Source of the DNA: Lophium mytilinum
Lineage: Eukaryota
Length of the DNA stretch: 55,008 bases
Reading direction: 5' to 3'
Assembly: GCA_010093605.1 (NCBI GenBank)
Contig: MU004187.1
Span: 2,160,882 to 2,215,889, forward strand
Part shown: one piece after another, positions 1-55,008 of the stretch
How the letters are laid out: every line of letters starts with the position of its first letter
Position numbering within the stretch: the first letter of the stretch is position 1
Position numbers and translations under genes: made by a program
Notes under the pieces: model-generated
Told to the model about the DNA's origin: nothing
Database searches by the model: none
Seen by the model: only the letters and a program-made list of their open reading frames with translations

Positions 1-1
1 A

Positions 2-319
2 AACGTACACGATGCACCACGGCTCGCACATGCAGTTCTCTGCGATGTAAATGATGTTCAAACCGCATCGAAAACCCTTCCTCAATTTCTTGTCCGCGTG
101 GAGTCCGCACCCGAGAACCGAACCGCCCTTGTTCAGCTTGACCAGCTCATCACCTTGACGGAAGCTGTCTTCACATTTTCAAAGCTAGAGACTCTTGTGA
201 TATCATTAACCATCTCGGTTTTCTCATCTCTGTCTGTTGTTTATACAGGCTCGCTTCAACCCTGCACCCCAAAGCGGCCCAACCCGCGAGCAACAAGCAC
301 AGCCACCCTAAAAGGCTGA
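2..319 (+). pseudogene. Truncated or partial ORF resembling the helical N-terminal domain found on fungal ankyrin/STAND (NLR-like) proteins
   Basis: Frame 2 is open from the window edge: NVHDAPRLAHAVLCDVNDVQTASKTLPQFLVRVESAPENRTALVQLDQLITLTEAVFTFSKLETLV. It resembles, from memory, the DAP..A..VL.EV...QLI.TLTEAVLTFSELE pattern. Similarity fades after ~210 and the frame stops at 319. Confidence 0.4.
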
Positions 320-793
320 CGATCGACAACCGCCATGCTCCTGGTTGCGTCTAGAGACGCAAATTAAGATGGTTTCCGAGGGGTATGAAACAAATCCTTC
401 TCATTCTTTGGGTGGGTTTTGTTTCCTGCTCGTCTACATTCTCGATGTGAGTGCCGCCACACGAGATCGCTGACCGTCAAACAGACATCATGGTCATGAC
501 TCCTTCCGAATCCGGCAACTAGCTCCAGGTCAATGGTATCGATTCTACATCTCCTGATCCTTACAGAAAACCTGTTCGAGGTCTGTCGGTAATGGACAGG
601 TACGGTGCCCATCAGCGCGCCTGGAAAGCTCAGCGGGGACCGTTGCCGCGGCGTATGAAACGCGAATTTGATGTCATTACAGCGAGTTTGGTCGTGGTCA
701 AAGAGTGCAGGATCTTGAAGCTACACTAGCACGCTGACGATCGTTAGGCACCGTAGTTCATTATGGTTCTGTTTTTAGTAAACCGCACCAACA

Positions 794-957
794 GCCAAGC
801 ACCTGCCAAGGACCCGCGCCAACAGCCAAGGACGTCGGATCAACGCCTTGCTAGAAACTGAGCACGGTTTGTTGGTTCTCGTGCCTGAAAGCTGATGTTC
901 GATAGTTGCCGTGACACTGCTCGCTTCCGTATACAGTGAATAGTGATAAGTGCCAAG
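794..957 (+). promoter_or_regulatory. Cluster of four GCCAAG motifs (PacC/Rim101 consensus GCCARG) upstream of the aerolysin-like gene
   Basis: GCCAAG at 794-799, 805-810, 825-830 and 952-957, all on the same strand, about 350-515 bp upstream of ATG 1308. Confidence 0.4.
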
Positions 958-1307
958 CGCTATGAAACGCTTTATATCCCATAAATCTAGGGATACTACG
1001 GAGGATGCTTGTCACGATCTGGCTGGTAGGAGTTCAAGCCTTTGCATTATCCCCATTTGCGATGTTGATCCTGGTGCAACTGAGAAAAGACTCGTCCTGG
1101 ATATCTACAAAGGAGATTATGGGGCCATCGAGTTCAAAGTAGGAGAGAGTTCAAATAAATGAGAACTATTTTTAACTTCAGAAGGGAAGATAAAAAGGGT
1201 TCACTTTACGTCGGTTTTGTTCCTCACAAAGTCGACCTCCTTTCTTATCTTTCTCCCCATCCTTCAGTAGCCATCCGCTCTTTGGCCTCTCCGTAAAGCC
1301 ATTCACC

Positions 1308-2686
1308 ATGTTATTGCTCGCCCCAATTGTACTCGGACTGTCCTTCTTCCGGCCTGTGTCGTCTGCTGAGATAACACCTACCCTCGACGACTGTATAACG
1401 GACGATCTTGGCCTGGCTGTAACCTATCCAATCCTCTTTACCCCGATCACAAACTATTGTGCTATGCAATTTAATCAAGGGCAACTCATTAATCGTCTCG
1501 AAGTTTGGAGCTCTGACCACCATGTCCGTGGCTTTCGAGTACATTACACCAACGGCGATACCACGACAATTGGAACCCAAACGAATGATTACCACGACTT
1601 AATCTGGGATGTCAATCAAGTATCCATACTAAGAGCCATCGGACAACAAGCTGGTGAAGAGTCTGGGCTGTACATCAAATTGACAGATGGGCGGGATTTG
1701 AAGGCAGGAGTTCCATCTAATTGGAAGGACGACAACGCCGGCACGCAGAGTCATGGCGCGCTGATTGGGCTTGGGGCCAAATTTGATGATGACAAGCCTT
1801 GGATTAAAGCGATCACTATCCAAACGCTCAAAGAGACATCCACGAATTCCCGTATCCACGACGTCGTATTTCACCCCTCAGTGGATGAGCTGAATGGTCG
1901 TAGTACCAACGCGTATGCTATCTATTCCGTCCACCAGATGCTCTAACCTTGGGCTGACATGGCACGTTACAGAGATCGAGGACTGGACCCACAAGCTCTC
2001 AAAAACGGCCACTACTTCAACGATCGCGGCACCGATCCCATTACAATCGGGTTTGAAGGACGTGAGATGGTTGAGACTAGTAAATCTTGGACCACAACCA
2101 CCGCCAACGACTTCCATTTAGGCTATAAAACTGAGATAGGGTCTGAAATTGGGGGCATCGCGGCAAAGGTCGATTGGAAGATCGGGTCAGACCTGTTTTG
2201 GGAGCATCATAACGAGACGAGCACTTTGCAGGGCGAGTCAAAGCAGGTCAGTCACATATAGACTGTCAGAACAGTTCGTATAGACCTCTATGCTCACTCA
2301 CTGTCTAGGACTGGCTGGTCTACAACGTCCAAACAGTAGTCAAACCGGGTCAGGCAGTACATGTTTGGGCATGGTCCATAAAGGGGAATATGAAGGTTGA
2401 CTATACTGCCCAGGTCAGTTTCACACTCCTTCTGCGGTGTCTCAACGTCCCAGTATGGCAGGCTGATTTCAAGCAGATGACGGTAACCTGGAGCAATGGC
2501 AAGGAGCTCACCTTCGGCACAGCCGGTACCCTGGACCAAATCAGTTACTCTGACGCGTGGGTGCATGTGGAGGATGAAACGATCGAGGCAGCGCAAGCGG
2601 CAATCAACTCAGGCGATGGGACGAGAATTGATGGAAACGGGGTTGTGATGCGGAAGCGGGCCGTGGAGCGAAGTTTCGTCGCGTAG
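1308..2686 (+). CDS. Secreted protein (~397 aa) with a jacalin-like lectin N-terminal region and an aerolysin/ETX-MTX2-like beta-pore-forming C-terminal region (natterin-like architecture)
   Basis: Signal peptide MLLLAPIVLGLSFFRPVSSA. Exons 1308-1912, 1973-2246, 2309-2413 and 2477-2686 splice in frame through GT..AG introns with CTGAC/CTCAC/CTGAT branch sites. Jacalin-like segment INRLEVWS..VRGFRVHYTNGD. Ser/Thr-rich flanks surround an alternating hairpin (SWTTTTANDFHLGYKTEIGSEIGGIAAKVDWKIGSDLFWEHHNETST), followed by VVKPGQAVHV..GNMKVDYTAQMTVTWSNG. Confidence 0.72.
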
Positions 2687-3620
2687 AGGGAGACTGTGGA
2701 TCAGCAACCTCGACTAGGTCTGCAGTGCCCTTGTGCATTCCGCGCCGTTTCTAAGTTTTCATTGATCAGATAACTTTGTATCATTAGCTTTCATCTCTGA
2801 TAGGCTTGGCCGGAACATCATACGGCAAGTTTTATATATCCCCCTGATCTCATCTGATATTTAGCTCGGGACTGGCAATGCAAGATGCCTGATTCCGTTG
2901 GGGAGAGAGCTCCCCTGGCTCTTCGATTGGCTAAGCCATACTTGACTGTAAAGAGGGGCAATCCAAAAAATTCTCATGAAATATGAACGATTCCCCTACC
3001 AACACCCTACCGTGAAAAGAGAACAGACAAATTTTGAACGATGCTGCACTCGCTATTGTCAACCTGATGGGGTCTTTGAGGGAGCAAAGGAGCGGGAAAC
3101 TTCTGGGATATGGATGATATCGCTAGGGCTCTTGTCGGCGGGCATATAGATCAATTCATCACTTTCAGATCATTTGACAGGCAAGGAGTTAGGGAACGTT
3201 TTCATTAAATTGAGTAGTAGCGTACCGGTACGTAAACACCGAGAGGGCCTCATGAATCTGTGTACGACTATGGCCAATGCACTGATATATGATCTGTAGG
3301 TACAGACACAGCCTGATTCTACGCCGAAACTGTCTCAAGCGCCATAGGTAATGAAGGGTTTAACTTTCTTAAATTTGATAGTATGTTTTAGTGCCGCCAC
3401 TTACGGAGATGTCATGAAAGATAGTGCTTGAACGGAGCAATTTATTCTTGTGGGGGAAGATTGTCTTTGCCTACTTATGATTGCAATCCCCCCAAGGAGC
3501 CTCATCCATCGTTTCTAGAGTTCCGGCGAAGTTCTCCTAGACTCGCTTCAAGGCAATCCTGACACGAGGAAAGGGCTCAGTCCCGACAGAAGAGAGTCAG
3601 GACAAGCCGGAGACGAACGT

Positions 3621-4397
3621 CTAGTCCTCCGTCGTGACGGGGGGCAGTGGCCCTGACTTGGGCCAGTAGAATGAGAAGGCCCCCCACAGAGCCTGCGAAG
3701 TTAGCGCCACTAGCTCAGGAGCAAGCTTCTTAAATTCTGCCCATTGCATTCCCTCTTCAGAATCCGGGTAGTGCTCCAGCCCTGGGAAGCTTTGCATCAC
3801 CCGAGTCTGTAAGAATTTCTCCGTGGTAGCAGCCTGCTCCTCGGTCATGTCGAAGCCGTATTGTGGCTCTTGACGTGGCTCGTGAAGGTCCATGATAAGC
3901 TGTATGCTAACGCCGAGATACAGCTGCGGAGAATGGCGGATCGCAGCAACACCAACATACCAGGGGCAGAAGGGACTATAGACGAACGTGGAGGAGGTGA
4001 CGTGTTCTTCGGCCTCCTTGACCACCTTGATGCCCAGCTTCTTCAGAAATGCCTTGTCTATGCGCTCGAAGGCTGGATCGGAGGCGTAGATCTTGATTTG
4101 GCGGCCGCCCTGTGCCGTGGACAGAATGTCTACAATATCAAGAAAGATAGTCAGCTGGGTCAGTCGCTGCTTACGCCGTCGCCTATATTCGTTCTCGTCG
4201 TCGTCGTAGTCAAGGAGGGGCGTCATATTTCCCAGGCCGACGACGACTGCGCGATCGATGTTCCACACAGAGCGGACGAGAAGGAGTCCTCTAAGCTGAT
4301 TCGAGAAAGGCGACTTGAGCCATTCTTCTTTGAATACGGCCAGCTCTCCAAGAAGAGTTGATAGAGGGACTTGCTTAGGCGCGATACGCTGATCCAT
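3621..4397 (-). CDS. SRR1-like domain protein, paralog A (258 aa)
   Basis: Intronless ORF with RAVVVGLG..QLTIFLDIVDIL..IYASDPAFERIDKAFLKKLGIKVV..TFVYSPFCP, typical of fungal SRR1-domain proteins. Confidence 0.75.
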   Translation of the reverse strand: MDQRIAPKQVPLSTLLGELAVFKEEWLKSPFSNQLRGLLLVRSVWNIDRAVVVGLGNMTPLLDYDDDENEYRRRRKQRLTQLTIFLDIVDILSTAQGGRQIKIYASDPAFERIDKAFLKKLGIKVVKEAEEHVTSSTFVYSPFCPWYVGVAAIRHSPQLYLGVSIQLIMDLHEPRQEPQYGFDMTEEQAATTEKFLQTRVMQSFPGLEHYPDSEEGMQWAEFKKLAPELVALTSQALWGAFSFYWPKSGPLPPVTTED

Positions 4398-4607
4398 GCC
4401 GTAGTGGTTGGCGTTTCTTTTGAGAGTCGAGATTGTGGTGGTTTGAGAAGGGGGGTGGGCTATTTTCAGTTTTCTGATTGTTCTACTGAGACTGACATCA
4501 AGGGGCGCTTTATGTGACAGGGGATGGTCATCATTGTTAGTGAATGACGGTGGTCAGAGGGAATTGTGGAGGGATGAGGTGGTTGAAGTGAAAGTAACCT
4601 AAGCAAA

Positions 4608-5396
4608 CTATTTAGAGTGAATATCTTCCTCTTTTGCCGGATGTGGTGCGGGCTTCGGCCAGTAGAGGCGGAATGGCCCTCGGAGCGCCCTATACGTCAC
4701 GCTGAGTATTTCAGCGTCACTTTGCCACTCTTTAAGCCGGTCCCTTTTTGTATGTTTCGGGACAGGTTCCGGGAATTTCTCGAGTCCGGGAAATATGTTT
4801 TCCACACGCTCATTAGAAAAGGCCTCACAAACAGCATACTCTTCCATAGTCATGATTGCTTTACTCGGATCCTGTGGATCATAGCATCGCCCTACGCACC
4901 AGCTCCAGCTAAGGCCGACATATAGCTCCGGCGAGCGACGAATGGCTCGGTGGCCAACTGGGCAAGGAGCGAAAGGGCTATAAACGAACGTTTTCTCTGT
5001 GACGAGATCCACCCCCTCGTCTACAACGGTGACACCGAGATGCTCAAGCAGCTCTTTGTCGAGCTCATCGAAATCTGGATCAGACGCAAACATCTTGATG
5101 CTGCGGCCATCTTGCGCAGAGGAGAGGATATTGACAATCTCCTGGAATATCATGGTCTGACATAGAATGTTTCGACGGAACTTGCGGTATTCTTCATCAG
5201 TTTTCTGGTCGAGCTGAGGAGGAGTCATGCGGCCGAGACCGATCACTAAAGCCCGATCAACGGTCCATTTTTCGGAGCGGGATAGAAGTAGCGAGCGAAG
5301 TTGCTCCGAGAAGACCGAGGCACGCCAGCTCGCCGTGTACGTGTCCAATTCTGAGGCCATGGCGTTGACTGAAACGGTGCGAGAAGGGTTTGCCAT
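4608..5396 (-). CDS. SRR1-like domain protein, paralog B (~262 aa from ATG 5396)
   Basis: RALVIGLG..QTMIFQEIVNIL..MFASDPDFDELDKELLEHLGVTVV..TFVYSPFAP..LYWPK, colinear with paralog A. ATG 5396 was chosen because it aligns with paralog A's start and shares upstream CCACTAC context. Confidence 0.75.
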   Translation of the reverse strand: MANPSRTVSVNAMASELDTYTASWRASVFSEQLRSLLLSRSEKWTVDRALVIGLGRMTPPQLDQKTDEEYRKFRRNILCQTMIFQEIVNILSSAQDGRSIKMFASDPDFDELDKELLEHLGVTVVDEGVDLVTEKTFVYSPFAPCPVGHRAIRRSPELYVGLSWSWCVGRCYDPQDPSKAIMTMEEYAVCEAFSNERVENIFPGLEKFPEPVPKHTKRDRLKEWQSDAEILSVTYRALRGPFRLYWPKPAPHPAKEEDIHSK

Positions 5397-6413
5397 GTTG
5401 TAGTGGCCGTTGTTGACCGAATGCTGTGTGGGCGTTGCAGTGGGCGTTGCAGCGAACGCGCACGTAATGTGCGAGTGTGGGTGGTTGCAGTTGGAGCGAG
5501 GCGTTGTGGTTGTTCTATAAACATTTAGCAAGAGATATCAGAGGGCGCTGTAGGCGTAGGCATTTACCAATAGCGAATGATGGCAGTTATGAAGGTCTCA
5601 CGGAATAAGGAGCTGTGGGCGGTTTACGCGATGTATTGGATGATTATGATGTAGGAGAGAAAGAGAGGTCTGGAGGAAGGTGAGGCTATATACGGGAGGT
5701 GACGGACACCTGCCGTAGCCTTCGCCGCTACTTCCTGACAAAGAGGGTCTATGTCAAGTAAAACGCGCATGGACTCTCAAAGGCCATATTTATGCAGTAC
5801 TAGGCCATAAGTTTGGGCACATGAACTCATTTCTGCCTGGCTCCAACATGCCCACTCGGCACCACTGTTCGGGATACCCTGGCTGCTGAGCAGCAAATCA
5901 GTCAAGAGATAGTCCACTTTGCAACGCTTGAACCTCGACATTACCATTGGATCTTGAAATCCTGCATGGGGGCTCTCAGCAGTGTCGATCCAGTGTGCCC
6001 AAACTTGTGGCCTGTCACTGTACTGCGAGTGCTATAATGGATACGTAATCAAGGAAGTTGATCACAAGCACAGATGAATACGGGGAGTATGATAACTTTG
6101 GGGGGTGAACAGAATGACATAGCAGTGTGAGAAAGATGTGCCCCTGGCAATACCTAGTAGGCTACAAGAAATACTCCCGAGTGATCCAGTGGCGACCGTG
6201 TCTTACTGTGTTTCTGTTGTGCACAACTTCCTTTCAAGAAAGAACTGTTGGTTGATTGCACAAACAAATTAAAGGACGATGGAGGGTCGGAGACACTCCC
6301 GATTTGGCTCAAGCCGCGGAATAGAGCCATGGAATGTCAACTACCGCCAAACCCTGGATTTGTCCTGGATTGTTTGACACCACAGTCTCAAGTTGCCAAC
6401 GTGCAAACCGCCA

Positions 6414-7895
6414 TCATTCCTTTCGAAAAAGGGTCTTGGCGGTCTTCTTCATCGCTCTTATGACTTTCTTATGTAAGGGCTTCTTCCCGCGCATCGGCGG
6501 CATCGCTTGCGCTTCTAGATCCACGTTGGCTCCAATCTCGAGATTAGGCTCTTCATTGAGTAAGGTTAGCGACGCCAAAGGTGAGCGAGCTTGCCACCTG
6601 TCCACGAAATAGCCTAAGCCATTCTCATTGGAAGGTTCATGGGTCCGAGGCTCGTTCGTATGGTTGCTGAACCGAGAGGAAGCACCGTGGCTAGAGCTTG
6701 AGTAAGAGATAGAGCGAAAGCTGGAGGGAAAGCTAGAATCATAGTTGACAGCAACGCTATCGCGAGCGCTGGAAAATCTGCTCCGAATGAAGGGCACAGA
6801 ATCGCCCGACGTTATAGTCCCTGAAATGGAGGGATAGCGGCCGTCCCTGAGATTGATGAATCCTCGAACACGATGCAAGCTTCGGAAATCTACGGTCGAG
6901 TTGGTGGGCGAAGACGCGAGTTTCTGGAGTCCGTCCGTAATGACGCTGCTCTGGTTGAGCTTGGTGTTGGTATCAAGCGTCCGCTTTTCGAAGGTGATTG
7001 GCTCTAAATCATCGGATCGAAGTCGCCGGAATCCCTTGAAAAGCTTGCGAGTTGACCTCGGGCTCATATTGGGGATTTGGGGTATCTTCTCGTAGAAAGA
7101 ATGATCCTCGTCGCGATGAGGAGAAGGGACCACGCTCTGTGGGCGAGAGGGCCTGATCTCAATACCATGCTCCAGCGAATCAATGAAGCGTCCTGGTAAT
7201 CCTGAGAGCACGGACTCTGCCGAGGGGCTCCACGATGAAGATGATGTTGACAGTGTTTCTACTATTGACCTACGCAGCTGGCCTAGGGCGCCGAAATCAG
7301 AAGCAGTGGGCATCGTAGGTCTCAGATGAGAATAACCTGGGAAGATCCACGTCCAGTGACCAAAAACATCGGCGAAATTTTCTTGAATTTGGTCGTATAT
7401 GTTTTTGGTATCGTTCATAGACACCGCCACAGAGAACGTCAAACCCTTACCAAACCTGTCTCCAAGGCTAGCTTGTGCCTCCACGTCGCAAGCTTCTGGT
7501 GGCAGCATTCCGCCGCGAAAGCGATCAACCTGCTCTTTTTGCAGCGAAGCTTTTGGGTCAGCGAGATTAGCGGTGCGAGGCCAACGAGCAGAACTAAGTT
7601 GCTGGCATTGGGCCGGCAAACGGGGTAGCTTAGTTTGCATGATACTCCTCAGATAGGGTTGAGTTGGACGAGAATCCTCGGGCCAAGACCCAAATCCTCC
7701 GATTTGAACATTGTCGGCTGGAGGAGCTGAACGTGTTCGCTCGTAAGGGAAGTAGTGGCGCCCAAGATCTTGAGGTGGATAGTCGCCATGCTGCCATTCG
7801 CCATCTTTCCAATGAAGCTCGCCGGTTGGAGTGCGGAGAATGATCGTATCATTCTCATAGTACTGCCAGACAAGCCACCACCAGGGTAGGGACAT
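6414..7895 (-). CDS. Hypothetical protein (493 aa), Ser/Pro/Arg-rich with Trp-rich N-terminus and basic C-terminus
   Basis: Uninterrupted 1.48-kb ORF from an ATG. No family recognised. Confidence 0.65.
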   Translation of the reverse strand: MSLPWWWLVWQYYENDTIILRTPTGELHWKDGEWQHGDYPPQDLGRHYFPYERTRSAPPADNVQIGGFGSWPEDSRPTQPYLRSIMQTKLPRLPAQCQQLSSARWPRTANLADPKASLQKEQVDRFRGGMLPPEACDVEAQASLGDRFGKGLTFSVAVSMNDTKNIYDQIQENFADVFGHWTWIFPGYSHLRPTMPTASDFGALGQLRRSIVETLSTSSSSWSPSAESVLSGLPGRFIDSLEHGIEIRPSRPQSVVPSPHRDEDHSFYEKIPQIPNMSPRSTRKLFKGFRRLRSDDLEPITFEKRTLDTNTKLNQSSVITDGLQKLASSPTNSTVDFRSLHRVRGFINLRDGRYPSISGTITSGDSVPFIRSRFSSARDSVAVNYDSSFPSSFRSISYSSSSHGASSRFSNHTNEPRTHEPSNENGLGYFVDRWQARSPLASLTLLNEEPNLEIGANVDLEAQAMPPMRGKKPLHKKVIRAMKKTAKTLFRKE

Positions 7896-8510
7896 GACAG
7901 GAGTGTTGATCGTGCTGCTGAGATTTGCTATGTTGAGCCGTACGATGCGATTGCTGATACCCTAGTGCTGAGTGTTGTTGGAATGTCTGCAGGTGAGAAG
8001 CTGGAATTTGACTTTCCAGTTGGGGAAGCTGTGGTAGGGAGCAGAAGTGTCCGGTGGGAGCTATTAGCGATCTTATATCTCTCGAGACGCCATTGTGCAA
8101 TGCTGAACATGAACAAGTGAATATGGCGAAAGCGGTTGAGACAATGAACATTGTAAAGGCCTGTTAGCGAATCTAGAGATGAACTTTGTGTAGCAAAATG
8201 GCGAATGAATGGAGAAAGAACTTGGCGATTGAGGACCAGGAAGGTGACTGATTGCTGTGTTCAGGATATTTCGAAATAACTGATATCTCACATTCGAGAT
8301 CGTGTGTCCACACTATACTGTCAGTCTGGTAGTCATCTGCATGCTATCCATGCTTTCGAGACCGAGGAAAGCAGTTCGGCTTGGCCGCCTTCAGTATCAT
8401 TTACTATATGTGGTTCGGGATCAGGAAACATCACCATCGCAGGTCTTCCAGAGGACTAAAGTGCAGATCTTGAGATCTTATTACTGTTATACAGGGAGGC
8501 CCTTCACTCA

Positions 8511-11500
8511 TCACGAAGCAGCCTCAGTTCCGTTCGTCGCGTCGATCTTCTCTGGCGAGGACCTGCCACCGATCTCACCGGTCTCGGAAGGGGCCGGCGG
8601 TGGGGCAGGACTTTCTGTCGTCTTCTCGTTGACCATGCGGATAAGGTAGGGCCCTGTGTCTCCAGCCCCATCGATTTGACTGAGCATCGAGTCGAACAAT
8701 TGGGCGTCGCGGAGGAGTCTGCATATGAACAAAGTCAGCAGGTGTGTATAATTGAAGCGAATGAACGAAGCGACAGGAGCAATTCATACCTCGATTTACC
8801 GGCCGCCGTCTTGACCACTGCAGCGGAAAATGCCTTCCCAACTTGCTCCCGGTAGCTTACAAACACCGGCAACATGATCATGCGAACCGACATATCCGAT
8901 AAGATCCTGCTGATGACTTTGTGAAGCGTGAGGGTGTCTTTCGTCAAAGTTTCCATGTTGGGGCTGACTTGTCGTGTAGTGTCCTCGTCCCAATTGATTT
9001 TCTTCAGATTCTTTACATGGACAGCAGCCCTGTTGCTCATTATGTCAATGAGCTTGTCATGAATGCTGACTTGCTGATCTTGTAGTAATCTTTTAACGTT
9101 ATCGAATTCAGCGATAGACGCTCTAGAACTGGGTGAATGCCGCCGTGCGAATTCTCTGACGTATGGTAGAATCGCAATAATAAAGCTCAAGGCTTGGGAA
9201 GCAGTTGCAAGATGTCGAGTGTTGATATTTTCGAGGCCCGCGCTGTGTATTGCGCCAGCTCCAAGGATCTGTTGGCATAGTCGAGAGTTGAATAGTTTGA
9301 GATAATCGCAGATCAGTACAGAGACTTCCGCGGTCATACTGGGTATTGCGGAGATGAGATTCTCGAACCTGTCAACACCCTTTAGAGCCGCCACCGCTGA
9401 TGCGCTGACAACGTATCGTTCTTCGTCTATGGTTGCATGGCTCGGACCTTGTGATTTCTCTTTGGAATTTCCATTAGTTTCTAGGGCCGCGGTGCCATTG
9501 ATTGCAGGATCAATGTCTTCCCAAACCATCGAACTCTTTGACCATATTGCGGGATCGCTAGTCATTCCTTGAAGTATTCGCAACAAGACGTCATTGTTTG
9601 CATCCCCGAAGTCTTTTGCCTTCCATCGATCTGAGTCCATGACTTGGTTAAGTCGCTGCTTTTCAGTCTCTCCCATCAGAGACACAAATTGGCCAATGTG
9701 ATCATTGACAACACCTTTCAATGCTGCACCCGACCGACCAGATACAGCCTCACACTCGTCTGCAAACAACCTGTTCAGACTGAAATAACGCAGGAACCTA
9801 GGAAGCTCCAAATGAGTAGTCCCCTCAGATCTCACCCTCAGGATCTTCGTTATCTGAGTTTGAGCAGCATCCACAGCTTGACCCAAGAGGCTAGACATAT
9901 CCAGAGCTTGCATTAGCTCTTCCTGAAGATCGCTGGACTCTAGGATTGGCCCCCGCGCATTCATATATCCATCAATGCTTCCAAGATTAGGGGTTCTGGG
10001 AGGTGAGCGAGTACCACCTGCCGATGGCGGAGGTGTTCCGACACCGCTTGTGACGTCGAGAAGCACTTTTACTTGAATACTGAGTCGACGCAATGCCTCT
10101 CCAACGTCTGAATAGATTTGGACAAATAGCTCTTCCGCATCGGCGGAATCTAGAGCTCGGAGGTTCCGAGACAAGATGGACGATTTATCTTGCTGGCTGT
10201 GCATGCGACTGCTCCGGGTCGACACTGAAGTGACGGATTCCGCGTCGTCGTCTGTCGCGCTCGGGAGGTGGTGTCGAATAAGGACTTTCATTTCCCTGAC
10301 AATGGCGTCCCTAAAAGCTGCCGCTGCCTTGATTGTGTAGTTAGATGCGCTGAGACCTATCAGATTTGCCCGCAAATCTGAGCGGAAAGTCTCATTCGTT
10401 TTCATGTATGCTGGTAGTATAGACTGCATTCTGTTGTGGTTGCCTCGAGATCTTTGGGAAGCAGATGCCCAGCGTTGGAGAGTGTCCTTGTGTGGTACGC
10501 TCTGAACGTGTTGGCGAAGGTCAACTAGCAATGTCTCTAAAAATCTAGCCTCGAATCCTTTACCGATGCGGGATTTTAGTTGCTGTATTCCTTCTGCCAG
10601 TCCATCGAAAGCCTTAAGACTACGCAGATCTACGAGCCTACTCGGTAAATGTGGCTGGAGCCATAATACTGTAGAGGGATCTGTGATGTTCAGATCTCCT
10701 GATATAAGCTTTTCCAAGGCATCTATCCGGCTTATAGCTGTCTCGAGTTCGCCTCTGTCAATCAGCTCCTCGCAGTGGGAGAAACCTTGCATGACGCTCT
10801 GTAGCTGATCGGTCGCATCTGTAAGCTTCCGAAGATTCTCTCGCCTTCGCTTCATATCTATGATCTTTAAGCCTCCTACGGCCATCTGGCGATCCAGATT
10901 GCTCAGATCCTCTCTTAGCGACTTTATCTTCGCAACCGATTCGGCGGCCTCGGATTGCAATTCTCGGAGGGAACCCAGAGCAGCAAAGAAGGAAGTAGAC
11001 GCGGTGGAAATAGAGGAGATAAGGTGAACCTCGACAGTGTCCATATACCATGAGAGTTTCTCCTGTAGAATAGCATTGCTTGCTAGAGCCTTCCTGCCAG
11101 TAGGCTGCGGACTTTCCAATCTACCGTTTGCTCCATTTGTGTCGTTATCACTTTTGGGTTGTGGTTGTCGAATCACCTCGGAACGCTCGCTGACAATGTC
11201 AAATGTACGTGGGTTTTCAAGGTGGAAGTTGTCATCGAAATAGACGTTCGGTATTGTTGATAACGGTGTCACGGCGTTGAGGTTTCGCCTAGAAACGCCT
11301 CCGCTTGAACGTCGCCTTGGCTGTGGTGAGCCCCCAGGAGACAAAGTTGCCATGGAAGGCCTGGTAAGTGGTGAAGTGACTGCATGGTCCCTTTGTAACC
11401 CTTTCTCCAGTATCTCGTCAAACTCCTCTTTCTTATCCGAATCCCTCTTAAATATCTGGGAAGAACTGCTATCTGTTTCTGCCTTTGCCCTCTGGAAAGC

Positions 11501-12002
11501 GTCGTATAGCGAGCCTACTTGAGACAAATACGAGTTGAACGCGGTGGAATCGATGTGGGGTATATTCGTAAGGGTGACGGGAGGTATGTCCTTCGTAGAA
11601 GGGGGTTTGTGCCCTGAGGCGCCAGAAGCTGCGGTATGCGGCTGCATCCCCGTGCGGACAATCGGTGGTTGAAGTAGGGTCGAGATTGCTGCGCATCTCA
11701 GATTAGCTACGTGACCACGGGTCCATGTACAACTCCCAGCGCATACCATTTTGTCCAACCTCTTTCACTGAGCCCATCCTGCTTTGCGACGATGTATCCA
11801 GAGCACCACCGACCGAGTTCAGAGAGTGAATCGAGTGTATAGAGCTCGCCGTCGACCCCCGGCGCCCACGGCTGGGGTTGTATCGTCCGGTGGAATTTGG
11901 TCTCTCATGTTGAGGGAAGGGGTACTGATTGCGTTGCGAGTTCGGAGACTGGAGGGATTCGAAGCTATCAACAGATCTCCTGGACGGCGAAGGAGACGAC
12001 AT
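8511..12002 (-). CDS. VPS54: GARP complex subunit Vps54
   Basis: Exons 12002-11747, 11688-8790 and 8718-8511 (introns 11746-11689 GTATGC..GCTAAT..CAG and 8789-8719 GTATGA..GCTGAC..CAG). Conserved motifs NAISTLLQPPIVRTG, FHLENPRTFDIVSE, LQEKLSWYMDTVEVHLISSISTASTSFFAAL, LFNSRLCQQILGAGAIHSAGLENINTRHLA. Confidence 0.95.
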
Positions 12003-12783
12003 CGTCGGATGGCGGTATTCCAGGAGGTGATGTTGGGAGCTTGGGAGACATTAGGCAGCGAGGGCGCAGTGAGCTACCACTTTAACATGTCGTAGATTCA
12101 CGTTCTTGGGTCGTCGGAAATATGTACGAGGACAGGTTCTAGTAAGCGCGCAATGTTGTTGGTTTACTTTTGACGTGTATAGCTCCTTTGATGATGCCGA
12201 AGGACGACTGCCAAGACATTCGGATTTATCGGCACCAATTGTCCCGATGGATTCTGTCCAACGAGACTCGACCTCAGATTTCATCAACCTCACACGATGC
12301 CTTGCCGAGTATGTGCTTTCCTGCTAGCACACCTTGGCATATCCTCCTTTCGAGTTGTGCTGTATCAATCATCAATGCTGCGTCGCCTTAGTCTTCTTAG
12401 CCTTTGGGCATGGGGACTAATAACATCTATTCTACCCGAATCCTGTACGCACACTTTTATACGGGAAATCAAAGATAACTTTTCAGAGATGGCTGTACGC
12501 AGGATTGGTACGGCCCAACGTCAATCAGAGATCACTTTGAAAGCCCGCAAAACTGGGTTGAGTTATTACATCTGGGTGTTCATCTCAACATTTTCTCGTA
12601 CGCAGTCGGGCGGAAGAGCTTGCCATCCATTGTTGTGAATGAGTTCGGCCGGCACCTCGACCGGTATTGGTCCAGGGCTGTTGAGTAAAGCGATTACATG
12701 CAAACGTGTTTTGGCCATGGAAAGCTACACCAGGATAACAGACCCAGCAGAACAAGAGCCAACTAAAACTACTACAGCCGTTC

Positions 12784-15568
12784 TCACCATTCCGCTGACT
12801 CCCCGCTGAAGGTCAGGCTGGGTGGCAGATCATTTTCCGCGGTCCCCCAGTCACTTTCCGTGGAACCCAACTCCAACTCTAGCACCCCTCCATCCAAGAA
12901 GAAGCCGTGGGTCAGGTAGTTGCGGGTATACGGCTGCCCGTCAAGCTTTGCGCTCTGAATGTAGATATTCTTCCCATCCGGGTCGAAGTTTGTCGAAGAT
13001 ATTTTTGCCGTCTTCCCAGTCTGCGGATTTGTGAAAGACACTGACTTGAAGAACGGAGGAGTAATGAAGTACACATTTTGGCCTAGTACGGTCAAAATAA
13101 TCCCTCGATAGCATTGCCATAGCTGATCTACTTACCGGGGTTCGGAAAGACGCCCAGCATGGTTAGAGTCGAAAAGGAGCCCATTGCGCCACTGTCGTCG
13201 TTCCCTGGCTGAAACTTGTTAGCAATACGGACTAGGCGTTTGCAGACATTCACTTACGATGCCGGCGATAGTGTCATTGAATTGGCTTGGAATGTAGAAC
13301 CGTGTTCTCGCGGCGGACAATCCAGGCCGTCCGGCATAGTGGTAGAGGTATACTAGCAGAAATGCTTGCTCATCGCCGATGTAAAGAAGTCCGCTTTCGT
13401 GGATGAAGTCCAAGCGCTTAGCAAACGTATCAGGGCCGCCTAATGTTGCGATAAGTTCAGCCATGTCTCCGGGAGCGAAGAATGTGTACATCCAACTGCT
13501 TCCTTCATACGTCTCGTGGCCATTTGGATTCAAATAACAGCTCGTAAAGTTGAGCAAAGGCGAACAGAATATTGGATCTTGGTATCCCCATGTCCCGTTT
13601 AGGAATTTCGATTGCAGAAACCCGACGAAGCCAGTATCGGTGCCATTGATGGAAGAAGTTTCGTCCTCTTTATACATGTTCTTCCAATTTCTTGATCGTT
13701 GAGAATATTTTTGGTAATCTTCCACACTCCCTAGACCACCTTTGGCCATTTCTGCGATACAGAAGTCATTGTAGGCATACTCGACCGTTCGAGAGATGCT
13801 GCGGGTGCGAGCGCCGGAGTTGAGGTCGAAGTCATCAGTCGGGATATACCCAAGATGCTTCCAGCTTTCGATGCCTCCCCGGCCTTCGACGGCCCAATTC
13901 AGTGGCTCGTCTTCGGCATCAGACACGACAGCCTGGTATGCAGTGGCCCAGTCCACGCCCTCAGTAATATTCTTCAGGTATGCATCCGCGAGCACAATGT
14001 CGGCATTGGAACCACCCTTTAGGCAATTAGCGAAATCTATGTAAAGGGGATAGCGCCTGTCATACCTGGGTAAACCCTTTGCACAGGCTCATGCGACAAT
14101 CGGGCAACTTTCCCTCATGGCGATAAATATCTATCAGGCTTCTGACCATGAGTGTTTGCGAGTGTGGGTCCAATAGCGTGATCAGGGGATGAATGCTACG
14201 GAATGAGTCCCAGATGCAGTAATAAGAATCATAGTACGGTTCATCGCTCTGCCACAATGGGTTTTCTCCTGTGTAGTCTGGATTGAAAAGTTATGTTTCC
14301 TTGCTAGTTTAAAGGTAACTCGAATTATTCGTACCTTGCGGGCTGATCATACTTCGGTAGACTCCGCTCCAGAAAGTTGTCTGAAGCTCCTCACTTACAC
14401 CTGCAGCGTCGATCTCGATGACACTCAATTTTGCGTCCCAGGCGTGTTCAGCGACGCTCAAAGTGCGGTTAAAATCGAAATCAGAAATCTCTTTCTCTGC
14501 ATTTCCGCAGGCTTGTGCCACGCTTATAAAGCTGACCCCTACGCGGACGAGAATTTGGCCATTTGAATCCGGTGCGTGGAATCTCGTCCATGCTCCGGCA
14601 GCTAAAGGCAAGGATAATCAGCAGATATCCATTGAATAGGGAAAGAAGCGATTACGTAGAATCTGGGGTGAGACGTTGACCCCATCCTCTTGAACGAAGA
14701 GCGATCTCTCAATTCCAGCGCGATTATTACTGAAAACGCCAGTATCACGAACAGTAGCACCTGAGAAATCGGCACAGAAATGTACTGTGTACTGGCCAAT
14801 TCCGAATGACGGCGAATATGTCCCGTTTCCCGAGAGACGACCAGTGACAGGATCAACTTCAACGTGGCCTTTGATTCTTGAATTCGGAAGATCTGCCAAA
14901 TCGACCAAGATCAGTGGGCTTAAGGTCGTGTCGGGGTCAAGAGGCTCGGTAGGGAAAGTGAACCTATAGAGTGCGGTATGGTTCGAAACAGTCATTTCGG
15001 CATGGATCGAACTGTTTAGCGTGAGCGCAAAGTATCCTGGGTGCGCCTCAACCGTCCCATTGATGAGCCCGGTAGCTCTATCGGCTCTATTTAAATTTAG
15101 CAAACAAGATTCTGAAACTCATTATCTTGAAATTTACTTAGTATAAGCGCAATTGTTGATGTCATCGCCCGGACATCCTGCGTGTGGAAAGATAGGAAAG
15201 TTGCCGAGCGAAGGAGACTATAGACAGATCAGTGTTCAGACTGCCATGTAGACTTCGATATGGCGCCTACGCCTCCCGTCCCTGAATCATGCATATGAGA
15301 GAATCCCATGATAGGACTCCCATCTGAGGCAAAGCCACCTTGATTTTCACCTCCATTGGTATCAGCACCTGCTTTTGCCATACCGAAAGGCAGTGTTGCG
15401 CCAGGGAAGACATGTCCTGACAATCAATCAATTCACACGTACTTCCTACTCGCCATGTTGCTTACCACCGTTTGTCGTTCCGATGAGAGGGTTTATTGGT
15501 TTTTGCGCATTGGTTCCCACCGACGAGAGCAGACAGAAGAGCCCCAAAGAGCGCCACGAGAATGTCAT
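12784..15568 (-). CDS. Secreted glycoside hydrolase family 92 (putative alpha-1,2-mannosidase), multi-exon
   Basis: Signal peptide MTFSWRSLGLFCLLSSVGTNA from ATG 15568, then INPLIGTTNG/GHVFPGATLPFGMAK, GFSHMHDSGTGG, YYDSYYCIWDSFRS, TQGGSNAD, SRTVEYAYNDF, YEGSSWMY, GNDDSGAMGSF and NIYIQSAKLDG. Several short GT..AG introns. Confidence 0.93.
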
Positions 15569-16299
15569 TCTGCTGTTCTTCAAAGTGATCGATAAAGTGA
15601 TGGCCAGGAAGTCCGGATCGATGTTGATGGAGAATGAAGGTCTCGGCGACGATCAAGAACCCCGCTCCGTCTTAGTACATCCATACTGGGCAGGCGCGAA
15701 GTTTGTGATGCTGTTCATACAGAAATTCCATATGAAATTAGTGATGCAACTATAGCTAGGATGTAACGGGAGTGGCTGCGGGGTACTCTAGCGTGATAGT
15801 AGGAATGAGGGGCATAATAGTGCCAAGGGCAATCAGGTGTACCCGGTATAATGACTGACTCGACTCAGTTGGACGTCGCTGTAACTACGGTCACTGCAGC
15901 GGCGGTCGAAGACTTGGACGGCTTTTGGAGAACATGGTTCTGTCTATAAATATTTCTGCAAGCCAATATCGGAGATCCTGGATTATTAATAGGCGAGATT
16001 GGTGGACTGGTAACAAAGCTAATATTGAAATTATAAAGATGTTGTTGGAATTGGAAGTCTCGTAAGTACTCGGGCCTTATTTGTCGGGTGCAAAACAGCG
16101 TGCATTTCTTGGCAAAGGTCCCTGCAACACACACGTTAATTTGTATAAGGAACGTCGGGATCCTACCTAGAGAACTTAATTTTTTTACCGCATCTTAACG
16201 CCGCCTAACTTAATAATTAGTAAGGCTATTAATACTATTATAGAGGCTATATACTAACTTTTTCTAGTATAGTAGATTAAGAATTATATATTACTATAA

Positions 16300-17375
16300 G
16301 CGCTAGGTCTACTAGTAGTAATTAATACTTTATTACCGCCCGTTAATATATATAAATTATATAACTTCTTTAACTATTATAGCGCCCTAAGGCTATTATA
16401 TATAAGGTTAGAGTTAGTATTAAAACTATTTATAATATTAAGAAGAATTTAATACTCTATAGAACTTCTATAAGGCCGCGTTAACTATATATAGAATAAC
16501 TATATAAGCTCTTATAGATAGATAAAAATATGCTCTTTAAGTAGCTAAAGGTAGAAGAATAGTATAATTAAGATAAAATAGCTACCTAGCTTAATAAGGA
16601 GCGTAGTATTAATATTTCTTAGTCTACTATCTTCTAGATAATAAAGTAACGTAGTTAGAGTAGAAAGGTAGTAAAGTATAAGTTATTAAGGGTAAGTAAA
16701 AAGCTATAGCTTAGTTACCTAGTAGAGCTCTCTAAGTATAAGGCTAATAATTTTATCTTTCTAGATAAATCTATCTTTAATAAGAAGACTAGTTAGCGCT
16801 ACTATATATATATATCTATTAGTAATTCTATATACTACTAGAGTAATATAATAAGAGGTAAGATATAGAGTATATATATAGTAATAAGCTAGAAGGGCTA
16901 GCTACTATATATAGGCGTGTAAGAAGAATACTTTAATAGTAATAAGTTCTATAGCTAAATTATTAACTACCTACTACTAGCGCTATAGTAGGTATTTAAT
17001 AGTAGATTTAAGGTAATTATAATAGATAATCTAGGTATATATACTAATAACTGCGTTATAGAGGCTATAGAGGCCTAGAACTATCTAGTATACTATCTTC
17101 TACTATACTCTTTTAACTTTAATTCTATTAAGTTAACCTTTATAATACTTAAGGCCTAGATTTACTATAACTACTACTATAAGCGCTATTACTATTTAAA
17201 CTTTAGTACTTTCTTACGGGCAGTAATTAAGTAGAGTTACTATAATAGGTTTACTACCTGCTAGTTCTAGTATATAGCTAGTAGAATATATATAGTAAAA
17301 AAGTATATTATATAGATATATATAAAGCTAGATATATATAAAAGAAAAGATACTAATATTTAAATTAAAAAGAAG
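16300..17375 (+). pseudogene. RIP-inactivated IS630/Tc1-mariner (DDE_3, DD34E) transposase
   Basis: De-RIP reading: HTH region ..VDISQSTIFRMMKRRGWSRK.., FIFLDES (~16755-16772), VIIMDN (GAT 17025) and YLLPYS.DFN.IE (codon at 17130), with 34 codons between D and E. Ends are approximate and no TIR pair was found in the window. Confidence 0.82.
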
Positions 17376-17579
17376 TAGGCTAAAAAGTAGGCTAAAAAGT
17401 ATATAGTTATATAGCCTTTCTATTTAATATATACTCTATATATAGTATTACTATTTTAGTATTACTATTTTAGTATTACTATTTTTATATACTATCTAAG
17501 CTAAAACTTAAGTATTAGCGCTAGCGGATAATCTATAGCTTATATATTAGTATAGGGTAAAGTTATATAGTAAAGCTTA

Positions 17580-18560
17580 ATAGCTATTATTTATTTTTTC
17601 TATATATTCTTACTTTTCTCTTAATTTTCTTCTTTCTTTAAACTCTATATACTATTAATTACTACCTCTATAATACTATAGCTAATAATACTATAGCTAA
17701 TAATACTAGTAATTAGGGCTCTATTTCTAGCCTAATTAATAATATTCTTATAGAGCCCTCCCCCTCTCTATCTCTTACTACGCACCTCTTTAGAACCGCA
17801 TACCTCTTTAGGCCCCTTAGAGTTTACCTAGATTCTCTAGTAATATAAATAGTAGTAGCTAGGCCGCTCTCTACTAAAAAGAAGATAATAGGCGTTTAAG
17901 CTAATAATAAGGCGCTAGAAGCTTTCTCTAGTAAAAGTCTAAAGAATTCTAGCTCTTAGAGGCTTTATATAGTATATAGTAGGCCTATATACCCCCTTTC
18001 TACTTTTACTATTAGTAGAGATATCTATAATATATTTAACTAGAAAAAGAATAAGAATAAAAATAAAAATAAAGAAGAGAGAACTAATTTCCCTCTACTA
18101 TATATAATTTCTAGTATAGTAGCTTAAAAATATAGCTAACCTATTTATATAGAAAGTACCGCGCTTACTATCTACTCTCTTCTCTTACTATTACTATTAT
18201 TTTAGGCCTACTAACTCTCTTTTAGTATACTAATAACCTTACTACTACTCTTAGCTTCTCTACTATTACTATAGCCCTCTAAGAGTACTTCTACTGCGCT
18301 AAGCTTACCTATATAGAGCTTATTAATAGCTAATATAGCTAGAATTAGGCGGGCCTAGCCTATAGTATATACCTAGAGTACGCCTAGAATATATCTATAG
18401 GGGGCTATTATTAGTATAATATTAATTTCTATACTAATAATAATCTAGATAGTAAATATAGTATATATAGGGTTAGAAGTAAGTACTATATATAGGTTAA
18501 TACTATAGAAGATATAGTAGTATTTAAGCGGGCTCTAAAGCCTAGGGCTAGTTATACTAG
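17580..18560 (-). pseudogene. RIP-degraded ORF with a possible Cys-rich (zinc-cluster-like) N-terminus
   Basis: Minus strand 18500-18390 can be de-RIPed to CGAC..P..HCPDCHRCGNRC....GPC, followed by Gly/Glu-rich sequence and a pyrimidine-rich intron-like stretch. The cysteines depend on TAT/TAC>TGT/TGC reversal, so this is tentative. Confidence 0.3.
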
Positions 18561-18764
18561 AAGAAAAAAGTAGAGAATTAAGCCTATTTAACTATATACT
18601 TAGAAACTATAACTATAACTTTAAAAGTTTATTACTACTAATTAATATTTCTATATATTTAGTACGCGGATATAAATATACGCGTTTAAACATGTAATTT
18701 AGCTATCTATTTATATAATTTAGACTTATATTTACTAAGATATAATAAAGTAATATATTTTATT

Positions 18765-19251
18765 TCTATATAGCCTTTCTATTTTATATATACTCTATAT
18801 AGTATCTAACTTAAGGCTTAAGTATTAGTAGTAAGAATCTTATTTTAATATTTTATAGCTTAAGTATTAGTAGTAAGAATCTTATTTTAATATTTTAAGG
18901 CTTAAATATTAGCGTAGGGTAAATTTCCTCTACGCTANNNNNNNNNNTTTTATATATACTTTATATATAATCTAATCTATAGCTTAAGTATTAGTAGTAA
19001 GAATCTAATTTTAATATTTTAAGGCTTAAGTATTAGTATAGGGGAAATTTCCTCTATACTAATACTTAAGCCTTAAAATAAGATTCTTACTACTAATACT
19101 TAAGCTATAAAATATTAAGATATATTTTTATATTTTATCTATACTAATACTTAAGCCCTATATTATAATAGCTCTAGTTTAAAATAGAAATACTAAAATA
19201 GAAAGGCTATATAGCCTATATAATAGATAGAAAGGCTATATAATTATATAC
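18765..19251. repeat. Tandem ~41-bp units arranged as a palindrome/foldback around an assembly gap
   Basis: Unit GCTTAAGTATTAGTAGTAAGAATCTTATTTTAATATTTTA is repeated at 18816-18900 and 18982-19025 and inverted at 19060-19160. A spacerless palindrome TATTTTAAGGCTTAAGTATTAGTATAGGGGAAA|TTTCCTCTATACTAATACTTAAGCCTTAAAATA is centred on 19047/19048, with a second centre at ~18924. A related motif lies at 17399-17560. Confidence 0.85.
18938..18947. other. Assembly gap (10 N)
   Basis: Run of n characters. Confidence 1.
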
Positions 19252-19622
19252 TCTATATCTACTCTATATACTACTATTCTCCCTCTAGAATAAAGCCTTC
19301 TCTATACGCGTTTATATATATATCTACTAGATTTACTAGATTCTTTACAACTTATATAGTTCTATAGAAGTCTTTAAACCTATAGATCTTATCTATAAAC
19401 TTTATAGCTATTCTATCTAGTATTTCTCTACTAGTAGCTATTTTATATACCTTAGAGAACCTATTCTCTATCTCTTAAAGAAACTCTAAGGTTTAGGCCT
19501 ACTATAAGTAGATACCGGCGGCCTTAACCTATATTACTTGCGCTATTTAGTTAATTATATTATCTATTTTCTACTAGAAGAAAGCCTTTATTAGTTTAGT
19601 ATTATCTATACCCGGCGCTATA

Positions 19623-20857
19623 TATTAGAAATTTCTAAATTAAAAAATGCGCGGAGAATACTAGTTACTTATATAACCTTCTAGAAGACTATATATTTTA
19701 CTACTCTATAGGCTTTATACTACTCTATAGGCTTTATACTACTCTATAAAAGTTTACCTACTTTTTATATAAAATTTACATGTAGGCTGCGTAAATAATT
19801 CTTAATTATAGATAATCTAGTATTATAGGTAATTATTATAGTTAATAACTACTTTATAGTTCTTATAAATATAGCTATCTACCTCCTCTATCTAACCTTC
19901 TAAAACCGCCTAATCTACCTAGGTTATAGATAAATAGATAATAATATAGATAGGGCCTTATATACTAAATATATAATTATTATATATAGTAGAAAATTTA
20001 AAGTTATACTAGTATATCTAGTTATTTCTTCTTACTACCTCTACTAGGGCTTTATAGTCTATAGTAACTTTATATATATTATAGACTTTATATATTATAT
20101 AGATAGTAATACCTATATATATTTCTAAGAATTATATAACTATTACTAACCTTAATAATTTTAATATTCTAGTAGACTATTAGAGCTAGTAATACGTGCG
20201 CTAGATATCTAGGCTAGAGAATAGCACGTAATATATATATTATATATTAGATAGTAGACTATATAGTAATTTAAAATATATCTAATTACAGTATATATAT
20301 TATAAAATAGAAAGATAATACTAAGTATAAGATAGAGCCTACTTATACCCTATTTACTAATTCTATACTACTATTTCTTATCCCTAATACTCTTAAGCAA
20401 CTTAATAACTAGCTATAGGCTTTTTTCTCTAGAATTCTATACCTTAATATAGGCAGCTATAAACTTTTAATATTAGTTCTTATTAATATAATTATAGTAT
20501 TATTTTTATACTAGCTATATTTATCTTTCTTTATATAAAACTACTACTTAAATTATATAAATAAGAGATTAAAAGGGCACTACTTCTAGTAGTTCTTTAT
20601 TTTAATACTCTTCTTAGCCTCCCTATAAATTAGAGCTAAGTAGTATAAGTTATTATTAATAAGAGGCTCTATATTATTAATCTTATTATTCTATAGTTAA
20701 TATAATTAGTATATTATACTTTAGCTCTCTACCTTATATAATTATCTATACTATCTATAATATCTAATAAAGTATTTCTAAGGGGGGGGCTAGATAGAAT
20801 TAAATATAGTAAGAATAAGTATCTAGAGTTAAATAGTTATACTTTACTCTTAATGCG
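19623..20857 (+). mobile_element. Left end of the outer (older) copy of the giant Plavaka-type transposon, interrupted by the Gypsy element
   Basis: Colinear with 25604-26820, starting at the same terminal sequence TATTAG(A/G)AATTTCTAAATT. It resumes at 54705. Confidence 0.92.
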
Positions 20858-21093
20858 TGTTACGTTATTTCTTAGTATTCTCTTAGTAGTTATTAAGGTT
20901 AGGGGTTATTATATGCACGGACGTTATATAATCTCTAGGCTAAGGGTTCTTCCGGCGCCTAAGGTTCTGCCGGCGCCCGGGGTTCTACCGGCGCGTACTT
21001 AACTATATAGTAGGCTTATAGCTAGAGCCTCTCTTCTCTCTATATAACCTTATTAATAGAAATATAATTCTTTTCTTAGCTATAAATTTAATA
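20858..21093 (+). repeat. 5' LTR
   Basis: Starts TGTTAC and ends TAATA (RIP of ..AACA). Matches 54464-54699 without indels and contains three ~18-bp GGTTCT.CCGGCGC units. Confidence 0.95.
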
Positions 21094-21256
21094 CTAGGTT
21101 GCGTTATTCTTTAAAACCTAGAAATATAGAAACCTTAATTTCTTTTTATATAGCTATACTACTATACGCACACGCACCTATATAGGTGCTGCTAGCTTTA
21201 AGATTTAGCTATATAATTACTTAATTACTAACCTTAAAACTAATACGTTTTCTTTT

Positions 21257-21288
<32 letters not shown>
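21257..21288 (+). repeat. (CTTA)8 microsatellite in the retroelement 5' leader
   Basis: Read directly from the sequence. Confidence 0.9.
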
Positions 21289-21365
21289 AATACTCTCTTT
21301 TTATTTTCTATACTATATAAAGCCTAGGCCTTACTATAAATAACTAGGTATAACTAACTACCTTA

Positions 21366-23305
21366 ATAATACGCCCGGTGGGTAACTCTATAACTCTAAT
21401 ATTCTATAAAGTAAGGAGGGGGTTAGTTACTAGAATATTAAGAAGATATAGAATAATACTTAGGGTAATATCTTTAAAGAAGTAGATAAGAAAGTACTAC
21501 TAGTAAACCTTAACCGCTTAGCCTTATATATAAAGAATTAATAAAACCGTCTAACTAAGTAGTGTAAGCGTATTAGTAAGCTACTTAATATAGCTATAGT
21601 AGAGGCGCTTAATACCTAGAACTTCTATACTATTAAAGTAGACTTCTAAAATACTAAAAGCCCTATTACCTTTAACTTTCTTCTAGATTTATATAATATT
21701 AAGAACCTAACTATAAAGCTAGAAGGCACTATATTCTAGAGCTTATTTAAGTTCTATTAATAGGTAAACTCTAAGCTACTTAAAGCCTTTAAACTACTAC
21801 GCGCGCTAGTTAAAAGCACTAATATCTATATTAATAACTATAGTACTAGCTTAGAGAAATAGAAATATATATCTATAAACCTTTATAAGAAGTTTAATAA
21901 TATAAATAAGAAACTTAAAGACTTAAAGATCTAGCTTAATAACTTTAAGCTTAGCCTCTAGACTATATAAGCCTACGTATACAACCTCTAATAATAATAG
22001 TAATAGTCTAAACCTGCTAAGATAATATTTAAAGAACCCGTTTATTTTAATAATAATAAGCAGCGCGACAACAACGTTAACTATTAGCGGATAAACGGCG
22101 GGGCTAGAGAATAACCCCTAAGTAGGTCTAATAACTTTAGTTATAATAGCTATAATAATAATACCTATATAGAGCCTATATATACTTCTTCTACTTTATA
22201 TATAAACCTCTATAGCGGCGGTAACTAAGCCTGCCGCTCTACCTCTCTATATAATAAATAATTAGATAACTAATATTATAATAATAGCTACTATAATAGC
22301 TATACTCTACTATATACTTAGCTACTATTATTAGCGTCCTACTAGTGCACCTACTGCTAGCCGGACCTAGTTACATTTAATAGAGAGAACCTAGACGCAT
22401 ATTTAATCTAGCGCAGTAAGGTTCTTACTAAGATTTACTACGCCTTTTCTAATAAGATAGATAACTATAAGCTTAATTATATTAAGAGCGTTTTCTTAGG
22501 TAGACCTTTTAAGCGCATTTAGGTATACCGCTATAATTAGGTTATCTATAATAAGATTAACGCCCTCTATTCTCTAGATAATAGATATAGTAAATATAAT
22601 ATTAAGGCTAAGGCCCTAATATAGCTAGAAACTCTTTATATAGGTAATAATTTATTTACTATATTCTATAACTATTTTCTAGATATTACTAGTAACCTTA
22701 ACTAGAGGGCTACTAAGCTTATCTATTAGTTTAAGACACGTCTTATACTATATCTATAATCTAAGCTTATTAATAGAGTAATATATAATTACTTTAATAA
22801 CTTTATATAATATATCTATACTATAGATATATAAAATATAGCCTTCTAGTAAGCTAAGAAGTATAATACTCTTATCTTCTAGCCCTATTAGGTTATAGCA
22901 TTAACTACGCCTACTTAATTAACTCGCAGCTATGGCCGCGGCTATAGCGGCTACTTATCTACGCCTACTATAGGTACTAATACTATAACTATAACTATAA
23001 TAACTTTTTCTATAACTTTATTAACTACTCTACGTGCACCTACTATTATAGCCGCGGCTAGTATAGAATAATACTTACGCGCTATAAATCTAGTAGATAA
23101 ACTAGTATATATCTAGAGTATTAGTAAGCTTACTAAAGCTAATAAGAAGAGAACACGCGTAGTAGGCGCTTACAACCGCTGCCGCTATATTAGTTATTAC
23201 GTAGTAGATAATAACTACCCTTTTTAAAACTTCTCTATCTAGATAACTAGCGGCCTTTCTCTACGCGCTACTAATACTATATTTTCCGGCTAGAAAAATA
23301 AGTAG
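21366..23305 (+). pseudogene. gag: Gypsy gag (RIP-degraded)
   Basis: Lies between the 5' LTR and the protease. Zinc-knuckle-like GACNRCRHIGH..DCP at ~23164-23221, ending in SGQENE* at ~23305 with an A-rich possible -1 frameshift site. Start is approximate. Confidence 0.65.
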
Positions 23306-25603
23306 TTCTTAAGTATAGTTACGCCTAAGAACCTATTATAATTAATTATAAACCTACCCTATTATCTACCCTATTATTAACCCTGTTATTAACTCTATTA
23401 TCTTCCCTCTATTCTATACTAACTTTCTCTAAATATAGTAACTTAGTTTCTACTAATAACCTTCTAGAACTATAAAGAAAGAACTAGAAACTATATAAAA
23501 GCTACTATAGGGGTACTAAATATAGAATACCTAAAAAGTACTAAATAAAGAAGGTAGTAGAACCTCTACTCTAGTTTAATACCCCTTTCTAGCTATAAGA
23601 GGTGCTAGAGTATATTAAGAATAATAAGAGCTAGCTAGAACTTTATATTTCCGCTACGGCTATTATATATACTTAGCATAATATTATAAAGCTTTAGCTA
23701 AAGAAAGGTAGTTAGTACTTACTTTCTTATTCTATAGCCTTAGATAGTAATTAAATTATTTATACTTACTCTCTCTCTAATAATAGTATAATATCCTCTT
23801 TTATTAATTAATTATTTACGCGTAAATATAAAATCTATTATATTTCTCTTAATTCCCCTCGCCACCTAATATATATTAATAATTCTAACTTCTTATAATC
23901 TATTATATATATAGTAATTATTAATATTACTATAGGCTTCTATATAGAGTAACTAGTTTACTATATTATAGACCTAGGCTATATACCCGTAGTTCTTAGA
24001 ATAGATTAGTATAAAACCTATAATCTAGAAATTAACTTTATTAAGAAAAGCTTCTACTTCTATTAATTATAATACTATAATCTATACTACTATAGTAATG
24101 GCGTACCTATAAAGATTTTCTATAAGGGCGCTATATAACCCGCTAGGCTAGTTAAACTTTAGTCTATATTTCTATTTATAATATCTATTAGTTCTATAGA
24201 ATGCTATATTTACTGCGCTAAGCCTAAAGACCTTATTTAGATCTATAGGCCGGAGTTTATTTCTATACTAAATAACTTCTTATTTAATATACCTGTAATA
24301 GGACACGTTATAAGCGTTCTAAAAGGGGACGGTATACTTAAGCTCTACGCCTTATTAGTTAATAAATATAATAAGTTTATAAAGAAATAAAGAATATATT
24401 TATCTAATAAACTTTAGAAATAGTTAGATAAGTATTTCTATTCTTAGGTTAATATATAGTTATAATAAGAAGTAGAAAACCTACCTCTATACTATAACTA
24501 TAACTATATAATTCTTCTATAGCTAGACGCGCCACTACCTAAATATAAGACCCGAGTAGTATTAAAGAAAAAAAACTACATTATCTATAATAAACTCTAG
24601 AAGCTACTAGGTAATAGTTTTATTAAGAATAGTAACTCTTCTATGTACGCGCCCGTGCTTCTTATTAAGAAACTAGATAGAACCTACTAGTTCTGCGTTA
24701 ATTATTACGGTCTTAACGCTATTACTATAAAGAATTAATACCTAATTCTAATTATCTAGGAGACGCTTAACTACCTCTATAAGGCTAAATAGTATACTAA
24801 ATTAGATATTATTTCCGCCTTTAATCGCGTATATATTAAGCCTAGTAATAAATAGAAAACGGTGTTTATTATATAGTATAGAATATTCTAATCTAAAGTC
24901 TTAGAATTTAGTATATATAATAGCCCTAGTACCTTTTAAATATTTATTAATAATATATTACGTAAATATCTAGATAACTTCTATTTAGCTTATATAGATA
25001 ATATACTAGTATTTATAGATAGAACTAAAGAGAACTATATTACCTATATATAGAAAGTCCTAGACTAACTATATAAGGTAGGCCTCTTTCTTAATATTAA
25101 TAAGTATAAATTCCTTATTAAGTATATTAAATACCTTAGCCTTATTATTATAACTAAGGGCGTTAAAATAAATCTAGAGAAAGTTAAAGCTATTACTAAA
25201 TAGGCTACTTCTATATACCTTAAGAATATTTAGGCCTTTTTAGGCTTAGCTAACTTCTATAGGTAATTTATCTAAGGCTTTTTATAACTATATAAGCCGC
25301 TTACTAACCTCTTATAGAAGGGACTAGACGGGCGTATCTATTTTAAATAGATGTTAAGCTACTAAAAGGCCTTTAATAACCTTAAAATAGTATTTACTAC
25401 CGCGCCCTATCTTAAATACTTTAATTCTAATAGAAAATTACATATTAAAATAGATATATCTAACTATATAGCCGCGGGCGTATTCTTATAGCTATATAAT
25501 AATAGTATATAGTATCTAGTTACCTTTTACTTCTATAAGATAATACTAGCGGAGTATAACTATAAGATCTATAATAAAAAGTTACTTACTATTATTCTTA
25601 CCT
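23290..25603 (+). pseudogene. pol: Gypsy pol, 5' part: protease, reverse transcriptase, first part of RNase H
   Basis: De-RIP: LPDNGA..FID (~23773), PVVLGMDW, APVLLVKKPDG..RFCVDYRGLNAIT.KNRYPIP, KLDIISAFNRVRI, AY(M/I)DDIL (24988-25008), ETD.SD...AGVL.Q, NYEIYDKELLAII. Breaks at 25603. Confidence 0.92.
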
Positions 25604-25799
25604 TATTAGGAATTTCTAAATTAAGAAACGCGTAGAGAATACTAGTTACTTACGTAACCTTCTAGAAGACTACGTATTTTGCCGCTCCGCGGGCTTTACG
25701 CTACTCCGTAAAAGTTTATCCACTTCTTACGCGAAATTTGCGCGCAGGCTGCGCAGATAATTCTTAATTATAGATAATCTAGTATTATAGGCAATTATT

Positions 25800-28700
25800 A
25801 TAGTTAATAACTACTTTATAGTCCTTGTAAATATAGCTATCTACCTCCTCTATCTAACCTTCTAAAACTGCCTAATCCGCCTAGGTTGCAGATAGATAGA
25901 TAATAATGTAGATAGGGCCTTATATACTAAATGCGTAATTATTACGTATAGTAGGAAATTTAAAGTTGCACTAGTATATCTAGTTATCTCTTCTTACTAC
26001 CTCCGCTAGGGCTTTATAGTCTATAGTAACTTCGCATGCATTATAGACTTTACGCGTTATATAGATAGTAATACCTGTATATATTTCTAAGAATTACGTA
26101 ACTATTACTAACCTTAATAATTTTAATATCCTAGTAGACTATTAGAGCTAGCAACGCGTGCGCTAGACGTTTAGGCTAGGGAATAGCACGCAATATATAT
26201 ATTGCGCGTTAGATAGTAGACTATATAGTAATTTAGGACGCATCTAATTACGGTATATATATTATAAAATAGAAAGATAACGCTAAGTATAAGATAGAGC
26301 CTACTTATACCCTATTTACTAATTCTATGCTACTATTTCTTGTCCCTAATACTTTTAAGCAACTTAATAACTAGCCGCAGGCTTTCTTCTCTAGAATCCT
26401 GTGCCTTAACGCAGGCAGCTATAAACTTTTAATATTAGTCCTTATTAGATATAATTATAGTATTATTTTTATACTAGCTGCATTTATCTTTCTTTATATA
26501 GAACTGCTGCCTAAATTACATAAATAAGAGATTAAGAGGGCACTGCTTCTAGCAGTTCTTTATTTTAATACTCTTCTTAGCCTTTCTATAAATTAGAGCT
26601 AAGCGGTATAAGTTATTATTAGTAAGGGGCTCTATATTATTAATCTTATTATTCTATAGTTAATATAATTAGTATATTATGCTTTAGCTCTCTACCTTAT
26701 ATAATTACCTATACTATCTATAATATCTAATAAAGTGTCCCTAAGGGGGGGGCTAGATGGAATTAAATATAGTAAGGATAAGTACCTAGAGTTAAATAGT
26801 TATACTTTGCTCTTAATGCGCTTTATTAGCGCATGTATCTTCTTGCGTTAGTTAATAAAGTTCCGCTGCTAATCCCGCTCCTTTACTTCTATTCTCGCTA
26901 CCCTTGCGGTAAAGGCCTGTTATTGTTCTAGTATTATGTCTTTAGTTAAATCTAATACGTTATAGCGGTTGGGGTTATTATATATATTCTTATTATTATC
27001 TTCTTTATAGTTTATATACCGACCTACCCGTTTTATAATAAATTCTTGCTAGTAGGATAATAGTTAGTGCTTGCGGCGTAAGCTAAGTGCCCGCTATTAG
27101 GCGAGACATTTATTATAATTTGCTACCCTAGCTTATAGTTAGCATGGTCTTGTATAAGGGGGGCGGTAGTTAATACTAGTAGCGGCGACCCCGTAAATTA
27201 GGTTTATACGCTTCTAGCCTAAGGTATATTTACTAATAGCGTAGTAGAGGCAAGTATATATATATATAATAGTATCGCCTAAAAGGGGGTTAAAAAACTC
27301 TTTTAAGTGTCTTTATATCCCTAAGGCGTTTATAGACTATCCTGTAAAGAGTAGGTCTATAACTACTATCTAGATAGCCTTAGCTATAAAGATTACTAGT
27401 GGCCCCTATAATCTATTAGAATGCTGTCTAACGCTAGGTTAGTAACTAACCTTAGCTTAGTCTTTATCTGCCCTAAAGAGATAGTTCTAATCCTTTATTA
27501 GCATTAATGCGGTGCTAGTAATATCTAGAGTTATAGAACTAAGACTATAGCATTCTTATATAATATTATAAGCAACCTTTATTATAGTATTGCGGAAATA
27601 ACTAAAAGTATTATAAATCTAGGTTATATATTATAATTAGCTATTATATAAGGTTATAGAAGTAGGGAGAGGGTAATATACCTTCCGCGCGCAAAAAGGG
27701 TCTAGAGTAGTGGGGACATTAGCTTAAGCGTAGAATAGTTAGTCTTTATAGACGTCTGCCTATGTTTATATTAGTACTTACTAAAATATATCTAGCCTAA
27801 TACTTTTAGTCTAGGCTATAAGGTTATTACTATATTCCCTAATTATATTAGTACCTAATACTATGCTTCTAAGTATCTAGTATCTTATTTATTCTTCTAC
27901 TGCCGTATATTTTACCTCTATAGTTAGTGCTTTAGCATGCCTATCTACGCTATTCTATATCTAAATTATTTTACTGCGTTATTTTATGCTAAGGGAGCTA
28001 ATGCGGTTATAAACGGGTGTGCCTCTACCTGTGCCTAAGAAGCGGCTAGTAGGAGAGAAGAATAGTAGACTACTTAATGCAAAGATATTAGACCTAGTTA
28101 TTTAGTTAATAGCCCTGCGGGCTTCTATTCTAGCCGCTGTCTTATTTTAGACTATGGCGGTACTCTAATAGGTATTTATTAGCATATACTACTTAGTAGA
28201 GTAGCTATAATATATATATAAGCTAATCTTACGCTTAAAGTCTATTTACACGCGGAAGTTAGTATTACTAGATTAGAAGATAGGCGTGTACCTGTTCTTA
28301 TCCTCTATACCGCGTTTTCTCTTTCCGGCAAGAGATAAGGTGCGGCTGGACGGCCGAGATAATATAGTATTGCCGTCTTAGAATATTCTAGTAGTGCGTT
28401 CTCTTTTACTTATTAAGTTCTATATATTTATTATTAGTTAGCAGGCGTTAGAGTTAAGGGAGCTAGGCGCGTTACTATGTTAATTAGTTTTAAGGCAGCG
28501 CGTTTTTACTTTTTTACTATCTATAGTTATATGCGTTAGCTGTATATATATTAACGTGTACTATAGATAGGGTATATAGTATAGCATATTTAAGTTATAT
28601 AGTAAGTCCCTATTTAGGGTAGAAAGAGATAGTTTTATATTACCTTTTACTATATTTAAGTAGGTAACGTTAAGCCTTACTAAATAATAGATAGGGGGCG

Positions 28701-31700
28701 TGTAGTAAAAGAATATTCTATTTTTTAAGGTAGAGTGCGAGAATAATAACTATAAAGGGAAGTAAAGTAGATTATAATTAAGTAGCGTGGAGAGAAGGGA
28801 ATAAAGGGGGAGTAAGTCGCGCGTTTATTATAATAGAATATAATAGAGCTAGCTAGATGCGGTCTATACGCGTTAACTTAGCGTCTTTAGCTAGTTATAT
28901 GCCTCTTCTCTATCCCCCCCTTAATAAAGCCCTATTATCCTATATAATTAAACACTTCTATCTACGCAATTACCTCTTTTATTATATTGCCTTAGACTAG
29001 AGCTTGCACTTACGCACTTGCATTAACTTCTACTAATTGCCGCACGCGCGCTACTACCTTCCGCTGTTATTTCTAGATGGCATTTTCTACACTATTAGAA
29101 TAGTAGTTAGTTAAGAGATTATAGACTTTGCATTCTATATTATTAGATAGATGGCTAGCTAAGTTAGAGGCCCTAATAGAGGTATTAATATCGCAACGCG
29201 CAGCTGTCCCCTTATCGCTAACTTTATCTCTAGTTAGGCGACCTACTTAGGCGTAAATAACCCGCTAGCTATCTCCTCTAGCTATAGTATATGTCCCTTT
29301 TTTATATTATTAATAATAAACGCCTCTGCCTTTACTAACTAAATTGCGTAACCTTAAGCTATTACATTCTTCTCTCTCTCGGCCTAAAATACTCTCTTTA
29401 CTACTATTTAGGCCTCCTTTCTATAATTCCGGCCCTCTATTAGTCGCCACGCTATAAGCAGTTATATACTATATTATAGGGTACTCCTCTATAGTAAAGA
29501 GGTCTCTAGATAGAAGAATAGAAGGGCAGTCTACTAGTAGTAAATTCCCCCCCCGTAGGATCTATATACCTGGTTAGAACGTTTAGCCGTGCGGCTATAC
29601 TTCTAGTTCTAATAATAGCTATAGTTTAGATAACTCTATACTGCCTATGCGTAGGGATATTAAGCTATCTATATTCTAGTCTAGTAAAATAGTATAAGGT
29701 TATAATAAGGCCCCGCCTTAGAGTAGTATAGTCCTAGTCTAGTTCCCTTAGTAAGGCGGGCTGTAGAATAGTCTAATTATAAATTAGGTTAGCTAGATAT
29801 ATAGACTCTTGCGCTATTTAAGTTCTCTATCTTTTATAGTTCCGCACTCTTATCTCTTATATAACTCTTATATTCTTTTTAACTTTTTCTATAGCTTTAA
29901 TCTCTTACTTATTTATCTTATTGCGCAGGCGTTTATAACTAGTAGAGGCTAATATAGGTATAGGTAGAAGGATAGTATAGTGCTAGCTAGAGTAGATAGG
30001 TATAGAAGTGTTGTCTATCTATGTTAGCTATATTAATTAAAATTATTGCATGTATCTAATATACTATTTAGTTAAGGCTTAATAATTAGGGTAATATAGT
30101 CTAGTTCTCTTAATAAACTCTAATATACTATTACTATATACTAGTCTACCTTATTCTTAACTAGAAACTTAAGATTATCCGCAATATAGTAATATATAGT
30201 TTCGCGTTCTATATTAAGACTAAATATTATATTTAACCTAGTAACAAGTATACTAAATTTAGGGGCTGGCATTACTAGCATACTCTTTAGTAGCGTGGGT
30301 AGTGCAAGTTTATATACTAGTATAATGCGGGCGGCCTTACTACCTAGCCGCTTTACTAATATTAACTTTATTTCTATATACGCTAAACTACGGTAGCATT
30401 TAGGGTGCGGCGAAGTTCTATTTTATTTAGTAGGCGGAGTGTCTATAGAATTAGAATAATAAGACGCGTTAATATAATCTTATCTTTTCTTATTATAGTT
30501 GTATCGCTGTGCAAGTTTTAATATCTACTTATATTCTTCTTTAAGTAGAATATATAAAAGCATTTTAGGAAACTTCTTTATAATGTCTATTATTATAGAT
30601 TATACTATCCCCCTAATTATCTTTAAGTAGAGGGATCCGCCTAGCAGGTCTACTAACCTTATCTTAGTCTCTATCGCGGTATATAGCGTATTGTATTTAT
30701 AGGCGCTAATATTAAGGCCCTATATAAGCTTATTTCTAGAGTCCGGCTTAAGGTTATTAGGTATTAGGGACTAGCCTTATTTATCTAACAATATAATAGT
30801 TTAACAATTCTTAGAATATAGAAGGGGTAGAAAAGGTAAAGTTAGAGTTAGTTTATATACGTATTTAGATAACAGAGTGCTAAGACTAGACTCTTATCGC
30901 GTCTGCGTAACTAAATCGGCTACTTTAGTAGTAACTATTTTATAGTAATTAATAGGATACCTATACTGCCTCTTCTCTTAAGAAGGAACTAAAGCCCCTT
31001 CGCATTAATAGTAACCCAGTATTTATTAAGTTATTAGTGTAAGATCTAGATAGTTTAGTATTAGGCTGAAAATTCTATATTTTATACTGCTGCCTAATAT
31101 ATTTATGCACTTAAGTATTAGAGATAATTATAAATAATGCTCTATTATTAACTATTACTATATAACGGCCCGGTTTATTTATCTAAATATATACTTAGGC
31201 GGTGCTCCCTTTTTTATAATTATTAATATTATTATAGGGCGCTATTATAATGCTTTAGGGCTTTAGCTAATTATATATAGTATAGGGATACTAATATTAT
31301 AAGAGTATAGGCCTACACGCCTATTTTAGGATACTCTTATTTAATTTATATAATAGCTAGGACTAGGGATATATACTTTCTCTAGCGACTTAGATGTATT
31401 AAGAAGCGTAATAAATATAATAGTGTTTTAGAGTATTTTCTAAATTAAGTAGAAAGGTTGCAAATAGATAGCGTCTAAATTAGCTATAGAGTAGCATGTG
31501 AATGTATTATACTATCTTAAAACTAACCTAACTTATCTCTACGTCTAATTAGCTGTGGTGTTGGTAGTATATTAAAATATAGGTAGCTAGAAAGAGCTTA
31601 GTATTAGTAAGTGTATACTTTTCTACCCGTTTTCTTTTAGCTAGTATATATATACAGCACTAAATTATACTACTATAGGCCTATAGTATACTCTAATTTA

Positions 31701-31900
31701 TAGGCTGCTCTATTTAAATCTCTTTATTAGGAATATAAGTAAGATTAGATGCATACTAGCTACTAATATCCTATAGTCTAGATTAGAAGGGTAGAATAGA
31801 GGGTTCTTGCAACCTTTCTATACCTTATAACGTGCGAGAATATTACTAATAATATATGCGGGCCTATAGAGCATTAGCGCCGCTGTATAGATATTTACCT
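25800..31900 (-). pseudogene. Several RIP-degraded cargo ORFs of unknown function, apparently on the minus strand
   Basis: De-RIP minus-strand reading gives long protein-like stretches, e.g. ..AFAARVARMEVKERDRQRNFIDQRKKIHALMKRIKSKV* ending ~26801 and ..LGGEAARIMLVHELALPTLLKS.. at ~30350. Gene number and boundaries are not resolved. Confidence 0.4.
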
Positions 31901-32149
31901 ATATAATGCTATAGTTTATATTACTAATACTTAGGCCTTAAATTACATTTAAGGCTTATACTGCTAATACCTAAGCCTTGCGGTAAGTATATAGTTAAGT
32001 AGATTATATTAATATTAAAAACGGGCAGTCTATAGTAGACCTGCTATAGATATAGTATACTTATTAACGCGGTAATTGCAGGTGTATTATAGAAGTAGAA
32101 GTTAGAATAGTTTATTTTATAATATCTACTATAGAACTATATGCACTAT

Positions 32150-35100
32150 ATAATTAGTGCATTTAGTAGTTACCTTAGTACTAATAGTTTCTTAGTTTTT
32201 CTTCTTTTTTAGTATACTTTATATAACCTTATATATAAACTTATTATTATTAACCGCACGGGACTAAGCTAGCGTATCTACCGGGTTGTTACCCCCTATA
32301 TAGGCAAGAATAATGCTGCATATTCTATTAGACCTCTAGTTCTTCTACTATACTTTAGATATAATCTATATCTTAAGGCCGGATGCGGTCTATAGCTCTA
32401 TAACTATTACGCACGTATATTAAAAAGTAAAGTTAGAGCCTTCTACTCCTCTAGTCTTTCGGTTTGCGACTAGAATATTAACGGCCGCTAGATTGTCTTA
32501 ATTACGCTTAAAGCTAGTATTAAATTACTTCTATTACTTAACTATTAGCAATAAATATAACTATGCAAGCTTTTTAGTTAGCATAGTCTTTATAATTATC
32601 TAGTATTAATTATATTAGTTTATTAGATAATAATTGCCAATTATAGATAGAGATAGGTAGCAACTTATAATGCAGATAACTAAATTAACTATAGGCTTCT
32701 TGCTAACAATTAGTATTTTCTTCTTCTTAGCTTAAATGTATTAAACTATGCTCCTAATCTTCTTTAGCTTCCCTAAATTAGCTAGTAGGTCGGTATACTA
32801 TTTAGCGAGAGTACTTTCTAAGTCCGTGTAATCTATCTAGCCCGCATTTTTAATATCTTCTAGAGTAAAGGTTAGGTTACTTATTAAGCTAAGCTCTTTC
32901 TATTACATCTTTAACTTAGCTAGCCTAGGAATTAATGCAAAAATCTAGGGCAGCCTTCTCTTACCTAAGCCTGTTAGAAAGGCGCCTAGGCTAAAGGAAG
33001 GCGGCGGCTTATTAATTGCTGCTCTATGCCTTAGCTATTCTTTATACTCTTCTTTAAGGTCTGCGTATCTCTCTCTAATAACTATATAGTACTCCTTAAT
33101 AAAGGGTTTAAAGTAGTTAAGTATACTAACTATTACCTGCCGTATAATATAGAGCGGCATATTCCCTAAGGGAAGGCCGTCTAGGCTAAGGCTTATTAGC
33201 GTTCTACAGATGCTTATAGCTGTAATTATATCTAACACTCTCTAGAGATGCCTAGATAATTTAGAATTATTCTATAGTTGCCGCTCTTTCTTTATTTTTA
33301 AGGCAAGGTAGTAACCTCTAGCCCCTATAAGGTCTCCTTAATTAATACGCCGGAGGGTAGGGCCTTAATAAAGAATATTAAACTTATCCCCTTTATCTAT
33401 ATCCTCTTTCTCTAACTCCTTATCTAGAAGAGTATTATCCGGGTTGTCTTTAATATTAGCGTTTAAGTTAGTTAGGTCTACTATCTAAGTTAGCGTCTAT
33501 AAACCTCTATATAGCATAACTATTAAATATAATAGAGTTTTAGGGCCGCGGAGAAAAGAAGTCCCGCTATAGAATAAGCCTCCGGGGTAGCTATATAGAT
33601 TAGCAGCCTTATTAAACCCTCTTAAGTCCTAGCCCCAATAAACCTAATTAAGCGCACGGTTAATATTTGCCTATTTGCGCGTAGTTAGATAGAATGCATG
33701 CTAATACTGCATAGACTTAATATAGCTAAAAGCTGTAATATATAGAGATATATTATTAAATTCTAGGTAAAACTTATTAAAAAAAACGGCCCTATATATA
33801 TACGTGGGGGTTACTCTATTACTATATAATAGGTTATAGAATATTATAAAGGTCTCTAGTAAGTTTAAATTCTTATTATATTTTTTATTAAAGGTCTCCG
33901 CGCTTATAATAATAAGGTAGGTTTTTACTTTTAGATTTAGCTTATACTATACCCGACTGTTTATTTCTTAGTGGATAGGCCTAAGGTTCTTCTAGTCTTT
34001 AGAAGTAAGGTTACCCTCTATAATGCTTCTATATACACGCTAGATATAAAGTCTTCCGCTAGGGACCTTAAAATTCTTATTCTTATATTTAATATCTAGC
34101 TAGTATTTCGCCTTCTTATAGGTCTAATTTAGTAGACTCTTCTTAGTAAGCTAAATAACGCAGCCTTTAACGCTGCTAGAATGTAGAGTATTAGTACTAG
34201 CCTCTCTAGTATAAGTAGTAAATGCTATTAATATTTATAGAGTTTTTCCTATTCTAGGGGGGTCTATAAGAATTAGCCTACGCGCCCTACTAGTAAGACC
34301 TTAGATAATACTATATATCCCGGCCACCTAGTATAGGGCCGCACGCATCTTTAGGTTAGTAGTTATTTCTAGTAGCTTAAAGGTTGCGTTACTAGAAAAA
34401 TTCCTATATATTAGAGGTAAACTAAAAAACTATAGCACCTTCTTAAATGCTGCTATTAAGATATTCTTTATAGAGCTTAATATTAGGGCTATTATAGCAG
34501 TAATATTAATAGTATCTACCTTCTCTATATTGGCTGTAATTATCTTATTTATATCTATAGAGGGTCTAGTTTTACTAAGACTATATATATTAAATTTAAG
34601 CGTAGCTATAATATTAATACTACTAATTACTATATCCCCTGCAACTTAGGTATTACTAGGGATAGTCTAGCTGCTTTCTATAGCAACTATAAGCGTATAG
34701 AGTTGTTTTTAGGCGGTTAGGTACTAAGTAGTTCTAGGCCTAAGCGCTCTAAGCTGCTATATAACCTTATTATAGATAATACTAGGCTAAATAGAATTAC
34801 GCATTAACTTAGTATATAGCTAGATAATATTAAGCATCTATTAGAGTAATTGCGCTTTCTTCTCTACTTATAGCTTTTATACCTTCTTCTCTACTAGTAG
34901 TTTCTACTTTCTTTATTTCTCTTACTCCGCTATCTCTTCTAGCTATTTCTGCCTCTTTGCTTTCTCTTTAGTTACGGTCTTAGCTAGCTCTCTTTCCTTC
35001 TATTCTATCTACTTTTTGGCCTTCTCCGCTATTACTATATCTACTAGCTCTCTCTCCTTTATCTCTTTCTTCTTTATCTCTTTCTCCTTTATTTCTTTCT

Positions 35101-36650
35101 TTTTTCTTTCTTTCTCTACTTTTACTATTTCTGCCAGCGCTTTCTCTACTAGCGCTTTCTCCGCCAGCTCTTTCTCCGCCAACTCTTTCTCCTTCTTCTC
35201 TTTCTCTTTCTTTTCTCTCTCTGCTTTTGCTGTTTCTACCAGCTCTTTCTTCTTTTTTTCTTTTTCTTCTTTTACTATATCTACTAGCTGTTTCTACTTC
35301 TTTCCTTTATTCTATTCTGTGGTAGAATTAACTCTATCTATATTAGCTATATATATATATAGACTTATAGTTAAGTTAATAATTATTTTATCTAGAGTAT
35401 TAGCGGCGGTAGGTTTAGGTAGACCCTTAGCCGCGGCAGCCTTAGGCTTGCTATAGCGGGGGCGTTTCTTAGCCGGGCGGATACTAGGGGGCGAGGACTT
35501 AAGAAAGTGCAGACCTAGCTATGCATTAGTTAGTAGTAATATTTAATAATTAATAATAATTAATATATATCTAGTCTTAAGTTTAGATATTATCTCTCTA
35601 ATGTTAAGGCCCTTTACTATAAAACTAAGTACTATCTCTTTAGGTATACTCTTTATTTTCTCTAATAGTGTAGTTAGATAGAAGTTATTCTCTATTAACT
35701 TCTAGGTTCTATTAACTATAATAATGTGCTCTAGAGGGTTAAAGTCTATAAAAGTTCTATTAATAGCTTCTAGAAACTTTATAAAGCTATAGTCTTCTAG
35801 CTCTAGGCCTTTACTACTAGACCTTGCAAGATAGAGAGTAAAAAGGCGTCTAGTACTTTCCCGCTATAGCAGCTAGTATATTGTGGCGAGGACTGCGTGC
35901 AATAGCCGGGGCTTAAATAGAGTATTTCGGGCAGTAATATCTAGGGATTTTATTAGAGAGCTAAGGCCTGCTAATATAACTAACTTTATAGATAAGGCTA
36001 ACTTAAACCGCTTCCGCTTTTTATTACTTTTAATAATACTGCCCCGCATCTTATATTTCTTATAGACTTTATACTAGATTAATATCTAATACGCTTACTT
36101 CTACTTAGCTAATATAGAAGACTCCTTAAATATATAACTCTATATATCTATAAAAAGTATATATATTTTAGACTAAGTATCTAAGTAGGTATTATTCTTG
36201 CTATAGTTGTTTTAGCCTAGTTATAAGAGATATTTTACCTGTAGGTATACTTTAGAGTTCTCTATTAGTATAAATAAGTTAGCTTCTATCTAGCGCTATA
36301 TCTTAGAAGCTAGACCTAAGCCGGCTATAATATTTATTTAACTTAAGTAGCCTTTAGAGTTCTTAGTAAAATTAAATGCCGCCTTACTCTGCAAAGATAT
36401 ATTGCGTAGTAGGTCTACTAGGAATATTATAGTCTTCCCCTAAGTAGGTCTAGAGCGTTAGCGGCTACTATAGGGAGGCCGGCGGCTGCGGCGGTTATCT
36501 AGCTTATCTAGCTCTAAATTACTATTGTAGTCTACTTAACTAGAGTCTATACTTAATAACTATTTATCCGGGTTAAACTTCTTATTGTTTTAATTATTAG
36601 GGAGGCGTTATTAGTAACTAGTGCGTTAACCTAATTTTTTAGCTATATTA
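32150..36650 (-). pseudogene. Divergent SNF2-family (SF2) ATPase/helicase with N-terminal Lys/Glu-rich coiled coil, RIP-inactivated cargo gene
   Basis: Literal minus-strand translation at 34335-34230 is Y*VAGIYSII*GLTSRARRLILIDPPRIGKTL*I, de-RIP HQVAG...GLILADPPGMGKTLQ (Q motif + Walker A). Further motifs: FDEAA ~33615, FCSGT ~33570, GKLEKIRSIV....KKKMLIVS ~32775-32700 (motif IV), ILVANRKTGGVEGSNFT ~32480-32430 (motif V), EIQIISRVWRKNQ ~32375-32337 (motif VI). KEKE/AEKEL tract at 34850-35310. Intron-like acceptors near 35520 and 32560. Confidence 0.72.
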
Positions 36651-37049
36651 GGCGAATAAGATAAGAAGTTAGGGTGTAAGGAAGGTAGATAGAAGGGGGC
36701 AGGGTTAGTAGATAGAATAGCGTTGTGCGGTAATATAGGCGAGGGCGGGCGGGAGGCTAATAATATTAGATAAACGGTGATAGTAAGTAATAAGTAAGGT
36801 AGTTACTTACCTATAAAGTTATAATAGTAGACGCTACTTATAGTATAATTAACCTTAGGATTGCGCGCGTTAAAAAATAAGGCGACTATAGTAGAAGATA
36901 TATAAATCCGCGCGCGCTAGTAATAGAAGTAGCTACTCTTAGTTATACTTTTAAATAGGTATAACGTCTATTAAAGAAGTACTTATAGAGCGGTACTAGA
37001 AATACAGTAAGCGCAGGTAAGCCTAAGGCGTAGAGAAGGAAGTTGGCGT

Positions 37050-37140
37050 ATAAGGGAGGAAGGAGAAGGAGGAGAGAAAGAGAGAAGAGAGAGATGGAGG
37101 AGGAGGAGGATGAGGGAGGAAAGATAGGTAAGAATAGTAG
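37050..37140 (-). promoter_or_regulatory. Purine-rich tract (CT-rich on the minus strand) in the putative divergent promoter region of the giant element
   Basis: GGAGGAAGGAGAAGGAGGAGAGAAAGAGAGAAGAGAGAG. CT-rich tracts are common near fungal transcription starts. It lies upstream of the SNF2-like gene, with a minus-strand GTAAGT donor at ~36811. Confidence 0.35.
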
Positions 37141-37349
37141 ATAAGAATTAGAATTAAAAGGCTAGATGGAAGGTAAAGTTTAAAGTAGCGCATAATTAAG
37201 TGCGTAATTAGTAAACAGGCTATATTATAATATAATAGAAGTAAAGAGTTATATAGCTTAAAAAACTCTACTATCTAATAATTAGTAATAATTAGCCTCT
37301 ACCTTAATATTTATCTATACCTATTAGCTTTTAGTAACACTTAATAGAT

Positions 37350-40300
37350 TAGTAATAACTTCTACCTAATATTGCCTTCTACTTGCCTAGGTTAGTTAAT
37401 ATAGAAAGAAAGGCTAATTTCTATATATAGGTGCCTCCCCCTATTATTTAAGTTAGCGTTGTAAGCTCTACTAGATTAGCGGCTAATAGGTTAAGGTCCT
37501 TAGAATAGAAAGAGAAGTTGGCCGCAGCTATCTAAGGAGGTACTGTGCTGCTTATTATTGCCTAAGCTGCTGCGCGCCTCTCTACCTCTAATAGTAGCTT
37601 ATTATCTACTAAAGTTACGCCCTATAAGCTAGCAGGTAGCAGCACTAATTTATATATCTTTTTACTATCTACCCTTCTTATAAGCGTTACTAATTTAGCT
37701 TATACCGCGGGATAGCTTACTTACCTACTTTCTCCTTTACTAAATAAGTACCCTTACTCTCTAGCCCCTCTACTAGCGCGCACACCGCCTCTATACAGAG
37801 AACGCCCACTTTAACCTACCCGGGAAGACTAGCGTTACCTACCTACGTATTTATTATACTTCTTATCTACTTACTTGCCCCCGCTAGCGCTAGGCTAACT
37901 ATAGTCCGCATTTAACTAGCCTATATATCTCTCTCTCTTATAGCCCTCCGCTACTCTAGGCGGCGCTTTCTAGAGGCTCTACTTAGTAGTTCCCGCTCTC
38001 TTTCTATCTCTTGCAGCTCGCGCTCTAATAACTAGGTTAGCGCGCTTCTTTTTACGGATTTAGCCTTTCTAGAAGTAGTAGAATTACGTAGTTATATCTT
38101 ATAGGCTACGCCTCTAGAATATATATAGGTTAGTAACGCTTAGATTTACCTATTATAGTATGCTATAAGGCTAACCCTTAAGTATAGCTTAAAATTAGTA
38201 GAGGCAGGTTAAAAGTAGATAAGAAAGATAATAGAGTAATACTTAGATATTTAGGGGACTAATTAACTGCTATATAGTATCTGTATTCTACTAGGTAATT
38301 TAGCTATTAAATGCGCGTTTAGATAAAAGCCTCTTAATATAACTAATATCTTACTAGATATAATAGTGCTTAGTTCTAATCTAATTATTAGCCCGATATT
38401 ATACCGGCCTTAACCCTAACTCTCTAGAAGGTAGCTACTACTATAGTAACTTATGCCTTCTATAATAATAGCTAATATACTACCGGTGTATATTAGACTA
38501 AAGCTCTAAACTCTTCTAATAACCTACTCGCTATTAAATTACGGCCTCTTCTTTAACCCCAACTATTTTGTTTAGAATATAAGCGTATCTATCTATACTA
38601 ATACTAACTAACTATTTAAATATATTAGGCCTAACAGTAATATATAGTTTAAAATAGTAAAGGCTAATATACTTTAAATAGAGACTAAGTAGTAAGTCTA
38701 GCTTATGCGCGGTAGTATCTAGACTTAATAGACTAATCTATATATAGAGAGGTTACTACTAAGCCCTTCTTCTAACTCTACTCTAAGGGCGCCGACTAAT
38801 TCTTTAATCTTCTATATAGCATACGCGAAATCTTAGTTATAAGGGATAAATTAAATAAACTATAGAAAGCGGAACTTAAGAAGATACTCGCTACTTAAAA
38901 GACTATAATATAGTCTACTAATAAGTCTAAGTCTATAGTAACCTTTAAAAAGAAATATAGCAACCTTTAAAAGCGCTAGAGATATACTAAATACTAACTT
39001 AATTCTATAGTAAATATTCTAATCTTAGAAGGCTAAATAGGGGTAATAGACGCCTACGCCCTTACTATTATTCTAATAACTATGCCTGATACTACCTATA
39101 TAGTAAAGCTTACTAAGGCGCTATAAGACTAAGAGCTACTAAAGCAAGTTATAATTAAGTGCTAATTTAGAATCTCTACTTAGATGCGCCCTAGCCTATC
39201 TACTAATATACCGGGTGCATAATAGTGCACTTGCTTTTATTATTTTAATCTAGATACGCGTAAACTATAAAAGGTAGCCTCTATAAATAAGCCTAAGTAC
39301 TACTATAACCTTACTATTAAGGGCACCCTTAAGGTTCTTAAGATTCTAGAAGAACACCTACCGCCCTTATTTAGAGGCTAGATAATTAGGTGTAATACTA
39401 ACGCAACCGCTAGTAAAGAGCTAGCAGAGGTCTCTATCTTCCTCGCCGTTATTCTAACCTAACCGGCCACCCCCGCTAAGCTAGTAGAACCCCGCGAGAG
39501 GTTAATATAGGACGCCGTTTACTACGTAAAGGTCTAAGATAAGCATAAGTCTTATATTAGTCTACCTTAGAATCTATATTTTAAATAGTATATATCTATT
39601 ATCTTGCATATAATCTATAGAGAATTAGCTAATAGAAGTCCGGCCTTATAAATATAGCTTATATTTATAGTTCTAGTGTTTAGATTACTATATGCTAATA
39701 AGCTATACTAGATTGTATTCTATAGCTAAGTAGACTCTCCGCTTAATACTATCTATACTAATAAGAAGTTTAAGGCTATAATAATAGATAGTTTTACCTA
39801 GATATACCTAGTTATATCTACGCTAGATACTCTAGAGAAGTTAGCGTCTATAGAAGTATAAGCTAGAGAATTTTACGGCCTTAAGTAGCCTCTAAATCTA
39901 CTATAAACTACACCCCTACTTCTAGAGTTATAGAAGGCTAAACTTCTTACCTAAACTAATCTACTATTTATTAGAATTATAGAGCACCTACTAGTGCCCC
40001 GGCGCAACTACTATATCTACTCTTCTATTAATACTTTAAGCAAGTATATAGACCTAGATTATATTCTCTATTTTAAAGTTACTACTTCTAATATAGAGGA
40101 GTAAAGTCTAGATAATAAGCGCCGGTATACTACTTAAATAGTATATAAAAACATCGCCCAGCGTACTATACTAGTTAACTTATTATAGAAATAGGTTAAC
40201 GCCTAGACTTATAAGAAGTTTTATAAGGTATTATATAATATAGCTACTAAAATACTTATAGTATTACCTATAATACTAAATATAGTAAATATAATAAATA

Positions 40301-42000
40301 ATATAGTAGAGGGCTTTATAGACGCAACTAAGCCCCTTTATATATATCTAGATTAGCACCGGGTTCTAATAATAGAGGATTATATACTGCTAGAGGGACT
40401 ATATGCTATTAATATTTCCTACTAAGGCTGCTCTAACTAGTTTCTATCCCCGTTTAAGTTAGCACGGGTTACAGTTAAGCAAGTTTATAACTTTAAGATA
40501 ACTAGTAGACCGGGAGGGCATAGTAAATATAATATTAAGAATATCCTTAGGTACTATACTAAGGTACTAGACGAGTTTAAGGCTGGCCGGGCTAAGGCTA
40601 GTAATGGTGCGGAGGGGGATAAATAGAATACTGCTAAAGTCTACTATATTAATAGTCTAACCTTCTATATAGACTGCTATACGGCTAGAGGTTTTACTAT
40701 ATTTATCTAAGAACTAATTACTAATAGCACTATTAACTATTATAAAGTAAGTAGCTACCTAGCGGTTAGCTATTACTACTCCGCCTTTAGCTATAACGGA
40801 AGCAATAACTTCTACTCTAAGTATAATACTAGCGAAGATAATAATACTAACTAAGACAGTACCTATACGCTATACTCGGGCGACAATAAATTAATACGCC
40901 GGCGGCTAACTATCTTAGATTACATCTATAAGGCTATTCTAGACCTTAAGAACTGCGCTAGGCTTCTTAATAGAGATAGTAATAGTGGTAATAACTTAAA
41001 CGCGCAAGATAATTGCGGACTATAGAATCTGCGTAAAGATAAGCTTAGCTAGAGAATACAGGACTATATAGCTAAAGTGTTGGCTAAAATATAGTAAGTA
41101 GTAGAGGGCCACTATAATTAGGAATAATTAATAATAATTAAAAATAATTAGATATTCTGCGGGCGGCCCGGGTAGACTATAGTATAAGAGTTGCTGCTGG
41201 CACTAGTTATAGGCGCCGGCGACTTAGACGGGAGGCAGTATCCCTGCTACTAATTTAGAGGTGTTAGTAATCTAGAAGTCTTCTATACCTATATACTTAA
41301 TTTAAAATACTAAGTTATTATTATATTTACTATAGGTTATATATATAAATACTAGATAGTAATATATATAGCCTATAAGCTAATATCTTCCTAGGGCTAA
41401 ATATCTACTAGCCTAATTTCTAGCACTATTAATAAGGGCTTAATAATTCTTTAGCTTCCCTATTAACCTAGTACGGAATAGGGCCTAGAGTTTCGCCGGG
41501 GTATTATTATAAAAGTAGCTAAAGAACTTAACCTACTTTTAACGGCGCGGTATAGACTATTAAAGAAAGGCTTAAGCACTCTTATAATCTATAAGAAGAT
41601 AGTCCTCCGCCCTTACTACTTACTAGTTCTTATAAGTTGTCTACTCTCTATCTACCTTATTCTTATTAAGTGTAGTTATTGCTAACGTGTATACCGCTAA
41701 TTCTACCGCGCGCAAGAGACTTAAGCGGCCGAATTAGTAATATTATAAAACTCCCTGCCTAACTAGCGCCTTCTAGCTATTATCTAATTTTGCGCCAGCT
41801 AAGAGAGACGCGGAGTTTAACCTAGGCTACTTAATGCGCATCTAATATTACTATCTTGTAGCCGTCCTATAACTAGCACTTACCCTAGCCGCCGTCTTCT
41901 TAATAACGCCGGCACTCTTAGTAGATACCCGTTAACTCTATTCTACTAGACTAGCAATACATCGCCGCCCAGCGCTCGCCTTGCGGAAGGGAGTAACGCG
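37350..42000 (+). pseudogene. RIP-degraded cargo ORFs of unknown function, including one reading frame of about 600 codons (~39180-41100)
   Basis: The plus-strand frame reads as protein when TAA/TAG are reverted (..LEILEEHLPPLFGG..AEVSIFLAVIL..VLDEFEAGRAEAGDGAEGDE..RRRLTILDYIHEAILDLENCARLL..). No family recognised. Confidence 0.45.
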
Positions 42001-42334
42001 CTTAAACTTAGTGTCTTCTTCTATATTACCTAGATAGCACTCGCCTAGAGTTAAGAGTTCTTTACTATAGCTAGTAACTGCGGCAGGAAGTTAGATACTA
42101 GAAATTAGTAAGAGGTAATACTTACTTTTAACACACGCTGTACTATTAGAACTAGGGAAACTAGATATAACTACTAGTACGCGCTTAAAACTACGCCCAC
42201 TATAAAGGTTTATGCTAGCTATAAAGGATATAGAAATAATAGAAATAATTACGTACGGGCTTTAGGGTTATAGTTTAAGGGAGTAAGCCGTAGTCTTTAA
42301 TATGTAGATGCGTTAAGGGTCTAGGCTAATAAAA

Positions 42335-45300
42335 TAGCCCGCCCCCTATTAGAATGCGTTGCGTGCTATTAAAAAATAATAAGTACTATATACTAGCCTA
42401 TAATCTAATATAATCTATAATAATTACTTGCAATCTATAAGTTTCTATATAGGGCTAACTAAATTTAACTAGAAATAGAGTATATACTTTCTACTAAATA
42501 TAAATACTGCTATAAGTTATTCTAAATACTTAGCGCCCTAAATAAATATATACTATGCTATAAAAAGCTCCTTAAGATACTATAGCGGGTTCCGCTTGCT
42601 AATACTAGAACTACTAGATCCGTAATCTAGTCTTGCATGCTCCGCGTTATTTAGATAATAGACGGGATATTATTTAGAACGCCTAGATTGCTACTAGTAA
42701 GTCTACCCCTACTAGCTAACCCCTGCAATAAGATAGAGTATAAGATAAATAAAATAGAGCTATATATCTCTAGTAAACTAGAAGAGTACTAGAGTCCGCC
42801 TTTTATAAATAGAGGCCCTATAAGCTTAATATATAATAACCCGCCGGAGGCTACTAAATTCTACGTTCTATACTAATAAGGCCGACTAATAATATTATCT
42901 ATATTATTACTGTAAGAGGAAGTATATCCCTCTACTAAATTAGGTATGCCTGTAGGGGCGTCTATTAGACAGGCTAATACTAGATAGTAGATGTAAGTAT
43001 TATTAGGGACTGCTATCCCCCCCGCCCGTAAAGGCGGTATTAGAGCTTACTAACTAGTTACTCTATTATAGGGACTAATCCCCCTTCTATCTATTTTAAT
43101 TAGCGTTTAACTATGCTTTTATATTATAGCTTTAGTAGATTAGCTGCACTAAGAATAATATTAACCTGCTATTTAATAACATCTACCTTAAGAGTATATT
43201 CTCTAACTCTCTTATATTTACATTAGGCGATTTATAGAATAGTAAACTAGAGGAAATTAGATATAGTATTAGTAATACTAACTACATAGTAGAGATGCTG
43301 CATTTCCTAAGTAAAAAATAAAGCTTAAGCGGAGAGTGGCATCTAGTATACTACTTTAATATAATAGCAGCTATATTATTTCTAATTAGACACCGCCCTT
43401 TCTATAATTACCTTATATTTATACCGGTTTAAGTCCGCAATATAGAAGGCCGGTAGGTATATACTAAGTTGTATACATTAGACTAGTAGTAGTAGACTTA
43501 GTTAAAGCTTCCAGCGGGGGCTATAGTAATACCTATCTTACTCTCCGCAGATAAGATATAGCTTACCTAATATTACGGCGATAAGAGCGCATAGCTAGTC
43601 TATCTAACTATTAGTAATCTAGATAGGACTACGCGGCGCTTAAATATATTACCTGGCACCCTACTACTAGGCTTTATACTAAGCACGGCGGATAAAGAAG
43701 ACTACCTAAAGTATTAGCTATACTATAGCTCTTTAGGCTACATTCTTAGGTATTAGTAAAATTCTTACTAATACTAAGCGGTTTTCTAATATAAAATAAG
43801 CTATTATAGAATATACTACTAACGGAATTATACTAGAATGCAGGGATAGTAAGAATTAAAGGTGCTATCTAGTATTATACAGAATTATAGCCGATTATAA
43901 AGAATAGAGCCTACTTATAGGTATTAAATTTAGAAAACACTGCACTATATACTAGGTACTATTGCATTAACGCGAAGACCTAGAGACTAAATACGCCGCA
44001 AGGTCTTATTACTTAACTATTATTTAGATTAAATAGCAATGTAATAATAAAGAGTATTTAAAACTTCTACTAAATAAAGCGCTATATAATATAGAGGCTA
44101 TAGAGCTTAATATAGAGTTATATATATATTCTATAAATAACTTTACCTAGAAACACCCCTATACTAATATCTACTAGATAATAATAATAGATATTCTATA
44201 CTAACTATTTACGGGCGTTATTTACAACCTTATTAAATGGGTCTAGCTACTAGTAGCGGAGGTCTACACCCCAGCAATTAGAAGAAAAGATGCCCGTGTT
44301 CTAATAGAAAATAAGAGCGGCTTAACCTAGCTAGACGAGCGATTTAAGGACGTGCCGCCTTTCCCGGGTCTATCTACGTTTAATAAGAAGAATTTTAGTA
44401 AACTTTTATAGTATACTAGCTCTAAATAAAAGTCTATAGCCCGCTAGCTTATAGTAGTAGTAGCACTGCTGCTAGAAGTAAAGGCGCTAAACGCGCTCTA
44501 GTTCGTCTATATAATGCTTAATTTTACTATTCTAGTGCAGTATAAGATGCATAATAAGGCCACGCTAGAGTATATAGAGCTAGTAATAGCTTAAATTAAT
44601 ATATATAAGTTAGAATTTAGAATATTTAGACCTAGAGATAAGGATGGAAACTACGCCTTCTACTATTTAAAATTCTATGTTATGCAGCACTACGTCGATT
44701 TTATATAGAAATTTGGCGCCATTAATAGCTATAATACCGGCTTAAATAGTAAAGTAAAATACTAATACCTAGTTAAATTACGGTATTAGTTAATAAACTA
44801 TAAGGACTTTCTACCCTAGATCTACTAATTAAACTAGAGACTTATAAATAACTAGGCTATAAACGATATACTAAACTACTAATATTACTATTCTTAACCG
44901 GCAGTAATAAGAGATATACTAATATAATAGATAATAGTATTAGAAAGCATTAATATCTTAAACTTTAAATAGCCTAGATATAATAATTTCTATAAAGGCT
45001 AAATAGTATACTATCTAAAAGTAAGTATTAAGTATATAGCTAATATAAGCCGGGAGCTAGACTTTATAGCCGCCGCCGCCGTATTTATTTAAGAAGAGAG
45101 GCGCAAGATCTAAGGCTAATATACTAAGCCTAGCAGTCTAGATATATTAGACCCTAATCTATTCTAGGTTAGCTACCTCTAGCTTAAGTTTTACGCTAGT
45201 ATTTTGTGTTAGAAGCAATTAGGTGCTAGCAAGGACCTAGAAAGCCTTATAAAAGAAAATCTACAGTATAACCCTAAGTAGTAGAACTAAGAATAGCAAC

Positions 45301-45878
45301 GCAACTATTTATAGGTGTAAGAGTATGGCTTAGACTATACTAAAAATAGAAAGACGCGCGTTAGTATTACTAATAGAAGGTTAGTAGGGTAGCTGCAATT
45401 TATAGTAACTATTATAGACCCTATTCTAAAGAGTAAAGATACCTTATAGGCGGCACACTCTAGAGTTTTTATTTACCTTCTAGCGCTAATTAATAACGGG
45501 AAGCTATATTATGTCTATGGCCTAGTAGAGGTAGCTTCTTAGACTTCTAATAATAGCCGCCGCTAATAAAAGCTAGAAGTATATTAATTCTATCTACTAC
45601 TATAAGTCCTCTAAAGTGTATATATTATACTAGCTACCTTTAGCCTAGACTTTACCCATTTTTTTATTAATAACTATATTAACTAGGATTAATATAATAT
45701 ACTCTATATAGAAGACTAGGAGATAGAGGCGCAAGAGGTAATAAGGTAGTACCGGCTTAGCGGTTGCGCTAAAGAGATTAAAGCTGCCCTAAGAGTTAAA
45801 GACGCAGCGGAGATTTTAGTAAAGCGCGTAAGGGTAAGAGCACTTACTAACGCCTTTCTCCCGCAACTAAGCCGGTAA
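42335..45878 (+). pseudogene. Plavaka-family transposase, RIP-inactivated
   Basis: De-RIP motifs in the expected order: ELYTSDWWWQTQLKLPAGATVIPILLSADKTQLT..GDKSAWPVYLTIGNLDRTTRR (43466-43640), RCYPVLCGIIADYEEQSLLTGIKSGKHCTMCQVP (43860-43960), DILHQLFTGV (~44190), KFHVMQHYVDFI.KFGAIDGYDT (44670-44740), FFINNYIDWDQYNILY (~45660-45708). The core is confident. Start and stop are approximate. Confidence 0.9.
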
Positions 45879-46299
45879 ACACTAAGAAGTAGTATAGCGA
45901 AGAGGGGCTATAGCACTAGCAAGCAACGGCGTAAATAGAAATAAGGCCGCAAGAAAAGACGTCCTTAATTTTTCCCTACTATTAAGAGATAATTAAGCAT
46001 TATTTAGCTTTATTAACCTCTAAGGCTAATTAATATAAGATAATAACTGCGTACTTTCCTATATAATTTCTATAATACTAGGTAACGCTAGTATACCCTG
46101 CTAGCGCTGCCTTACTTTACTTTTTAAAATTATACGTTGCTACCTTTACCTGTTTCCCTTTACTAATAACGGCCGCCTAATTAAATTTACTAGCTACTTA
46201 AACTTACTACCCTCTAATTACTTTCTTTCCTTAATACTTTGCAGTAATTAACCCTAAATAGCGCCTATAGTAAGTATATTATCTATACTAGAGGTTCTA

Positions 46300-49200
46300 G
46301 GCTATAGTTAAGTTATAAACTACTTTCTAGTGGGTTAATACTGCAAGATAGAGGTGTAAGGTGCAGACCTTAATACACTTAAACTGTACTTACCTATTCT
46401 AGTCTAGTTAGACGCGGATAAACCTCTCTCTAAACCGGGTTGGGACTATAAGATACCCTCCGCCTTTACTAGAGCGTATACGTCTAAAGAGGGGGATATT
46501 TTCTATCTCCGCAACTTTAAGTATATTAGTAATAATACTCCGTATTTTAGCCCTATTAAACTAATACCTGTAAGCTATATAACGTTCTAGCCGATAATAC
46601 TAAGCTAATAGAATAAGCGTTTTATTAATTAAAGCTGCACCTATCTATACGCGGTTAGAATGTAATCCTTTTATAGCCCTACGCTATAAGATATAATACT
46701 AAGATAAATTATCTAGAAGAGTTAGCGAGTATTAGCCTACTTAAAGAGGTAAGTAAGTACTCTCTCTTCTATAGATACCTACTAATATAATATTCCTTTT
46801 CTAGCTATTTAGGTAATGCTATTAAGACTCTATTATTTATAATACTTATATATATATATTACCGGGTAAGACGCTAACCTTTACCCTCCTAAAATTCTTC
46901 TATATATATAGTCGCGTCTACTATATAGACCTAAATACTAATAAATACTTTAGCCTATAACTATTATCTCCTGCTATAATATATATAGATTGCGGATCCG
47001 CTAGCCTTATAGATAAGTGTACCGGTCTAGACCCGCTCTAACTAAATATAGCTAACTAGTTAATAATACTTTAAAACCTCTTAAGCGATATCTATATGCG
47101 ATATATTATTAACTATAAATAATAGTTAGACTGTAACCTACTAAAGCCTTTTAATCTAGAGGACTTTTAGCACTTAGTTAATCTATATATAATAGAACTT
47201 ACTAACTATAGAACTAATTTAGAGATAAGTAAAGCGTTTAAGTTAGAATTTAAGCCTAATACAGATAATACGGAGAAGAAGAATATAGAGATAGAGGCAG
47301 GCGAGGTAGATAATACTAAAGCGGAGATAGAGGCAGACAATATAGAAATAGAGGATAGCGGGTAGAAGGCTTCTCTTAAGCGTGCTTAAGTTATATAGTA
47401 GGCGGTATATATAGTTAGTCTAGACCCCTAAATATAGTAGTTTATTCTATAATAGCGTCTATATTTAAGTATAAGGTATAATAGAGTTTTAAAAATATTA
47501 ATACATAAGTTAATTACTAGCAATTTAATTTTTCTTACTACCCATACGCTTAACCCTTCTCTTTTATAGATTATTAATTATAATTAGAGATTATATATAT
47601 CTCCCTTTTATAATTAGAGTTAGCCCGCTACTTATATTATCTTACCCGTCTTAATTCTATTATACCCCTTCTTGTTAAGTAGGGCTACTACTTATTTAAA
47701 TACCGCGCAGGTATATATAAGTTAGTTATACTAGTTAAGATTTACGCCCTATAAACTATTTAAAGTAATACCTAGGGTAGCTAATATTAGGGGCTGCATC
47801 CCTAATAATATTAAGAGGCATTCTATTAGTAGACCTACTACCCCGTCTAATAGACCTAAATTCTTCCTCTAATTCTAAAGTAGTATATATTATTCTTTAT
47901 CTTTAGGCTCTAACGCTAGAAGACCGCCCTTTATAGAGCCCGGTATCGCCCGCGGCTTCTACTCTATTGCCTCTAATGCTTAATATAATTAATTATAATT
48001 AGAGATTATTACCCTCTTACAATAGTATAAAGTCTATCTTAACTATCTAACTTCTTAGGCTACGCAGCGTTATCTATTACCTAAGCTAAGGCTATAAACC
48101 CGCTTTACCCGGTAGGCGCGCGTTATGTTATAGCTAGTAAAGACCTTTACCTCCTCCGCTAATAACTAAGCAGGCCGGTAAGTAAAATCTAACTCTAATC
48201 TTACTCTCGCGTATAAGCCTTGCTATACTCTTTCTTACTATATTACTAATAGCTTAATAGCCTAAATTACTGCAACCCTGCTACTGCAATAGAGTAGATA
48301 GTAGTCTACTAGGATAGACTGGCGGACCTTACTATTACTATCTATATTAATAGCTATATAGACTACTTTAAAGCGCTATATACTATATATAGCGGAGATA
48401 ACCTAGAGAAAGCTACTATATTTCCCCAGCGCCCTTAGAAAGATATTACTAACTTTAAGGTTAAATATAATATACTTATCCAGTCTATATATAAGTATTT
48501 ACTATACCTAGTTCTAAGTTAAAAATTAGGTAATATAAAGGGCGGCCAGTTTAATAAGCTAGAGATAAAGACTATACTAGAGGTAGTAAAGAAGGCCTAT
48601 AGGGATAGCTCTAAGAGCTTCTTTATTAAGAATTAGGCCTACGTAAGTCTATCTACTACTTCCCTACCTATATCTACTAACTATTCGCTAGTATAAGGAG
48701 CTTATAGTACCTATAGTTCTAGATAAGAGCGGCTTTAAATACTCTAGAGGTAAAGAAGGTATAGTAGTGTAGCTATATAAGGGCTATAGACTCTAAGTTA
48801 ATATATCTATAAACACGCTTAATATTACTAGCAGCGCAGTACTAATTATATATATAAGCTACACTTTAATACCTACTCTACTAAGTATATTCTAATCTGT
48901 AATTATTAATATAGATGTTAGAAAGACCTTCTACTACTACTAAGACCTAAAATATACGCCGCTGCTATACGTAAGAAGATTACATATTTACTAACCTATA
49001 TTTAGTCCTCTTACTAATGCGTGCCTACTTTATTAACTCTAAAGATAGTTCTATATTTAAAGTTAGCCTTATAAACCTAATATTATTCTGCTTAAATTAC
49101 GCCGCCTTAGGCAAGGCTATTAGCTGCTATGCAGCTACATCTAGGGAGAAAGGGGAGAAAGACAACTGCGACCTTTAACTAGAAGTCTAAATTTACACTA

Positions 49201-50700
49201 AGTATATTCTTGCAGTTAAGCCGCAGATCTTAATATTCTAGAAGACTAGAAGCGTGTAAGTAGTGCTATTATTGCTAGAGACCTATATCTTTATAGACAA
49301 GCCGCAGACCTTAATACGCTAGAAGACTAAAAGTATATAAGAGGCGCTATTATCGCTAGAGACCTTAGTAATAGCTAAGGCTAAAGAGAAGAACTTAGAA
49401 ATAGCAGTATTAGGATAAGAGACTTAAGGTGCAACCTTAAAGAATAAATATAAAGCGCTACCTAATAAACTAGAGCCTATAGACCTTATAGAAGATAAAG
49501 ATAAATTAGATATATACTACTTTAATAATAGAAAGAACTAGGTAGAGAAAGTTAACTAGAATAAAGAAAATGCTATAGAGGAGGTATTATCTATAGAAGA
49601 CCTAGATAGCTTAGAGGTGGCGGAGGCGGCCTTATATAAGGCTAAAATAGGCCTAATTATAGCTTAGACTAGCGTTAAGAAGGCCTTAGAAATTATGCGT
49701 ACTTGTATAGTAAGGGATAAAGAGGAGAATACTAACTCTACTATCTTCTACTCCCCTAATATTATCTAAGAGACGCCTAAAAGTGGATATAGAAGGCGTG
49801 TACACTTAGTATAGTAAGTACTTCCTTAAGGAATTACTAATTTCCTAGCGCATATATAGGTAGAAAGCGGCCTTAAATAGAACTATATAAGTCTATCTAT
49901 ATATACTCTCTATATACCTTCTATACCCTTACGCCGCTGCTAAGTTAACTTTTAATAGATGCGCAGCATGTATATATACCTTATGTCTTAGAGCCTATCT
50001 CCGCCCTAAGCTCTAACTTAGAAACTGCTTATCTACCTACTTCTAATATAAACCCCCTAAACTGCACACGCTTAAAAATACTACTAGTCTTATAATATCT
50101 ATTTAGAGATGTTCTATAGTTATAATACCTAGCGCGTTAAGCTATAATATAAGGGATTAAACCTAAGGCTAATTAAGAATAACTATTAGTAATAATGGCG
50201 CACTACTATAAAGACGCACTTATGCAAGATCCTAATAGTATACTTAAGGGAAAAGTATATAGCAACTATTAGTTAAAATACGTGCGCCTAAGCCTTAAAT
50301 TTCTAGCGCCTGCCTATATATATAACAGGACTATTCTCCTCTATTCTACGGGTATAAAAGCCTGCCCCGCATCTCTTTCTCTATGCTATAGAGTAGTAGA
50401 AGGTAGTAAGAGTTAAAAAGGTAGAAGAGTTATAGTAGAGATTAACTTAAGGCTAACTATTTAGAATATAGCGGGTGTTAAAATTGCGTATACTAATAAA
50501 TTATAGTAGGGGCTAAAGCTAGCAGAAACTTATCTAAGAAGCTAGAATATAGAGAATAAGAGGTAGTGCGCGGGTATAGCTTACTAATAGTATCTACTAT
50601 AATAGAAAGCTAATAGCGCACTAATATCTAGGTTAGTAGTTAGACTAGCACAGTTCTATAGAGCTATATTAGGCAAAGGTAATATACTCTAGTATTACTA
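46300..50700 (+). pseudogene. RIP-degraded cargo ORFs of unknown function (at least two, with acidic tails/linkers)
   Basis: Protein-like plus-strand frames at ~46400-47390 (acidic end TEKKNVEMEAGEVDDAEAEMEAD) and ~47900-50700 (includes an 81-bp tandem duplication at 49218/49299 and an acidic coiled-coil stretch). Confidence 0.4.
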
Positions 50701-51500
50701 GCTTATATTGCCTACTAAGCTTCTCTATCCCTTCTGCTCTACTCTATAAGCTTTTTTATCTACTAGGTTTCTCTATCTCTTCCGCTCTACTCTATATAAT
50801 AGCGCCTTAGTTCTAGTGTAATCTTTTATATATATAGCTCTTAATCTTTCTAACTACTACACGCGACTATATATCTATATTCCCCACCGGCTTTTAACCC
50901 TACCCTAACTACTACTTCTCTAGCCCTACTTTCCTTAGAAAATAAGCGGGTAGATAGAATATATACTCTATTACCGGCGCTAGATACACTTTAATCTAGT
51001 ATTACGGGGATAATCTAGCCCTTATATGCGCTAGTAATAGACGACTATCTACTATATAATAACGCGGTAGAGAGAGGGAAAATAAAGCTACCCCTACTCT
51101 AATATCTCTAACTCTCCTTGTAGTACTGCGCAAGATTATCTAGAATTATATAAGATTATCTATAATTATTATAGTGTGCCCCCTATATTCTTATATTCTA
51201 AAAGAGACTCTAGCCTATTTTTTTAAGTATATTTTAGGTTCTATAACTACCCCGCTAGATAGAGAGTATATATTCTTATTACCTTCTAGCGTATAAGTAC
51301 ACTATAGGCTAGGTTGCAAAATAATAGTATCTTAACTCTTAAGGTTAGAAGTGTAATAGGAGAGACTATAAACAGAGGAGCGGCAACCTAAAATATAGAT
51401 AGAAGGAGTAAAGCGTGCTAATATAGAGGGAAATAAAAGACGTAGAAGAAGTAAATAGAAAGAAGGGGCTATAGAGGCGGTAGCGTTATAGCTATAATAC
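50690..51500 (-). pseudogene. RIP-degraded cargo ORF of unknown function near the right end
   Basis: Minus-strand de-RIP ..AVLQGELEMLEQGQLHFPSLPRY..IEVYLAPVMEYIFHLPAHFLRKVGLEK..HRVERKRQRNLV. Boundaries are approximate. Confidence 0.3.
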
Positions 51501-52220
51501 TAGAGGCTATTCTATAATATAGATATAAGAGACTACTACTAGAGCTTATATTAGTAGTAGAATAGTTATATACTTTTTATTATTTGCGGATAGTTATACA
51601 CCGCGGCCTAACTCTTAAATAATGGGTCTTAGTAGCAACGTAGTAAGAGTCTACCTAAGAATATATTAAGTATCCTAATTATAATTTATAAGCTAGACCC
51701 AGCACTAAATTATAGAATAGATAGATTATATCTTTTCTACCTATTCTTTATATATCTATTAAATCTACTTTTTAACTACTATAGCCCTAACTTTACTATA
51801 CTAACTGTTTATAGGATAAAGATTAGACGTTCTAGCCTAAGTACTTACTATCTCTACTTACTTCTACCCCCGCCTTGCACTGCTATAGAGAGGGAAGAGC
51901 GGTAAATAGAATTATTTTATAGCAGAACGTGGGCGGCATTATATACGGGGCACGTGTGTATTAGCTCTAGTACTGCTAAGGCTAATTAGGTAAAAGATAC
52001 TATAGAACTAAATTATTAATAGTTTAAAATAATAGATAATAATTAAGTGTTATTAGGCTGTATAGTATATAGGTAAACTACTACTAGTCTATATAGTAAT
52101 ATTACCTGCGCTAGTAGTTTACGCAGACATTGCATAATTTGCGCGGTTTACCGGAAGTTTGCGCCGTTCGCTGCCGAGCACTAATAGCCCTAACTTTTAT
52201 AGTTTTAGGTTTTTCTAATA

Positions 52221-54230
52221 CTTTAAAGAATAGAAACTATAGTACTAAGGTAATAAATACTAGAACCCTATCTAAGTACTAATAGATTACTAAAATCTAC
52301 TATACTTTATAACTACGTAATAGCTTAATTAGTAATAGATACGCTAGCTATAGATTCTATTAGAAATTAATTACATTTTAATATACCGGCCTAGCCGCCT
52401 AGAAACTAAACTAGATAGTTTTACGCGTTATAGCTAGAACCTTCTATAATTTAATAATAATAAATAATTTCTATTTTAGTAGTAAACTATAATTAAGATA
52501 AAGAACTTTACCTCTAAAATATTAAAAGAACTTTATATCTATACTATAGATATTATAAATTATACCTAGCCCCTATATAAACTTATTAAAGAGGCCTATA
52601 ATATAGATAAAAGCGCTTTCTAAGAAAGGGGTAGTAATTCTAATAATAAGTTAAATAACTGCCTAGTCTACCGCATTATAGCGCTTAAGTAGCGCGGTAA
52701 TTAAAAGCTGCCACGCAATATTCTAAAAAATAAGCGCGTCTAGCTATTAATAAGTAAGCTAGAGGTTACTAATAATAAGCTATAGGTCCTCTATAAGGAA
52801 TCTAGATAACTATTTATACTATAATTAGCCGCACTCTAGCTAAGAATCTTATAGCTAGGCTATAACTATACTAGCGCAGGATACAGGGGCTATACTAATT
52901 ACCTATAATAGATTTACCCTAGCTACTACTAGCCTAGGTTTACTAAATTAATTATAATATATATTAACGCCTATTAACGTTATTATAATATTAAGCCTTC
53001 TAATTTTACTAAGTAAGGCTTTCTACGCCTGTTACCTATCCCCCTCTATTACTAGCGCGACATTACTATAGACTATATAGTCGACCTACCTATCTATAAA
53101 TATTATAGGCGTAAGTACTATTATATACTAGTTGTAATTAATAGACTTTTAAAGAAATATTACTTTCTCCCTATTACTTCTCTAGAAGTAGATAAGCTTA
53201 TAAAGGTCTACTTCTAATAGATCTATTAACTCTATAGGCTACTAATATCTATTACTAGTAATCTAGGTATATAATTTACCTCTAAGTTCTAGTAATACCT
53301 CTACTATTAGTTATAATTGTCGCTTAATATATCTACCACCTTCCACCTAGAAATAGATAGTTAGATAGAAATTACTAATACTAATATAAAGAAGTATCTA
53401 TAAGCCTATATTAACTATATATAGAATAATTAGTATAACCTACTACTCTTAGTAGAACTTATTATAAATACCTATATATCGGCTACTATAGGCCTATTAC
53501 TATTTTTTACTAATTATAGCTATACTCCTTACTTAGAGCTTAAGCTACTAACTACTAATAATAAGAAGATATCTAAAAATAAGAAGATTAAACGCAAGCT
53601 AGCTAATAATATAGCTTAACGCCTAAAGAATATTAAGGTCTATCTATAGAACCGCATTATATAGGCTTAAAAAGAATAAGCTTACTAAGCTAACTACTAC
53701 TAGAATGTAGCGGCGGATATACGTGTTAATAATATAGTCTAGCTTAATATAAAAAATATTAAACTAGATTGCGCTAAAAAAGCGCTTAATAATAAATTTA
53801 TAGGCCCCTTTTATATTAATAAGGTTATTAATTAGAGCGCCGCCTTCTAACTAGACTTACTATCTAATATAAAGATATATAACGTCTTTTATCTATTACT
53901 ACTCTATTTTAATATATCTAAGCCTATTAAGGGCTAGAATTGCCTAGAATCTATACTACTACTAGAGCTAATCTAATAAGAGGATAATAATAAGCTAGTA
54001 GAGGAATTTATAGTTGCCTAAATTATTAACTTATATATTAAGAATAATAATATTTAATATAAAGTCTACTATATTAGTAGTATAAGGCCTTATTAATTCT
54101 AGTAACTATTTAGAAACCTTAAAGGCTACCTCTATAAGGTCTTTAACTTCTATTATTATAGCCTATAGAAACCTAAACTACCCGCTTACTTTATTAAACT
54201 AAAGGACTAGACTCTACCTATATAGTAGAA
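52221..54230 (+). pseudogene. pol: Gypsy pol, 3' part: end of RNase H, integrase, chromodomain
   Basis: De-RIP FEEWK..IQVLTDHQNL.YFMTT.QL...Q.RW..YRPGRLGTKPDSFTR, LPIP..WRDITMDYIVDLP (~53030-53090), SITSD.G.QFTSKFW, STAFHPETDGQTE, and EEFVVAQI.D....IQYKV...WQP..NL (54001-54125). Confidence 0.92.
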
Positions 54231-54449
54231 CCTCTAGAACGTTACTATATTATTATAATAGTCTAGTATAAACTAAGATCCTGCACCGCTATTAAATAGT
54301 AGAATTAATTTAACTAAGAATACCTACCTATATAGTTTTATTAGCACGCTCTATCTATATATAGAGCTACGCCTATATTAGCTATCTAATATATAAGTTT
54401 AAATAGTAAGTCTTTCTCTATATCTAGTTCTTATAGAAGCTTAGTTTTT

Positions 54450-54463
54450 AAAGGGGGGGTATA
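54450..54463 (+). other. Polypurine tract of the Gypsy element
   Basis: AAAGGGGGGGTATA immediately precedes the 3' LTR. Confidence 0.85.
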
Positions 54464-54699
54464 TATTATATTATTTCTTAGTATTCTCTTAGTAGTTATT
54501 AAGGTTAGAAGTTATTATATATACGGACGTTACGTAATCTCCGGGCTAAGAGTTCTTCCGGCGCCCGAGGTTCTACCGGCGCCCGGGGTTCTACCGGCGC
54601 GTACTTAACTATATAGTAGGCTTATAGCTAGAGCCTCTCTTCTTTCTATATAACCTTATTAATAGAAATATAACCCTTTTCTTAGCTATAAACCTAATA
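54464..54699 (+). repeat. 3' LTR
   Basis: 236-bp match to 20858-21093. The differences seen are all transitions. Confidence 0.95.
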
Positions 54700-54704
54700 A
54701 TACG

Positions 54705-55008
54705 CTTTATTAGCGTATATATCTTCTTATATTAGTTAATAAGGTTCTACTACTAATTCTACTTCTTTACTTTTATTCTTACTACTCTTATAGTAAAGGC
54801 CTATTATTATTCTAGTATTATATTTTTAGTTAAATCTAATATATTATAGTAGTTAGAGTTATTATATATATTCTTATTATTATCTTCTTTATAGTTTATA
54901 TACTAACCTACCCGTTTTATAATAAATTCTTACTAGTAGAATAATAGTTAGTACTTATAGTATAAGCTAAGTACCCGCTATTAGGTAAGATATTTATTAT
55001 AATTTACT
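54705..55008 (+). mobile_element. Continuation of the outer Plavaka-type copy beyond the Gypsy insertion (runs off the window)
   Basis: CTTTATTAGCGTATATATCTTC.. is colinear with 26821-27124. Confidence 0.92.

Follow-up and report, generated by a model that had tools for sequence, protein, structure and literature searches.

Plavaka elements are DNA transposons that fall into the CMCT clade and are kin of EnSpm/CACTA, Transib and RAG1. EnSpm/CACTA elements proper end in CAC..GTG and are flanked by a 3-bp target-site duplication. In the rows of the Plavaka survey considered here, PlavakaA elements have the termini 5'-TGT..ACA-3' and a 2-bp duplication, and PlavakaB elements have the termini 5'-CATCA..TGATG-3' and a duplication of 2 or 3 bp (Kojima 2025, PMC12730594). 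Within the same rows, the consensus of PlavakaB-1_GyCo amounts to 24,396 bp and three more PlavakaB families reach at least 19.4-22.0 kb (PMC12730594). Plavaka elements of the red alga Bostrychia that measure 17.4-19.1 kb and possess three accessory genes are termed 'giant' in the accessible text of a preprint, which for this cassette (PAG1-3) names a DNA methylase and a SET domain as well as a ParB-like and 2OG-oxygenase protein (bioRxiv 10.1101/2025.02.11.637652). 'Gigantic' KDZ transposons of Cryptococcus carry extra open reading frames without known domains, and their authors compare them with the cargo of Starships (PMC11343200). In the portions of PMC13066641, PMC12910237 and PMC5751038 at hand, nothing is said of such elements in relatives of the host studied here.

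We analyzed a window of 55,008 nucleotides, meaning the whole stretch of DNA studied, to which all positions refer. A copy of a Plavaka-type DNA transposon (copy 1), degraded by repeat-induced point mutation (RIP), occupies positions 25604..52220 on the plus strand (26,617 bp), as judged from its ends, a target-site duplication, the frame of the interrupted gene, a Plavaka domain and steps in the RIP profile.

Borders and target site of copy 1

The left terminal inverted repeat, TATTAGGAATTTCTAAA, lies at 25604..25620 (plus strand) and the right one at 52204..52220 (minus strand), its reverse complement being TATTAGAAAAACCTAAA. The 17-nt ends are imperfect, with 13/17 positions identical and 2 further positions differing by transitions, in agreement with the imperfect repeats of about 17 bp proposed in the first-pass annotation. 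Directly beside the borders, CT is read at 25602..25603 on the left and at 52221..52222 on the right. When 0-5 bases were removed after position 52220 and the RNase H frame was checked each time, a full in-frame continuation (...KKLLTIILTFKE*KL*Y*GNKY*NPI*VLIDY*NLLYFITT) was obtained upon removal of exactly 2 bases; removal of 5 bases also kept the frame, but at the cost of two residues. CT/CT is thus proven to be a 2-bp duplication by the RNase H frame, which closes only when 2 (or 5) bases are removed; this length comes from a single insertion, as copy 2 has its right end beyond the window. The edge of the element coincides with the exact stop of a Pfam RT_RNaseH_2 match (25363-25605; E 1.4e-10) at position 86 of the 100 positions of the profile. 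Base-exact ends with a 2-bp CT duplication had been claimed before, and excision at these ends together with one CT does restore the RNase H frame of the Ty3/gypsy element.

All three termini within the window, that is both ends of copy 1 and the left end of copy 2, read TATTAG. A scan for this terminus gave 16 matches at exactly 3 mismatches where 9 would be expected by chance, the three known ends alone being real, and it detected no inner copy of the terminus between 25604 and 52220.

A second copy and the order of insertions

The same terminus had been noticed at position 19623 as the start of a second copy, and this copy could be followed further. Copy 2 is present with its left 1.2 kb at 19623..20857 (plus strand), is more heavily RIPed than copy 1 and resumes at 54700..55008 (plus strand), continuing beyond the window; the resumed part opens with 5 bases that are the duplicated target ATACG of an LTR retrotransposon. 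Identity amounted to 88.3% over 1236 bp (19623-20857 versus 25604-26820 of copy 1) and to 85.2% over 311 bp (54698-55008 versus 26814-27124), and the two copies are collinear across all 1.5 kb visible in the window. All 172 differences between them are transitions (0 transversions), and copy 1 has retained the C or G at 163 of these 172 positions.

The intervening Ty3/gypsy-type LTR retrotransposon (20858..54699, plus strand) split copy 2 and was later hit by copy 1. Its LTRs are located at about 20858-21093 and 54464-54699, it is bordered by a 5-bp duplication (ATGCG/ATACG), and Pfam matches were obtained for RVT_1 (E 1.6e-16), RT_RNaseH_2 (E 1.3e-10) and SH3_Tf2-1 (E 2.3e-5). Close by in the flanks, a Tc1/mariner-like DDE_3 remnant was found with Pfam. 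The nesting shows the order of events: copy 2 came first, the LTR retrotransposon then inserted into copy 2, and copy 1 inserted into the RNase H region of the retrotransposon.

RIP profile and the original termini

RIP was followed as the index (CpA+TpG)/(ApC+GpT) in 600-bp windows. Inside copy 1 the index averaged 0.34 (sd 0.09, range 0.15-0.50, 44/44 inner windows), whereas the 20 AT-rich windows taken from the flanks averaged 0.12 (Mann-Whitney p 1.3e-8). It rose from 0.04 to 0.38 at position 25604 and fell from 0.40 to 0.12 at position 52221. No inner window approached the value of 1.25 for host genes, so that RIP acted on an interior that was repeated DNA throughout. The fairly even inner RIP together with sharp steps at both borders fits one 26.6-kb insertion of a repeated unit. 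Within the element the index is not constant: as compared to about 0.39 in the left arm, it drops to about 0.24 at 36.4-40.6 kb and to about 0.22 at 46.6-49.0 kb, and these dips could mark pieces of different history.

Between the two copies, 53/61 CpA sites and 78/100 CpG sites were mutated, as compared to 13/244 sites in CpT context. Either CATCAG or TGTYGG would yield TATTAG by C-to-T or G-to-A changes in CpA or CpG context. The pre-RIP bases are unreadable. With RIP taken into account, the ends would be compatible with those in print for Plavaka: after RIP-type transitions, the hexamer at the terminus and the A-rich run behind it would match TGTCGGAAAAA.. (PlavakaA) or CATCAGGAAAA.. (PlavakaB), as these are given in the survey rows considered. 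Two assignments were discarded. To arrive at TATTAG from the CACTAG of classical CACTA elements by RIP, a C would have to change to T in CpT context, a rare event here, and the assignment of the ends specifically to PlavakaA was withdrawn, since CATCAG (PlavakaB) takes two CpA changes only.

The transposase of copy 1

The core of a Plavaka transposase (Pfam PF18759) is located at 43319..44243 on the plus strand and passes from one frame into another near 43800. The first match (43319-43813) scored 48 bits (E 1.4e-12; profile positions 37-214) and the second (43791-44243) 40.6 bits (E 2.4e-10; profile positions 191-325); both lie above the gathering score of 26.3 bits and jointly they cover positions 37-325 of the 325 in the profile. 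The earlier assignment to Plavaka is thereby confirmed in two adjoining frames, which contain 17 stops in 165 codons and 28 stops in 390 codons. The dead transposase gene probably extends over 43160..45700 (plus strand), with approximate limits that come from a three-frame reading by eye and from GC 3-periodicity, the latter being significant (p<0.01) in windows spanning 43901-45700. Read by eye, the places presumed to hold transposase motifs show ...KHCTIY* and ...DILY*L..., and at these presumed places the readings would fit RIP-made changes of Cys to Tyr, of His to Tyr and of Gln to stop. A second transposase, a reverse transcriptase or an integrase was not found inside the element with Pfam in six frames.

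Candidate accessory genes

For the remaining interior, roughly 8-10 further open reading frames and a gene cassette had been predicted, and neither prediction was supported. A single stop-free frame of at least 120 amino acids is present in the element, lying antisense to a tract of low complexity. Scanned on both strands in 12 six-frame pieces (E<=0.01), the element matched no Pfam family other than Plavaka; RIP damage reduces the sensitivity of domain searches, and the absence of Pfam domains is no proof. In the flanks, where RIP is heavier, the same scan still found RVT_1, RNase H, SH3_Tf2-1 and DDE_3.

The best candidate for an accessory gene, of no known family, is a long low-stop frame at 32807..36046 on the minus strand (about 1,080 codons), which has coding-like periodicity over 34301-35800 and a Lys/Glu-rich repeat at about 34850-35320. 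This frame gave no Pfam match and no credible homologue. When a 680-amino-acid part of it (32807-34846, minus strand) was compared by HMMER to 1.84 billion representative proteins, 1 hit was obtained, a 5,212-amino-acid Thr/Ala/Ser/Val repeat protein of which 19 stretches aligned to one short part of the query, and this hit was rejected as an artefact of repeat summing. Weaker coding-like stretches are found at 39401..41040 (plus strand; periodicity over 39401-40600, a low-stop frame over 40201-41040 and nothing meaningful in Pfam) and at 48701..49900 (periodicity, no strand assigned), the latter containing an 81-bp tandem repeat (49203-49364). Coding-like periodicity outside the transposase is thus confined to three stretches at most.

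Even at E<=10, Pfam searches with nine low-stop frames left eight blank and returned one meaningless match of 9.2 bits (E=1). The stop density per frame is a weak guide, because the Plavaka domain itself was not singled out by it. Similarly, word-indexed protein searches with RIPed queries gave nothing, and such blanks say little because the known transposase used as a query was blank too. Neither tRNA nor Rfam scans gave a match, and two degenerate subterminal patterns had 0 matches each in JGI metagenome contigs. The share of sampled words present in read runs was 0.41 in two runs of one sample and 0.05-0.06 in two air metagenomes. Beyond the transposase, the element would comprise about 20 kb of element-specific sequence, in which degraded accessory genes, belonging to no known family, would number a few at most.

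Discussion

We consider, with a probability of about 0.6, that positions 25604-52220 represent a single dead copy of a Plavaka-type cut-and-paste DNA transposon of unusual length that arrived whole. For the first-pass description of a giant, cargo-carrying Plavaka element of 26.6 kb, this means that the ends, the transposase and the second copy stand and that the RIP profile fits a single insertion, whereas the cargo was not recovered. The arrival of the whole 26.6 kb in one transposition event is the step that we infer. Cut-and-paste transposition as established for the CMCT clade would proceed here by a DDE transposase that binds the inverted ends, excises the element and inserts it where the two target strands have been cut 2 bp apart. 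The CT/CT duplication would result from repair of this stagger. Every reading frame has since then been destroyed by RIP.

It is possible, if rather unlikely, that a Plavaka element of about 8-12 kb inserted into the RNase H region, was swollen to 26.6 kb by nested, domainless repeats and was then RIPed as a whole. Nesting of transposable elements is the rule at this locus (copy 2, LTR retrotransposon and copy 1 one within the other, with the DDE_3 remnant nearby), about 20 kb are without an identifiable gene, the RIP index dips at 36.4-40.6 kb and 46.6-49.0 kb, and the six PlavakaA consensus sequences in print in the rows considered measure about 8-9 kb (PMC12730594). Also, the comparison with copy 2 covers 1.5 kb of the 26.6 kb, which counts against the reading as one unit, and none of the tests would detect solo LTRs, unclassified repeats or short non-autonomous elements that had nested prior to the final rounds of RIP. 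However, neither a pair of inner LTRs nor a long inverted repeat nor a second coding domain was found in the element, no inner window stands out by markedly lower RIP, which a later arrival would show, and none is as RIPed as the older flanks. In addition, when the interior was compared to the flanks and to itself by sensitive blastn, AT-rich matches only were obtained (58-76% identity), so that the interior shares no repeat with the flanks beyond AT-rich noise.

Macro-transposition, in which the ends belong to two neighbouring elements, or capture of a host block by one element would leave a largely host-derived interior. CACTA-type, Mutator-like and Helitron elements do take up host fragments, as the accessible text of PMC6431247 reports, and Pfam detected none of the accessory genes typical of the family in the interior. 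Such an origin is nevertheless improbable: neither an inner terminus nor a second transposase is present, the whole interior is RIPed and hence must have been duplicated, and no host-gene-type Pfam domain is left, though the flanks have kept domains under heavier RIP. A misjoin of 26.6 kb during assembly is very improbable, for although AT isochores rich in repeats are hard to assemble, it would not yield inverted ends, a 2-bp duplication, an exactly closing RNase H frame and RIP steps at exactly those two bases.

Going further than one long Plavaka copy, this could be the Plavaka element of greatest length seen so far and the first one in Dothideomycetes, having moved as a single 26.6-kb unit with about 20 kb of lineage-specific accessory genes, including one for a familyless protein of about 1,000 amino acids with a Lys/Glu-rich coiled-coil region, a proposal that we regard as doubtful. 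If true, new genes would be carried by a DDE-driven element in the fungal group in which this role had been ascribed to Starships. The present locus adds a Dothideomycete to the known hosts of Plavaka and pushes the known size slightly upward, and the nesting of copy 2, LTR retrotransposon and copy 1 provides a clean, datable example. Intact 26-kb relatives, if they exist, would show the load of a DDE transposon in a RIP-active ascomycete. Since the copy is dead with an unreadable cargo, and since the very large multi-gene Plavaka architecture is already published and not new as a concept, as the portions of PMC12730594 and 10.1101/2025.02.11.637652 at hand make clear, the locus is on present evidence a useful annotation and not a discovery.

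Starships resemble the present element as large mobile elements of Pezizomycotina, able to carry many genes, but they move by a tyrosine recombinase 'captain' (DUF3435) and, in the source text at hand, reach up to hundreds of kb. No match to a tyrosine recombinase or DUF3435 was obtained in the element (Pfam, E<=0.01, 12 six-frame pieces), and its earlier separation from Starships is upheld. Like the KDZ elements of Cryptococcus, it is a large DDE element of a fungus and is bounded by inverted ends and a duplication; the KDZ elements possess a transposase of another superfamily (KDZ, CxC domain) and some of their copies are known to be active (PMC11343200), whereas the duplication here is 2 bp. 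As far as the preprint text at hand goes, the giant Plavaka elements of Bostrychia share with it a DDE Plavaka transposase and well over 10 kb of extra sequence between the ends, but none of the Pfam domains of the PAG1-3 cassette was found in the element here, in a search whose sensitivity is lowered by RIP. The same search, with the same loss of sensitivity, gave no TET/JBP dioxygenase domain of the kind known from TET+ transposons. In contrast to EnSpm/CACTA proper, neither CAC..GTG termini nor a 3-bp duplication was found, the duplication being 2 bp. With the fungal Plavaka elements in the rows considered, the element has in common a PF18759 transposase, a 2-bp duplication and a size of many kb (PMC12730594). 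Its host is a Dothideomycete close to Mytilinidion, whereas the family abbreviations in those rows read as Agaricomycetes and one Tuber, and at 26.6 kb it is slightly longer than the longest consensus among them and about three times as long as PlavakaA elements.

Ends, empty site and terminal repeats of the element

The element at 25604-52220 (26,617 bp) starts at 25604 with TATTAGGAATTTCTAAA, its last bases (up to 52220) are TATTAGAAAAACCTAAA in reverse complement, and CT flanks it on either side. The two terminal inverted repeats are identical at 13 of 17 positions and 2 more positions show transition differences, in agreement with the imperfect repeats of about 17 bp described in the first-pass annotation. 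Flanks were rejoined by a script with deletion of 0-5 bases after 52220. Deletion of 2 bases led to the frame ...KKLLTIILTFKE*KL*Y*GNKY*NPI*VLIDY*NLLYFITT, deletion of 5 bases was also in frame with the loss of two residues, and the remaining options were frameshifted. A Pfam RT_RNaseH_2 match at 25363-25605 ends abruptly where the element starts, having reached profile position 86 of 100. The 2-bp duplication is therefore established by closure of the host reading frame, beyond mere CT repetition, and the earlier placement of both ends, based on this restored RNase H frame, is exact to the nucleotide.

In the 39-kb AT-rich part of the window, five GC-rich TTTGCGC heptamers are present, each of them within the element (25737, 33674, 41789, 52138 and 52158). 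Three sites (25737, 52138 and 52158) are at most 135 bp from the element ends and share one strand. They may be subterminal sites bound by the transposase, or may have escaped repeat-induced point mutation (RIP) by chance.

An older copy split by a retrotransposon

Self-comparison aligned 19623-20857 with 25604-26820 (88.3%, 1236 bp), 20865-21096 with 54471-54702 (92.2%, 232 bp) and 26814-27124 with 54698-55008 (85.2%, 311 bp). The second pair are the LTRs of a RIPed Ty3/gypsy-type retrotransposon that spans 20858-54699 and whose native parts (20858-25603 and 52223-54699) give a length of ~7.2 kb. Its LTRs (~236 bp) are 92% alike, it starts with TG, a purine-rich tract precedes the 3' LTR, and it has a 5-bp duplication (ATGCG/ATACG). 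RVT_1 (E 1.6e-16), RT_RNaseH_2 (E 1.3e-10) and the Tf2-type SH3 domain SH3_Tf2-1 (E 2.3e-5) were detected, and gag, protease and integrase core were undetectable by domain search of the RIPed sequence. From the LTR and copy matches it follows that the retrotransposon inserted into and split an older copy of the element (copy 2, which begins at 19623), and that the element itself (copy 1) later entered the retrotransposon's RNase H. As proposed earlier from its shared left end, the element is a mobile unit present in more than one copy.

The two copies align over 1,520 positions and differ at 172 of these; every difference is a transition, and copy 1 retains C or G at 163 of them. Before RIP, the copies must therefore have been almost the same, and copy 2 was RIPed more. 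At 19699-19748, copy 2 contains 2.6 perfect copies of a 19-bp unit, a small tandem duplication confined to this copy, the counterpart in copy 1 being a single GC-rich version.

RIP-type changes, counted between 25604-27124 and 19623-20857 plus 54705-55008 and conditional on the sites that copy 1 retains, were found at 53 of 61 CpA, 78 of 100 CpG, 19 of 89 CpC and 13 of 244 CpT sites. CpG was mutated nearly as often as CpA, and CpC and CpT far less. RIP is usually quoted as preferring CpA, and the CpG share observed here is broader than that.

GC content is ~50% in the gene-rich part (1-16000) and 25-39% in the AT-rich part (16000-55008), and the step from 0.48 (15001-16000) to 0.29 (16001-17000) indicates a sharp isochore border at ~16.0 kb. 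The AT-rich part displays the classical RIP signature, with TpA/ApT of 1.55-1.81 versus 0.67 in genes and a RIP index, (CpA+TpG)/(ApC+GpT), of 0.00-0.33 versus 1.25. The host Vps54 (GARP complex) gene at 8735-11764(-) lies ~4 kb from where the AT-rich block begins and lacks the signature. Its 1,009-aa exon shares 95% identity with the Mytilinidion resinicola protein (runner-up match 77%), which identifies the host as a Dothideomycete related closely to Mytilinidion. A Tc1/mariner-like transposase remnant at 16752-17180(+) (Pfam DDE_3, E 7.9e-7) occupies the most strongly RIPed stretch, between copy 2 and the last host gene.

The element belongs to the Plavaka family

Six-frame Pfam scans (stops read as X; 12 pieces covering 25001-53402, both strands, E≤0.01) revealed two families only, the interrupted RNase H and the Plavaka transposase domain PF18759, which bears out the earlier assignment to Plavaka and not to Starships. 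PF18759 matches on the plus strand at 43319-43813 (48 bits) and 43791-44243 (40.6 bits), with a frame shift between the two. By eye, the transposase reading extends to ~44.9 kb, and GC 3-periodicity continues up to 45.7 kb. Its stop codons (17 in 165 codons and 28 in 390) mark the gene as dead.

PlavakaA is described with 2-bp duplications and ends TGT..ACA, PlavakaB with 2-3-bp duplications and ends CATCA..TGATG, and Plavaka is placed in the CMCT clade with EnSpm, Mirage, Chapaev, Transib and RAG1 (Kojima 2025, PMC12730594); ends in the supplement are TGTCGGAAAAATCC.. for A and CATCAGGAAAA.. or CATCAGCAAAA.. for B. Our element is a Plavaka member because of its PF18759 transposase and 2-bp duplication. 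Its termini are compatible with this for either lineage, A or B, since the observed RIP spectrum turns CATCAG (two CpA changes) as well as TGTCGG (three changes) or TGTTGG (two) into TATTAG. Origin of the ends from the classical CACTAG is unlikely, as it requires a change in CpT context as well as a duplication of 3 bp.

The element probably arrived as one unit

One-piece mobility of the element is likely, and we put the probability that the 26.6 kb arrived as one unit at roughly 0.6. The 44 inner 600-bp windows had a mean RIP index of 0.34 (sd 0.09, range 0.15-0.50) versus 0.12 for 20 flanking AT-rich windows (p 1.3e-8), with the index rising from 0.04 to 0.38 across 25604 and falling from 0.40 to 0.12 across 52221. 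None of the 44 looked un-RIPed, and therefore the entire interior was duplicated DNA at the time of RIP; none looked as old as the flanks either. Indirectly, this fairly even level favours one unit; against one unit, the index is lower over 36.4-40.6 kb (~0.24) and 46.6-49.0 kb (~0.22). Self-comparison and repeat search of the interior gave no LTR pair and no long inverted repeat. The terminus pattern had 16 matches at exactly 3 mismatches (9.0 expected by chance), was real solely at the three known ends and disclosed no inner terminus. Likewise, the six-frame scans found no second transposable-element protein domain inside, although the same scan detects domains in more strongly RIPed flanks, including the DDE_3 remnant. 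Small non-autonomous repeats would be invisible to RIP-level, repeat and domain tests alike, and the copy-to-copy comparison covers 1.5 kb, the portion of copy 2 within the window. On balance, arrival as a single unit is preferred, and a nested composite is the less likely reading.

Coding capacity beyond the transposase

The 8-10 further ORFs suggested by the first-pass annotation were not recovered. Of the stop-to-stop frames with 120 aa or more, a single one overlaps the element, at 34845-35456(+), antisense to a Lys/Glu-rich repeat. That tract, at 34850-35320(-), comprises ~150 codons in 15-, 30-, 45- and 105-bp tandem units and is almost without stops since AAR and GAR codons contain few sites that RIP can hit, hence the long open frame on the plus strand.

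The best candidate gene runs from 36046 to 32807(-), ~1,080 codons with a low stop density (~1 per 20-25 codons versus a window median of ~1 per 9). Relaxing the Pfam threshold to E≤10 still gave no match for it, and its N-terminal part had none in a word-indexed protein search. Among 1.84 billion representative proteins, its 680-aa C-terminal part matched one, a 5,212-aa Thr/Ala/Ser/Val repeat protein, which was rejected as spurious (19 matches to one short query stretch).

A GC 3-periodicity scan, in which the controls (retrotransposon gag/pol and transposase) lit up, flagged 24 of the 128 windows of the AT-rich part. Among the 86 windows wholly within the element it flagged 11, at 34.3-35.8, 39.4-40.6, 43.9-45.7 (transposase) and 48.7-49.9 kb. 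Two of the three non-transposase places contain tandem repeats with a period that is a multiple of three, so that the signal can be produced without coding. There is therefore room for at most ~3 accessory genes, all of them unconfirmed candidates. TET/JBP, methylase, SET and ParB domains were not found in the six-frame scans, and tRNA and Rfam RNA scans detected none. As RIP lowers sensitivity, and as even the RIPed transposase, used as a control query, matched nothing in the word-indexed database, these blank searches do not prove absence; the cargo is unreadable.

Comparison with published giant elements

The open-access literature searched yielded no Plavaka element from Dothideomycetes. 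Plavaka itself is a described family, and the element adds to it a new member that is very long and dead. Giant multi-gene Plavaka architecture is already in print. The supplement of PMC12730594 gives 9,895 bp for Plavaka-11_AB, at least 8.1-9.1 kb for six PlavakaA families among the entries listed, 24,396 bp for the TET-carrying PlavakaB-1_GyCo, and at least 19.4, 21.6 and 22.0 kb for three more PlavakaB families. A 2025 preprint describes red-algal 'giant Plavaka DNA transposons', 17.4-19.1 kb long and with three accessory genes, as making up one third of a red-algal genome (10.1101/2025.02.11.637652). A 2019 review lists enlarged En/Spm families of 16-20 kb with 4-5 ORFs (PMC6431247), and the 'gigantic' KDZ elements of Cryptococcus carry extra ORFs of unknown function that their authors liken to Starship cargo (PMC11343200).

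What the first reader, a model, noticed from the sequence alone, without database searches (positions are those of the whole stretch)
32150..36650. The giant transposon carries its own divergent SNF2-family ATPase
Seen: on the minus strand the literal translation retains LIL.DPP.IGKTL, and downstream GKL.KIRSIV..KKKILIVS, ILVANRKT.GVEGSNFT and a motif-VI-like segment, in the correct order over ~2.1 kb. A KE-rich coiled coil precedes them (its antisense is the Ser/Phe ORF 35016-35456 in the track). Known: this order matches SNF2 motifs I, IV, V and VI (GILADEMGLGKTLQ; SGKL..KVLIFSQ; STKAGGVGLNLT; QA..R..R.GQ). Inference: a chromatin-remodeller-like motor inside a Plavaka element could aid integration into or excision from heterochromatin, or counter silencing. 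Motifs II and III look degenerate (FDEAA, CSGT) and closely spaced, suggesting a TE-specific lineage rather than a recently captured host gene.
Basis: partly seen in the sequence, partly recalled or inferred. Interest (0 to 1): 0.85.

Follow-up and report, generated by a model that had tools for sequence, protein, structure and literature searches.

The report
Dead SNF2-like gene beside Plavaka transposase
A fungal repeat that has been mutated to death by the genome's own defence (RIP) still carries the recognisable skeleton of an unusual SNF2-type motor protein gene next to a Plavaka transposase, hinting that this transposon family once carried its own chromatin-type motor.

Summary
The quoted motif strings are real and lie in one minus-strand frame that runs from about 37.1 to 32.3 kb. 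That frame has 86 stops in 1,500 codons; the other two frames have 186 and 202. The DNA is heavily RIP-mutated. Every direct search of the motor part failed (Pfam, phmmer on 1.8 billion proteins, PDB, word-indexed search). A RIP-aware ancestral profile compared with a 67-sequence SNF2 motor alignment gave three collinear hits: motifs I-Ia (P=2.5e-4), IV (P=0.011) and V (weak). The chain score is 88.3 against a maximum of 47.4 in 88 decoys. Canonical SNF2 motors RIPed in silico stayed detectable in 30 of 30 cases, so the ancestor was already very divergent. A Plavaka transposase relic (PF18759, E about 1e-11 to 1e-13) lies 6-7 kb away, divergently oriented, in the same moderately RIPed 26-kb block. 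Gene models from other copies show that the unit is multi-copy. Element termini were not found, so whether the gene is cargo of that transposon remains unproven, and the gene is dead. Verdict: the SNF2-like relic is supported, the link to Plavaka is plausible, and the function is only inferred.

The parts
32300..37099 (-). RIP-inactivated SNF2-like ORF relic in a single frame, at least about 1,500 codons
   Evidence: Lowest stop density of all frames. There are 86 stops (54 TAG, 32 TAA) in 1,500 codons from 36799 to 32300, against 186 and 202 in the other two minus frames.
34085..34318 (-). SNF2 motif I-Ia block (relic residues 45-122), with Walker A GKTL* at 34249-34238 and SLLN* at 34138-34127
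   Evidence: hhalign against the SNF2 core alignment: score 41.9, P=2.5e-4. None of 93 natural decoys exceeds 23.9. With the P-loop columns removed, residues 89-122 still align in register: 17.8, P=0.049, decoy maximum 17.6 of 46.
33878..33904 (-). Ib-like block SAETF followed by FNKKY, a candidate RIPed DExH box (motif II); uncertain
   Evidence: Codon posteriors allow F-D-E-x-H. A weak hhalign hit aligns YLIIISAETF to the SNF2 'VLiTTYE' block: 18.0, P=0.34. Not significant.
33806..33835 (-). Candidate motif III (NLLYSNRVTP, possibly from ..LL.S.GATP); uncertain
   Evidence: Codon posteriors. hhalign did not align it.
32699..32896 (-). SNF2 motif IV block (relic residues 519-584; GKLKK...KKILIVS)
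   Evidence: hhalign 29.3, P=0.011 against the whole core. 29.0, P=0.0033 against the lobe-2-only template, decoy maximum 20.5 of 46.
32384..32521 (-). SNF2 motif V block (relic residues 644-689; ..TRGVEGSNFTF*..EL*TAS)
   Evidence: hhalign 17.1-20.9 against the whole core, depending on RIP parameters. 19.5, P=0.082 against the lobe-2 template. Collinear with the other blocks but weak on its own.
32336..32368 (-). Motif-VI-like *IISKV**KN*, with the spacing of Q..(G/D)R..R.GQ
   Evidence: Codon posteriors: positions 0, 4, 7 and 10 are reachable from Q, R, R and Q by C>T or G>A. A G at position 9 has posterior below 0.03, and residue 698 (TCT) cannot be traced back to G or D. Evidence is at pattern level only.
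34907..35353 (-). KE-rich, low-complexity (coiled-coil-like) stretch N-terminal to the motor
   Evidence: Windows with at least 50% K+E. This was the only part that hit anything in phmmer.
35012..37911 (-). Stretch collinear with gene models called on other copies of the repeat (P0001, P0002)
   Evidence: tblastn of P0001 and P0002 on the window. The differences are RIP-type. NCBI names P0001 as a hypothetical protein of Lophium mytilinum.
43319..44243 (+). Plavaka transposase domain relic, with a frame switch near 43.8 kb
   Evidence: PF18759 profile positions 37-214 at 43319-43813 (E=3.1e-13) and 191-325 at 43791-44243 (E=5.5e-11; 6.9e-12).
26001..53000 (.). Block of uniform, moderate RIP intensity that holds both relics, flanked by more severely RIPed Gypsy-type DNA
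   Evidence: (CpA+TpG)/(ApC+GpT) is 0.17-0.49 in 26-53 kb, against 0.04-0.20 in 17-26 kb and 0.04-0.14 in 53-55 kb.

Best explanation
The region holds the corpse of a long (at least about 1,500 codons), intron-poor gene for a very divergent SNF2-type ATPase. Its layout is an N-terminal region, a KE-rich coiled-coil-like stretch, and then a two-lobed motor. The gene belonged to a multi-copy repeat and was therefore destroyed by repeat-induced point mutation (RIP). The repeat is most likely a large Plavaka (CMC/EnSpm-like) DNA transposon. The Plavaka transposase relic lies 6-7 kb from the gene's 5' end and points the other way, so the ATPase would have been an accessory gene. Shown: the RIP damage, the single reading frame, the SNF2-like motor, the divergence from canonical SNF2, the multi-copy state, and the Plavaka transposase nearby within the same RIP-intensity block. 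Inferred: that both genes lie within one transposon. Also inferred: that the intact protein worked as a DNA-translocating remodeller for the element, either opening or protecting its chromatin against silencing (as proposed for the TET/JBP, methylase-SET and 2OG-oxygenase accessory genes of other Plavaka elements) or helping transposase access and gap repair. The copy in this window cannot work.
For: RIP: TpA/ApT is 1.4-2.0 across 16-55 kb and (CpA+TpG)/(ApC+GpT) is 0.06-0.39 from 17.5 kb on. Frame: 86 stops against 186 and 202 in the other frames. SNF2: three collinear profile-profile hits to a 67-sequence SNF2 motor alignment, 41.9 (P=2.5e-4), 29.3 (P=0.011) and 17.1. None of 93 natural decoys scores above 23.9. 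Chain score is 88.3 against a maximum of 47.4 in 47 natural decoys, 40.7 in 40 shuffles and 15.1 for the reversed relic. The motif I-Ia and IV blocks recur under all 5 other RIP parameter sets and the motif V block under 4 of them, and the raw X-translation gives the same three blocks (28.1, 24.9, 19.1). The signal persists without the P-loop and in lobe 2 alone. The 19 non-SNF2 E. coli SF2 helicase rows and a 5-sequence DEAD-box alignment give top hits of 15-25, none significant. Divergence: 0 Pfam families for the relic, while the RIPed Plavaka domain and Gypsy RT are found, and 30 of 30 canonical SNF2 motors RIPed in silico are still detected. Multi-copy: P0001 and P0002 map collinearly to 37911-35012 with RIP-type differences. 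Linkage: PF18759 lies at 43319-44243; the RIP indices are similar (0.40 for the motor, 0.33 for Plavaka, 0.05 for the Gypsy RT); and there is a uniform block from 26 to 53 kb. Precedent: giant Plavaka elements with chromatin or DNA-modifying accessory genes are described in 10.1101/2025.02.11.637652 (passages), PMC11244446 (passages) and PMC12730594 (passages).
Against: No search with the unmodified translation finds any helicase: Pfam on whole frames and on 240-residue tiles at E<=10, phmmer on 1.8 billion representatives, PDB at E<=10, and the word-indexed search. The RIP-aware relic profile against single SNF2 sequences is also not significant (best 2.1 bits). Motifs II and III did not align and are too close together, so the ancestral protein may have lacked a canonical DExH box or the copy may carry a deletion. 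Motifs V and VI are weak on their own. The control profiles for other helicase families were shallow (single sequences, or 5 sequences), so specificity for SNF2 over other SF2 families rests mainly on the SNF2-specific Ia and IV blocks. No terminal inverted repeats or target-site duplications were found. The one bracketing 24-bp inverted match (31792 and 44818) is at chance level and decays at once. An inverted Gypsy-family fragment at about 48.8 kb shows that the block is not pure. The known other-copy evidence covers only 35.0-37.9 kb, not the motor and not the transposase. The simulated sequences were members of the HMM's training alignment, which inflates their scores.
Confidence: 0.5

Rival explanations
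1. The relic is an SNF2-like gene of a multi-copy repeat, but it is not part of the Plavaka element. It would belong to another, unidentified mobile element or to a duplicated genome segment that merely lies next to a Plavaka relic in a transposon graveyard.
For: The AT-rich block is demonstrably a mosaic. It holds a Gypsy pol relic and repeated Gypsy fragments at 19.6-27.1 kb, 54.5-55.0 kb and, inverted, at about 48.8 kb. No termini enclosing both genes were found. An uncharacterised 3-kb low-stop tract on the + strand (39-42 kb, 0 Pfam families) lies between the two genes. No paper in the searched library links Plavaka to SNF2.
Against: The two relics have nearly the same RIP intensity, which differs from that of the Gypsy DNA. 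They are 6-7 kb apart and divergently oriented, with no recognisable foreign TE domain between them in the frames scanned (1 of 6 frames for 38.4-42.6 kb and 1 of 6 for 36.3-37.5 kb). The other copy is collinear for 1.1 kb upstream of the gene, towards the transposase. Giant Plavaka elements with accessory genes are a known pattern.
Confidence: 0.3
2. The relic encodes a P-loop NTPase or SF2 helicase that is not a member of the SNF2 family. The SNF2 resemblance would come from generic helicase motifs plus the freedom that RIP-aware reading allows.
For: Pfam SNF2-rel_dom and Helicase_C give no hit, and neither does an in-house SNF2 core HMM. The most probable de-RIPed Walker A reads DPPGTGKT, which also resembles SF1 and AAA+ P-loops (recalled). 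Motif II was not recovered. The control profiles of other families were shallow.
Against: The best alignment includes GKT-L-Q and the SNF2-specific Ia block. The motif IV block (gKl...KvLIFSq) is also SNF2-specific and on its own exceeds all decoys. All blocks are collinear. The decoys had the same RIP-aware freedom. The raw translation gives the same three blocks. The gap between the aligned Ia and IV blocks is long (relic residues 122 to 519), as in SNF2 proteins.
Confidence: 0.13
3. There is no gene relic. The motifs and the low stop count are chance features of AT-rich RIPed DNA.
For: All direct database searches of the motor part were negative.
Against: Stops are depleted more than twofold in one frame over 4.5 kb. 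None of 93 decoys approaches the top score and none of 88 the chain score. Gene models from other copies are conserved in the same frame.
Confidence: 0.03

Closest known systems
SNF2 (Swi2/Snf2) family ATPases, Pfam SNF2-rel_dom PF00176 plus Helicase_C PF00271; the eukaryotic CHD/Mi-2-type motors were the best-matching reference subset
   Same: The motifs come in the same order and register: I (GKT-L-Q), Ia (SL..W..E), IV (gKl...KvLIvS) and V (GG.EG.NL), plus a motif-VI-like pattern. The spacer between the lobes is long. The eukaryotic subset scores 41.8 and 28.3, against 22.9 for the prokaryotic long-SNF2 subset.
   Different: The relic is invisible to Pfam and to an SNF2 core HMM, although RIP alone would not hide a canonical member. 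Motifs II and III are non-canonical or partly deleted and are closely spaced. There is a long N-terminal region with a KE-rich stretch and no recognisable accessory domain. The subfamily could not be assigned, because only CHD-type and prokaryotic references were to hand.
Giant Plavaka DNA transposons with accessory genes: red algae PAG1-3 (10.1101/2025.02.11.637652), Amoebidium Plavaka giant repeats (PMC11244446), and fungal TET/JBP-carrying Plavaka (PMC12730594)
   Same: A Plavaka transposase (PF18759) lies next to a large intron-poor gene whose predicted activity acts on DNA or chromatin. The unit is multi-copy, and the surrounding block is tens of kb long.
   Different: The published accessory genes are a TET/JBP dioxygenase, a DNA methylase-SET protein, a ParB-like 2OG oxygenase and tyrosine recombinases. 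No SNF2-type ATPase is reported in the passages read or found by the search 'Plavaka'+'SNF2'. The host here is a RIP-active ascomycete lineage, as the named copy comes from a Dothideomycete. The termini were not found, so it is unproven that the gene belongs to the element.
E. coli RapA, a bacterial SNF2-family ATPase used as the alignment frame
   Same: The same motor motifs. The EG.NF pattern in motif V resembles RapA's GSEGRNFQF.
   Different: As a single sequence RapA gives only weak hits (21.9 and 15.9), and the prokaryotic subset fits worse than the eukaryotic one.

Membership tests
SNF2 family ATPase | Significant match to the curated family models (Pfam SNF2-rel_dom PF00176 and Helicase_C PF00271) | tested here: not met
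   0 families for three whole minus frames at E<=1 and for 11 tiles of 240 residues at E<=10. No hit to an in-house SNF2 core HMM. RIP damage is a partial excuse only: 30 of 30 canonical motors RIPed in silico stayed detectable.
SNF2 family ATPase | Profile-level similarity to the SNF2 motor beyond what matched decoys reach | tested here: met
   Top hit 41.9 (P=2.5e-4) against a decoy maximum of 23.9 (n=93). Chain 88.3 against decoy maxima of 47.4 (n=47 natural), 40.7 (n=40 shuffles) and 15.1 (reversed).
SNF2 family ATPase | Helicase motifs I, Ia, II, III, IV, V and VI present in order | tested here: inconclusive
   I-Ia and IV align significantly. V is weak. VI is matched at pattern level only. 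II and III were not aligned; the candidates are FNKKY and RVTP.
SNF2 family ATPase | SNF2-specific sequence blocks that other SF2 helicases lack (GKT.Q, Ia P.SL..W..E, IV gKl..L......KvLIFSQ) | tested here: met
   The Ia block aligns in register with the P-loop removed (17.8, P=0.049). The IV block scores 29.0 (P=0.0033) on the lobe-2 template. Both are above all 46 decoys. That these blocks are SNF2-specific is established knowledge, recalled, and is visible in the consensus.
SNF2 family ATPase | DNA-dependent ATPase and translocase activity | not testable with these tools
   The copy is a pseudogene with 86 in-frame stops. An intact homologue was not retrievable.
Plavaka DNA transposon (CMC/EnSpm-like) | Plavaka-type DDE transposase domain (PF18759) | tested here: met
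   43319-43813 (profile 37-214, E=3.1e-13, 50.1 bits) and 43791-44243 (profile 191-325, E=5.5e-11, 42.7 bits), against a cut-off of 26.3 bits.
Plavaka DNA transposon (CMC/EnSpm-like) | Termini 5'-TGT..ACA-3' or 5'-CATCA..TGATG-3' with 2-3 bp target-site duplications (PMC12730594, passages) | tested here: inconclusive
   No inverted repeats at 72 of 80 matches in transition-blind space. Short candidates are at chance level (about 10 expected).
Plavaka DNA transposon (CMC/EnSpm-like) | The SNF2-like gene lies between the element's termini and moves with the transposase | not testable with these tools
Only circumstantial support exists: proximity, divergent orientation, equal RIP intensity, and multi-copy collinearity over 35.0-37.9 kb.

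The most novel reading that the evidence does not exclude
Plavaka transposons of RIP-active ascomycetes carried their own transposon-specific lineage of SNF2-like chromatin motors. It would be a new class of transposon accessory gene, one that acts on nucleosomes and not on DNA bases, used to keep the element accessible or unsilenced. It would parallel, but be mechanistically distinct from, the TET/JBP, methylase-SET and 2OG-oxygenase genes of other Plavaka elements.
Probability: 0.3. Interest if true: 0.75.

Novelty: new variant of a known kind. Interest (0 to 1): 0.45.

Why it matters
Accessory genes of DNA transposons are rare. Those known for Plavaka and related elements modify DNA bases or histones and are thought to fight host silencing. 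An ATP-driven remodeller carried by a transposon would add a different weapon to that arms race, and intact relatives in fungi with weaker RIP would make it testable. On the method side, the case shows that a gene erased for standard searches by RIP can still be recognised with a mutation-aware profile and matched decoys. As it stands, though, the copy is dead, its link to the transposase is circumstantial, and the family assignment rests on profile-profile evidence only.

Tried and rejected
1. Direct searches with the X-read translation found nothing for the motor part. These were Pfam on three whole minus frames and on 240-residue tiles, phmmer on 1.8 billion representatives (which hit only the KE-rich stretch), PDB phmmer at E<=10 (only antibody and channel noise), and the word-indexed search of the motor region (none of 7,999 candidates).
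2. The RIP-aware relic HMM against 140 single target sequences reached at most 2.1 bits, with no separation of SNF2 from other helicases. I replaced it with a profile-profile comparison.
3. No whole genome is held for the window, and no earlier scan notes exist.
4. De-RIPing from other copies through sequencing runs did not work. Copy number, element boundaries and a consensus therefore remain open.
The protein atlas does not take X-read translations.
6. A Pfam scan of all + frames of the AT-rich block failed because too much would have been printed. I scanned selected low-stop tracts instead, so most frames of 27-32 kb and 45-54 kb were never scanned.
7. Terminal inverted repeats were not found. 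The transition-blind scan with 80-nt windows found none. The 20-mer seeded scan gave 10 candidates of at least 24 nt, about the number expected by chance. The pair that brackets both genes (31792 and 44818) decays to random within 24 nt and was rejected.
8. Stop-codon type as evidence was rejected. TGA is absent from all three frames because RIP removes TpG everywhere.
9. Reading the direct repeats at 19.6-21.1 and 25.6-27.1 kb as LTRs was rejected. The second repeat starts exactly where the RT/RNase H match ends, so they are more likely repeated pol fragments.
10. The original Plavaka paper (Iyer et al. 2014) is not held. Its text and supplements might mention associated ATPases. bioRxiv supplements were not consulted.


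Full report
Setting. The window has an ordinary flank of about 50% GC (1-16 kb) with fungal housekeeping genes: two SRR1-domain genes, Vps54 and a GH92 glycosidase. It then drops sharply to 25-39% GC up to its end. The AT-rich part carries the signature of repeat-induced point mutation (RIP): TpA/ApT is 1.4-2.0, and (CpA+TpG)/(ApC+GpT) is 0.06-0.39 from 17.5 kb on, against 1.1-1.5 in the flank. No whole genome is held for the window, and the scan has no earlier notes on it.

The observation. GKTL lies at 34249-34238, GKLKK...ILIVS at 32773-32702, GVEGSNF at 32449-32429 and *IISKV**KN* at 32368-32336. The KE-rich stretch is at 35353-34907, and its antisense is the Ser/Phe-rich ORF 34845-35456. 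That frame has the fewest stops of all six from about 37.1 to 32.3 kb. It has 86 stops in the 1,500 codons from 36799 to 32300, against 186 and 202 in the other two minus frames. All stops are TAG or TAA, but TGA is missing from every frame, so stop type is not evidence for the frame. 'FDEAA' and 'CSGT' are not literal strings. The nearest readings are FNKKY and YSNRVTP, which RIP-type changes could derive from F-D-E-x-H and from a ..S.GATP-like motif III.

Direct searches fail. Reading stops as X, Pfam finds nothing in the three minus frames or in eleven overlapping 240-residue tiles at E<=10. phmmer against 1.8 billion representatives finds only three proteins, all on the KE-rich stretch. 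PDB sequences at E<=10 give only noise. The word-indexed search of the motor part gives nothing. As a sensitivity control, Pfam does find other RIPed relics in the same block: a Ty3/Gypsy reverse transcriptase (E=1.3e-16) with RNase H (E=2.1e-11) at about 24.75-25.6 kb, and a Plavaka transposase.

A RIP-aware test. RIP makes only C>T and G>A changes, mostly at CpA/TpG. For each codon of the motor part (window 34450-32300, 717 codons) I computed the posterior over ancestral amino acids. The prior was the codon usage of the intact flank genes. I turned the posterior into a sampled pseudo-alignment. As reference I took E. coli RapA and 120 long SNF2 proteins retrieved with its motor. I reduced them to a 67-sequence alignment of the motor, which shows the canonical motifs. 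The profile against single sequences was not informative (best 2.1 bits). The profile-profile comparison (hhalign) gave three hits that are collinear and in the canonical order. Relic residues 45-122 align to motifs I-Ia (score 41.9, P=2.5e-4). Residues 519-584 align to motif IV (29.3, P=0.011). Residues 668-689 align to motif V (17.1, P=0.37).

Controls for that test. Ninety-three natural decoys were treated identically. They were every other frame and 2,151-nt segment of the AT-rich block, leaving out segments that touch the N run and segments in the relic's own frame that overlap 32.0-36.9 kb. They reached at most 23.9, with a median of 15.7. The collinear chain score is 88.3. By comparison the maximum is 47.4 in 47 natural decoys (every second one of the 93), 40.7 in 40 column shuffles, and 15.1 for the reversed relic. 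The motif I-Ia and IV blocks recur under all five other RIP parameter sets and the motif V block under four of them (chain 59.6-95.7). The raw X-translation gives the same three blocks more weakly (28.1, 24.9, 19.1). With the P-loop columns removed from the template, residues 89-122 still align in register (17.8, P=0.049; maximum of 46 decoys 17.6). Against lobe 2 alone, motif IV scores 29.0 (P=0.0033) and motif V 19.5 (P=0.082), with a decoy maximum of 20.5. The 19 non-SNF2 E. coli SF2 helicase rows (two of the helicases appear twice) and a 5-sequence DEAD-box alignment give top hits of 15-25, none significant. These control profiles are shallow, which is the main weakness of the specificity argument. 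The eukaryotic CHD-type subset of the references fits (41.8 and 28.3) better than the prokaryotic subset (22.9).

What is odd about the motor. Motifs II and III did not align. A weak hit places YLIIISAETF on the SNF2 'VLiTTYE' block that normally precedes motif II. From there it is only about 29 residues to the TP of the candidate motif III, against roughly 50 in the references. So either a stretch containing the canonical DExH box is missing, or FNKKY (possibly from F-D-E-x-H) is a displaced motif II. The motif-VI-like segment has the right spacing, and RIP-reachable ancestors exist at the Q, R, R and Q positions. A G at position 9 has posterior below 0.03, and residue 698 (TCT) cannot be traced back to G or D. 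A calibration shows that RIP alone does not explain the failure of ordinary searches. Thirty eukaryotic SNF2 motors were back-translated with the window's codon usage and RIPed in silico to GC 0.24-0.31. All were still detected by an SNF2 core HMM at 172-421 bits, while the real relic (GC 0.335) gave no hit. The caveat is that these sequences were in the HMM's training alignment. The ancestor was therefore already far from canonical SNF2 proteins, which argues against a recently captured host remodeller.

Repeat status. The two strongest phmmer hits are short gene models called on other copies of the same sequence. The exons of P0001 map collinearly to the window's minus strand from 37911 to 35012, and P0002 maps to 35659-35012. 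The differences are of RIP type (G/S, A/T, R/K, E/K, P/L/S). NCBI names P0001 as a hypothetical protein of Lophium mytilinum, a Dothideomycete. So the unit is multi-copy, which is also what RIP requires. The known collinearity covers the 5' half of the gene and 1.1 kb upstream, not the motor.

The Plavaka link. PF18759 (Plavaka transposase) matches the + strand at 43319-43813 (profile positions 37-214, E=3.1e-13) and, in the next frame, at 43791-44243 (profile 191-325, E=5.5e-11). That is 6-7 kb beyond the 5' end of the SNF2-like frame, in divergent orientation. Both relics have similar RIP intensity (index 0.40 and 0.33), unlike the Gypsy RT (0.05). Both lie in one block of uniform, moderate RIP (26-53 kb, index 0.17-0.49) flanked by severely RIPed Gypsy-type DNA (0.04-0.20). 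This fits one large unit but does not prove it. No terminal inverted repeats were found in transition-blind space. Short candidates occur at the chance rate, and the one pair that brackets both genes (31792 and 44818, 24 nt) decays at once. A Gypsy-family fragment lies inverted at about 48.8 kb. A 3-kb low-stop tract on the + strand (39-42 kb) between the two genes has no Pfam hit.

Literature. In the passages I read, giant Plavaka elements of 17-19 kb in red algae carry three accessory genes. These include a DNA methylase-SET protein and a ParB-like 2OG oxygenase. The authors state that in basidiomycetes only a TET/JBP gene is known as a Plavaka accessory gene (10.1101/2025.02.11.637652). Amoebidium has Plavaka-flanked giant repeats of up to 50 kb with intron-poor genes (PMC11244446). 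Fungal TET/JBP-carrying Plavaka families and their termini are described in PMC12730594. A full-text search for 'Plavaka' together with 'SNF2' found one paper, in which SNF2 is mentioned in an unrelated context. 'Plavaka' with 'helicase' found ten papers, of which eight were listed. I opened three of them (PMC12730594, PMC13519894, PMC5751038), and none links the two in the passages read. The original Plavaka paper is not held, so I cannot exclude a mention there.

Conclusion. The region is the RIP-killed relic of a long gene for a very divergent SNF2-like ATPase that belonged to a multi-copy repeat (confidence about 0.8 for SNF2-like and about 0.85 for multi-copy). That it was an accessory gene of the neighbouring Plavaka transposon is the most economical reading (about 0.5-0.55), but it is not demonstrated. 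A role in opening or protecting the element's chromatin is an inference by analogy with other Plavaka accessory genes. The present copy cannot function.

Noticed in passing
window 22801-25800 (+), 19623-21096, 25604-27113, 54466-54997 and about 48783-48945: A Ty3/Gypsy pol relic: RVT_1 E=1.3e-16 and RT_RNaseH_2 E=2.1e-11 at about 24.75-25.6 kb. Fragments of the same family are repeated directly three times and once inverted. These copies are RIPed far more severely (index 0.04-0.20) than the block that holds the SNF2-like and Plavaka relics.
   Followed up: partly
window 39001-42000 (+): A 3-kb tract with low stop density in one + frame, between the SNF2-like gene and the Plavaka domain. It has no Pfam hit as an X-read translation. 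It could be the N-terminal part of the transposase gene or a further accessory gene.
   Followed up: partly
window 27901-29100 (-) and 29700-31499 (-): Two more low-stop tracts downstream of the SNF2-like relic with no Pfam hit. Their content is unknown.
   Followed up: partly
window 31792-31815 and 44795-44818: A 24-nt inverted match (14 identities, 10 transitions, 0 transversions) that brackets both the SNF2-like relic and the Plavaka domain, 13 kb apart. About 10 such matches are expected by chance in the space searched, and it does not extend, so it is only a lead for when other copies can be compared.
   Followed up: yes
window about 16000: A very sharp isochore boundary. GC falls from 0.48 to 0.29 within 1 kb, directly after the GH92 gene, so the RIPed block abuts intact housekeeping genes with no visible leakage in the 1-kb bins.
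   Followed up: no
window 3621-4553 and 4608-5537 (-): Two adjacent paralogous SRR1-domain ORFs in tandem (E=8.8e-22 and 7.2e-16) in the GC-normal flank. As a tandem duplicate that has apparently escaped RIP, they may be diverged enough or too short to trigger it.
   Followed up: no
window 18938-18947: A run of 10 N (an assembly gap) inside the most severely RIPed part, next to short tandem and inverted repeats at 18.7-19.3 kb.
   Followed up: no
window 43791-43813: The two halves of the Plavaka domain lie in different frames and overlap by about 23 profile positions. This points to a short intron or an indel in the transposase relic.
   Followed up: no
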